From: Chiloscyllium plagiosum
Lineage: Eukaryota
DNA: 64,000 nt
Direction: 5' to 3'
Assembly: GCF_004010195.1 (NCBI RefSeq)
Contig: NC_057719.1
Coordinates: 7,969,280 to 8,033,279 of the forward strand
The notes beneath the pieces are model-generated. The model was not told the origin of the DNA. It searched no databases and was given only the letters and a program-made list of their open reading frames with translations. Below, in pieces: positions 1-64,000 of this stretch; the first letter of the stretch is position 1; every line of letters begins with the position of its first letter. The translations under genes were made by a program, and so were the position numbers.

Positions 1-1336
1 TTGTAGAACATCACTTCAAACTTTTTCTAAAAATCAACTTATTCAATTCTCAACTTTGATATATTCTGTGGTTTCCATAAAAGTAATTAATTAAACTAGT
101 CAAGTGTGGCCTTCTTCTGACCAATTTGTGCTGGCTATCTCTGAAAGCTAATCCACATTCAGGTAAGATTGATCATCTTTTAATTTCTGTTTTCTCTTTT
201 TAAACATTTATGGGCAGTATTGTAACAGTTGAAACAATAACTCTAAGAATTTTGGCAAATTCTGATTAGTTCCTTCCCTTGTTTCTTCCTTGATCTCTTT
301 CCCTAATTTTGGATGTACACCATATGGGAAAGGTAATTCTTTAGCTCCCACTAATTTTTATGAATTTCTCTGGTTGTGGCTTTACCAAACCCTCTTTAGG
401 TACTCCTGCAGTCATAGTTCCATGCTCCTTTGTAAAAGAAAATCTGTAAATTATTAAACTTCATTGCCATTCCCTTAATCTCAGTTACCTGATGGGGGTC
501 TCATTGCTGTTCCCATAGAATTGATGATTTGACTTTTGAGATTAGTGTGAACATTTACTTCCAGTAACTATCTTAATGATTTAGATAACAGAACTAAATG
601 TAATACCTCCGAGTTTGCAAATGACACAAAGCTGGCTGAGAGGATAAACTATAAAGAGGTTGCAGAGATGCTTCAGTGTGATTTGGAAAAGTTGAGCGAT
701 TGGGCAAGTGCATGGCGGCTGAAGTCTAATGTGGATAAATATGAAGTTATCCACTTTGGTAGCAAAATTAGGAGGGCAGATTATGATCTAAATGGCGATA
801 GATTGGGAAATAGGGTGGTGTAATGAGAGTTGGATTTCCTTTTACACCAGTCACTAAAAGTAAGCATGCAGGTGCAACAGGTGGTAATGAAGGCAAATGA
901 TAGCCGTCATGGCATGAGGATTTGAGTACAGGAACAGGGATGTCTTGTTGCAGTATTACAGGTGAGACCACACCTTGAGTATTATGTGCAGTTTTGGCCC
1001 CCTTATCTGTGGTGGATGTTCTGGCAATGGAGAGAGTGCCAGACTGATTCCTGAGGTGGCAGGACGGATGTGTGAACTGTGACTGGATCAGATAGGACTG
1101 ATGTTCACTGAAGGTTAGAAGAATTATGGTATCTCAGAAATCTAAAACATTAAAACAGGACTAGACAGGGAAAACTCAGGAAGGATATGCCAGATGACAG
1201 TAGAGTCCAGAATTAGGGATCACAGTCTAAGGATACAGGGTAGACCATTTAAAACAGGCATAAGAAATTTCTTCACCCACAGAGTAATGAGCCTGTGGAA
1301 ATCTCTGCCATATAAAGTGGTTGAGGCCAAAGTATT

Positions 1337-1675
1337 GATTTAGTTTGATTTCTTGTTGTCACATGCATCTATGTACAGTGAAAAGTTTTGTTTTGTAAGC
1401 AGAAGAGGTGGACCATAACATGCAAGGACATACAGCTCATAGGGTGTTTAGGTAGAGTGAGGCATACAGGGTTATTGCTGCACAGGAGGTGCCCAAAAAC
1501 AAGATCAACATTAGATTTGAAATTAGAGAGGTCCATTCAACAGTCTAATAACAGCTGGGATGAAGCGGTTCTTGAACCTGTTTGTGCGTGTGTTTCAACT
1601 TCTATAACTTCTGCACATATTACTGGGGTGGGAGGGATCTTTGATAATGATAATGTTAACCGCCTTTCTGCAGTA
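1337..1675 (-). mobile_element. Rex1/Babar-like LINE 3' fragment nested in the CR1
   Basis: Minus strand reads IIKDPSHP ... RSYRS*NTRTNRFKNRFIPAVIRLLN, resembling the Rex1/Babar RT C-terminus. Confidence 0.7.
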
Positions 1676-1691
1676 ATGTGAATGCTTTCAA

Positions 1692-1796
1692 CATATGGAT
1701 GTACTCCACAACCACCTGATGAAGGAGCAGCGCTCTGAAAGCTAGTGCTTCCAATTAAACCTGTTGGACTATAACCTGGTGTTGAGATTTTTAGCA
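1692..1796 (+). mobile_element. Penelope-like terminal-repeat remnant with minimal hammerhead motif (family B)
   Basis: CAC-CTGATGA-A-GGAGC agc GCTCT-GAAA-GC-TA-GTG at 1713-1747, then cctgttggactataacctggtgttg shared with the copies at 34063 and 36660. Confidence 0.8.
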
Positions 1797-2199
1797 TTCA
1801 AGAAGGTAATAGAGTTCGTGCTTGGAGCTAAAAGGATCAAAAGTTATTGCGGGTTGCGGGGGGGATGGAGTGAGATAGAGTACTGAGTTGGATGATCAGC
1901 CATTATCATACTGAATGGCATAGCAGGCATATAAGGTTGAATGGCCTACTCCTGCTTTTTTCTATGTTTCTACGTTTCCTGGTTAATAGGCAGGAGACAA
2001 TGTGGCAAATGTACATGCATTGCAGTTTGAGATAATGAATATTAGTGATCCTGGCAAATGTGGCTTGATAGGAACATTTAACTTCAGCAGGTTTGAGGTG
2101 CTGGAGAAAATGAACTTTGTTCAGCTCACACTTAATTCAAAGTTTTGCTTCCACCTTCCAAGTCTTTTGATACTGTTGCATTGCTCTTGGCCCTGAAGG

Positions 2200-2520
2200 A
2201 GCATTGAGGGACGGTTGCACTGTTGCAAACATTATCTTTTTATGAGAAGTTAAATTGAGGCTCAGTTGCAAGTTCAGGTTTGCAAAGAATCCTATCACAT
2301 TATTTTTGAACATCAGAGGAATTCTCCCAGTGTGTTGACAAATACTTACCTTTACTCTAAAACCTTCCAGAACAACTGTTCGTTTTTCTAATTGGTGTTT
2401 GTGAAGCCTCCTTGTGTGTAAATTGACTGCTGCATTAGTCGACGTAACAACAGTGGTTGCACTTCAAAAAATATGTAATTAGCTGTTAAAAGCATGGATA
2501 TATCCCAAGGACGTACAGTT
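2200..2520 (+). mobile_element. Decayed Deu-SINE (SacSINE1-like)
   Basis: gcattgagggacggttgcactgttg...atgagaagttaaattgaggc...aaattgactgctgca...acaacagtggttgcacttcaaaa, similar to the copy at 18245. Confidence 0.6.
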
Positions 2521-2649
2521 ACATTTTTTTTACTTCGTCTCCACATTCCTTACTCACTTGATCTATTTTTGGCATCTTACTATCTCCTAATTTCTCCCTA
2601 TTGAGATTTTTTCTTCATTTTGTAGAATTTACTGTCTCTGTCTCGAGGA

Positions 2650-2890
2650 CAGAAATGAGGGGATTTCTTTTCCCTTAGAGGATTGTGAGACTTTGGCACG
2701 CAGAAAGGATTAAGAGTTGGGTCATTGAATATTATTAAAGCAGAGGTAGGTACACTCTTAGATAAAGGAATCAGTAGTTATCGAGGATGGATGGGAATGT
2801 GGAATTTGAAACAAATAAACTAGCCGTGATCTTACTAACTGGTGGAGCAGGCCTGGGGTCTGAGTGACCTACTTCTGTTCTTGATTCAAA
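2650..2890 (+). mobile_element. CR1 3' fragment
   Basis: agaaatgaggggatttctttt...gagtgacctacttctgttc, the CR1 3' end pattern. Confidence 0.65.
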
Positions 2891-3726
2891 TATTTGTTTG
2901 AGTCCAAAAACCAGATCTAGCTTTTGTTATTTTCAGCATAAATAAGTCTTGTCACAGAGACATCAATTCAACTCTACCCAGTGTAAAATAATTCCAGGAA
3001 AATAGAAGAACTCTACTATGCCTGTCCTCTGTTCCCTCTCCTCTCTCTCTCATTCTCTCACACACACACATTCAACACAAACAACTTTCAGTCTAGAACT
3101 AATTTTGGATTTATTTATTAAACTTTGGCATCTTTTATCTGAATTCCATCTTGTTTTTTTAACACACTGTTTACTTTTTTGGCTGGAAACTACCGGTGTA
3201 AACTGACTGAAATGTCTGTTCTGAAGTTTGAAAAGAAAATGACTTGGAAGATCATTATAGTTTATTAGTGGCAGAACAAAGTAATGTGATTCTCAGTAAG
3301 TTATCTTTCTACATGCTATCATGTATTTGATCTCTGATCATATCGTTTGCTGAATGCTTGACATCCACTTCACTTGCAGATGGCCTTAATTTTAGTAACT
3401 TTATGTCCATTTGGTCACGATGTAGCACTATAAATAGATGTAGAGAATATAAAAGCCAGGAAGGTATTGTCATAGTCATACCAAGTGTATCCTTCAAGTG
3501 GTCTGTCAGTTACAAATTTATTTAAGCTTATTTGTAACCAGTTTTATTTTTTGAATGTTTTAGTATTAAATAACCAACAAGGGAGCTTCGCGTTTTAAAT
3601 AAGATGAAAGCTTAATTTATTACAAAACTGTTGCTGAAAGTTATTTAAATAAAACATGATAAAGCTATTTGCTATACAAATGTAGCTTCAAAATTTAAAG
3701 TAACTGCAAGATTTGGGGCTCAGGAG

Positions 3727-3872
3727 ACATAGAGTCATAGACTCATAGAGATGTACAGCACGGAAACAGACCCTTCGGTCCAACTCGTCCATGCCGACCA
3801 GATATCCTAACCCAATCTAGTTCCAGCTGCCAGCACTGGCCCATATCCCTCCAAACCCTTCCTATTCATATG
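3727..3872 (-). mobile_element. Short HER1/CR1 3' tail
   Basis: catagagtcatagactcatagagatgtacagcacggaaacagacccttcggtccaac is the reverse complement of the LINE tail at about 54360-54492. Confidence 0.88.
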
Positions 3873-4052
3873 ATTACAAATAATCAACTGCTTGTCTTGG
3901 GTGAGTAATTTTAGTTTATTAAGAAACAACAGTTCAATTAGCTAAATAGGAATGACATCTGAGGGATCACTGTTACCAGTGAATGAAGGGGCAATTGACA
4001 ATAGCTGGTGGAGGCAACGTCCTGCTGTCTTGTTAAAGTGTTAGGGGACGAC

Positions 4053-4934
4053 GGTTACGACATGGACGTTAACCCCTCTGTTAATTAAACCAAACATCCA
4101 GAAAAGCTCACCTCGTCTCATAATCTGTTAAAATATGAGTTCCAGAGAACTCCCGAATTCCATTATTTAAAGAAAATAAAAGTGGACATTAAACAACAAC
4201 TGTTCACAAATCTAAGTCCTACTTTCTCTTAACTTCTACTACTTGCCTCCAACTCAATTATAATATGCTGTTCTAATAAGACACTTAGTAGAATTACATC
4301 AACTTAATTTCAAAACCACACAGTCTCTGTCTCCTGTGTCTTCACTCTTCCGGCTGTGGATCTCCCTGGATCGTTGCCTTTTGTTTTACTGGGAGTATAT
4401 TTCACATGAGAATGTAGCTTTGATAGAGTGTGTTTCCTAATTTCTTGGAAAGCACGATATTATATTGACAGCTAGCTCTCTGGCTCTACGCTAGTTGTTC
4501 TCTGACTAATTTTCAAAATGTCCGCCTTCTTATGTTCCCCAATATCGGACTGTGTCGTTGATTTGATGTTGGCAAAACAATAAATTAAAACACGATTAGG
4601 GGGTTTTAGTATTGTGGGGCCCAATTTAAACTCAAGATTAGAATGGTGCTGGTAAAGCACAGCAGGTCAGGCAGCATCTGAGGAGCAGGAAAATCGATGT
4701 TTCGGGCAAAAGCCCTTCATCAAGATGTCAACTGATTGGCTAAATTCAAATTTTTGTCAAAACAGCAACCAAAACTCAGGTATCCATTTCAAATATTATG
4801 TTTATATGTTTTCAATTTTTCAGTACACTTTGGGATTGCCACGCAGTCCTATTCACAGGTGTTTGTAATCTCTCAGTTTAGAACAGCATTCTCTCTCGCT
4901 TAAAGGTACAATACATGCCTTCAATTTCATAACA
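4053..4934. mobile_element. Solo-LTR-like element
   Basis: Termini (g)gttacga ... tcataaca approximate the TGTTACGA/TCGTAACA inverted ends of Gypsy-type LTRs; non-coding. Confidence 0.5.
4635..4725 (-). mobile_element. Penelope-like remnant (family A) with degenerate hammerhead
   Basis: Minus strand tTGATGA-A-GGGC tttt GCCC-GAAA-ca-TC-gatt followed by ttcctgctcctcagatgctgcctgacctgctgtg. Confidence 0.8.
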
Positions 4935-5239
4935 GCTAAATAAGAAAGAAAGCCCATGACACCTGAGGGTTCACTGATACCAGAGAATGAAGGGGCAATT
5001 GCCATAGAGCAATTGATTGATCTCAGTAGCTTGTGGAGGCAACATCCTGTGCTTTTGTCAAAGTGTTAGGGGACTATTCCATCTTTCCCGATCCACCTTC
5101 CTTCTGAAGAAAGTGATTGCCTAATGAGGACTACCAACTAACTAGGACTGCTCTTTTGTCTCAGTTAACTTTTAAGGTGCTGAAGCTGGTAGTTTACCTT
5201 ATTTTCATTATTCATTTGAATTTTTCTAGCCAATGAACA

Positions 5240-5473
5240 GTTACTGAAGAATTGGAATAATTCCACAGAGGCTGGTATCTCGTCACCAGGTCACCCTTTA
5301 TTTATATGTAGAGAGTTCTTGACACTGATCCAGCTCTCACAGTGAACAGCATGTCTGACACTCCTGTTCTTATCTGTCAGTCAGGGCCCCTTGACTGGAC
5401 CAGATTAACAGCCCCAATTAGGGAACTCATATTCTTTGAGGTCTACCTGATTGACCTCATTGCAATCACTACA
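5240..5473 (-). mobile_element. Short solo-LTR-like element
   Basis: Minus strand starts TGTAGTG, ends AGTAAC, with AATAAA (plus-strand tttatt 5298-5303) about 60 nt before the end; no TSD seen. Confidence 0.5.
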
Positions 5474-6416
5474 GGGATGTTCACCTCCCTCCCTTTCCAT
5501 CATCAAACTCTTGGTCACCCTTTTAGTTTACATCATGTTAAGGGTCATTTGCTTGCCCTTACCATTTTCTTGTATAGGTAAGTGGAATGTGTATTCCCAA
5601 GAAAGAAAATAGGTGCCTCCATTAAATTTGGCTGGTATTAGCCATTTGCAAACGTGCAGTTGCTCCTGGGCCGTTATGATAATTGATCCTTTCCAAAGTC
5701 TCAAGCAAAATATTTCTGATTTACTGATGGTGCTGTAGTAATTACATTCAAGTTATTCATTCAAATCAGACTGTGGTTTTGTCCTATCCACTATGACTAA
5801 AGTGGCTAAGTGTATTGAATGAAAGTAAAATATTTTGTGACTTCTCATAGAATTAAAGTGGTTCATATTTCAAAAATGTTTTGTACAGTAAAGTTCTCAA
5901 TACCTAGAGGGAGAATTTTGACATCAGTTTTTGGGCAGCAAAATAGGTCAGAGGCGTTTTATGTTCCACTTTCTTCCTAGAACTATTCCTCCCAGTTCTA
6001 CTTGAATTTCTTTTGGCAACGGTGATTTTATTTATGTTTTATTTATCATCTGAGGCACACACAGCAGCATTCTACTGACTTAGGAATGGTAACATGCTCT
6101 GAACAGAGAGACTCCAACATTTCCATAGAGTATTTACGTGTTTTCCAGAGAGAAAGATAGCCATTGCTCTGCCAATATGGTCCAAGTTATGCTTACCATA
6201 AAATAGCATATTCTTATTCACTATTTCTATTCTTATTCTAAGAAGTATAATCTATTACATCTCCCAATTCTTACAATATGAAAATAAAAATGAGACCAGC
6301 CTTCACTGTAATGGATCTGCCTTGCTTGAAGGTCTTCGTTTGAAAATGAAGAGGTTGAAAATTTGAAGTCAGAATTCAGTTTTTGTAGACGAATAGTTGG
6401 AGGTTGTTCCCACAGA

Positions 6417-6494
6417 TGCACTTATGTAAATGACTTGGTGCTTCTTTTTTCACTTTGCACTTATGTAAATGACTTGGTGCTTCTTTTTTCACTT
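6417..6494. repeat. Perfect 39-bp tandem duplication
   Basis: tgcacttatgtaaatgacttggtgcttcttttttcactt occurs twice (6417-6455, 6456-6494). Confidence 0.95.
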
Positions 6495-6924
6495 TCAGAG
6501 TTCTATAGAATATCCTGGTTCAGTACAATAGCAGTGAATACCCTTCTCAAGTCACACTGTTCAGAAGCACATTGTTAGCTGATTTCAGATGTTTTCTCAT
6601 GGTCTCTGCACAGTATGGTTTCTCACTGTTTGACTTTTACAAATCTAAACTTACAATAGCTGCTATCCCAAAAGTGTTGATTCACGCTTCCATATTAGCA
6701 AAGCTCTGTGGCATATTGTCTGTCATTTTAGGTGATTAACTTTGTAACAGTCTCGGCCATTAGCTTGGATGCCTCTCAGTTTGTTGGTGAGTTGGGAGAA
6801 CATTTTGCCCCTCCTGGGACATTGTTACATCATGGAGCATAATAGGCAAAAGAACCAAATTGAGATGGCACTTTCTTTTCTTTCACACAGAAAGCAGGAA
6901 CTGGACTAAAATGGTGAGAAATTA

Positions 6925-7610
6925 CAACATGCTGCTGTGCAGAAGGACTTGGGTGTCCTTCTGCATGAATCATAAAAGTTTGGTTTGCAGGTGCAGCAGG
7001 TATTTAAGAAGGTAAATGGAATATTGTCTTTCATTGCTGGAGGGATAGAGTTTAAAAATAGGGAGATTGTGCTGCAGCTATGTAGGGTGCTGGTGAGGCC
7101 ATACCTGGAGTACTGTGTATAGGTTTGGTCTCCTTACTTGAGAAAGGATGTACTGACACTGGAGGGGGTGCAGAGGAGGTTCATAAGGTTGATTCTGGAA
7201 TTGAGAAGGTTGGTCTATGAAGAGAGATTGTGAAGACTGAGACTTTAGAAGAATGAGTGGGGGGATCTTAAAGAAATGCATCAAATTATGAAGGGAATAA
7301 ATGGGATAGAAACAAGGGGGTTGTTTCCACTGGTAGGTGAGTTGAGAACTAGGGACCATTGCTGCAAAATAAGAGGGAGCAGATTTAGGACTGAGCTGAG
7401 GAGGAACTTCTTCACCCAGTGAAGCAGTTGAGGCTACATCGTTGAATGTTTTTAAGGTAAAGGTAGAGTTTTGAATAGTAAAGGAATTAAGGGTTATGGT
7501 AAGTAGGCGGGTGAGTGAAGCTGGGTCCATGTAAAGATCAGCCATGATCTTATTGAATGGCAGAGCAGACCTCGAGGGACCAGATGGCCTACTCCTGCTC
7601 CTAGTTCTTC
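6925..7610 (+). mobile_element. CR1 LINE 3' fragment
   Basis: ctggtgaggccatacctggagtactgtgtataggtttgg (LVRPxLEYCxxxW), ggagggggtgcagaggaggttc, 3' gatggcctactcctgctccta. Confidence 0.9.
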
Positions 7611-8944
7611 TTTTTTTAAGTAAAAGGATAATAAAAGTGGATCCAAAAGGCAATGGAGAAGTACTTGAAGGGAAAAGAATTACACAGGAGGGGAGTAGGT
7701 AACTCTTGTTGGGCTGGCATAGGTATGATGTTGTCATTGGCTTTCATCTGTGTTTTGTGATCATATGACTCTGTAACACACCAGTTTTATAGAAGAGTTA
7801 GACAGTGCATGATCCCTGTAAATAAATTAAACTTACTACACGGATAGTATGAAAGCTTTTAAAACTTTGTTACCAAGTTATTACCTAATTTATGTTTGAA
7901 AAGTTGAAATTTCTTGATCACATCAGCGTTGACCATTGTGAATTTTCCCAGTCCACAATGGGTGACTAACACGGCACAATCACTTTACTCAGTGAGTCTG
8001 ACCAATTTCCTGATATACAACTTTCACTAGTTTGAAAATGGGATGCACCAAATAGTCTTTGTTGCATGTGCATGCAGGTTAAACTTTAATTAAAAAGGTG
8101 CAAACCCTGCTTGTTTGAAAATATGGTTTTGGATTTGCATTTATAAAAAAAAGTGCATCACAGAAGTAAAAGTTGCTTTACTTTGAGTTCCTGTTGAGCT
8201 TCTGTGATAGAAGGAGCTGCTGGACTTGGTGGAATAAGGAATGTGAATTGATATGCACTGGTGGAATGACATGATAGATGAAGTGCCTCAAGGTTAGCAA
8301 CTAATGATTGGCATTGACACAGCGCCCTCACTGTTGGTTGCTTAACTCTGCTAAAGTTGATTCCCTGATTATGTCATCACCATGCTCTGTTTCAACCTAG
8401 TGAAAAGCAGCAGAGTACAAAAAGGTTTTCATTCTGTACCACGTCTTTTGCAAAGGTTTGATCTGAAAAAAGGCATACTGATTGAGTGTCCTCTTAAAAT
8501 AGGGTTCATCTGAACTGGTCTCCAGGGGATCTTAAATAATAACTAGACTGAGATACACTTGATGCAAAACTTGCTTTCTGTCTTGAGTATTCTCTGTTAC
8601 ACACAGCGTACTGTGGACGTCTTCAAGCATCAGAAAAGTAAGGCCATGAATTTGTTAATAGCAAAACATATTCGAGTAACTTGATTGAATTCTTTGATGA
8701 AGGAACAGAGAACTAATTTGTAGGGTAATGTGGTAAAAGCTAGAGTTTGGGACTAAATTGAAAATTTACTGCTATGCCATCATCACCCCTTCTTTAAAGA
8801 ACTCAGTCAGGTTAGTCAGACATGTTATGCCTTAACATATCCATGCTGACTGTCCATTATTAACTTATGCGTTTCCAATTGGGAATTACTTTTATCTTTG
8901 CCAGTGGAATTTAGAAGTTTTCTCATCACAGAGAGGCTGATTTT

Positions 8945-9660
8945 TCTTTTTATTGGTTCATGGGATGTCAACATCACTGTTTAGGCCAGCATCTTGTGCC
9001 CATTTCTAATTGCACCGGAAAAGGTGGTGGTTCTTGAACTGCTACAATCTATGCATTGTGAAACACACATCATCCTGCTCAGAAAGGACTTCCGGAATTT
9101 TGACTGTGGAGAAATTACATTATAGCACCAAGTCAGGAATGTATGTGATTTAGAGGGGAACTTGCAGGTGGTGTTACCATGCATTTGCTACCCTTGTCCC
9201 TCTAGGTGGGTGGTGGTAGCAGCTTAGGAAGTTGCTATTGAAGGACTCTTGGAGAATTACTAGAGAAACATCTTGTAGGAGGTACATGCTATTGCCATTA
9301 TGTATAATTGATGAAGGAAGTGGGTATTGAAGATGGTGGTTGGGGTGCCAGTCAAGTGGGTTGCTTTGGGCTGGATGGTGTTGAAATGTATGAGGAGAAA
9401 GTGAGGGCTGCGGATGCTGGAGATCAGAGCTGAAAATGTGTTGCTGGAAAAGCGCAGCAGGTCAGGCAGCATACCTGAAGAAGGGCTCATGCCTGAAACG
9501 TCGATTCTCCTGCTCCTTGGATGCTGCCTGACCTGCTGCGCTTTTCCAGCAACACATTTTCAGCGGTGTTGAAATGTATGCGTGTTGTTGGGATTGCACC
9601 CATCTAGACATGAGGAGAATATTTCATCACCTTGACTTGATACTGCAAATTCCTTGTAGA
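8945..9660 (-). mobile_element. L2-like LINE 3' fragment interrupted by a Penelope-like cassette
   Basis: Reverse complement of the family seen at 40725-41465 (ccatccaggacaaagcagcccacttgatt..., tail cccatgaatgaat). Confidence 0.7.
9393..9564. mobile_element. Penelope-like fold-back cassette (family A) with hammerhead core in the loop
   Basis: 16-bp TSD ggtgttgaaatgtatg (9377-9392, 9565-9580); perfect 44-bp inverted repeat (9429-9472, 9521-9564); CTGAAGA-A-GGGC tcat GCCT-GAAA-CG-TC at 9475-9502. Confidence 0.9.
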
Positions 9661-9973
9661 TTGTTTTGTAGGGAGAAGAGAATCCCTCATCCCTTTTTAA
9701 GCAGAAGTGTGCATTTACAACTCATTAGTCTACAATATTGAGTGATTATGTTCAAAAGTTCCCTCATCCTTGTTTCTGGACTGGTTGATGTATTATTTTT
9801 ATATAATCCAAGCTAATTAGCACCCCCCTTTTTAAATGTATTTGATACTATCCAATTTTTGGACTGTGTTCATCTGATGCAGACTATTATTTCAACATTA
9901 ATGTGAGCTATGCCATTTGCAGCTCTGAATGTATTTTTGTATCGATTGACTCTAATGGCCCTTCTTCATAAGT

Positions 9974-10072
9974 GTTCTGAGGAAGAGCCACTGGAGCTGA
10001 AATGTTAACTCTGCTTTCTCTCTACAAATGCTGCCAGACCTGTTGAGCTGTTGAGTTTCTCCTGCAATTTCA
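9974..10072 (+). mobile_element. Penelope-like remnant (family C) with degenerate hammerhead
   Basis: GTT-CTGAGGA...GAAA-tg-TT-AAC then tctgctttctctctacaaatgctgccagacctg. Confidence 0.7.
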
Positions 10073-10084
10073 ACTATCGTTCGT

Positions 10085-10300
10085 TATCCAGAGACCTAGG
10101 TAATATTAAGAGAACTTGGATTGAAATCTCATCATGGCAAATGGAATTTGAATTCAATAAAGTGTAATGATGACCATTATCCCATTGTTGATGCTGTATA
10201 ACCCATCCTGTGGGGAAGGAAAATTGCTGTCTGATCTCCATGTGGCACCAGACCCACAGCAATGTGATTGACTCTTAATTCTGAAATGGCTTAGCAAGCT
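10085..10300 (+). mobile_element. Decayed tRNA-derived SINE of the family at 37460
   Basis: atccagagacctaggtaat...atggcaaatggaatttgaattcaataaa...ccagacccacagcaatgtgattgactcttaa. Confidence 0.6.
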
Positions 10301-11227
10301 ATCCAATTTAATCAACTGCTTGGAAGTCTCAAAAAAGAACTGAAATGAGGCTACATTGGTTCCAGATATAACAATGGCAAACACACCACTGTCAACTATG
10401 TCAACATCTGAGACTAATCAAAATAAGGAGAATTCTCAAACAGACTAAATCATACTCACAGAATCATTTTTTATAATGTGCGAGATAATAGCGTCATCAT
10501 TTCTAGGTGTGTTATATAGTCATGCAGGATTGAAACAGATCTTTTGGTCCAACCAGTCCACACCGACCATGTTCCCAAATTAAACTAGTGCCACCTGCCT
10601 GCGCTTGGCCCATATCCCTCCAAACTTTTCCTGTTCATGTACTTATCCAAATATCTTTTAAACATTGTAACTGTACCTGCATCCACCACTTTCTGGTAGT
10701 TCATTCCACAGTGACCCATTCTCTGCATAAAAAAGTTGCCCCTCATCCTTTTTAAGTCTTTTTCCTCTCACCTCAAAAGTATGCCCCTAGTTTTGAAATC
10801 CCACACCCTAGGGAAAGGACCCATTCACCTTATCTATGCCCCTCAGGATTTTATAAATCTCTATAAGGTCACCCCTTAACCTCCTATGCCCCATTGAAAA
10901 GTTCTCAGCCTATCCAGTCTATATTTTTATATCTCAAACCATCTATTCTTGGTAACACCCTGGTAAATCTTTTCTGAACTCTCTCTGGTTTAATAATATC
11001 CTTCCTATAGCAGGACAACCAGAACTGCACAAAGTACTCCAGAAGAGGCCTCACCAATATATTGTACAATCTCAACATGACATCCCAACTCCTATACTCA
11101 AAGGTCTGAGCAATGAAAGCAAGCGTGTTAAACAGCTTCTTCGCTATCATGTCTACCTGTGATGTAAATTTCATAGAATTATGTACCTGAACCCTTAGGT
11201 CTCTTTGCTTTGCAATACTACCCAGGG

Positions 11228-11308
11228 TTGAGAGTGTGTTGCTGGAAAAGCACAGCACGTCAGGCAGCATCTGACAAGCAGGAAAAATCGATGTTTCGGG
11301 CCGGCCCA
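11228..11308 (-). mobile_element. Truncated Penelope-like remnant (family A) nested in CR1
   Basis: gtgtgttgctggaaaagcacagcacgtcaggcagcatc...aatcgatgtttcgggc; the CTGANGA half of the hammerhead is missing. Confidence 0.75.
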
Positions 11309-12313
11309 TTAATTATACATGTCCTGTCCTTGTTTGAACGACTAAAATGTAGCACTTCGCATTTATCCAAATTAAACTTCATCTGCCACTCCTCAGCCCA
11401 TTGACTCTCTTTGTAATCTTAGGTAACCTTCTTCACTGTCCACTTCACCAATAGTTTTGGTGTCATCCACAAACTTACAAACCATGCCTCCTGTATTCTC
11501 AACTACATCATTAATGTAAATGACAGACAAAAGTGAACCCAGTACCAATTCCTTTGGAACACTGCTAGTCACAGCCCTTCAATCTGAAAAATGACCTTCC
11601 ACCACCACTCTCAGTATTGTACTGTAAAGCCAATTTTGTATCCAGTTAGCAAGCTCACCCTGAATCCCATGTGATCTAACATTACTAATTAATCTACCAT
11701 GCAGAACCTTGTCAAAGGCTTTACTAAAGTCCAAGTAAATAACGTCTACCACTCTGCATATGTCTTTTTGGTTACTTCATTAAAAAACTCAAACAAAGTC
11801 TGTGAGACACGATTTTCCTTGCACAAAGTCAAGCCGACTATTCCTAATCAATCCTTGCCTCTCCAAATGCATGTAAATCCTATCTTTCAGAATCACCTCC
11901 AATAACTTAACCTACATCGATGTCAGACTCACAGGTCTATAGCTTCTAGGCTTCTCCTTATAGCCTTTCCTAAACAATGGCACAACAGTAGCCACTCCTG
12001 CTGCCCCCCTCCCATGTTTATAGATTATACAAATATTTCTGCTAGGGGTCCCACAGAGTTTCCCTAACTTCCTACAATATCCTGGGATACACCTGTTCAG
12101 GTTCAGGAGATTTACCCACTTTTATGTTTTCCAAGACCTCCAGTTTTCCCCTTCTGTAATGTGAACTGTTTTCAAAGCATCAGTATTTATTTTCCTGAGT
12201 TATCTAGCCTCCATTTCTTTCTCAATAGTAAAAACTGGCACGAATATTCATTTAATATCTCTCCAATTCCTGACATTCAACAAAAAGATGACCTTGTCAA
12301 TCTTTAAGGGGTC

Positions 12314-12317
<4 letters not shown>

Positions 12318-12345
<28 letters not shown>
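12318..12345. repeat. (CT)n microsatellite
   Basis: About 14 CT units. Confidence 0.95.
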
Positions 12346-12349
<4 letters not shown>

Positions 12350-12749
12350 GTTGTTCTCTTGCTCTTAATATATTTGTCAAATTTTATTGAATTATCTTTA
12401 ACCTTATCTGCCAAGGCTATCTCATGTCCCTTCTTTGCCTTCCTGATTTCCTTCTTAAGAATGTCCCTACACTCTTTATATTCTTCAAATGATTCAGTTG
12501 ACCCCAATTGTTCTATACCTAATATATAATTCATTTTTATTCTTGATTAGAACCTCAATAGCTTTGTTCATCCATTGTTCTATAATTTGACCAGCCTTCC
12601 CTTTCACTCTAACAGGAACTTAATATCTCTGAACTGTAGTTCCCATACCACTTGTCAGTCATCCCTTTACCTGTGAACAGTCTACTCCAACCAACTGTTA
12701 AAAGTTCTTGTTTCATACCCTTAAAATTTGCCTTAAGAACTTTAATTAT

Positions 12750-13225
12750 GTCCCATTGGCAGGACAGACTCAACAGAGATGGAAACACTATGGTAAACAG
12801 TGGGAAGGGAGTTGCAGGAGAATTATCAACATTGACTCCAGACTTGATGAAACTTGATGGCAACGAGTCAAACGGGGACGAAGGAAATCTCCTGCTGATT
12901 ACCTTGCACCATAGCCCCCACTTATCCACTCCCAGCCACTGAATCAGAACCTCTGCGTGTTGAACGTCACTTGGAGGAAGTGCTGAGGGTGGCAAGGGTG
13001 TAGAGTGTACTGTGGGAGATTTCATTGTCTGTCTCCAAGAGTGGTTTGGCAGCACTACTGCTGACCAAGCTAGATGAATCCTAGAGGGAATAGTTCTAGA
13101 CTGGGTCAGTTGCAGGTGGTGAAATAACCAATAAGAGGGAGCAGATATTTGATCTCATCATTACCAATCAACTGCCACAGATGCACCAGTTCATGACAGT
13201 AATGCAGGAATGGCCACAGCGCTGT
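12750..13225 (+). mobile_element. Decayed LINE endonuclease-region fragment (probably L2-like)
   Basis: ggaaatctcctgctgattacc (GNLLLIT), gggagatttcattgtc (GDFNV-like), tttgatctcatcattaccaat (DLIITN). Confidence 0.55.
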
Positions 13226-14189
13226 CTTTGGAGACAAGGTCTGTTCTTTGGTTGATTAGTTGGTGCAGGTTGATTGATAATATGTACTTTTATATAAAGA
13301 GGCACTGGTAAGGTTTCCTGTGATGTACTGGTAGTGTCTTGACCTCTGAGCAAGAGGGCGTGAGTTGAAGTTCCACCTGCCTCAGAGGTGTGTCATAACA
13401 TGTCCACGCACTTTGATGAACAAGTACCGACTATTTCCTGCTAGCTTAGTTGTTAGAGTATGAGACTCTTACTTCCAGGGTAATTGGGTTGAACCTCAAG
13501 CTGGATAAATTTTAGGAGTCTTACAGTGCAATGATAGAAGGATCAGAGGTCTAGGTTCAAGATCTACCTTCCCTAGAATTGTGTTATAGCATCCCTGATG
13601 TTGATTAAAAATATTTTTTTTTCATGCAGAAACACTTGTTAATACCAGTCAGGTGGAGTCAGGAGAAATCTGCTTGTAATGCTCCACTCTGTGAATAAAG
13701 ACAGGGTTGGATTTGCCCTTTGCAACTAGCTATTTGGAGTACAATATTTGTTACTTGCTTTCTTATCCAGAGCAAATAGTTTCATTGTTCTGTTAAATCC
13801 ATCTCTAATTTTGAACACAGATTAAATCTCCTCTTAAATTTCTCAGCTCTAAAATGGTCAATCCCAGCCTCTCTACATCCCTGAACTTTCTTGAGAGGAA
13901 CCAGCTAATCAGACCCAAGGACTCAGAATTATAATGACAGCATGCACTTTTATATGCATGACATAGTCTTAAAGCTATATGGAACAATGGAGGGTCCAAC
14001 TTCTTTCTATCATATCGCCAACCAGGAATTTCTCCCATACTTACTGTCTGTTGCTGGCATGTATTGAAAGGTTTTGCAATTTGAAACTTGACTTGCTTTG
14101 CCGCATCATGACTCCACCTTCCTTTGCCATCAAGTTCATTAGCAGGGCCTGAAGCTGGAGTTTCTGCCTCTGGCACTACCCATGGTGTT

Positions 14190-15170
14190 ACGGATGATAA
14201 CATTTGTAAATGATTTTGGAGGTGATATTGGAAGCAGAATGAATAGTTAGATTATTTGGCAAATGCAGAAGCTTGGCCAAGAAGATGATAAGAACTGCAA
14301 AGGCTTTTTCAGGTAGGTTGTTTATGATGTTTACGGTTTGTAAAGTAATGTATGTTGATGCTAAAAATAGTTGGCATATTGCTAACTAGAGCAGGTGAAG
14401 AGAAAGTGACAAGTATAATAGATGGTCAGGTACAGTAAGTATTGCACCATATGACAGCAGTTACAGACGCATATAGAGAAAGAGAGACATCTTGCAATGC
14501 TTGCTCACAGATCCCTAAATACGGCAGAATAGGTAGATAAGGTGGTAAAGGAAGCGCGTAAGATATTTTCCTTCATTGGACAAAGCATTAAATTCAAAAA
14601 CAGGGATGTAATGCTGGAACTTTATAAAATACTGGTAAGGCCATGGCTGGAGTTTTGTGTACAATTCTAATCATCACATTACAGATGGACACAATTGCTC
14701 AAGAGAGAGTACAGAAAAGATTTATGAGAATGTTGTCAGGGCTTGAAAATTGTAGGTATGAATAGCCTAGGGTTCATTTTGTTAGAACAGAGGTGGCTAA
14801 GTGATGTCTTAATTCAGATGTAAAAAAATAATGAGGAGTTTGGGGAGAGTGGACAGAGAAAAACCTATTTCCCCTAACAGTGAAGTCATTGCAGTTTTAA
14901 AATGATTAGGGTGTAGGGTTGGAGGGGATGTGAGGAAAAATGTTTTCACCCAGAGGGTGGTTGATGTATGGAATTTTCTGCCTAGTTTCGAGGTTGAGGC
15001 AAAATCCTCACCTGATCTATAAAAGGTACCTGCATGTGCATCTGAAGTACTGTATCCTGCTAGGGGACGTGCTGGAAAGTGGGATTAGAAAGGGTAAGAA
15101 GTTTATTCAGCTGACATGGCCACCATGGTCAAAAAGCCTATTCCTGTGCATTAAGATTTATATTGTTCTA
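14190..15170 (+). mobile_element. Decayed CR1 3' fragments
   Basis: ctggtaaggccatggctggagttttgtgtacaattc, gagagagtacagaaaagattt, tgttttcacccagagggtgg. Confidence 0.8.
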
Positions 15171-15654
15171 TAAATCTTGGTAAATCGGATTATGTACTGT
15201 GAGAGAATAAATGATACTGTTATTCTGGAAAATGCTGGTCATGTCAGACAAATATGATAGTTCAGGGGAAAAATATGAAAATAAATTTCCAATTCAATAT
15301 TGACGTTTTTATCAGAATGCTATTAATCTTTGGAATTCTTTTCCACAGAGAGATTTGGAGATTGGAGACTTGGTCATTGCATCGATTCAATGCTGAGTCA
15401 GAAAGATTTTTGATTATTAAGAGGGTTGAGGGTTATGAGGGACAGGCAGGAAAGTGGGATCAGTTCGCGATCAGATCAGTCATGATTGTATTGCAAGGGG
15501 ATACTCACAGGCTTGCTGAGCTGAATAGCCCAATTTGAATGATTTCATGAATGGTTTTGGGAGAGTTTCAGTGAGATTCCTGAGGTGAGGCATCTTAATT
15601 GGCATAGCTAATTAACACAACTGTAATTTACTTTGAAAATACAGTCAAGCGCAT

Positions 15655-15990
15655 CACCTTTAGTGTTAGCACTGTCTTCTCTGAGTCAGGGGTGGTGGAT
15701 TTCAGCCCCACTCCACAGGCTTAAGCAAATAATTTTGGAAGACACTCTAGTGCAGTACAAGAGAGTACCGCAGTGTCACCTTTTGAATGAAATGTTATAT
15801 TGTGGCCCCCGTGTGTGTGCAAAAGTTCCCATGATGGAACTCTGAAAGGAGCAAGAGAATTCTGTAAACATTTATCTCGTGTTAACATCATTACTATTTG
15901 TTGGATCTTACTATACACATATTCAATGCCTCACTACAGTTGCAATACTGTCTGCACTTGGGAAGGGCTTCTGTAGACGTGAAGTGTTCA
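15655..15990 (+). mobile_element. Decayed Deu-SINE (SacSINE1-like)
   Basis: ctctgagtcagggtggtggatttcagccccactccacaggcttaagc...gacactctagtgcagtac. Confidence 0.6.
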
Positions 15991-16114
15991 GAAATATTCT
16001 GACACTGTGTTAATAAGTTGTTTTTTTTCTCCCTATCATCTTTTTGTGTGGAAGTATTGAACACCATATTAGTTGAGAAAGCTGTAACAGTGATTGTTTA
16101 TGTGCTTTCTGCAG

Positions 16115-16291
16115 GGTAAGCTGGCTGTTAATGGAGAAGAATCTGTGAGGCAACTGGAGCAAATGACATTTCAGCTTAATGATCAAATCAGAAGAATCCA
16201 AACAGAGCAAGAGACAATCCTTTGTTCTGTGGGAAAAGAAATTGATGCTGCGTGTGATTTCCTCTCCAGAGATCCTGGTGACAAGTTCAAA
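16115..16291 (+). CDS. CEP128: CEP128 (centrosomal protein 128) internal coding exon, 177 bp, phase 0/0
   Basis: Acceptor tgtgctttctgcag|, donor AAA|gtaatc. Encodes GKLAVNGEESVRQLEQMTFQLNDQIRRIQTEQETILCSVGKEIDAACDFLSRDPGDKFK, matching my recollection of vertebrate CEP128 (GKEIDAAC motif). Splices in frame to the next two exons. Confidence 0.9.
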
Positions 16292-16939
16292 GTAATCAAT
16301 GTAAACTTTTATTGACTTTGTACAACTAACTTCAGTAAATTTCCTCCCCTCCACCACCATCTGCGATGTTGATCTCGCTCATCTATATTTCATTTTTTTA
16401 ACGTGGGCCACAGGCAGATGACCTATACTTAAGCCTTTGTTGAGAATAATAGTTGATGAGGACAAGTGGAAATAATTGAGAGTAGCTCAGTGTGACTTGC
16501 TTTGAGATTTCCTCCAGTCCTTACTGAAAGCTTCCTTTGGATTTGTGACAAACCATACTTAAGACGCTACGTGGATTCATCCTTTCCGTATTTTTGAAAG
16601 CTGCTCTGAGATCTCTTCTAATCCTGGCCTCCTGCGCATCCTGATTTTCATCAGTGCAACCCACTGGAGGCTGTTCCTTAATTTGTCCTGACTTCTGGCA
16701 TTCCCTTTCTAAACCTCTCTATTCTTCCAAGTTGTAATGGCACAGAAAGAAGCCAATCAGCCCACCGAGTCATTGCCAGGTCTCAGTGTAGCAATCTAAT
16801 CAGCCACATCCCCTACTTTACCTCTGTGAACTTGAAAGTTCCTTTTCATTAATTGACTGTCAAATTCCCTTGTGAAATCATTGTCTCTGTTTCCATCACC
16901 CTCATAGGCAGTTTGAGGTTGTTATGAGTTGCTGAATAA

Positions 16940-17150
16940 AAGTGAATTTGCCAAAGACCCACCAGACCATAGGGCTGTTCTCTGATTAGAGACAGAGAGG
17001 GAGATGACTGATTGTGGTTAAACCTGAGGGTCATTACACCTCAGGTGAGGGAAAGACTTGAGAAGGAGAGTCCGTTATGTAACCTCAATCGGTTACTATT
17101 GGAATAATTCCTGATCACAAGCCAGCCGTCCAGCCAACTGAGCAACTAGA
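16940..17150 (-). mobile_element. tRNA-derived SINE (family also at 18617 and 48418)
   Basis: accagaccatagggctg...aaacctgagggtcattacacctcaggtgagg...cagccgtccagccaactgagc, reverse complement of the 48418 copy. Confidence 0.75.
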
Positions 17151-17419
17151 ATAACTAGAAATGTTCTTGCACATTATATTGAATGAAGGTATCACATTTT
17201 CCACTATCCAACCTTTGGTGCCATTATTTTAAGGCACTCCTTGAAAAGTACCCGTATGACTTGCCTCTCTAAATACTGTTGCATTACGTTTCATTTGCTG
17301 TTGCTCCAGTACAGTTCCTTGGGACTTTTGGCTACTTTAAATGTCCTGTTCAAAAACAATTTGTTGAGGAGAACTGGACTTACATTGACACAACAACTTT
17401 CACGTTCTCTCTTTGTAGA

Positions 17420-17735
17420 CAATAGTTGTTTTGCAATACAGACTAGGCACTTGTTTTGTAAGCAAGCCAGTTTGCATGTAACAACATTTCACAATCATGC
17501 GAGATCCATTGGTATATTTTGGTGATGTTGGTTAATAAATGTTGGCTAGCATACCTAAAGTATTCTTTCTGCCTTATTTATTGATGGTCCATTGAGAGAG
17601 CAGTTGAGTCCTTGGCAATATACCCCAAACGAAAGGAAGCACTTTGAACAGTGCACCACTTCCTCAACAGTGCATTAAAGTGCTCAATTCCCTGGAATGA
17701 TGCTTGAATTGAAGAAGTGAGAGCTTTGCTAGGCC
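17420..17735 (-). mobile_element. Decayed Deu-SINE
   Basis: gtgatgttggtt...taaatgttggctag...cagtgcaccacttcctcaacagtgca, reverse complement of the Deu core. Confidence 0.5.
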
Positions 17736-18244
17736 TGTCTGACATTAGCCTACAGTATTGTACATAAATCATTGACGATCAATAGAATTATTTCATATGG
17801 AGGCACTTAGAATATTTTTCCTTCACCATATTTATAGCAGAAGGTTTCATTTCAGAGAAAGTGTTTGAAGAACAAGGGGGTAGATTCATATGTGCAACAA
17901 ACTTCAGTTTACCCAACATCTCATTTCTGTCAGTCTCAGCAGTTTAGTGATTTAATTTAAGTCTTTTTGACTTAAGTGCAAATCATAAAAATGCTTGCTG
18001 CATTCGTTCCTTTGTCCTTATACATGTATTTTACTTCGAATGTTTTTCAATCCCAGTACTGCACAATAAATCTGTTAACAGCTATTGAAATATTGTGACT
18101 GACAATTGAAGTAATAGATTTTTATTTGGCTGCTTTTATTCTGTATGATTACATTTTCGCTACTTGAATTCTGGGCATTAGATTCTATAGACAGTTAAAT
18201 TGTATTCCATTGATACTTCCACTGTAGTTTTTCCTTGTTGATCA

Positions 18245-18900
18245 GTTATGGCTCAGTGGTTGATTCCTCTGTCCCTGAGTTACGAGATTGTGGGTTCAAG
18301 TGAGCACAAAAATCAAGACTGACACTGCAATGCAAAACTGAAAGTATGCCGCACTGTTGGGCATACTGTCTTTTGGATAAGGTGTTATACCATTCCATCT
18401 GCCCTCTCAAGAAGATCATAAGAGGTCCCAGAATGCCCTTCCTCTGAAGAGCAGTGAACTTTCCTTTAGGGCCCTAGCAATATTTGTATCTCAACCAACA
18501 TCCCAAAAACAGTTATTATCTGGTTATTATTGAATTACAGTTTTCAGGAGTTGTTGTGTGCAAATTGGTTCCCGTGTTTCTTACATTATGACAGTGACTA
18601 CCCTTTAAAAGAGGGGAGCAGTTAGCTGTGTTGGTGGGATAGCTGGTTTGCAACATATAGTGATACAACAGTGTAAGTTCAATTCCCACACAGGTTGAGG
18701 TTACCATGAAGGACTCTTCTTAACCCCTCCCCTTTCCTGAGGCGTGATAACCCTCAGGTTAAACTACCATCAGTTGTCTTTCTATAATGAGAGAACAGTC
18801 CTGTGGTCTGGTAGGACAATATTGACTTTACCTTTGAAAAGTGCTTCATTGTGCTGTGGGATAACTGGTGGTTACGAGAAGTGCTATTTAAAGCATGTGT
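18245..18900 (+). mobile_element. SacSINE1-like Deu-SINE with a second tRNA-SINE nested at about 18617-18835
   Basis: Box A tggctcagtgg, box B gggttcaagt, core gactgacactgcaatgcaaaactgaaagtatgccgcactgttgg; resumes after the insert at aaaagtgcttcattg. Confidence 0.75.
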
Positions 18901-19774
18901 TTTTTTGACGTCCTGCAAAAGTCTCTGTACCTTGATGCTTCATCACCTCTTTCCAGAAGAGGGTGCTAAGTTATCCCTTATTACTGTCTTACCTTGCTGA
19001 AATATAGTAATTGTCAGTAATCCTAACTCCAGCTACAGAATTAATATAAAATCATGCCTGAAATTAACTTACTGTTTGAAACACTGTTACAGTAGCTGTA
19101 GGTAACTGCAGTTGCTGAGACTTTGATGTCATTCTACTACCACTGAGGAATGGACAATTTCAAGTTATGTAGTTCTGTGGAAGCATTTCTTAACTACTTA
19201 CAACTTCATTAGTTTCCTAAACAGATTTCTGAGTAATTTTCTGGTTAAAACCCACTGAAGTGTCCAATTTCCACACTGATGAACACAGATCCAGTTCTAC
19301 CTAAGTGCATTCACTTTATTAATGTAACACATTTGGATTTCCAAAAGGGATTCAATTAGCTACTGCACATAAGGCTACTTAATAACATAAGAGCCCACGT
19401 GTCAGGGTATTATATTATCATGAATGGTAGATTAGCTAGCTAACACAAGACAGAAGGTTGGTATAAAGGGGGCATTTTCAGGATGGCAATCTGTAACCCA
19501 AGGACTGGAGTCACAGATCCCTGGGATACCAGGATTGGTGCTGGGGTCACAATTATTTAGAATTGTATGAATGACTAGGATGAGGGAAGTGAATGTATGT
19601 AGTCAAGTTTGTGGATGACATCAAAATAAGTGGGAAAGTAAGTACGGAGGATGATGCAAAGAGTTACAGATAGATATAGTCAGGCTGAGTGAGTGGGTGA
19701 AGACTTGGGAAATGGAATAGAATGTGGGAAAATGTGCTATTGTACAGTTTGGCAGGAGGAATAGAAAACAAAAA

Positions 19775-21335
19775 TTGATCACAGTATTCCAGGAATATAA
19801 AAAACAGAACGTGCTCGAGAAAATCTGGAAGCATCTGTGGACAGACAGCAGAGTCTTCATCAAAACTGAAAAGATCCAGAAAATGTTGGTTTTGGTGCTG
19901 TTGACAAACGGTTTGGAGGAGGGGGTGGAACAGACGGTGAGGATGCCTAGAGCAAAAGACAAAGGGAGTGTTAATGGTGGTAAAGGAGGTCTAAGATGTA
20001 ATGCAGGTGCAAGGGATAGATTTGAAATGAGTTAGTTGCAAAGCCAACAAGATACAAGAAAGACACAGTGGGTTGGGGAGGGTGGGATTGAATGGCTGGT
20101 AGAGATTATTCGCCAAAGTTGTTGACCTTAGTGCTGAGGCCTGGAGTGTTGTTCATTTTCCACTTGGTCACTTCACAGCCTCAAGGACTCGACATTAAGT
20201 TCATCTCTGGAAAATGGCTGCTGTTCTCCATGTTGATACGTGCACTCACACACTCACACTCTGGCTCACATACTCACTCTTTCACTATCCTCTCTCACCC
20301 ACACATTCACTCACACACACACACACTCTTTCTCTCATGTACACTCTCTCTCACACACACACACACGCGCACACACAGCCTCTCTGCCTCTAACTTATCA
20401 AGTCCCCAAAGATTTCGAGATGGCCTGTGCTTTCTCTCTTGCTCACTCACTCTCTTACTCACTCAGTCACTCTCACTCTCGTTCCCTCTGTGTGTGTGTC
20501 TCTCTTTCTTTCTCTCAGTCTCTCATTCATATGGGTGCACACCCACACACTCATTCACACATGTACACACATACACGTGTGCATGTTCACACACACTCTC
20601 AGTCTCACACATATTCTCACCCCCTCTCACACGCATGCTCTCACATGCCTGTAACTTATTAAGCCCCCAAAGATTCCAATATGGTCAGCTTACATACACA
20701 CTCTTTCACTCACACACACAAACACACATACACTTACATACACGCTCTCAGACACAGAGACTCTCTCTCACACACACTGTGTCTCTCTCTCTCTCTCACA
20801 CGCGCGTACACACAAACATGCTCTCACACGCGCACGCGCACACACTCTCTCAAACGCATGCACACTCACTCTCACACACACACAAAGACTCTCTCTTTTT
20901 CACACTCTGTCTCTGTCTCTCATGCGTGCGCACACACACACACACAATCTCTCTGTCTCTCTCATACACACACTCTCCTACATCCCCCACCCACCCCTAA
21001 TTCTGTGCCTTCTATGCATCTTCTCGGTTTTGCTTTCAGACAGACCCATTGTCTCCACTCACATTTATTATTTACTCCTATTTTACATCTCTATCTCTCC
21101 TTTACCATTATCAGTTCTCCCTTTATTTTTTGCCCTAGGCACCCATACCTTTCATTCCACTTGTTCCTTCTACAGTCCTGTCAACAACATAAAAAAAATT
21201 TTTCCAGACCCTTCTAGTTCTAAAGAAGTGTCATGATAAAATTGAAGTGTAAACACTGTTGCTCCCTCCACAGATATTCCCAGACCTGCTGTGTTTCTCT
21301 GGCATTTTATGTTTCTATCCCTGGAATATTGTGAA
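19775..21335. mobile_element. Old inverted Penelope-like remnant with roughly 300-bp arms and GIY-YIG C-terminal relic
   Basis: ggatgcctagagcaaaagacaaagggagtgttaatggtggtaaagga is the diverged reverse complement of tcctttaccattatcagttctccctttattttttgccctaggcaccc; the centre encodes FIFHLVTSQPQGLDIKF. Confidence 0.7.
20240..20980. repeat. CA/CT-rich low-complexity compound microsatellite
   Basis: Imperfect (CA)n/(CT)n over about 740 bp; the source of the His/Thr/Ser-rich spurious ORFs. Confidence 0.95.
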
Positions 21336-21914
21336 CAAGTTTGGTCCCCTAATCTAAGGGCTCACACTGGAGACAGTCCCCAGAAGATTAACTGGCTGAA
21401 TTCCATTTCTTGAGAGGAGAGGCTAATTGACTCATTGATGTTCAGAAAGGTACAACTCTCGCACAACAAAATCGCACAACAGTAAGATGAATAACCAAGA
21501 GCAGCTGACCATATTGGAATCTCTGGGGGCTTGATAAGTCGAGATGGAGAGACTGTTTCTATTTTGGGAGAATCTAGGACCAGAGGACATAACCTCAGAA
21601 TAAAAGATCACCCATTTAAGACAAAGGTGTGTAGAAATTACTTCTGAGAGAGGTGAATCTTTGAAATTCTTTGCTGCAGAAGGCTGTCAAGACTTGGTTG
21701 TTAAGTGTATTCAAGGCTGAGATAGTAAGCAAATCAGTGGTTATGGGATAAAGCAGGTAGGTAGATTTGAGGATTATCAGATTATCTCATTGAAATACAG
21801 AGTGGATTTGATTGGGCTGAATGGCCTACTTTTATTCTTAAGTGTTATAGTTTTATGGTCTAATTGGTGAAATGGGGGAAAATCAGATAACGGAATTTAA
21901 GACAATAATTCTGC

Positions 21915-21992
21915 ATATGTAAGTTAGCTGGCTGAGTTTGAAGGGTTGTTTTCAGACTTTTTGTCACCATACTAGGTAACATCATCATCAGT
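21915..21992 (-). mobile_element. Penelope-like remnant (family D) with degenerate long-stem-II hammerhead
   Basis: Minus strand a-CTGATGA-tgat-GTTACC tagtat GGTGAC-aAAA-ag-TC-tg; flanked by ttctgc at 21909-21914 and 21992-21997. Confidence 0.6.
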
Positions 21993-22119
21993 TCTGCTTT
22001 AGGTTATAGTTCTGTTCAGGAATAGCTTTAGCAAGCTGCTCTTGGCCATCCTTTAGTTCGTTATTCATCTCATTGTTCTGTGATTTTGCTGGGCATGAAG
22101 TTGCTGCCATCCTTTACAA

Positions 22120-22550
22120 GAATGATCCTGAGAATGAAGGATTTGTCAATGAGGAGCAGATGAGGATTCTGGGTCAGTATTCAATCGCATTTAGAAAGAT
22201 GAATGGTGTTCCGCTTAAAACGTGCAGAATACTGAGAGGCCTGGATAGAGTGGACATGAAAAAGATGTTTCCAACAGTAGGAGAGAATAGGACACTCGTG
22301 AGCGCAGCCTCAGAGTGAAGCAAGGATACGTTAGACCTGAGGTGAGAAGGAAGCTCTTTAGCCAGAGGCTACTTAATATGTGGAGAGGGCTGTGGAGGCC
22401 GAGGCATTTAGTGTATTTAAGATAAAGATAAACAGGTTCTTGATTAGTAAGGGAATCAAGAATTACAGGGAGAAGACAGGAGAATGAGTTTGAGAAATAT
22501 ATCAGCCTTGATCCAGTAGTCTAAATCTGCTCCTATGCCTTATGGTCTTT
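22120..22550 (+). mobile_element. CR1 3' fragment
   Basis: ORF segment RILRGLDRVDMKKMFPTVGENRT; tail ctgctcctatgccttatggtct. Confidence 0.85.
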
Positions 22551-22659
22551 GTGCACCAAAGCATTTGCCTTTCAAATGCTACTTATTGAATGCAAAAGTT
22601 TGAAAAGATGTGGTAATGCATGTGATTACTGTTCTTCTGATTTATGATACAAACAAACA

Positions 22660-23280
22660 TCTCAACAAGAGAAGGGATTGCCCCTTGACATTCAATGGCA
22701 TTATCACTAAATCCTCTACTATCAACATGGCTGGTTTACCAACAATGAGTAACTCCCCTCCTGTGTGCCCAAAGTCATTCCTCCACCTTCAACGTACAAG
22801 TCAGGAGTGTGATGGAATGCTCTCTTGCCTGAATGAGTGCAGTTCCAACAATACTCAAGAAGCATGACAGTATGCAGTACAAAGCAACCTGCTTGATTGG
22901 CACTACATCTACAAATATTCACTCCTGCCACCACCAAAACTCGCGAACAGCAGTGTGTACCATCCATAAGATGCACTGCAGAAATGCATCAAGGTTCCTG
23001 AGACAGCACCTTCCAAACCAACAACCTCAACCATCTAGAAGGAGAAAGGCAGCAGATAAAAGGGACCATCACCACCTACAAGTTCTCTTCTAAGCCACTC
23101 ACCACGTAGATTTAGTACCATATCACTATTCCTTCACTGTCACTGGGTTAAAATCCTGGAACACCTTCTCAAAATGGCAATGTGGGTGTACCTACAGCAA
23201 ATGGATTGTAGTTGTCCATTACCCACACAAGTGCAAAGTGTGATGTGGCAAAAATGCTGGCTTGTCCCTACCATGCCTAA
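22660..23280 (+). mobile_element. L2-like LINE 3' fragment
   Basis: ccccttgacattcaatggcatt, caagtcaggagtgtgatggaatgctc, acaaagcaacctgcttgattggcac, cagcaccttccaaacc. Confidence 0.75.
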
Positions 23281-23489
23281 AACCCTTTTACCTTGTGCTT
23301 ATCAAGAATCTGTTGCTCCCTTAAAAACATTCAGACACTTTGTTCCCACTGCCTTTTGAGGAATAAAATTCAAAACACTTGTGATCTTTTGTGGGAAAAA
23401 CATTTTCATCTTTCTTTATTTTTAAAGAATGATCCCTTGCTCTTGATTTGACCACAACAGAATACATCTTTCCCGCATCCAAGCTATTA

Positions 23490-24100
23490 AGACCATAAGA
23501 CATAGGACTGGAAATAAGACCATTAGGCCCATCGAATCCATTCCGCCATTCAATCATGGCTGATAGGCATTTCAACGCCACTTACCCACAATCTCCCCAT
23601 AGCCCTTAATTCCTTGTGAGATCAAGAATTTATCAATCCGTGCCTTGAAGACATTTGATGTCCTGGCCTCCATTATGCTCCATGGAATTCCACAGGCCAA
23701 CCACTCTCTGGCTGAAGAAATGTCTCCTCATTTTCATTGTAAATTGACCCCCTCTAATTATAAGGAAGTGCCCACAGGTCATAGTATCCCAGCCCTATGG
23801 AAACAAATTCCCACGTCCACCCTTTTAAGCCATGCATTATCTTGTAAGTTTCCATTTGATCCCCCCTCGACCTTCTAAACACTAATGAATTCAATCCCAG
23901 GATCTTCAGCCGTTCATTGTATGTTAGGCCTATCATTCCAGGGATCATCCGGGTGAATCTCCACTGGACACGCTCCAGTGCCAGTATGTCCTTCCTGAGA
24001 TGTGGGGCCCAGAATTGGACACATGGGGTCTAACCAGAGCTTTATAAAGTCTCAGAAGCACGTAGCTGTTTTTACATTCCAACCCTCTTGAGATAAATAA
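23490..24100 (-). mobile_element. CR1 3' fragment
   Basis: Tail agaccataagacatagga; minus ORF MIPGMIGLTYNERLKILGL...RRSRGDQMETYKI. Confidence 0.9.
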
Positions 24101-24600
24101 AGATCACAAGTCCGAATCTCTGCAGTTAACCTTTCTCCTTGTAACTCCTTGCTAGACACTTTTAGCTTGGACGTAACAATGAATGTTTTCTGCGTAGGTA
24201 CATTGCTTATATGCAACAAACAGACTTAAATGTCTTTTTATAAGATTGAAATTATACTCTGCAGTACAGCTATAACTTGTGATGGACTGAGTAGCAAGTC
24301 ATGTTTGGATTTGAATGAAAAAAGGTGCAAGTGATGAAAGGTGACTGGTGCCTAACTGGAGTTGCTGCTGCGAGGTTGCCTCCTGATTGCACACTGTGTA
24401 CAAGCTTCACAGAGATTGCAGCTCAGGGCTTCAGCAGCAAATCAATCAAGGTTCATGCTTCAGAATCATGAGCCTAATTAATTTCTTTTATAAACTGTGT
24501 GGAGCTGCCACCTGGAAAGTAGATTTTTTTTGAGTGATCATTCTTTCCAAATTCAATCTCTTCTGTTAACAAACAAACTGCAATCTAATTTTCTTTGCAG

Positions 24601-24660
24601 GCAATAACACTTACACATGGATTAGAAAACGATCCCCATCGCTGGCTGGCTGAAGTGAAA
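24601..24660 (+). CDS. CEP128: CEP128 internal coding exon, 60 bp, phase 0/0
   Basis: Branch-like ctaat, acceptor tttctttgcag|, donor AAA|gtacgt. Encodes AITLTHGLENDPHRWLAEVK; DPHRWLAE is the CEP128 motif as I recall it from the human protein. Confidence 0.92.
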
Positions 24661-24873
24661 GTACGTATTCAGGGCACCGATATGATTGACTACTTTGGGG
24701 TCTCTACGGTGATGGTAAATTTACAGAAAATGTCTTTGACATTCTGGCAACAAGACTTTCAGAGTCACAGAACACAGCACTGCAAATGCATTAATTGAAA
24801 ATGTTGAAGACAATTTGAGGTTATGTGGTGAGGTGAGACTGTAAGGTCTAATAATGATCTTTAAAATTTTGAA

Positions 24874-24931
24874 CCAAAACAGAAGTTGAGCCTTCTGAGG
24901 AAGGGTCAGAGGACCTGAAACATTTTTTAAA
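24874..24931 (+). mobile_element. 58-bp insertion dominated by a hammerhead core (family C)
   Basis: 14-bp TSD tttaaaattttgaa (24860-24873, 24932-24945); CTGAGGA-A-GGGTC agag GACCT-GAAA-ca-TT at 24895-24924. Confidence 0.75.
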
Positions 24932-25129
24932 TTTAAAATTTTGAAGCTGTTTGTACAGTAAGCCGAGAGAAGGTAATTCCATGTTTGGAAACTATGCCCC
25001 TATCAGATAGTCACAAATAAATCCAATAAATCCAATAAGGAATTTGAAAGGACTATGTTTTAGTACAGAATGGTAGAATGCACAACTCCTTTGGTCCATT
25101 GATAAGAATTCCAGTTGCTCCATTGTCTT

Positions 25130-25690
25130 CCCAAAGCTGAAGTCCCTATAACACTCTCGTCAACCTTCTCTGTACCCTCACCAAAGTCTTTACATTCTGA
25201 AGTGTGATGCCCATAATTGTACACAGTACTCCAGTCGAGTCCTAATCATTGGTTTGTAAAGATTTAACATGATGTCCCTGTTCTTATAACCAGTTCAACT
25301 ATTTACAGAGCAGTGAATTCCATAATGTTTTTCAAAATGCCTTAACAACTAATCTTCCTCCCTTCACAGATTTGTGAATTCCTTTCTGGTCTCGTAGCCT
25401 TTGCTAACATTGTACCATTAGTTTATATTTTCTTTCTATGTTGTTCCTCTCAATATGTATTACTTCATATTTCTCCACATAAATTGCATCAGCTGTGTGT
25501 CTGCCCATTTCACCCGACCCTCTATGTTCTCTCGATGAATGGTGCAATCCTGTTCAATATTTGTGATGTTAAGTTTAGTATCATCTACAATCTTTAAAAT
25601 CTTACTTCTTACAGCAAGTCCTGATCATTTATAACAAGAAAACCAATGGTCCTAAAACCGACCCCCAAAGGGAAGCAACTGCTAATTATC
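25130..25690 (-). mobile_element. Decayed CR1 RT fragment
   Basis: gcccataattgtacacagtactccag (reverse of LEYCVQ), gtatcatctacaa (reverse of VDDT), tcctaaaaccgaccccc. Confidence 0.75.
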
Positions 25691-26400
25691 ATGAAGAAGA
25701 AAGGAATGGAGGAATGAGTGGGTAGAGTTACAAGATGGAGAGTAAGATGAAACCTGTTTAGAGAACTGGCACTGGCCAAATGGGCCAACGGGCCTGTATC
25801 TATACTGTCAGCTCGATCTGATTTCAAGATAATTAGAAATATTCAGGCTAGTAAATGGCTTTATTTTTCCATATCCTGATATACCTGTTATTAAAGTGTA
25901 GTACTTGGAATACTTTAGTTTTCCTTTAGAGCACTTCACAAAAGACTAAAGCAACTAATCTTAGAAAATGGCTCATATAAATAAATTGTCATGAACTCCA
26001 TGGCCAAATCCTAAATTTATGCTTGCATGTGAAAGTTAATTTTAAATATCTCAACAGACAACCTCTGCAGTGAGGTGACGCTTATGCAGTTGCCTGAAAA
26101 TAATTTGGGATGGTAGAATACTATTCTGGACATTGCATTGCTTCTGCCGCGGGAGAATACAGTCAGGCTTTCATTCTCATTGTAAATGTTGTTTCATGGA
26201 GGTTTTGTGATCATTAGATTTTTATAAAAGAGGACTTGCACTTGCTGTATCATCGAGCATGGTGAGACTAGGAATTCTTCCAGCAGGAAAAGAATGGCGC
26301 CTCATCAGATGTCACTTGCTTTAACATACTCGTGTCGCAACTTAAAAGTAAACCATTCTGACTTGGGCAAATTGCTTTTTCCTTACTCCTTGCAGAAGGA

Positions 26401-26667
26401 GGCACTACTGCCTCACAGCGCCAAGGACCCGGGTTCCATTCCACCCTCAGATGACTTGCCTGTGTGGAGTTTGCACATTCTCCCCGTGTCTGCATGGGTT
26501 TCCTCTGGGTGCTCCAGTTTCCTCCCACAGTACAAAGATATGCAGGTTAGGTGGATTGACCATGCTAAATTGTTCATAGTGTCCGGGGATGTGCAGGTTA
26601 GGTGGATTAGCCATGGGAAATGCAGGGTTACAGGGATAGGGGAGGGGGTGAGTCTGGATGGGATTCT
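26401..26667 (+). mobile_element. HE1-type V-SINE
   Basis: gcctcacagcgccaaggacccgggttccattcc, V core tgtgtggagtttgcacattctccccgtgtctgc...tttcctcccacag. Confidence 0.88.
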
Positions 26668-26919
26668 AATCTCAATAAACAAGTGAAATGGACCTGACAT
26701 CACTTGTGGTGAAAGATTAATTTTGTACTGTAGCATGCTGGAAAATTATTACTTTTTTGTTTATTAAAATTTTCGCATGTCAAACATTGGATGTATTCCT
26801 TTGGACTCTTAAAAAGCCATTGATCATCTGTGATAATCCACATAATGACCTTTGTTAAAACAAGAACAATAATGTGAAAAACATAGTGTTGGAAATATGC
26901 AAATACTTTGAGACCCAAT

Positions 26920-27880
26920 ATCAACATCTTATGGGTAACTACTGGCCAGAAATTGAACTGGACTAGCCATATAAATACTGCACCAATAAGAGCAGATCAG
27001 AGACTAGGAATTCTGCATTGATTAACTCAGCTTTTCTTCTCAACACTTGTCTACCATTTACAAGGAACAAGTTAGGAATGTGAGGGAATGCTCTCCAATT
27101 GCCTGGATGGTGCAGCTCCAATGCAGTTAAGAAGCTCAACACCATCCAGGACAAAGCAGTCTTGGTTAGCACCCCATCAATACCTTCAGTATTCAAACCT
27201 TTTACCACTGACACTTTCTGGCACCAATTTATACCACCTACAAGATTCATCACAGCAATTTGGGGGGGGGGGGAGCTGCATGGTGGCTCAATGTTTAGCA
27301 TTGCTGCCTAACAACTCCAAGGACGTGGGTTTGATTCCATTCTCAGGCGACAGTCTGTGTGGAGATTGCACGTTCTGCCCGTGCCTGCGTGGATTTCCTT
27401 TGAGCTCACTGATTTCCTTGCACAGCCTAAAAATGTGCAGGTTGATGAATTGGTCATGCTAAATTGCCCACAGTGTCCAGGAATGTGCAGGCTGAGTGGA
27501 TTAGTCATGAGAAATGCAGGGTCACAAGGATAGGTTGGGGGAGTGGGTCTGGGTGGAATACTCTTTGGAGGATTGGTATGGACCCAATGGGCTGAATGGT
27601 CTGCTTCCACACTGTAGGGATTCTATGATTCTATGTTTCTAACTCACCTAGGGTCCTCAGTCATCACCTTCCAATCTGTAACTGTTACCACCTAGAATGA
27701 CAAGGGAGCAGGTACATAGAAAGGTCACCACCTTGAAAACTTCCCTCCAAGTTGTGCATCTCATTTAGAACGATATCACCATTCCTTCACTTCTGCTGGT
27801 CAGTCCTGGAACTCCCTCGCTAATATCGCCTGACTGAAACAGTTCAAGAAGGCAGCACACCATCACTTTCTCAAGGACAT
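26920..27880 (+). mobile_element. L2-like LINE 3' fragment interrupted by an HE1 SINE
   Basis: ccagaaattgaactggactagccatataaatact, accatccaggacaaagcag; resumes after 27641 to ttcaagaaggcagc...tctcaagg. Confidence 0.75.
27272..27641 (+). mobile_element. Full-length HE1-type V-SINE
   Basis: Box A tggtggctcaatg, V core, LINE-like tail ccacactgtagggattctatgattctatg. Confidence 0.88.
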
Positions 27881-27930
27881 ATATGAACGAGAGTCCTTAA
27901 ATAAAAGAACAAACAAGTCTTTTTAAAAAG

Positions 27931-27975
27931 GAAATGTACCAACCCGAGAGGAAGCTGACTTCTCCACTGCTTCTG
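27931..27975 (+). CDS. Candidate unannotated 45-bp exon (EMYQPERKLTSPLLL)
   Basis: Consensus donor CTG|gtgagt at 27976, weak acceptor tctttttaaaaag|, open frame, length divisible by 3, ATG at 27934. No transcript evidence. Confidence 0.3.
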
Positions 27976-28225
27976 GTGAGTAATTTATACCATGTTCTTA
28001 TTGTGTTAGAAATGGATATCTCAGCAATTATTAATGCAGGTTATGTAATGTGCTTGGCAATAATTTAACTGCAAGCTTTTGAACTAAATTAGTAAATGTT
28101 TTGGGGGCATGCATGAAGCTGATGCACATTACCATTAAAATGTTGTGAGAATTTTGAAGCTGTGCTTCACTTCAATTGATATAATCCCATGTCAGTTAAA
28201 CCAAATATTTTTCTTTTTCCTGCAG

Positions 28226-28282
28226 AAAAAGAAGTTTGGAGGCACCCCTCATGATCCCTTGAAGTTTCAAGAGGAAAGTCAG
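28226..28282 (+). CDS. Candidate unannotated 57-bp exon (KKKFGGTPHDPLKFQEESQ)
   Basis: Strong acceptor tatttttctttttcctgcag|, donor CAG|gtggtc, phase 0/0. Reading through the donor gives VV then TAG at 28289-28291. No transcript evidence. Confidence 0.35.
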
Positions 28283-29515
28283 GTGGTCTAGGAAGATCCC
28301 AAGTGAATCCTTGTCAGAAGCAGCACGTATGGCTGCTTGCTAAAACAAGAAATCTTAGAACCGAAAGAGGTCTCATACCTATTGCCAATCTATGCTATCA
28401 CTATATTCCACTTCATTTCTCTGTCTAGAAATACTCTAATTTGTCCCTTAATGGTCCAACTTTGCAGGCAACTTCAATGATCTTCTGTGCTAATTTCTTT
28501 GTTTTCCCACCACGGGATAACAGTCCTTCTGTCTGACTGGGCTTCTTTCTTACAACTAGTTGTCTTCTGGTGTGGTAGAGCTTTAACCACTGTGAATTTA
28601 TCTCACCCGGTCCCCTTCGTAATCTTCAAACTTTAATTAACGTTGTCTCCAAAGTGTCATCCATACTCAGAAAACAAGCCTTTATAACTTCAGCTCATAC
28701 CGAGAATTTCTGGTACCTGAAATCATGTTTTTTTGGCCTTCCTGCACCCTCTCATGGGTAGAAATGAGTTATCAGTGGCAGTGATGAGATCTGATCATGA
28801 CACAAGACACAGGGCCTGACCAGTACGTTATAGAGCAACAATACAATTGCGTTTTAGCCACACTATAATATTGAGACATCTCTCACAGAGCCAATGCAAA
28901 TAAGAGCTAAATATTAACCAGAGTTCATGGATGCCAACCCCCAACCACTTCCAAAACGAAACTCACAAGAATTTAGCCTCGAATCAGAAAATAGAGAAAT
29001 GTGAAGGTTGGATTAAAGGGCTACGGATTTCTGATATATGTGCGGTTTTGTTGAATCAGTCAGTTCTGTTGCAACGACAGTGAGGTGCTGATTCTCAAGC
29101 CTACAGAGAGTGAGCTCACACCCACTGAATTACATTGAAAATTTTTCCACCTTTAGTATTTTGTTTCAAAAGAGACTGCGTACAACTTCTGTAATAATAA
29201 GTTTTAACCTGTTATAATGTTGTTTGTCTTAATGTTTAAGTTTTCTGTGCTCTTTGGAATAAAACGTGATCACATATTATTTGTCACAAGTCTTTTTAAA
29301 TGCTCTTCCTTGCACAGTTCACACGTACCCTCATTATCACGGTGAAGCTAGGCACGCAACTTCTGAAAATACCTAGATTTCTCATGGATTGTGTTGTTAC
29401 TCTTTAATGTTTTAAGTGGTCTAGAATGAATTAGTTTGACTTAATATTCCTTCCCGCGGCTACACACCTGACCTGAATCTGAGTTGTCCTTGTTCGATCC
29501 CTGCCCTATGATTAT

Positions 29516-29821
29516 GAGATTAGATTACCTACAGTGTGAAAACAGGCGCTTCGGCCCAACAAGTCCACATCGACTCTCCGAAGGTGAACCCACCCAGACC
29601 CATTTGTCTCTGACTAACGCACCTAACACAATGGGCAATTTAGCATGGCCAATTCACCTGACCTGCACATCTTTGGACTGTGGGAGGAAACTAGAGCACC
29701 CAGAGGAAACCCACGTAGACATGGGGAGAATGTGCCAACTCCACACCGACAGTCACCCGAGGTCAGAATCGAACCTGGGTCCCTGGCGCTGTGAGGCAGC
29801 AGTGCTAACCACTGTGCCACC
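29516..29821 (-). mobile_element. Full-length HE1-type V-SINE
   Basis: ctgcacatctttggactgtgggaggaaac...cctggcgctgtgaggcagcagtgctaaccactgtgccacc. Confidence 0.9.
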
Positions 29822-30409
29822 TGAGATACCAAGCATTCATCTGCTATGCTGGGCTGATCAACAAAACATTGTTTTTTTTGCTGACCTCCTATTCTCCACA
29901 CTGCAGCTTGTTCTGAGCAACACTGCGACACAAAATTGTCCCTTGCATTTATTTACCTATAGCCCTAATCTTTGCTGACCAAGACTAGTTTATGTCATCT
30001 CAACATAATTCATTTGAAATTCATGTTGTCTTCTGCAGCTCCCCAATCATCTTGCAGTACTTGATCTGTGTAATATTGTATCCTGCCATGTGTGATCTAT
30101 TCAACTGAGTCGGTTTTTGTATATTCTTCTCTACCATTGCACCATCATTACCCACTTTGCTGTTTGGGTTTCCTCTAAATCTCTCTGCTGCTCTACTTGT
30201 TATCTCATCAAAACCTGTCCATTTGCCTCAGCTTTAAGTCTCCTCTACTTTTTCCTTGGTATCCATTCTCCTTACGTCTTTTTGTGAAGCTCTTTGGAAT
30301 GTATTTTTATGCTAAATGTATTGTATTAAACTACGTAGTAGTTGTCTTAACTTGAAAAAGGAAAAAAGTTCATATTTTGAAAATTTGTTCAAACCTTAAT
30401 CCTGAAATG

Positions 30410-31110
30410 AGCAGATTGCCTTATGGGAGAAGGCTACACAGGCCTGTATCCTCTTGAGTTTATTAGAGTTGGAGGACCCTGAGGGGACTTGACTGAGTTG
30501 ATGTTGAAAGGATGTTTTCTCCTGTGGGAGAATCTAGAACTAGGAGTCATAGTTTATAAATAAAGAGGTGTCCTTTAAAGCCAGAGATGACAAAACCTTC
30601 TTTTCTCTGAGCGTTCTGAGTCTTTAGAATTGCCTTCCTCAAAAGTCATTGTCAGAGAGTCACACAGCACGGAAACAGACCCTCGGATCCAACTTGTCCG
30701 TGCCAAACAAGTTTCCCAAACTAAAACTTGTTCCATTTGCCTGCATTTGTCCCAAATCCCTCTAAGCCTTGCCTATTCATGTATCTGTTCAAATGTCTTT
30801 TAAATGTGGGAACTGTACCTACATCTACCACTTCCTCACGCAGTTAATTCCATATATGAACTACCCTCTGCGTAAAACATTGCCCCTCATGTCCCTTTTA
30901 AATCTTTCTCCTCTCACCTTAAAAGTATGCCTTCTAGTTTTGAACTCCCCCATCCTCAAGAAAAGACTATTGCTATTCATGTTATCTGTGAACCTTTAAA
31001 TATTTTGAATACAAAGGTAGGTTGATTCTTAATTACCACAAAAGATTATTACAGATCTGCAGGAATATCGGTTAAAATGAGATTAAAATCAGATCTGACT
31101 GAATGACTGA
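30410..31110 (+). mobile_element. CR1 3' fragment with an opposite-strand HER1 tail nested at about 30655-30990
   Basis: gtgggagaatctagaactagg on the left; nested cacagcacggaaacagaccctc on the minus strand. Confidence 0.75.
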
Positions 31111-32902
31111 TTGATTTGTGAGTCACTATTGTGAAGTTAGGTGTTGATTGTTTTATGCATGATATAAAAGGTACCATGTTACATTTCATCCCATGGTTGA
31201 AAGCATTAATTCCCCAGTGAGTGTGCATTGGTGATGAACTTAGAATGGGTAACTCCAGTATTAATCTCTTAGTAGCAGCTCAATTTCAGTTTTATGTTAG
31301 ATCTAGATTTTGGTTAAGGAAGTGAAAATCAGTCATTGGGCGTGGAAATTAAAGCCTCACCTTGAAGTTTGGAAAATGAGGATATTTCATTGGATGATGG
31401 GTGGCAGGTCCTGACCCAATTAAGTCCTGACTGGGAAGACCTGTGGTAACTTCCCTGCCCTGGCACCAGTTAAGGATCTAAATGGGCAATTGATGCTCAT
31501 CTAAGGACTTCATCACACGCTGATGGTAGTGGCCAAGCGACTCATCATGCAGAAACCTAGAAAGCAAAACACTTGTCCTGAGCGGGATCCCTCATTCAAA
31601 GGCATCCAACATTTGGAAGAAAGAGCCTAACCTCATGACTCCACACACCTTTCTACTCACCTGCAAGTAAATTTAAAGCTCTGGTTTCATAGCAGTCTGC
31701 AATCAAAATCTTTTCAAATCTCCTTTTTATCATTATGTTATATTTTTGCTCTAGATGTAAAAAAAACTTTGCTTTGCTCTCTGTTTAAAAATATCACAAA
31801 GCATCAGGAATCAATACAGTAGCTTCACATGGTGTGCCGTTGCTTGCCAGGAAACTTTCTTTCACAGTAGACCACATGTAAACACGAGAGCAAATAAGTT
31901 GAAATGTTTCAGGCCAGATTTTTTATTCAGAGCAGAAGGACATTACAATTGCTCATGGGACTGGTTCTGATCTGGGGAAGTTCACCATCACCATCATTCA
32001 GTAGGCTAATTTTTTCCACCATTTTTTGAAATTGTAGCATAGACATATATCAAGAAGGCGCCCTCTCACACCATCGTAGAGGAGTAGATGTCTCACTTCT
32101 ATTCGGTAAAGTTAGACCACCTATGATCTCCTTTGACTGTAAAATAGGTGAATAGTGACTCAGAAATCTTTCAGCTTGTGACTGCAGTGGTATTTTTACA
32201 AATGCTTGACTATGATAAATACAATTAAAGAAATGCCGTTGTTGTTTAGCAGTGAAGGTCAGTATGCCTGACAGTAGCTAAATTTGGAATAGAAAGGCAG
32301 GTAGAGGACAGAGATGCAGGCTGTACGAAGATTGTGGGTTAATCTCTATTAAAGGCATCAACACAATTTTTCTCATTCCTGTAATAGATTTTATTTCTTC
32401 AGACCTTAAGAATGTATCAGTTTTGGATAAAATTTGTGACCACTGTAATATTGTAAACTTTTTAAGCTCATCTTTGCTCAGATCATATTTGCCTGAACAA
32501 ATTATTTTTGTGAAAAACGTTGTTGATCAAAATTTTTTAACCTTCTGAAAGTCTAAGGTTCAGATGCTAACAGGATCTTCACACTCTACAGCAGTGCATC
32601 TAATAAGTACACTTATGGGTATACTTGGAAGAATGTTTCTTTAAAGATCACTTAAGAATTTGGATCTGATTAAATTTTGAGCTTGCTGATATCTTTAAAC
32701 CAATTTAACTTTTAAATTACAAATTCACAATTGGATCAATGGGTCCTGTTCTACTGACCGACAGATTAAAATGAAAATTACAGAGAAGGACAAACTAACT
32801 TGATGAAATAAATTTAGAATTTACTCAGTAAAAGTTCAATATACTTAAAACATGGACGTCATAGGGTGTGAAGTCTTTGGATGCTAATAGTATAGTTGGA
32901 TT

Positions 32903-33207
32903 TCATAGAATCCCTACAGTGTAGAAACAGGCCATTTGGCCCAACAAGTCCACACCAACCCTGTGAAGAGTATCCCATCCAGACCCATTCCCTATTATTC
33001 CTCATTTCCCCTGACTAAAACACCTAGCCTATACATTCGTGAACACTATGGGCAATTTAGCATTGCCAATCCACCTAATCTGCATATCTTTGGACTGTAG
33101 GAGGAAACTGGAACAAACTCCATACAGACAGTCACCCAAGGCTGGAATTGAACCTGGGTGCTTGGCCCTGTGAGGTAGCAGCACTCACCACTGAGCCACC
33201 ATGCCAC
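32903..33207 (-). mobile_element. HE1-type V-SINE
   Basis: catagaatccctacagtg...tggactgtaggaggaaac...ccactgagccacc. Confidence 0.88.
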
Positions 33208-34062
33208 TTGGTTTAATGCATCTTGGGACAGTTTTCACCATAGGAGTGATGATGTTGACTGTGCCCTAAATGAATTGAAACATACAGCATTTAAAAATAG
33301 TTTGGGGATTTCTTGTGCCATATTTGGAAATTGCTTGTATTAACAATCATTTGGTTAGGTCAGGAGATCGCTCCCTCTCCCTTCATAGCTGAAGTCATTA
33401 ACAAGTAACTGAAAAAAAAAACAGGTGTTCATTCCAACTATTGATGTTTCGAGATGTTATATGAAGTTGTCTGGTATCAGAACATATGTTTAGCAGGCTT
33501 TTTCAACATTTTCACAGGTACTTAAAATAATTCATTAGTATCAGCGATAAGTGGTGTCTTGTGTTAAAATGAGGAAAAATAAGCAAATAATTTGTCTTGA
33601 ATATTTTAATATTGATTATACTTAATTGATCAATATGCTGGAAGACTATTCTCATCAAAAGTCCATGTGTGATTTGTGTTGCTATGAGCTTTTATCGTGT
33701 GATAGGGAGGGGCACATGCTATGATTTCTTAGGAAGCCTTGAATCTGTCTCTTTAAGACAGGGGTGCTGTTTGTGAGCACTTCAGCCAAGCTAACCCTTA
33801 TCAATAAGTCATTTCTCATGTACTGACAAGTCTGCATTTGTTTTCAAGCTGTCTCTGCAGTTTTGAATTGGTAGCAACTTGATCAATTTAACTGTTAATT
33901 ACCTCTCTCTCAGCAGGCAAACCCTAAATTAATTTATTCAAAATGTGATTAGTATAGGATTCCTAGATGTAAATTGTAATTAATGTAAAGTCCTAAAAGT
34001 AGTATATTATCCAAATTTTATACAATAGTATGACTCAAACCACCTCTGATCATTATTATTAA

Positions 34063-34267
34063 GCTGTGGAGGTGCTGGTGTTGGCCTGAGGTGGACAAAG
34101 TCGGAAGTCACACAACACCAGTATGTAGTAGCCCAATGAGTTTATCTGAAATCACAAGCTTTCAGGGTGCTGCTGCTTCGTCAGGTGAAGTGATGAAGGA
34201 CCTGGTGAAGGAGCAGTGCTCTGAAAGCTTGTGATTTCAAATAAACCTGGTGTTGTATGACTTCTGA
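34063..34267. mobile_element. Penelope-like fold-back cassette (family B) with two divergent hammerhead motifs
   Basis: TSD cattatta(t/c)taa (34051-34062, 34268-34279); minus motif 34153-34187, plus motif 34199-34233. Confidence 0.8.
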
Positions 34268-34392
34268 CATTATTACTAATTCATATGATCTAAATTCCGT
34301 TTCTTCCTTTTTGTTCAAAAGTTCTGACTAATTTGGATCAGACTTTGATACAAATGGTACTTCAGAATCTGACTAACAATATTGCTTTTTAG

Positions 34393-34585
34393 ACCAAACT
34401 ACAGTGGCTATGTGAAGAAATGAAGGAACGAGAAGGACGAGAGCTCAAACTACGATCCCACCTCCGACAGTGTCGTGTGCAGTTGAAGGAACTCCTACAG
34501 GACAAGGAGTCCGAGAGTCAGCTTTTCATAGAGCAAATCGCAAAGCAAGAACGTCTTCTTGAGGAAATACACAAGGAAAAAAGAG
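34393..34585 (+). CDS. CEP128: CEP128 internal coding exon, 193 bp, phase 0/1 (absent from the ORF track)
   Basis: Branch-like gactaac, acceptor attgctttttag|, donor GAG|gttagt. Encodes TKLQWLCEEMKEREGRELKLRSHLRQCRVQLKELLQDKESESQLFIEQIAKQERLLEEIHKEKR, a coiled-coil matching recalled human TKLQWLCEELKERENREK...QEQLLDEIHREKR. Confidence 0.92.
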
Positions 34586-35229
34586 GTTAGTCCTGTATCC
34601 TCATTGTCGAGATGAGGTATAAGTCAGATGTAACCAGGAGAAACAATAATACATTACTGACCAACACCAGTGCACTTTCTCAAGGTGTTGGGTAGAGAGG
34701 AAACATTCAGTGTTTGTAATTAAAATCCATGCTGACCTCCCACAGTGGTTGCATTGTGGAGTGATGAACTATTATTGAATGCAGTAATTGGTCTTTGTTG
34801 AAATTTCTGGACACAAATAATAAAGGAAAATTAATCAGGTATGGGTACAATGTGGAATTCCAGCTGTAGGATTGTGAGGTTAAAATGATTGTAATAATTT
34901 CGACTACCTGTTGCCGGTGCTGAGTGGGAGTGTATAATAAATAAGATTTTATTGTCTATACCTGTTTAAAGAAAAATAAATCTATTGTATTGGAAGTGAT
35001 GTTATGGTTCAAATATCTAAAAGAGCCCCGGTTTTATTTGTGAAATTCATGTAAGTACTTCCCAACAGGAATCAACTGTAATAGAGTTGAAATATATACA
35101 CTGAGAATATCTAGTTGTATTCAGCAAAATGGAAAGTTAGGAAGATTGAAGAAACTGAGATTGTGTAGAGTGGTTGGTGTGGAATCTGAATATTATTATG
35201 GACTTATACTTTTCTGTAATTTTTGTACT

Positions 35230-37440
35230 TCTGGAAAATAGGAAAAGGAGCAGGCCATTGAGCTATCTACCCAGCCTGCTATTCTAGATCACAGCTGATC
35301 ATCTCACCAGTGTCATGTTCCTGCTCTCTCTCTGTATCCCCTAATGTCATTAGTCTGCAGAAATGTATCGATTCTGTATTGAATGATTGGACTTAAGCAG
35401 CCCTCTGGGGTACAGAATTCCAAAGATTCACTACTACCTGAATGAGAATATTCCTCCTCATCTCAGTCTTTAATGGTCTGACCCTTACCCTAGGATTTGG
35501 TTCTAGAGTCACCAGTTGGGGAAGCATCCAATCTATATACACCCTGTCACACTCTGTAAGAACTTTGCAGGTTTCACTGAGATTTCTTATTCTTCGAAAC
35601 TCTACAGAGTGCAGAGTGGAATCCAATGTCCTCGATATCTCCTCAAAAAATACTTCTGCCATCCCAGGAATTTTTCTGGTGAACCTCTATTACACTTCCT
35701 TTCTGGCAAGTGTATCCTTCCTCAGACAAGAATACCCAGATCCTTTTGGACACCAGCACATGCTAATCCCACATATTTAGGAAATAAATTTCTTTACTCT
35801 ACAGAAGTGAATACATTCACACTTTTATGTATTATATTCCATTTTCTAGCCCAATCACCAAATGTGTGTAAATGCTCTTGAAACCTTTTTGCATCCTCCT
35901 CACAGTTTGTGTTCCCACCAAGTTTGATCTTATCAGTAAATTTGGAAATAATTCAATTAGTTCTCACATTCAAATCTTTTATATAGGTTATGAATAGTTG
36001 TGGATCTAGCATTGACCCTTGTAATACCCATTTGTAACAGCCTACTATTCTGGGAATGATGTATTTATTTCTATTCTTTGTTTTTTGTCTACTAACCCAC
36101 TCGCAATCCATGCTAGAATATTTCTCCTAATTCCATACCCTCTTATTTTATTTGCTAATATCCTGTGTGGGAGCTTATCAAACATTTTCTGAAAATCCAA
36201 AAACACAATATCTACTGGTTCACCTATAAGTAGCACCCTTGAAAATTACAGAATTTTACAGTACAGATGGAGATCCTGTTCTCCACTATAAACTGTCCTC
36301 ACCCCCACCTGTACAGAGCCCACATTTATCCATGCTAATCTTTTACCTTTCACATACCGACAGAAGCTTTTACAGTCCTCCTTTCTGTTCCTTGCTAGAT
36401 TGTATTCATATTCTTTTTTCCCTCCCATTATGAATTTCTTGGCCCTTCCTTGTTGGTTCTAAATGACTTCCAAACCTCAGGCAAAGCAGTATTTCAGACT
36501 TCTTTTTGTCTAATGCAGCATTAACCTATTTTATTAACCACAGTTGATTTGCCTTTTCTTTTCGTGTTAGGGCCCTGATGAATGTATATATATTGTAGAC
36601 TTTGGAGCATTTCTTCAAGTACTAGCTAGTTCCTATGTACCATTAATTGTTTTATGATTTGGAAGTTGGACTGGCGTGAACAAAGTTAAAATTTACACAA
36701 CACCAGGTTATAGTCCAACAGGTTTAATTGGAACCATAGCTTTTGGAGCGCTGCTCTTTCATTGATGAAGGAGTAGCGCTCCGAAAGCTAGTGCTTCCAG
36801 GTAAACCTGTTGGACCATAACCTGGTGTTGTATAAATTTTAACTTAATGTTTTTCGTACATTTTCTCAATTCACCCTATCCAAATGGCCCAACAGATCGT
36901 CAAATCTGAGTGAAGAAAACAATGAGTCTAGTTTCAATTCACCATATCACACTCAAACCCCATGTAAAATTCTATGGTATAATTGTCACTAATACTCAAG
37001 GTTCCTTTACAGAAGCGTCACTAATTAACATTTTCTCATTGCACATCAAAATAAACTGAATCCCATGTGGCCCTTTGACTGACCATTCCAGAGACCCACC
37101 TTGTTCACACTGCAGGAATTCATCCTCCAAAGCATCAAACTGATTTGGTTTACCCAGTCCATCTGTAAACTGAAGTCACCCATTATACACACATGTTTCG
37201 TGTATCTCTAATTTCCTGATTTTATAACATGCCCATTCGGTTTGGTGTTGTATAACCAACTACCTTTGCTGCCCCTCATTGTTTCTTAGCTCCATCTTGA
37301 TCCTTCAATCAAAGATCATCTCTTACTAATTTACTGCTATCGTCCCTAATTAGCAGTGTCTATTCCTCCTCAATGTAGATTATCCTTGGCTATTCGTTTA
37401 TCAATCTTGGTCGCCTTGTAGTCTGCACTCCGCAATGGAA
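35230..37440 (-). mobile_element. Long decayed CR1 ORF2 fragment
   Basis: Minus ORFs GEPVDIVFLDFQKMFDKLPH, EYEYNLARNRKEDCKSFCRYVKGKR, KTEMRRN...VVNLWNSVP. Confidence 0.85.
36660..36845. mobile_element. Penelope-like fold-back cassette (family B) nested in CR1
   Basis: aagttaaaatttacacaacaccaggttatagtccaacaggttta is inverted relative to taaacctgttggaccataacctggtgttgtataaattttaactt; centre tTGATGA-A-GGAGT agc GCTCC-GAAA-GC-TA-GTG. Confidence 0.85.
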
Positions 37441-37459
37441 GTTAAATCATATTTATTTA

Positions 37460-37815
37460 TTCATTCATTCATGGGATGAGGGTGTCGCTGGCTAGACCAG
37501 TATTTATTGCCCATCCATAATTGCCCAAGGGCAGTTAAGAGTCAACCACATTGCTGTGGGTCTGGAATTACATATAGGCCAGACCACGTAAGGATAGCAG
37601 TTTCCCTCCCTATAGGACATTAGTGAACTAGATGGGCTTTTCCAGCAATCGACAATGGATTCTTGGTCATCATTAGATGATTAATTCCAGATTTTTAAAA
37701 ATTAAATTCAAGTTCCACCATCTGCCATGATGGGGTTCAAACCTGGGTCCCCAGAACATTACCTGCACCTCCGGATTAACACTCTATGATAATACTACTA
37801 GGCCAATGCCTCCCC
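37460..37815 (-). mobile_element. tRNA-derived SINE sharing its tail with the L2-like LINE
   Basis: Minus head ggggaggcattggcctagtagt (box A), ggtttgaaccc (box B), tail cccatgaatgaatgaat. Confidence 0.8.
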
Positions 37816-37929
37816 TTGAATTTACCTCAATTTGTGCATTTGAATCATTAATCTTATTGCAAATGCTTTGTGCATACAGATGGTGTCTTTAATTCAGCTT
37901 TGTTAACATAATTCTACATTTTGATCCTA

Positions 37930-38695
37930 GAAAGGATGGTATTTCTTATAACATCGTTCACAATCCTGCATCTCAAAATGTTTTACAGGCAAATGCTATT
38001 CATTTTGAACAGTAGTCATGTTGTGATGTAAGCTGTGATGAGACAGTGGCTCAGTGGTTAGCACTGCTACCTCACAGCACCAGGGACCTGAGTTCAATTC
38101 CAGCCTCAGGTGACTGTCTGTGTGGAGTTTGCACATACTCCCCGTGTCTGTGTGGGTCTCCTCCAAGTGCTGCAGTTTCCTCCCACAGTCCACAATGTGT
38201 AGGTTAAATGGATTGGCTGTGCTAAATTGCCCATAGCGTTAAGGGGTGTGCAGACTAGGTGGATTAGCCATGGGAAATGCACGGCTACAAGGATAGTGTA
38301 AGAGGTTAGGTTCAGGTGGGATGTTCTTCAGAGGGTTGGTGTGGACTCAATGGGCCAAATCCACACTGTAAAGATTCTATGAAAAATATCAGTCAAGTTG
38401 TATGTAGAAAATCCCCACAGACAGCAATGAGATAATGACCAGACAAGTTTTGTTTTGGTGATTATGGTTGACCAGAACACAGGTGAGAATTCCCTTACAC
38501 TCTTTCCAAAAGTGCCAGGTGATCTCTTCTGTTCACCTGAGAGGGTGGGCAGGATGGTTTGTTTAAGGTCCATTCTGAAATAAGCAGCTCTCTAGCACAT
38601 CCCTTTCTGTCCTGCTTGACATGTTCAAATCTATGGAATGAAGACTTGACCCTCCAAGCCTTCTGACTCTAGGGGACAGTCTACTCAGTAAGCTG
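37930..38695 (-). mobile_element. Decayed Deu-SINE split by the HE1 SINE at 38042-38382
   Basis: ttttgaacagtagtcatgttg...cccacagacagcaatgagataatgaccagac...ttcacctgagaggg...ccttctgactc. Confidence 0.65.
38042..38382 (+). mobile_element. Full-length HE1-type V-SINE
   Basis: gtggctcagtggttagcactgctacctcacagcaccagggacctgagttcaattcc, V core, tail cacactgtaaagattctatga. Confidence 0.9.
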
Positions 38696-40389
38696 ACACT
38701 GTAGATATATAAATTGGACATATTTAATACTTTATTGCTATACCTCCTATAGGCCTTTACTATTTTGCTGTAGTTTAATTATTAGGAATCCAAGCATTTT
38801 ACATCCTGAAGGGGATTCCAATTTTTTTTTGCATTGATGATATCTGCATTGGAATCACTAATCTCAGTCTTGGCAGCCTTTGAAACAGAGTGGTGAGATT
38901 TATGAGACATGGCTGAAGAAATCTTTTTGTAGTGGACAGCTTTGGACAGATTTTTTTTCTCCATAAATGGCCAAGAGCAACATGCCACTGTATTTTCTTG
39001 AGTCTTCCACAGATTGAACCTGGAGCTTGCAGTTTATCCAGTTCTTGGGAATGTACCACCGCAAAATTTTGTCCAGCTCCTCCTGCACAACTTGGAAGCT
39101 AGAGCATTGTTTGTTATAACAAGTTAAATGTGACAAGAATGATGCATGTATTGAAATATTTGGCTAAAGGTTTATTCCCATGACAGTTGTGGTTCTGACT
39201 GTAAACTTGGAGGGGACACTGTGTGGAAAGTCTTATGCATACAAAATAGCTGCATAATACCACAAATGTTAACATCAATGTGTGGTATAAAGTGAAAGCT
39301 AGCAAACTATTTGCTATTTAATAATGCATTTCCATTCTGTGTGTGTTTATCTAGGGTACACATGACAACACTGTTTTGAGCTCCGAAGTCATATTGTAGG
39401 TCTGGATTTTGTGGTTTTCAGTGGGAGTGAGCAGACTGAATGGAAACTGGGTGGCCCGCTTGCAGCCATCTCTGTTTGAGCTTGTTCAGTCGAGCATTGG
39501 ATGGACAAGTTTGGGGCTGTCCAGTAGGAAGGTGCATGTTTAGAGGGTAAACATAGGCTCAGGTTGCAAGCAGGAATCTAAACTGACACATTATGGTGGC
39601 AGATGGATAATACCATGGACTCTAAGGTTGGTCACAGCTTTAAGCTTAGAATCCAGCCCACAGTGCTTGGGCATTGGTATCACTATGTTTTTAGATATGC
39701 AATACAAATGTATTGATGTCATCCACAGATATGTTGCCGATTCAGATTACTCACTATTGGTGAATGGTATTCAAAATAGTGATTATGGAGGGCACTGGAA
39801 TTGCTTGATACAAATTAGCTCAGAAGGCTGCAGCTTTAGCAAGGTTGTCGTGTAACATGTGAATTGGGTAATGTAAACTTCAAAGGAACTAATGTTTGGT
39901 TGAAATCCAGTTGGTATTTTGATAGTACTTGTGTGTATGCCTCAGCAGTCTGTTCCTTGAAGTGCTATTTTGGGTAACAATCCTGAAAGACTAGACTGTG
40001 GAAGTGTGGAGGAAGAGAATAAAGTCAGGTATCTATGATTCTGCAGGAGGCACACATGTTGAGTTACTTTTGTAGTTGCCAACTTGTATCATTTTTATTG
40101 ACGGTCCTTAACTGCATCCATGTGTAAAACTGAGCATTGTCTGGAAGAGATAAAGACTGAATTTTTCAATGCTAACCTGGGTTTCACTGCTTGCAAGATG
40201 ATCCATTGTAGGTTTTTGAATTCTTAGAGCTATTAAAATTTGCAAAATTGTTTCATTTGAAATTCAGTACCTGCAATTTAATCATGAGCATATAAAATAT
40301 CTTTTCAACTCCCATTTAAATTTAAAGTATGTTTTATTTGAGCTAACAATCTTGCTGTTTCATGTAGGGATAGCCTTGAAACCTTTTTT

Positions 40390-40720
40390 GATTCATTTAT
40401 GGGATGAGGGTGTCACTGGCTAGACCAGTATTTATTGTCCATCCCTGATTGCCCAGACAAGAGTCACCTACATTGCTGTGGATATGGAGTCACATGGAGG
40501 CCAGACTAGGCAAGATTAGCAGTTTCCTTGGCGAAAGGACATTAGATGGGTTTTTCCGACAATTGAAAGTTGATTCATGGTCATCATTCTTAATTCCAGA
40601 ATTTTATTGAATTTAAATTCCACCATCTGTCGTGGTTCAATTCAAACCTGGATTAGCCAAACATTACCTGGATCTCTGGATAACAGTCCAGTGATAATAC
40701 CATTAGGCCATCATCTCCCA
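40390..40720 (-). mobile_element. tRNA-derived SINE, same family as 37460
   Basis: atgggatgagggtgtcactggctagaccagtatttattg...taggccatcatctcccc. Confidence 0.8.
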
Positions 40721-40724
40721 AATG

Positions 40725-41465
40725 CCAGGCAATGACCATCTCCAATGCAAGACAATGAACCCCTTGACATTCAATGTATTATCATCACTGGATCCCCCAC
40801 TATCAACATCCTGGGCATTACCATTGACCAGAAACTCAACTTAGCTTGCAACATAAACACAGTAGCTGCAAGGCCAGGTCAGGGGCTTGGAATACTGAGG
40901 TGACTAACTCACCTCCTGACTCCCTAAAGCCTGCCCACCATCTACAAGGTACAAGCCAGGACTTGGGTGAAATGCTCCCCACTTGCCTGGGTGGGTGCAG
41001 CTCCAACAACACTCAAGAAGCTTGACACCATCCAGGACAAAGCAGCCCACTTGATTGACACTACATCCACCAGCATCTACACCCTTGACCACCAAAACTC
41101 AGAAGCAGCATCGTGTATTATCTACAAGATGCATTGCAGAAATTGACCAAAGGTTTTTGGCCAGCACCTTCCAAACTCACAACCACTTCCACCTAGCAGG
41201 ACAAGGGTTGCTGATACATGGGAACACCACTATTTGCATGTTCTCCTTCAAGCCACTCCCATCCTGACTTAGAAATATAACACCGTTCCTTCACTGTCAC
41301 TGGGTCAAAATCTTGGAATTCTCTGCCTAAGGACATTGTGGGTCTAGCTGCAACATGTGGGCTGCAGTGGTTCAAGAGGGAAGCTCACTACCACCTTCTC
41401 AAGGACAATTAGGGACAGACAGTAAATGCTGGCCAGTTAGAAAGGTCTACTGCCCATGAATGAAT
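40725..41465 (+). mobile_element. L2-like LINE 3' fragment
   Basis: atcctgggcattaccattgaccagaaactcaac (ILGITIDQKLN), atctacaaggtacaagccagg, tail cccatgaatgaata; clade assignment is tentative. Confidence 0.75.
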
Positions 41466-41504
41466 ATTTTTTTAAAAAGTGTTGGTAGCTTGAGGAATTC
41501 TGGC

Positions 41505-43320
41505 TCAGAGTTGATGAGCTGCTGTATAACAGAAGTAGACCCTTCAGTCCAACTCAACCTAGTCCCTTTTGGCTGCTTTTGGCCTATATCCCTCTAAACC
41601 CCTCCTATTCATATTCAAATCCAGATTCCATTTAAATGTTGTTATTGTACCTGCCTCCACCACATCCTCTGGCAGCTCGTTCCATATATGCACCATCCTG
41701 TCTGAAAAATTACCTCTCAGGTTCTTTTAAGTCTTTCCCGTCTCACTTTAAACTGACATCCTCTAGTTTTGGACATCCCACTCTACGAAAAAGGCTTTGG
41801 CTATTCACACTATCTATGCCCCTCATGACTTTATAAACCTCTACAAAATCACCCCTCAGCCTCTGACACTCCAGGGGAAAAAACCCAGCCTATTCAGCCT
41901 CTCCCTATAACACAAACCCTCCAGTCCCAGCAATATCCTTGTAACTGTCTTGTATAGCCACAACATGTCGTCCCAACTCCTGTACTCCATGCTCTGACCA
42001 ATGAAAGCAAGTGTGCCAAACACATTCTTCAATGCCCTATGCACCTGCGATTTCACTTTCAAGGAATTATGCAACTGCAGCCCTCGGCCTCTTTGTTCGG
42101 CACTCCCGAGGGCCCTACCTTTAACTGCATAAGTCCTGCCCTGGTTTGCCTTAACAAAATGTAGCACATTTATCTATATTAAGCTCCACCTGCTACTCCT
42201 CAGCTCATTGGCCCATCTGTTCAAGGTGCCATTGTATTCTGAGATAACCTTCCTCACTATCCACCACACTACCTATCTTGGTGTCATGTGTAAACTTGCT
42301 AACCACATCTCCTGTATTCACATCTAAGTCATTCATGTAAATGACAAAAAGCAGTGGACCCAGCACCGATCCTTGTGGCACACTGTAGGTTAGAGGCTTC
42401 CTGTCTGAAAAGCATTCCTCCACCACCACCCTCTATCACCAATTGGCTAGCTCCCCTGGATTTTCATGTTACTAAATAGTTGAGCATATGGAACCTTGTC
42501 AAACGCTTTGCTGAAATCTATAGACAACATCTACTGCATTGCCTTTATCAATCTTCATTGTCACCTCTTCAAAAAAGCTGAAAATGTGTTGCTGGAAAAG
42601 CACAGCAGGTCAGGAAACCTGAAGAAGGGCTTATGCCCGAAACGTCGATTCTCCTGTTCCCTGGATGCTGCCTGACCTGCTGCGCTTTTCCAGCAACACA
42701 TTTTCAGCTCTGATCTCCAGCATCTGCAGACCTCACTTTCACCTCCTCAAAAAACTCCATCAAGTTCATGAGACATGATTTCCCATGCACACAACCATGT
42801 TGAATATCCTTAGTCAGTCCTTGCCTTTCCAAATGCATGTAAATCCAGTCCCTCAGAATAACAACAACTTACCCATCACTGACATCAGGCTCACCTGTCT
42901 ATAGTTCTCTAGCTTTTCCCTACGGCCTTTCTTAAATAATGGCACCACGTTAGCCAACCAATCGTCTTCCAGAACCTCACTTGTGGCTGTCAATGATAGA
43001 ACTATCTAAGCAATAGACCCCACAGTCTCTTCCCCAGTTTCCACAAAGTTCTAGTAAACACCTGATTAGGTCCTGGGATTTATCTACCTTTATCCATTTT
43101 AAGATCTCTAGCACCTTCTCTTCTGTAATATGAACTCTTTTCAAGATATCGCTATTTATTTATCCAAGTTCCCTAGCTTCCATATCCTTCTCCATAGTAA
43201 GTACCCACATGAAATATTCGTTTAGTATCCCACCCTTCTCATGTGGTTCTACATATAGTCTGCCACATTGATCTTTAAGGGGCCTTATTCTCCATGGTTA
43301 CTCTTTTGCCCTTAATACAC
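41505..43320 (-). mobile_element. HER1/CR1 RT-to-tail fragment
   Basis: Minus ORF VPQGSVLGPLLFVIYMNDLD...SKFTHDTKIG. Confidence 0.92.
42577..42738 (+). mobile_element. Penelope-like fold-back cassette (family A) with an intact hammerhead core
   Basis: TSD tcacctc(t/c)tcaaaaaa (42561-42576, 42739-42754); 39-bp inverted repeat with one mismatch (42576-42614, 42671-42709); CTGAAGA-A-GGGC ttat GCCC-GAAA-CG-TC at 42619-42646. Confidence 0.9.
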
Positions 43321-43379
43321 TTACTTTAGCACGCACTTACACCCCTTAGAATAACTATCTTGAATTAGATCAGTGGTCA

Positions 43380-45200
43380 GACACAGGAGGGTGTGACTAT
43401 GAGCAAGGCAGGTAGAGGAACCCAGGAGTTTGTTTGAAGGAGCCTTGGCTCAGGAGTCAGGATGGGTCAGAAAATAAATCAGGAGATAAGAAAGGCATGT
43501 GAGAAAGGCAGCATTGCAGTAATCATGGGGGACTTCAATTTGCAGGTGGACTAAGAAAATCAGATTAGTAGCAGATCCCAAGGAAAGGAATTTGTGGAAC
43601 ATCTTTGAGATGGGTTTACTTTGTTCCAGCTTGCGATAGAGCACAGTGGAGAGCAGGCTGTTTAGGATTTGTTGATGTGGTAATGTTTCACTTGATTAGG
43701 GAGCTTAAGGTGAAGGAACTCCCTTGGGGCAGTGACCATGATGTGATCAAATTCACTCATCAGCTTGAGAGGGAGAAGCTGAAATCAGACGTAATGATAT
43801 TACCGTTGAGTAAAGGTACCGATATGAGGGAGGTGCTGGCCAGAGTTGTTTGGAAGAGAAGCCTAGCAGGGAAGATGGAGCTGCAGCAATGGCATGAGTT
43901 TCTGGCGATAATTCGGGAGGCACAGTGGAAATTCATCCCAAGGAAGGAGAGCGTAACAAGGGGTGGACAAGGCAACCACGGCTGGCCAAGGAAGTCAGGG
44001 ACAGAATAAATGCAAAAGAAATGTATGCAATGGTGAAATTAGTTGGATTCACCTTGGATTTGCTGACTGACAGAAGGCATACCGTGGGATTAAAGGGTTC
44101 TGTTTCAGGATAGCAGCTGGTGACTAGTGGAGTTCTGCAGAGGTGACTACAATGACTCACATTATACATTAACAATCTGGATGAAGAAACTGAGGGCGTT
44201 GCTAAGTTTGCACTTGACACAAAGAGGGACAGGTAGTGTTGGGGGGGGGGGGGGGGAGGTAGGCTGCAGAAGGACTTGTACTAGCAGTAGAGTGGGCAAT
44301 GAAGTGAGAGATAGACTGCAGTGTGGGAAAGTGTGAGATTGTGAAAAACAACCCAGAAATTGCTCAAGACCGAACAGTTCTGAAGAAAGGTCACTTGACC
44401 CAAAATGTTAACTCTGCTTTGTATCCACAGCTGCTTTGTATCCAGCAATTTCTGATTTTCAACATTAACAGTTCTTTGGTTTTATTGAGAGGTTTTGTAC
44501 ACTTTGGTATGAAGGATAGAGGCGTACACCACTTTGGAAATGGGGAAAAGCTAAGGAAATCTGAATTACAAAGGAACTTAGGAGTCCTAGTTCAAGATTA
44601 ACTTAAGGTTAACATGCAATTTTAGTTGGCAGTTAGAAAGACAAATGCAATATTTGCAATCATTTCAAGAGGTCTAGAATACTAGAACAGGGTGTACTAA
44701 TGAGGCTATATAAGGATCTAGTCAGAGTGCATTTGGAATATTGTGAGCAGTTTTGTGTCTTGTATCTAAGGAAGAGTGTGTTGGCCTTGAAGGGGCCCAG
44801 AGAAAGTTTACAAGAATAATCTCAAGGATGAAGGGCTTATCATGTGATGAGAGATTGAGGACTTGGCATCTGTACTCTGTGGAGTTTAGGAGGATGAGCG
44901 GGAGGATTTAATTTAAACTTGCAGAATACTGTGAGGCCTGGATGAATGGATGTGGAAAAGATTTTTCCAACAGTAGGAGAGATTAGGACCCAAGGGCACA
45001 GCCTCAGAGTGAAGGGCCAAACCCTTAGAACTGAGATGAGGAGGAAATTCTTCAGCCAGAGGGTAGTTAATCTGTGGAACTCATTGCCGCAGAAGGCTGT
45101 AGAGGCAAGTCACTGAGTGTATTAAAGACCGAGATGGATAGGTTCTTTATTAATAAAGAGATCAAAGGCTACAGGAAGAAGGCAGGAGAACGGGATTGAG
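43380..45200 (+). mobile_element. Internally deleted CR1 ORF2 (endonuclease, RT, 3' end)
   Basis: atcatgggggacttcaat (IMGDFN), ggcagtgaccat (GSDH), ttggaatattgtgagcag, gagatgaggaggaaattcttcagccagagg. Confidence 0.85.
44345..44465 (+). mobile_element. Penelope-like remnant (family C) with degenerate hammerhead
   Basis: cagaaattgct ... agcaatttctg short inverted ends; GTT-CTGAAGA-A-AGGTC actt GACCC-aAAA-tg-TT-AAC from 44377. Confidence 0.7.
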
Positions 45201-45204
45201 AAAG

Positions 45205-47200
45205 TCCCACTGAAGGGCTTTTGCTAGTTCTGTTGGTGAGGTTTTAAACTCGTAGGGCAGGGGAATCAGAATCAAAGTGTAGGCTTAGATGGGTCAGATT
45301 CAGGTCAGGAAACAGAGGTAGAACATTAATTAATGATGTAGTCAGTGACTTGAAAGACAAAAGAAATGAGGATTAAAAAGCATCCAGCAAAGTAAATTGA
45401 TGGGTTGTGCTGTTTATACTTCAATGCAAGGAATATTACAAATAAGGCAGATGAACTAATGGCACAGTTAGACACATGACAGCTTGATATTGTTGCTATG
45501 GAAACATGGATAAAGGAGGGGCAGAACTGGCATCCCAATATCCATGTTGGAAAAAGTAATCATAACGCGAGAGGAAATGTTAGAGGAGTTGGAATTCTTG
45601 AAAATGGCTATGACTTCAGGATCAGATGGATCAGCATTTACCAGGGAAGAAATAGCAAATGCTCTGAGGATTATTTTCCAATCTTCACTGTATATAGGTG
45701 AGGTGCTGGAGGACTGAATGAATGCAAGTGTGGTTCCGTTGTTTCAAAAGAGTAAAAAGGAAATGCCAAACAATTACATGCCATTTAGTCTTACTTCAGT
45801 TTTGGGAAAATAATAGAATCGATCCTGAGAGATTGGACTAACTGTCATTTAGAAAGGCATGGTCTAGTCAGGAACAGTCAGCATGGCTTTGTTAAGGGGA
45901 GGCCTTCCTTTATAAATTTGATTGAATTCTTTGAGGAAGTGACAAGGAGGATCGATGAGGGTAGTTCAGTGGATGTTGAATACATGGATTTAAGTAAGGT
46001 ATTTGACAAGGTCCCATATGGCAGACTGGTCAAAAATGTAAAATGTAAAAGCTATGGGATACAGGGTAATGTGTCAAATTGAATCCAAAGTTAGCTTAGT
46101 AACAGGAAACAAAAGGTAATAGTCAATGGTTGCCCTTGTGAATGGAAAGCTGTTTGAAGTTGTGTTCTGTAGGACTTGGTGTTGGGACTGCTGCTGTTTG
46201 TTTTGTACATTAATGATTTGAACTTGGAAGTGGGGGCACAATTGGGAAATTTACAGATGCCACAAAAATTGGCTGAGTAGTGGATAGAGGATAGCTGTTT
46301 GCTATAAAATGATACAGGTGTGTTGGTGGAGTGGGCAGGAAAGTGGCAGATGGAGTTCAACTCTGATAAATGTGAGGTGGTGCATTTAGGGAGGTCAAAC
46401 AGTAAAAGGAAATATATGGTTAATGGAAATCAACTGAGGGGGTAGACAAAGTGAGAGATCTTGACATGCACATAGACAGGCCCCTAAAGTTGGCAGTGTT
46501 GGTAGATAATGTTGTAAAGAAGGCATATGGAATGCTATCCTTCATTGGCAGAGTATAGATCACAAAAGTAGGGATATAATGATGAAACTATATAAGACAC
46601 TGGTGAAGCCCCAACTGGAGTATTGCTTGCAGTTCTAGTCATCACATTACAGGAAGGGCATAATTACTCTGGAGAGAGGGCAGAGAAGATATACCAGAAC
46701 GCTGCCAGGCCTGGGGAATTGTAGCTATGAGGAGAGATTGGAGAGGTTGGGGTTGAGAGGGTGACATGATTAATGTTTACAAATTGTGAGGGTTAAAGAC
46801 AGAGTAGACTTGTTTCCCTTGGAAGAGTGTTCAAAAACCAGGGGTCACAGATTCAAGCCAAGTGGCAAAGTATTAGAGGGGATGTGAGGAAAATCTTTTT
46901 TATGCAGAGGATGGTAGGTCTGTGGAATTCATTGCCTGAGTTGGTGGTGGAGTGTGTTATAAAAGGTACCTGGAGCTGCATGCTAAATGCTGTAAGCGGC
47001 AGGGCTATGGGCTATGTGTAGGAAGATGATATTAGAAAAGATATGGTCTTTGGGTTGGTATGGACAAAATGGGCCAATTGGCCCCCTTTTGTGCTGTATC
47101 ATTTCTAAGATTCTGGGGAGAAACATATCAGCTGTGATCAATTGCAGAATGGAATCCATAAGCCGAATAGCTGAATTCTGCTTCCGTTTCTTATGGTGTT
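45205..47200 (+). mobile_element. Internally deleted CR1 ORF2
   Basis: tacttcaatgcaagg (YFNAR), gaaacatgg (ETW), cagcatggcttt (QHGF), gacaaggtcccatat, ctggagtattgc. Confidence 0.88.
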
Positions 47201-48417
47201 ATTGACTTTAAAAATCCATTATTTCCACTAAAATTCTATCAGTTTGGGCTTTAGAGTATGTGAACAGGTAGTGAATACTTACTAAATTGTTGTTAAAGGT
47301 AGTCAGAGATCAGTGGCATTCATAATTTCCTTTTGTAATAATGAATGTATTTCTTCCCTTTTGGGTTTAAGCACCCTTTACTGATTTTGCTCAAGTTTGA
47401 TTTCTGACATTGTAAGTATACAAAGGCCATAATAGTGCTGAAATTAATTCTCTAGTTGGTAACATATCTACATCAGCTACTCTGTGCTTTGGTATTTATC
47501 TTTAGTATTTGGAATTGTGCAATAGTGGAGTGAAATAACTTTTGAGCTTGTGTTTTTCATAGTCACAGGCAGGCACTGATTTCAGTAATTAACTGCATGC
47601 AAGCTACAAAAACATATTTGTTTTATTAATAGTAATAGTTTTTGTAAATTTTGTAATAGTTTGATTTGTAGGAAAAAAGAAATCACCAAGAATTAGTAGT
47701 TTGCCTATGTATTACACTTCTCAAATTTCACACAGGTGGAATTATGAGTCTTGCTTTCTTTTCCTTTTGAACCTGCTTGAAATGAGCCCAGAAAGTCATT
47801 TTCCAAACTTCCTGTTCTCAACTGTCATCTCTTTGTAAACTGAGAACCTGAACCATGTTGTAAAATGACATTCACACATGTGATATGTTGTTAAGTGTAA
47901 TCACCTTCTTGTGTCTATGCTATTATACCTTCCTTGTTGACTAGTTTTCAGTTGTTGATGACTGCCCAAAGTTGTTGGAATCTTAATTTCAGGAAGAGAT
48001 TTAGCTTATGGGTGATGGCAGAAGTCGATACTCTTGTGGTTTGTATACCTGAAGCATTTTGTTTTTAAGAGTGTAAGAGAAAGGGCAAAGAAAATTTCCT
48101 TCAGTGTTCCTATTCCACAGAACCTAAGACCTCTTAAAGATCAGATACTGAGATTTTTTACTCCTGCCCTATCTCCAAGTCAGCACTGAGGATTAAGTGT
48201 CCCTATCAGTTTCCAAATGGTAACCTGATGAAACCATTCTGATGATTAAGTTATGATGCTCTGTAATACTATCCAGTTCCACCCCATCTACAACTTCTCC
48301 AAGTCACACACCATTCTGTTTCAGAAATTGTTGTTGTTTCTTCATTGTCAGACCACCTTCTTCAGGACAATTTAAAGGTGGGAAATAAAGACTGGCCCTA
48401 CCAGTGGTACTCACAGG

Positions 48418-48640
48418 TTGGTTAGTTCAGTTGGCTGGACAGCTGGTTTGCAATGCAGAGTGATGCCAACAGCACGGGTTCAGTTGCTGCACTGCTGTGG
48501 TTACCATGAAGGTTCCACCATCTCAACCTCACCATTGCCTGAGGTGTGGTAACCCTCAGGTTAAACTTCCAACAGTCGTCCCCTCTAATAAGAGAGCAGC
48601 CTATGATCTGTTAAAACTATGGTGACTTTAATTTTGTTAC
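48418..48640 (+). mobile_element. tRNA-derived SINE
   Basis: Box A tagttcagttgg, box B gggttcagtt, internal hairpin cctgagg...cctcagg, tail ctatggtgacttta. Confidence 0.78.
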
Positions 48641-48859
48641 TTACACACACTCTATTGATGATAAACATGTCATTTAAAATTTTAATTTTTGTGTTAAATC
48701 CCTTCATGGGCTTGATTGTAATCACTTCCAACAATAGAACTATAACTCTGCCCTGAGCTCTTCATTAAATGATACAAATGCATTAGGACCATTTCGTACA
48801 GAATTCACTTGACTGATACGTGGGTTTAGAGTTGGGGGGAGCAGGAAAGTAATGGTGTT

Positions 48860-49360
48860 AGCATATGCAGAAAAGTTGGACTTGCTGGGTTTATACCAAT
48901 TGGAGTTTAGAAGAATAAGAGATGATTTTAATGTGATACTTATGGCCATGAGAGAGGCTATCACTGTTTAAAAAGTGTTCTGTAGCAGAGCTACATTAGA
49001 TTTGAAATGTTAACTCTGTTTCTCTTTTCACAAATGCCTGAAGACCTGCTGTGTTTCTTCAGCACTTTCTGTTTTTACCTTAAAAAAAACTTCTTCCATT
49101 TAAGATGGAGCTGAGGAGGAATTTTCTTTTAAAGGGTTGTGAATCTTTTCACCTCTGTCCTTCAGAAAGCAGTGGAGGCTGGGTCATTAGCTATTGATTC
49201 TTGACTTACAAGGTAAATTGATTCTTGACTTACAAAGGAGTTGAGGTTATCAGAACATAGGTAGGAGTTGTGGCCTCAATTATGTTAACCATGTTCTTAT
49301 TGAATGGTGGAGCACGTTTGAGGAGCTGAATGGTCTTCTCCTCTTCCTAATTTATGTGTT
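48860..49360 (+). mobile_element. CR1 3' fragment containing a decayed family-C Penelope-like remnant (about 48975-49080)
   Basis: ggagtttagaagaataagag; gaaatgttaactctgtttctc...gacctgctg...cagcactttctgttttt. Confidence 0.7.
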
Positions 49361-49651
49361 TTTACTTTGAGCCCAGCTTTTCATGCAGTCTTTGCTTCAT
49401 TCTACTTTTCTCCTTAACAGTAACTGATTAATTCTGGCACCAAATACAGTTTGCAACACTCTCCATTTATTTGTAATCAACCAATTCCAAATATGTGCAA
49501 TATATTTCAACTGCAAGCATGAACTTTAAGCAGAGAAAGAAACAATATTATCCAACTATTTTCCCCAAATAGAAATATGAGCCGTGTTGGTCCTTTCAGA
49601 ACAGAATGCACTCTCTCCAGCTCACTATTAAGAGCTTAGGATCTTTAAAGT

Positions 49652-49793
49652 CGAAGAGTGTGGTGCTGGAAAAGTACAGTCAATCAGGCAGCACTTGACT
49701 CTCCTCCTCCTCGGATGTTGCCTGACTGCCTGTGCTTTTCCAGCACCACACTCTTCGACTCTGATCTCCAGCATCTGCAGTCCTCACTTTCTC
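49652..49793. mobile_element. Penelope-like fold-back cassette (family A) lacking the hammerhead
   Basis: 17-bp TSD cttaggatctttaaagt (49635-49651, 49794-49810); inverted arms agtcgaagagtgtggtgctggaaaag / cttttccagcaccacactcttcgact; tail ctgatctccagcatctgcag. Confidence 0.88.
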
Positions 49794-50365
49794 CTTAGGA
49801 TCTTTAAAGTTTGTATCTCACAAAGTTTGTTACTCTCAGTAGTAAATAATTTTGAGGTGACACGTGTTGATGGAGCACGGGAAAAATTTCTGGCTGTAAC
49901 AGGCTGCTCCTTTTTTGAGGTATTTTAGGTGTTGGAGGTGATTTCCTCGAATTCCAGGAGCAGCAATTACTGTTTTATGTGCTATTGCGATTGTTTTGGA
50001 ACTTTGAACAAGAAAGTTAAAACAACAGCACTTTTACAAGGGAGAAAGACAGACAAAGGCAGCAAGCACATGATCTGTAAGGGAGAGAGAGAAATTAACC
50101 CACACTGCTAACTGACACAGCAGTAAATCTGCACAGTTACTGCCTTCGCTGTTTGAATTCATGTATTACTGGACATCAGAATGTGTTGAGGAAAACTTAA
50201 CAAACAGCGAAATTCACAACTGATCTTGGAGGAACCTGTTTGGGAGAGGTCACAGCACAGAAACAGATAAGTAAATAGATTTAAGTATAGCCTTGCTGTG
50301 AATCTACAACAGTGAGTACAGTGGGTTCTTTCTTGATTATATGTTTTTATTTTGGACTCTGTCTC

Positions 50366-50695
50366 GAGGGGCATGGATCTTTTCCCTGGGGTCGGGGAGT
50401 CCAGAACTAGAGGGCATAGGTTTAGGGTGAGATGGCAAGGATATAAAAGAGACCTAAGGGACAACGTTTTCACACAGAGGGTGGTACATGTGTGGAATGA
50501 GCTGCCAGAGGTGGAGGCTGGTACAATTGCAACATTTAAGTGGCATTTGGATGGGTATATGAATAAGAAGGGTTTGGAGGGATATGGGCCGGGTGCTGGC
50601 AGGTGGGACTAGATTGGGTTGGGATATCTGGTTGGCATGGATGGGTTGGACCGAAGGGTCTGTTTCCATGCTGCACATTTCTATGACTCTATGAA
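50366..50695 (+). mobile_element. 5'-truncated HER1/CR1 copy nested in the 5' region of the large LINE
   Basis: Closely resembles about 54130-54492 and ends in ctatgactctatga. Confidence 0.88.
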
Positions 50696-50987
50696 TCTTG
50701 ATTAGATTTTAAAAATATAAGCCATAAGTATTAAGTTAGCCTGGAGCAGTGTTTTGTAGAGCAATAAGACCTGCAGTCAGGTAGGGAGGTTAACTCTAAG
50801 AAAGGTAGGAGAGGTAGGTGGGTAATATAGGAGTCTTCTGTGGCAATCTCCATTTCAAACAAGTATGCTGTTTTAGAAAATGTAGGGGGGTGATGGACTT
50901 TCAGGGGAATGTAGCACGAACACCCAAGTTTCTGGTATCAAGACTTGCTCTAATGTAATGAGGGGTACATCGGGTTGCAAGTGATCG

Positions 50988-51491
50988 ATTGTGTTATGGG
51001 ACTCTGTAGTCAGGGGCACATACAGACGTTTCTGCGGCTAGCAACGAAAAATCAGAATGGTGTGTTGCCTTCTTGTTGCCAGGATCAAGGATGTCTCAGA
51101 GAGGGTGCAGAATGTTGATAAAGGGGAGAGGGACCAGCAGAAGGTCATTGGTCACATTGGTACCAACGATATAGGAAGGGAAAAGGATGAGATTCTGAAG
51201 GGAGAATATGGCAAGTTAGGCAGGACTTTAAAAAAGAGGTCCTCAAGGGTAGTAATATTTGGGTTACTCCCGACGCTACAAGCTAACGGGGATAGGAATA
51301 GGAGGATAGGGCACATGAATGTGTGGCTGAAGAGCTGGTGTATAGGAGAAGGATTCACACTTTTGGATCATTGGAATCTCTTCTAGGGTAGAAGTGAGCT
51401 GTACAAGAAGGACGGATTGCATCTGAATTGGAAGGAGACTAATATACTGGCAGGAAGATTTGCTAGAACAGCTTGGGAGGATTTAAACTAA
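50988..51491 (+). pseudogene. CR1 ORF1 SGNH/GDSL esterase domain with two in-frame stops
   Basis: One frame: IVLWDSVVRG (decayed GDS), HIGTND (block III), DGLHLN (DxxH), ending EDLN*. Confidence 0.88.
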
Positions 51492-51630
51492 TAAGGTGGG
51501 GGGGGGGGTTGTGTGGGACCCAGGGAGATAGTGAGGAAAGAGATCAGTCTGAGACTGATACAGTTAAGAACAGAAGCGAGTCAAACAGTCAGGGCTGGCA
51601 GAAACAAAGCAGAGAACAAGATAGGACTGA

Positions 51631-54350
51631 TAAATTAAACTGCATTTATTTCAATGCAAGGGGCCTAACAGAGAAGGCAGATGGACTCGGCATGGTTAGG
51701 ACAATGGGACTGGGATATCATAGCAATTACAGAAACATGGCTCAGGGATGGACAGGAACAGGCAGCTTAATGTTCCGGGATACCAACGCTATAGGAAGGA
51801 CAGAAAGGGAGGCAAGCGAGGAGGGGGAGTGGCATTTTTGATAAGGGATAGCATTACAGCTGTACTTAGAGAGGATATTCCTGGAAGTACATCCAGGGAA
51901 GTTATTTGGATGGAACTGAGAAATAAGAAAGGGATGATCACCTTATTGGGATTGTATTATAGACCCCCTAATATTCGCCAGGAAGTTGAGAAACAAATTT
52001 GTAAGGAGATCTCAGTTACCTGTAGGAATAATAGGGTGGTAATGGTAGGGGATTTTAACTTTCCAGACATAGACTGGGACTGCCATAGTGTTAAGGGTTT
52101 AGATGGAGAGGAATTTACTAAGTGTGTACAAGAACATTTTCTGAGTCAGTATGTGGATGTACCTACTAGAGAAGGTGCAAAACTGGACCTACTCTTGGGA
52201 AACAAGGCAGGGCAAATGACTCAGGTGTCGGGGGTGGGGGAAGCACTATACAGCCGATGACCTTAATTCTGTTAGTTTTAAAATAGTGATGGAAAAGAAT
52301 AGACCAGATCTAAAAGTTGAAGTTCTAAATTGGAGGAAGGCTAATTTTGACGGTATTCGGCAAGAACTTTCAAAAGCTGATTTGGGGCAGATGTTCGCGG
52401 TTAAAGGGATGGCTGGAAAATGGAAAGTCTTCAGAAATGGGATAATGAGAGTCCAGAGAAAGTATATTTCTGTTGGGGTGAAAGGAACGGCTGGTAGGTG
52501 TAGGGAATGCTGGATGACTTGAGAAATTGAGGGTTTGGTTAAGACAAAGGAAGCATACTTCAGGTATAGACAGGAGAAATCGAGTGAATCTTTAAAAGAG
52601 TATAAAGGCAGTAGGAGTATACTTAAGAGGGAAATCAGGAGGGCAAAAAGGGGGCATGAGATAGCATTGGAAATTGGGTAAATGAGAATCCAAGGGGATT
52701 TTATAAATACATTAAGGACAAAGGGGTAACTAGGGATAGTATAGGGCAAGGCAAGCCTATGTGTGGAGCTGCAGGAGATGGGGGAGATACTAAATGAGTA
52801 CTTTGCATTAGTATTTACTGTGGAGAAGGACATGGAAATAGTGGGGAAATAGATTGTGACATCTTGAAAAATGTCCATATTGCAGAGGAGGAAGTGCTGG
52901 ATGTCTTGAAACGCATAAAGGTGGATAAATCCCCAGGAGCTGATCAGGTGCACCCTAGAACTCTGTGGGAAGTTAGGGAAGTGATTGCTGGGTCCCTTGC
53001 TGAGATATTTATATCATCAATCGTCACAGGGGTGAGGTGCCAGAAGACTGGAGGTTGGCTAACATGGTGCCATTATTTAAAAAAGGTGGTAAGGACAAGC
53101 CAGAAAACTATAGACCGGTGAGCCTGACGTCAGTGGTGGGCAAGTTGTTGGAAGGAATTCTGGGGGGACAGGATGTACATGTATTTGGAAAGGCAAGGAC
53201 TGATTAGGGATAGTCAACATGGTTTTGTGCGTGGGAAATCATGATTGAGTTTCTTGAAAAGTAACAAAGAGGATTGATGAGGATAGAGCAGTGGATGTGA
53301 TCTATATGGACTTCAGTGAGGCGTTCAACAAGGTTCCCCATGGGAGACTAGTTAGCAAAGTTAGATCGCGTGAACCACAGGGGAAACTATCCATTTGGAT
53401 ACAGAACTGGCTCAAAGGTAGAAGACAGAGGGTGGTAGTGGAGGGTTGTTTTTCAGACTGGAGGCCTGTGACCAGTGGAGTGCCACGAGGATCGGTGCTG
53501 GGTCCACTACTTTTCGTTATTTATATAAATGATCTGGATATGAACATAGTAGGTATAGTTAGTAAGTTTGCAGATGACACCAAAATTGGAGGTGTAGTGG
53601 ACAACGAAGAAGGTTACCTCACAGTACAATGGGATTTTGATCAGATGGGCCAATGGGCTGAGGAGTGGCAGTTGGAGTTTAATTCAGCTCGATGCAAGGT
53701 GCTGCATTTTGGGAAAGCAAATCTTAGCAGGACTTGTACACTTAATGGTAAGCTCCTAGGGAGTGTTGCTGAACAAAGCGACCTTGGAGTACAAATTCAT
53801 AGCTCCTTGAAAGTAGAGACGCAGGTAGATAGGATAGTGAAGGAGGCGTTTGTTATGCTTTCCTTTATTGGTCAGAGTGTGGAGTACAGGAGTTGGGAGG
53901 TCACGTTACGGCTGTACAGGGCATTGGTTAGGCCACTGTTGGAATATTGCATGCAATTCTGGTCTTCCTATCGGAAAGATGTTGTGAAACTTGAAAGGGT
54001 TCAGAAGAGATTTACAAGGATGTTGCCAGGGTTGGAGGATTTGAGCTATAGGGAGGCGCTGAATAAGCTGGGGTATTTTCCCTGGAGCGTCAAAGGCTGA
54101 GGGGTGACCTCATAGAGGTTTATAACATCATGAGGGGCATGGATAGGATAAATAAATAAAGTCTTTTCCCTGTTTTGTGGGAGTCCAAAACTAGAGAGCA
54201 TAAGTTGAGGGTGAGAGGGGAAAGATATAAAAGAGACCTAAGGCACAATTTCTTTTCACACAGAGGTTGGTGTGTGTATGGAATGAGCTGCCAGAAGAAG
54301 TGGCGGAGGCTGTTACAATTGCAACATTTAAAAGGCATCTGGTTGGGTGT
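51631..54350 (+). pseudogene. CR1 ORF2 (APE endonuclease plus reverse transcriptase), frameshifted
   Basis: CIYFNAR, RGGGVA, YYRPPN, GDFNFP, LDLLL, KSPGADQVHPR, SGVPRGSVLGPLLF, FADD, RPLLEYC across consecutive ORFs. Confidence 0.95.
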
Positions 54351-54859
54351 ATGAATAGGAAGGGTTTGGAGGGATATGGGCCAAGTGCTGGCAAATGGGA
54401 CTAGATTTTGTTGGGATATCTGGTCAGCATGGACGAGTTGGACCGAAGGGTCTGTTTCTGTGCTGCACATCTCTATGACTCTCTGACTCTATAAGTGTTA
54501 TTGTGAATAAGAACAAGCCCTAAATCCTTTGCCCCACTAGAAAGGACACATTTCCTTCAAAATAGCACAGGTAATGGTTTTCCATTTTTCAGTTATTGTT
54601 CTGCTTCTTATCTCAAAATTGCCTGGGGTAACTTTGGCCATGTGGCCACGAAAACAAGTTAAGAGACACATATCTTTTATGTCTTCATTTTGTTTTCAGC
54701 CAATGGCTAAATCCCAAAATGAGCTAGCTACATAACCTTAAAGCATCCTAGAAATGAACAATTGTGAATCAATTTCATTAAGTAGAATGAAACAAAAATC
54801 TTAAATCCTATGAGATTAAATGCAATCCCCACTCTTGCGTATATGTGCTGTAATAGCAT

Positions 54860-55250
54860 TCACACAGTGGTTTTGTTCCTGGCCAAGTAATCCGAAGGCC
54901 TGGACACTTAATTGGAAACATGAACTCAAATCTTACGACAGCAGGTGGGGAATTTGCAGTCAATTAATAAAATAAATGTGGAATTAAGAGTTAGTATCAG
55001 TAACGGTGACCACAGAAACTAATGAATTGTTATTAAAATTCTGAGTACTTACTTATTTTCCGGGTAGAAAATCTGCTGTCCTTACCCGGTCTAGCCTATA
55101 TGAAACTCCAGCCTCACAGCAGTGTTGTGACTCTTAACTGCCCTCTGAAATGGTCTCACACACTACTTGAAAATGTAATACCTTCTTAAGGGCAATTAGG
55201 TTTAGGTAATAATTCTGGACTTGCCAGTGATACTCACAGTGGTGAAATGA
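54860..55250 (+). mobile_element. Decayed tRNA-derived SINE of the family at 37460
   Basis: gcaggtggggaatttg...ctccagcctcacagcagtg...gactcttaactgccc...gggcaattagg. Confidence 0.65.
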
Positions 55251-56229
55251 TGCAAAAAATGTCTCCCCAACCAGGATATCCTTACAACTCCAAAATTCCC
55301 TACTTTGTCTCTTTCTCCTTCTTTAAATTCATGCTATGCCCCCTCAACCCTTTTCCAAAATAAAACCTCATCTTAAACTGTTCTGCTTTAGCTTTGTGTC
55401 TGTATTGTCTAATTATGTTTCTGTAAACCACCTCAGGACGATGTTTCTAATGTTAAAGATACTACATGATTAAAAGTTGATATAACAGGTGACATGATAT
55501 TAAAATATCGTGGAACTAATAATCTACCTTCTGTTTAGCCAATTTACAGGATACTGTTTTTATGCGAGTGTTGTATTTTAAGACTGCTAATAAAATGTGT
55601 GCAGTTAAGATTGCAAAGGAAATTCATGTGTTAAAGTGTCATGCAAAAGTTTAGTGGTTTATTTGTTCTTCTATATACGTACAGTGTTGAACCCTGGTGT
55701 GATGGGAACAACGCTAAAGTTCACAGAAATTGATTGAGACATCAACTGCAATCGTTCTTGGCAGGTAGTGCCTGAAAACTAGGTTTCCCTGTCAGTACAG
55801 TTGCTTCATACACAAATAAATCGTTAGCATTTGCTTCAGGGTAATGACCCTCAGATTATATAATGCAAGATTAAAATTTCATGGAAAAATATGAACAGAG
55901 AGAAAACAGTAAGAAAAATCTTTTTAAGTTACAGTATTACTGCATTCTTTTGCAAGAAATGGAAGAATAAAATTACAGCCAATTAATTTTTGTTTTTACT
56001 GAGTTGGGTGCTTGACATGGACAACCGTGGAGATCTCAAGCCAAACTCAAGCAAAATGAGATTTGGAAAATCTATTTGCTTGTTATGAAGTTCTCCATGA
56101 GGACCCACTCATTTATTCAAATCTACAAAACTTAAGCATCTATTAGCAGAGGTTACGCTTGTGGATTCTCAGCCTGCCACTGGCTTTTAAGCAGAAAAAC
56201 CAGTGTGGCTTACCAGTACTGAGCATTCC

Positions 56230-56410
56230 CTGCTGCTTGTGCATGACCACTTGACTTGTCAAATAAATTGAGGGCTAAATATTGGCCATGTCACTGGAAA
56301 TAATTTCCTCGCTCTTGTATGAAATCGTGTCATAGGATCTTTTATATCCACCTGAAAGGCAGATAGGATCTTGGTTTAACATCTCACACAAAATGAAGCA
56401 TCTCCAACAG
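56230..56410 (-). mobile_element. Deu-SINE core fragment
   Basis: ttgagggctaaatattggcca...ggatcttttatatccacctga...ggtttaacatctca...gcatctccaacag. Confidence 0.65.
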
Positions 56411-57292
56411 ATATAAAAAGCTCAGGATCCAGAAACAATTGCTTTGTTGGTCTGGTGGATAAAGCAGCACTTTGTGTGGAACCAAGATGGCTCTAGAATG
56501 CAGTGGTTGGTCTTTGCTTAACAACTGATTTTAACCTAGGGAGTGCCTCAAGAGATTTATATTGACATTGCCGTTCTTGGTTAAGGACTCTAATAAATCA
56601 GAAAATACTCCCTCTCCTTCACTAACTGCAAATCTTTTCTTCTTTTAATAAAATTCTTCTTGAAAGTCAGGGAATTATGGCATTAAAACCTGCAGTTGTG
56701 TGAGGAACTAGCAGAAGAAGAGGAGTGGGTAGTGATTGGCAGAGGCTCAAATTGTGTAAATTTGTGGATAGTATCAAGTTGGCAAATAAAGTTAGGGGGT
56801 GTTCAACTCTTAACTGGTTGGACAATTACCAGTGGGAAAAATCAGAGCTTGTAGAATGATCTGAGTAGGTTAATAAATGCTAAAGCTGCAGGGCTTTTCT
56901 GTAGGCGGTTTGACTGCTTGACTGGAACAGAATGGCCTCCTTGTTGCAGTTTATCTTTATGACTGCAGCAATAGGCATCTTTAGGAGAAAAAGGGAGAAC
57001 TTTGGAAAAGAAGAGTATTGCCATCTTCAAAATGTCCCCTAACCTACAATATAAACATATCTGTTCCTTAGGTAATTCAGAACGTTAGATTAGTAGCCAA
57101 CAAAGCTTCCCTGAAAAAGAAATGACGAAAAGGTACCGTTTCTGGCTGCAATATTGTCAAGTATTATTTTACTGCAATACAGAGCACTGATAATACAGTG
57201 AGCTTGAACGGATTGCGAATAATGGCAGTGTCACGTATGATGGCTGTACTAAAGAAATCATTGCCACTGCCAGGGCCTCAGGACAAATCAGA

Positions 57293-57548
57293 TAGAGTCA
57301 CAGAAATGTACAGCACGGCAACATTCCCTTCAGTCCAACACATCCAAGCTGACCAGATATCCTAAATTAATCTAGTCCCATTTGCTAGCACTTGGTCCAT
57401 ATCCCTCTAACCCCATATAGCCATCCAGATGTCTTTTAAATGTTGTAATGGTGCCAGCCTCTACCACTTCTGGCAGCTCTTTCCATACACACCACCCTCT
57501 GCATGAAAATGTGCTCTTTAGGTCCTTTTTAAATCTTTCCCCTCTCAC
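57293..57548 (-). mobile_element. HER1/CR1 3' tail
   Basis: atagagtcacagaaatgtacagcacgg...ctagtcccatttgc...cacttctggcagct. Confidence 0.85.
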
Positions 57549-60500
57549 TGTGGATTCTTTTCTTTGGGCCAGATTTGTACAAAAATGTTATTCTTTCAGT
57601 ACTTTGCAGACCACTGCTGGTGGTCTCTGGTTACTCGATTCACATATGTTTCACTTGACACAAGTTTAGAATTATGGAAATTCCAGTCTCCTGCTCTCCC
57701 TTTCTCTGTGTTTCATCAAAGCAGTGTTGCCATCTTTAGCAAAGTTTATTTGTCATACTTAGGTGATTGCCATGCATTATCTTTATATGTTTGTTATAAT
57801 ATTCAACGAGTATGTCTAACCTGTTATAAGGTTCATCATAATTAGTGTTGGTTTCAGATTGAGCAATTTATTGTCTCTTGTTTTACTTCTATTTTAGTTT
57901 ATAGTTCTAACTTAGTAATTAAAAACGTAATTTGTAACTCTTAATTAGTAACATAAACTGCTTCTACAGAATTATGGAGCACTAGAGAGACAGTTTGGCC
58001 CATTTTACCGGTACCCAGTGCTTTGAAAGATCTATCCAATTCATTCCACTCCCCTTATAATTCCCCGTCCTGCAAACATTTCCCTTTCAAATCTACATCC
58101 AATTCTATTTTGCTTAGATTTTATCACCCATCATGAAATCAATCAGAACCCTGATGTGGATGTATTGGATTTATAATTCCAAAGCTTTTTATTCAAAAGA
58201 GAACTGCCATAACCAAAACTTAGCTGTGCTTATAAGTTGTGTGACGGTCTGAGCAGTCACATGTGGACTCATAGACTGTGATACCTGTACAGAGTCATGC
58301 AAACTTCATACAGCAAGACTAAAATGAAAGAGATAATGAGAGACTGACTACGCCATCCCAATGCCCCACCAGGAAGACAGCTCCCAAAGATATATTATTG
58401 TTCTCCACTTCCAGGGATATATGAAGTGATGGGTTAAAAACCGAATGCAAGTGTTTCTGTGTTAGTGGCCTGACGTGCTAGGCTGTGGGCCAGTTGCTGT
58501 GAAGGTCACAGCTTGAGAACGCCCCAATGCGAAGGGGAAAAAGTAAAATATTTTCTCTTGGTCTGAATGCTGTGAGCCATCCTACTGCCAGAAGGACCCA
58601 GGATAAATGAATTTCAATGAATGTACAAATAAACAAAGGATCTCAAAATCAACTGTTCAACTCCTAATATTCGTATGACAGGTACCATCCCATGTTTTGG
58701 TCACAGTGTCCCACTATCATTCTTATGAATAACTTGAAGATTGATCCAAATATCTTTCTTTGGCCACACTTGTTATTCCTCGTTTATGTGTTGTATTATT
58801 ATTTCTTTATGTGTGAAAGCCTGGTTAAATTGGCATCTTTTTACAGCATAGATTCATTTTGTCTGAGATAAAGGTATCTGCAAGGGAAGGAATTCTTTCA
58901 AAAGTAATCTTATTGCAACCAATTGAAGAGATGTGTGAATGAAGTAGGGGAGCCAAGTCATCCCTTTTCATCCAGGACCTTAATTATTTGGAGTATCCCA
59001 TCTGTAAAGTAACAAATTGGGGAACCTTACACAGGGACTGGTTGCAACAGTCATACTCTTAATTTTGTTTGGACTTATATTCCCCTGATGCCAACCCTTA
59101 CAAAATTAGTGTCTGTATTTCTGAGCTGCTTTCATTTGGAGGGTTTGGCTTAGATGGTTTTTGTTGTGAAAGCAAACACAGATTTGGAAAGAAAGTTAAC
59201 AGCCAGCAGATGTACCCACTGACTCTGAAATTGCTGAGCTGTGAAGTATTTTGAATCTGTGGTTTACACACAAGCAGATGACACATAGCGAAGAGCACAG
59301 TGCACTGGCACTGTGTGCCAAGGAGTGATATGGTAGTGATCGATGTGTGAGGTCGTTGGCATTGGGACTCTGTTTTCACTTTGTACCAGAGGCCAATTCA
59401 GTCAGAGCAGCACTTTAAAACTGTCTAAAAAGTTATCGCTAATTATTATTGACAAAATAACACTGACCATTGACTACATCCTACATACTTAACCTTTAAC
59501 TTGCACAATCAATTACAATATATTTACCGCACAAAGGCAGGCCTCCTGGTCCAAAAGGCTCATGCTGAATTTATGCTCCAAATGAGCCTTTCACCACCAT
59601 TTCATATCTAACCCTATCATCACATTGTTCTATTCCTTCTACATAACTGGATGAATCTATACTGCTCACTTCAACAACTATTTGTGCTTGGAGAATTGGA
59701 GACGATGGGCCAAAGAGTATTTTTCTTTGCAGTAGACCTCTGTGTTTAGACCTTCTCTGGGTAAAGATGTTTCTTCTGAATTCCCTTTTGGAGTTATTAG
59801 TGGCCATCATATTTGTAGTCTCCCTTACAAATCAAAACAACATGTGTCTAAATCCCCTGTCTCTGCAACTTTACCTTACCAAGCAGCATATTAGTAGAGT
59901 GTGGAGGAGTAGAGTTGGATGGCACTGCAGGGGTGTTCTGCTGTCAGCCACATACCTTTGCTGGTATTTGATCAGGGGCTGATTGGTGTCAGGAGGTTGC
60001 CTGCTGTCAGGATGCTGGAAGTTTTTAAGTTGCTGAACAATGACCAACCCTGATGATGTGGAGGGCCTCCACCACCGTAAAGAAAGATGTGACCTCTCCC
60101 GCAGGCCCTCCCGCATCCTATTACAGCCTCACCCTTTCAGTAGGGCTGCTAGCGAGATAACACACTTATTGGTTTCTACTCTTGTTCAATGACAGGGAGT
60201 GAAGACCATCTGATAGCTGGTAGTTATCATCTGATGTGAGGCGGAGTGACTGATGGCTATAAAATCTAATCAAAGATTTCTGGTACAGTAAAATCATAAT
60301 GAACCTATTTGTAATTGCAAAGATTTCCTGCACCTCAGACTACTTTTTTCTAAGTTTAAAAAACACCGCAATATGTTCAATCTTTAATGATGGGTATAGT
60401 TTTTGAGCTCTGACATGACTCTAGTAAATCTTGTTTGCAATTTCTCCAGTAACTCTGTTTTAAAATATGGAGTCTTATAGTGTTGTGTGATCTAACAACT

Positions 60501-60886
60501 CAGGACTGGGCATCCATGAACCTTGGTGGCCCATCAGCAGCAAAGTCCGATTCAATTACAAATTGTAACCTTGAAGGCCCAGCAAATCACCTATCTGTCA
60601 TTACCACCAAATCCATCAACCCCAGTTCAATGAAGGTACAGGAGGGCACATCAGGAACAGCACCAGTCATACCTAACAACAAGGTATGACTGCTTTGATG
60701 AAGCAGTAACACTGGATTGCCTGTGGGCCATGCAGTGAAAGCATTATATAATCTACAGAGCTTAGCATTCTCACAGTTAACAGAACAGATCAGTTATGTC
60801 GCATCCAGTTATGAATGGTGGTGAGCAATTAAACAATTGAAAGGAGGAGGAGGAGGAGGATCCACAAATATTCCCATTCTCTGCAA

Positions 60887-61000
60887 AGGAGGAGAGTGGG
60901 AATATCTGTGATGGTGAAGGGCTTATGCCTGAAACATTGATTCTCCTGCTCCTTGGATGCTACCTGCCCTGCTATGCTTTTCCTGCACCACACTCTCGAC
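60887..61000 (+). mobile_element. Penelope-like remnant (family A) with decayed hammerhead
   Basis: TSD-like tctctgcaa (60878-60886, 61001-61009); tggtga-a-GGGC ttat GCCT-GAAA-ca-TT-gattctcctgctcc. Confidence 0.75.
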
Positions 61001-61239
61001 TCTCTGCAATGGGAAGACCTTGCACATGAGTACAGGGCTGAAACATTTGAAAGCATCTTCAGCTAGTAGTCCTGACTTCCACTGGAGGTCCACAATATCA
61101 AAAATACCAGCCTTCAGGCAATTTGGTTCTGATGTGATGATGTTCCTTTTTTTTCCCCACATTGTAGAGATTATGGGTTTGGAAGATGCTGTTGAAAAAT
61201 CCTTTGCCTGTTTCTGCTTTGTATCTTATAGATTTTGCA

Positions 61240-61730
61240 TACTGCAGTCAGTTTACATGATAGTGAAATGAATGAGTGTTTAAAGTGGTGGATCAGGTGT
61301 TGGTCCAGCAGACTTTACTGTGCTGTTTTGTGCCGAGTTTCTTGAATTTTACAGGAGCTGAACTCCTTCAGGAAAGTGGATAGTAGAATATTAGTACACT
61401 TCTAATGTGTAGCTAGTGGAGAGGCTTTGGTGAGCTAGGAAGTGAATTTCTTTCTTCAGAATACTCAGGTTCTGATCTGCTCTGGTCTGCAGCATTTATG
61501 TGGCTGGTTTAAGTTAAGCTTTTGGTCAGTAGTGCTGCCCGGGAGATTAATGGTGAGGTATTTAATTGTGTAATGCCATTAAATATCAAGGGGATGTGTT
61601 TACTTCCTCTGTCATGGAAGATGATCATTGTCTGTCTTTTGTGTGGTGCAAACCTTGTTTGTTACCTAACACTACAAGCCTGAATGTCATTCAAGTCTTG
61701 TCATTTATGGGATGAGATGCTTCAGTTAAT
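61240..61730 (-). mobile_element. Decayed L2-like LINE fragment
   Basis: gagtttcttga...ggagctg, tggagaggctttgg, taatgccattaaatatcaagggg. Confidence 0.55.
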
Positions 61731-62969
61731 GTTAATATTTAAACAAAATAGTCTACATCAGTGATGTAAGATTACACAAGTACCACATTTACTAACATAA
61801 GGTTCCATCTACAAGCGTCAGGTAAAATCTTGTCCAGTTGATAGACAGAAAACAATATTTAATAAATGGTAATGTTTACCATATGCCAAGCCTCCTACAG
61901 TCTCTGCCCAACCCAATCCTGGAACTATTAGACGACAAGCAGACACCAATAACTGATCCAGTGATGAGGCAAATGGAAAACACTGACCTCACACAAGGAA
62001 ATATAAATACTTTCCTTACCAAAAATGGATGGGAAAGGGTGGCAAATGTATGTTTAGAGGCATTGCCTTGACAATTATGAAGTGTATGCTTAATGCCCTG
62101 TGATTGCTCCAATTAAGCTTGGCTGTGCCATTTATAGAGTCAAGTAGAAGTCAGGCAATTGCCTACAGAGGGGAGAGTAAATAATTAGCTTCGCTGTTGA
62201 ACTAAGAGAGGAAGATAATTCTGGATCTGATGACTGAGAGTTGGTGCCTGGCATGAGAATATCTACATTTTTAGATGGGAATACTTGTGCTTCCATTTGT
62301 AAAATAATATCATTCCAGTCTAGTTTGTGTTCTGTTCAACAGATTATAATTGCACTCGTAACCCAACAGCAACTAATATTGAGAAATATTGAGATTTAGC
62401 TAATCGTCTTCAAGCCTGTTGGTGCTTTTGTTTTAAACTGATCACCTGGTGGCTTTTACTAAGTGAGACTTACAGCAAAAAAAGAGTAGTCATTGTATGC
62501 TGAATTGGACCACCGGGGTTGGACGTGTAATTATTATTTTGACTTCATTAATTGTTGAACCTTATGCCAATGATTAAACTTAAGAATGCAGAATCAGAAA
62601 ATGGCTGTCTATTACTATTTACTTCACCTCTCCCAGCAGATAATGTGGCTCCTGTGGGTTTGGGAAATGTTTACTCATCATGTTGCTGGCATGATGAGGG
62701 TGAGCAAGCCTCATCGGACTAGGTGGTAATTTTCTTCCCATCATTTTGGCAGGATATACTTGTGTGTTTCTTTACTGAAAATAAATTGTAAACAACATTT
62801 TGAGGAAGAGAGCTCTGTAATTCAAACCTAAGTCTATTAAACTGCACAGAGCAAGCAGTTTAGAATTACTTATGTAAGGTATATGACTGTTCAAATTATA
62901 TCAATTAACCCATTTATGCTTTAAGCAGCAATGTGCTGAAACTGGAAGTTGGATTTTGCCTGTTTCAAT

Positions 62970-63130
62970 GTTAGGTGAATTGGCCATGCTAAATTGCCTA
63001 TAGTGTTATGTGAAGGGGTAAATATAGGGGAATGGGTCTGGGTGGGTTGCGCTTTGGTGGGTCGGTGTGGACTTGTTGGGCCGAAGGGCCTGTTTCCACA
63101 CTGTAAATAATCTAAGAATCTAATCTAAGA
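62970..63130 (+). mobile_element. HE1 SINE 3' fragment
   Basis: ttaggtgaattggccatgctaaattgcc...gggccgaagggcctgtttccacactgta...taatctaa. Confidence 0.85.
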
Positions 63131-64000
63131 ATGTTTCTATTTATAATTATTTTCCGAAGAAATAGCCTGTGAACAAATATACATCTTTTAAAACAAAGAT
63201 GCAAGTTTTTGAAGAGCTGTTTCACCCTTGAAATTTTATTAGTAAGTCATTTTTTAGTTTGCTCCCTTTTTAGCAATGAGGTCAAGAATAAATTTCTCCT
63301 ATTGGTATGCCAAATGCCTCTCGTCTTGTGAACAAGCTTAGTCCTTGTAGTATCCTTGTCCATCAGGTGCCAGAGGGGTTAAACATGGAGTATGCTGAAT
63401 AATATCATATTTTGGTTGAATGTCATTTCTGCGAAAATACTGGGACATTTTCTGTTGTCAGATGGGTACATCGAATGAATCATTCTGTCGGGGATTGAAT
63501 TTGTTCAGCTTGCAATTCAGTAGTTAACCTGTGGATTACACTATGGATTTGCTGAAGGGTTTTTTATTCAGAGATGGAAGCTTAGCTGTAATAACACCAA
63601 TTATTCTGTCAATTTGTGTAATATTGTGGCTAGGTTTAGCAGGCAGGATGTGATGAATAGTTTTAGATTCAATTTTGATTTTGCCGTAACCTTTTAATCA
63701 TAATTGTATGCGTTTTTATTTACTCCAGGAAATATTCCTATTTTCAGTGAAACTGCTGATAACGTTTTTTTTTTCTTTTTGGCTTTCTCTCTCAGTTTTA
63801 CCCTCGTCTCCCAAACCTGATGATTTGTGCTGGGGTGAACCTCCATGTGTTCAAGTGACTTTGCAGCATAAAACGGAAAATCTGTAAACACTGTAAACCT
63901 GATGTATAATCAGAAAGTGGCAGAAATATTCAACTTTCATTGAGGACAGTTCTTATCAACGATATGTCCTCTTTATAGAGGCTGCCTGCCCTGTTATAGA

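Follow-up and report, generated by a model that had tools for sequence, protein, structure and literature searches.

Hammerhead-bearing stubs in the introns of CEP128

The window, the whole 64-kb stretch of DNA analysed here, lies in the host gene CEP128, as had been originally predicted. Three exons were found on the + strand, one of which is 100% identical to bamboo-shark CEP128 proteins; generic coiled-coil matches of a CEP128 exon in a protein atlas were set aside, and the identity was settled by the CEP128 protein comparison. A blastn search with nine natural reference copies gave 19 arms in 15 insertions (Table 1). The original prediction comprised about 15 short insertions of at least four hammerhead families, and hammerhead-like or tail sequence of four families is present at every coordinate that it listed, with the stems as given there. 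Its composition had to be revised: five of the listed arms lie on the minus strand (one of those at 36762, and those at 4692, 11280, 21953, and 34153), 34153 and 34199 belong to a single insertion as its head-to-head arms, and the tail-only pair at 49651–49795 had been missed. The insertions at 9475, 36762 and 42619 are two-armed too.

Table 1. Hammerhead-derived insertions and host exons in the window
Feature	Position	Strand	Remarks
Family B (Neptune-type) solo stub	1704..1793	+	Contains the window's sole complete minimal hammerhead (1713-1747); cut predicted after 1744; stem II has G-U at its base
Family A (older subfamily) solo stub	4632..4725	-	Short tail; C3 to T; palindrome decayed
Family A head-to-head pair	9392..9564	.	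+ arm 9470-9564 lacks stem I but keeps core, stem II and ACGT; - arm 9472-9392 is tail only; target duplication of 16 nt, 9377-9392 / 9565-9580
Family C stub	9974..10052	+	Stem II broken, core intact
Family A stub	11223..11301	-	Truncated within stem II, without CUGANGA
CEP128 exon	16115..16291	+	
Decayed family C-like stub	21215..21314	+	Only tail 21245-21314 aligns
Family D (Penelope/Poseidon-type) stub	21917..21991	-	GAAA to AAAA
CEP128 exon	24601..24660	+	
Family C hammerhead core and stem II	24893..24924	+	Without stem I or tail
Family B head-to-head pair	34068..34252	.	- arm 34188-34068 (long tail), + arm 34200-34252; both decayed
CEP128 exon	34393..34585	+	The exon with 100% identity
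Family B head-to-head pair	36665..36845	.	Junction 36762/36763; folds as single long hairpin
Family A (young) pair	42576..42745	.	+ arm 42618-42745 (long tail; keeps core but not stem I; element frame has its ATG at 42665); tail-only - arm 42614-42576; ~15-nt target duplication 42561-42575 / 42741-42755
Family C stub	44372..44435	+	GAAA to AAAA; stem I intact
Decayed family C-like stub	48976..49076	+	Only 49005-49076 aligns
Family A tail-only pair	49651..49795	.	Alignment of long arm starts at 49697, where the cut is predicted; target duplication of 17 nt, 49635-49651 / 49794-49810
Family A stub	60912..61003	+	5' part of core lost

A strict hammerhead descriptor finds one site in the window and none in each of 10 shuffles, and with one core mismatch allowed it gives four matches (one of them a mis-parse) versus three summed over the 10 shuffles. 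With a covariance model derived from 17 natural copies, 12 of the 15 listed sites are found at E ≤ 0.15, partly by construction, whereas 11280, 21215 and 48980 are missed. The Rfam scan of the window contains no hammerhead at E ≤ 1; its sole match, to mir-335 (E 0.19), is spurious.

Integrity of the ribozyme motif

Natural copies of all four families have the minimal core, in which CUGANGA and GAAA-NN-UH enclose helix II and a single extra base precedes that helix, and a palindromic 4-mer that replaces helix III (ACGU in A, C, and D; AGCU in B). The same traits are described for min-HHR in the pLTRs of metazoan Penelope-like elements (Cervera and De la Pena 2014, PMC4209133): type I without helix III, palindromic positions 15.2–16.2, one base between positions 9 and 10.1, a G10.1-C11.1 pair, and a short helix I. 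In the commonest family-A subfamilies, helix I is 2 bp. The claim that stem sequences differ between families while pairing is kept was borne out in 87 distinct copies, where pairing reaches 71.3% against 60.3% when shuffled (slid controls, 12–50%) and double-sided changes number 101 against 31, a signal that comes mainly from differences between the four families in an alignment fitted to structure.

The preservation of individual copies is another matter. Among 16 window arms examined, core letters are intact in six, core and stem II in four, and core, stem II, and stem I in one, that at 1713; the palindromic 4-mer, which had been noted as a feature of the best copies, is kept in seven. Most window arms without it have ACAT or ATGT in its place, the forms that CpG decay of ACGT gives. 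In the larger sample, core, stem II, and a 3-bp stem I are retained in 26 of 414 copies, and, judged from their letters, most copies appear to be dead, being unable to fold as an active ribozyme. The paired arms are head-to-head, so that the dimer, the active form cited as background in the original prediction, cannot form; the inverted arms pair with each other instead, and the motif is hidden in the long hairpins that result (−99.6 and −113.8 kcal/mol).

Autonomous elements and clade assignment

GIY-YIG reading frames elsewhere in the genome carry families A, B, C, and D at their 3' end, in agreement with the assignment of the motifs to minimal type-I hammerheads of Penelope-like elements. 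The order of the autonomous unit is hammerhead, tail (the opening codons of the frame), RT, zinc-finger linker, GIY-YIG, 3' UTR, hammerhead, and tail, which places the motif in the pLTR of the element. For family A, RT, linker, endonuclease, and hammerhead occur in one stretch (L038, L057, and L060); L102 is a near full-length broken copy and L241 is a front end. Linkage to GIY-YIG was found in L180 for B, in L206/L212/L221 for C, and in L110/L169/L093 for D. A link to both RT and GIY-YIG was seen for A, where an RT with DKG and YIDD lies upstream of the endonuclease. The corresponding RT of C is degenerate (L212), the available family-B sequence does not reach the RT region, and no RT motif was found upstream of the eight longest sampled family-D copies, all of which are truncated. 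Pfam RVT_1 matches family A at 30.2 bits (cut-off, 29.6), and the GIY-YIG match is weak (E 0.018, below cut-off); Pfam gave no match to the isolated endonuclease or to the family-B frame.

A CX2-5CxxC linker (CNRRRCKTC in A, CHGGRCKTC in B, and CNRRKCNVC in C) precedes the C-terminal GIY-YIG with CCHH, whereas the C-terminal GIY-YIG of family D is without the linker zinc finger (L110, L169, and L277). EN+ elements of the Neptune and Penelope/Poseidon types likewise have an RT with DKG and YIDD, a C-terminal GIY-YIG with CCHH, and this linker in Neptune but not in Poseidon, according to the text available of Craig et al. (10.1101/2021.04.23.441226) and Arkhipova et al. 2013 (PMC3846280). By these motifs, rather than by an RT tree, families A, B, and C are classed as Neptune-type and D as Penelope/Poseidon-type; min-HHR have been reported in both fish Neptune and fish Poseidon (PMC4209133). 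The window motifs are mostly decayed end-pieces of Penelope-like elements, that is, truncated termini of autonomous elements and not separate mini-element families as first supposed.

Anatomy of the insertions

The 5' ends of the Neptune-type solo copies should be noted. They fall within −13 to −1 in 47 of 106 copies of A, 9 of 23 of B, and 8 of 15 of C, against one in −113 to −14 for each family; family D has no such hotspot (2 of 21 against 8). Starts are most frequent at −4 (16 of 144 young A copies, whose flanks are unrelated). The edge coincides with the opening base of stem I in families A and C, and in reads of another sample, the most-supported 5' loose end among those listed is at the same base as the −4 peak (84 reads). 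The edge position is the same in A, B, and C, though their upstream sequences differ. Splicing to an upstream AG at about −26 was ruled out, as the interval from −36 to −14 holds no start of a young A copy. In total, stub 5' ends range from −13 to +97, junctions and flanks vary from copy to copy, and the same termini run on into coding sequence in longer copies.

Two classes of 3' end, with a short and a long tail, are found. Long and short arms are combined in 55 of 61 pairs of A and 33 of 35 pairs of B, and two long arms never are; family D has one pair among 24 insertions. Target duplications accompany 37 of 48 pairs and, among the solos, 15 of 36, compared with 62 of 1260 mismatched flanks. 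The features described for EN+ elements, namely heavy 5' truncation, a head-to-head inverted copy, target duplication, a 30–40-nt tail on one end, and a pLTR that spans the first codons (10.1101/2021.04.23.441226; PMC3846280), have their counterparts here: the inverted 5' copy, the tail on one end (optional), and the target duplication were all found. The shark differs from those accounts in that most insertions are just 90–130 nt per arm and that the duplications are mostly 12–17 nt, versus 8–10 in the rotifer examples. It adds the long-plus-short pairing rule and a quantified 5' hotspot. For the fixed 5' edge at stem I, no counterpart is described in the available text of PMC4209133, where no shark appears either; several families per genome, mostly single truncated copies, and some on opposite strands, are described there as here.

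Genome-wide load

The predicted density of about one insertion per 4 kb holds genome-wide. The sampled DNA contains 309 insertions in 1.36 Mb (227 per Mb, about one per 4.4 kb), equal to the 15 in 64 kb of the window; the CEP128 locus is not special. Extrapolation gives about 0.8 million insertions, with 2.6% of the sampled bases occupied. Exact family-A cores number 87,506, and copies with core plus stem II about 220,000 by extrapolation, compared with published counts, obtained with another descriptor, of about 4,000 in coelacanth and 9,000 in Xenopus (PMC4209133). The load is the largest among the published counts compared, descriptors differing. The "massive and widespread occurrence" of such motifs has already been published in that report; the motif class is known, and the finding is ordinary apart from its scale.

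Formation of the stubs

We consider it probable that the stubs are decayed Penelope-like termini that carry the element's hammerhead, and that the Neptune-type ones arose by RT priming in the front repeat of uncut RNA and run-off at the RNA 5' end just before stem I, which would give them their shared edge. On this view the edge would be the transcription start, at an initiator-like TCATT/TCAGT, and the hammerhead would lie in a 50-nt 5' UTR and cut, with protein help, 18 nt before the ATG. Because front and rear repeat do not differ in sequence, the letters do not reveal which of them was copied. The element protein would cut both target strands, and one target end would be primed at the short tail site and the other at the long one, yielding head-to-head pairs. 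For the anole Poseidon PAc in vitro, the available text of Frangieh et al. 2024 (PMC11167929) likewise describes internal priming at two sites that define the tail, cleavage of both strands, uncut RNA as the main template, and a hammerhead that overlaps the front of the reading frame. The in vitro basis is a Poseidon element, yet in the shark the hotspot and pairs belong to the Neptune-type families and not to Poseidon-type D, which speaks against the run-off model. The ATG of family A lies downstream of the predicted cut site, whereas that of PAc lies before it (PMC11167929).

A more specific form of the run-off model is offered tentatively, as somewhat short of an even chance. Several hundred thousand run-off copies may record the Neptune mRNA 5' end at base resolution, with the transcription start at the first base of stem I. 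The hammerhead, forming the 5' UTR, would then act as a protein-assisted switch between uncut template RNA and decapped RNA, and a dimeric RT-endonuclease might prime the two ends of the target, one at the short tail site and the other at the long one. If so, the 5' edge and the pairing rule would be genomic records of Neptune RNA start and insertion, and they predict specific outcomes of cap mapping and of insertion in vitro. Against a start at stem I stand the RNA reads, in which molecule starts or ends do not pile up anywhere, and D. virilis, where transcription begins elsewhere: 46 nt upstream of an intron that runs up to helix I with its 3' end. A DPE-like AAACGT was set aside, since its distance from the −4 base differs between C (+28) and A (+26).

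It is less likely, though worth weighing, that the stubs are ordinary 3'-end copies whose −4 edge is a footprint and not a start, left by an RT stall or by a protein-bound 130-nt RNA that survived 5'-to-3' decay. In A and C the edge coincides with the base at which stem I opens, which fits this, as does the finding that the anole protein depends on the stretch surrounding the hammerhead and the start of the ORF and aids cleavage (PMC11167929). Evidence for a cap is also confounded: extra-G matches number 1,064 versus 560 where about 1:2 was expected, an excess to which partner arm, filler, and host contribute and microhomology may add (in 20 copies inspected, nine G's come from partner arm, filler, or host, and seven more may be microhomology). 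However, an RT halted by a fold would be expected to halt at the 3' base of that fold (+31) and not once the fold has been copied, and the edge is at the same place in A, B, and C despite different upstream sequences. In addition, the initiator-like motif has its A at −4 in both A and C.

Starts at the cut site were also counted. Among solo A/B copies, 7 start at +27 to +32, compared with 24 over 49 flanking positions (p 0.046). The first 100 of 1,499 matches were also tallied by hand; after five had been dropped (four internal deletions and one with N), 15 lay at +28 (four by stem-I microhomology), 16 at +33, and 3–8 at other positions, with no cut-site-specific signal.

Self-propagation of the stubs as SINE-, MITE-, or retrozyme-like non-autonomous elements, making their own small or circular RNAs via the hammerhead, is improbable. 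Very high copy number, near-identical young copies, and the hairpin form with target duplications would suit it. Animal non-LTR retrozymes, reported in one cartilaginous fish, are moreover short non-coding, hammerhead-bearing elements proposed to derive from Penelope termini in the text available of 10.64898/2026.07.22.740005. Retrozymes are head-to-tail tandem arrays, whereas the window copies are solo or head-to-head, with no head-to-tail tandem hammerhead units among them. The varying junctions and 5' ends, the continuation of longer copies into coding sequence, and the low rate of intact motifs also argue against it.

More improbable still is that active intronic hammerheads cut or regulate CEP128 pre-mRNA, even though 12 of the 19 arms lie on the gene's own strand, the copy at 1713 is complete, and family-A sequence is present in RNA reads. 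Those reads (one single-cell polyA run, about 2% read) contain no pile-up of molecule starts or ends; depth is similar on both strands, and read ends in such a run are uninformative on true RNA ends. Core, stem II, or stem I is missing in 15 of 16 arms, the paired-arm hairpins mask the motif, the density is that of the genome sample, and no in vitro cleavage was seen with a lone minimal motif (PMC4209133). The stubs in the CEP128 introns are likely neutral passengers.

Chance matches to a short consensus within ordinary repeats, to which the lack of an Rfam hammerhead and the failure of many copies under the descriptor might point, have a negligible probability, given the absence of strict matches in shuffles, the excess of double-sided changes, and a motif at its published place in the element; linkage and covariation in effect refute them. 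For annotation, it should be noted that stub hairpins may be mistaken for MITEs or microRNA precursors.

Hammerhead-like motifs in the window

Blastn with nine natural reference copies gave 15 Penelope-like insertions in the window, comprising 19 arms, each arm being one copy on either strand. The original prediction had listed 15 hammerhead-like sites in four families (A to D). All are motif-bearing, but they correspond to 14 of the 15 insertions; a tail-only pair was overlooked (see table). A model derived from 17 natural examples recovered 12 of the 15 listed sites. A strict hammerhead descriptor matched once in the window and never in each of 10 shuffles, and no matching hammerhead model for these motifs was found in Rfam. 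Among the 16 window arms examined, the core is kept in six, core and stem II in four, and the palindrome in seven; core, stem II and stem I are all kept solely at 1713.

Features located in the window
Feature	Position	Strand	Evidence or remark
Tail-only pair	49651-49795		blastn with natural reference copies
CEP128 exon	16115-16291	+	
CEP128 exon	24601-24660	+	
CEP128 exon	34393-34585	+	100% identity to bamboo-shark CEP128 proteins
Dispersed SINE-like repeat copies	26457-26703, 27352-27633, 29520-29820, 32902-33199, 38046-38396, 63021-63122		
Long dispersed LINE-like fragments	10573-11755, 41549-42980, 53032-54492	both	
Long degenerate (CA)/(CT) microsatellite tract	20238-20965		

Parent elements of the four families

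The proposed linkage to Penelope reading frames was found for all four families as joined endonuclease frames, with reverse transcriptase (RT) in the same stretch for family A. In longer family-A copies, a GIY-YIG frame lies upstream and is continuous with the hammerhead. Three sampled loci elsewhere in the genome (L038, L057 and L060) carry RT, zinc-finger linker, endonuclease and hammerhead within one stretch, and the family-A RT scores above the Pfam RVT_1 cut-off. L102 is a near full-length but broken family-A copy. L241 represents the element front end, where the hammerhead is followed by a tail that forms the beginning of the reading frame, the first in-frame ATG lying 46 nt after C3 of the hammerhead. 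Family B is preceded in L180 by a frame of 228 residues that includes linker and endonuclease, family C by a related endonuclease (best E 3e-24), and family D by an endonuclease without the linker. By the motif criteria of Craig et al. (10.1101/2021.04.23.441226), families A, B and C class as Neptune-type and D as Penelope/Poseidon-type. Pairing is kept across differing stems: covariation among 87 distinct copies exceeds both controls, the signal being mainly differences among families.

Several structural variants should be noted. Stem I has 2 bp followed by a U-U mismatch in the commonest family-A subfamilies (L004:1595-1632, L104:5045-5082), and the full 4 bp in a young subfamily with loop CTGT. 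The family-B 3' UTR (L180, reverse strand, 1278-1965; L183) spans about 690 nt and includes a (CA)n tract. Families A and C differ from B, whose tail carries AATAAA or ATTAAA. In L015 (reverse strand, ~830-1260), a family-A N-terminal frame is fused straight to the pre-linker region with RT absent, and an inverted endonuclease piece lies ahead of this RT-less copy. A ~70-nt tandem repeat lies upstream of an RT fragment at L037:312-618.

Genome-wide abundance

In 140 evenly spaced 10-kb tiles from contigs C1-C40 (1,360,045 called bases), 309 insertions with 414 arms were counted. The density, 227 per Mb (bootstrap 199-256) or one per 4.4 kb, bears out the predicted one per roughly 4 kb and very large motif burden; the window itself is average. 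Extrapolated from the tiles, on the assumption that these are representative, the whole genome would hold ~0.8 million insertions. The core is spanned by 241 of the 414 arms; core and stem II are kept in 85 and, together with a stem I of at least 3 bp, in 26 (~220,000 and ~68,000 genome-wide by extrapolation). An exact pattern of family-A core, stem II and palindrome has 87,506 matches and its control pattern none. Cervera and De la Pena (PMC4209133), using a different descriptor, put such motifs at ~4,000 in coelacanth and ~9,000 in Xenopus, and no shark report was found in the literature searched. The stubs belong to a known class, and what is unusual is their copy number and their fixed 5' edge.

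The 5' edge and the origin of the stubs

The 5' ends of solo (single-arm) insertions pile up just before stem I. In family A, 47 of 106 lie at -13 to -1 relative to stem I, one within the 100 nt upstream of that and 21 beyond; the same pile-up is seen in B (9/23) and C (8/15), and is missing from D (2/21 against 8). The peak is an A at -4, with flanking sequences unrelated among copies. The most-supported 5' loose end, among those listed, falls on the same base in independent reads, which are of genomic copies and not transcription-start data. In families A and C this A sits at the centre of an initiator-like motif. An internal TATA-less promoter is described for D. virilis Penelope.

The best reading of these ends is that the edge corresponds to the RNA 5' end. 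Priming would be internal, at the front tail, and copying would run off the RNA 5' end, while priming of two target ends at two tail sites would give head-to-head pairs. This scheme, applied here to genomic copies, is modelled on the reported in vitro behaviour of anole Poseidon (PMC11167929). Against run-off, the cap-G test is confounded, and the pattern is missing from Poseidon-type family D. The main rival is a reverse-transcription stall or a protected footprint at the edge.

Since most stubs contain the hammerhead, the RNA template was uncut, and genomic-copy junction tests showed no excess specific to the predicted cut site. If mRNA cleavage occurs, the cap would be lost, the cut lying 18 nt before the ATG; the ribozyme-linked cap-independent translation reported in RNA viruses is only an analogy.

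The 3' ends form two classes ~35 nt apart, which are the known optional tail. Pairs combine a long and a short arm in A (55/61), B (33/35) and C (5/9) and never two long arms; some short-short calls stem from reference copies without the long tail. Target duplications occur at 37/48 pairs and 15/36 solos, versus 62/1,260 mismatched flanks. Both arms of one pair (G000:C1:31161764-31161865) share an identical 8-nt internal deletion starting from the predicted cut position, suggesting that a single RNA or a single source copy was the template for both.

CEP128 and other repeats

The gene that hosts the insertions is CEP128, read on the + strand. All window stubs are taken as intronic because the remaining CEP128 protein maps beyond the window. 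Little effect on CEP128 is expected, since 1713 alone is complete, a single minimal motif is described as uncleaved in vitro (PMC4209133), and the paired arms, being inverted, fold as long hairpins and therefore cannot provide a dimer partner.

Compared with the first 784-kb random sample, about 41% of the window has a match. Presumably, the window's SINE-like repeat resembles shark HE1 and its LINE-like fragments resemble CR1.
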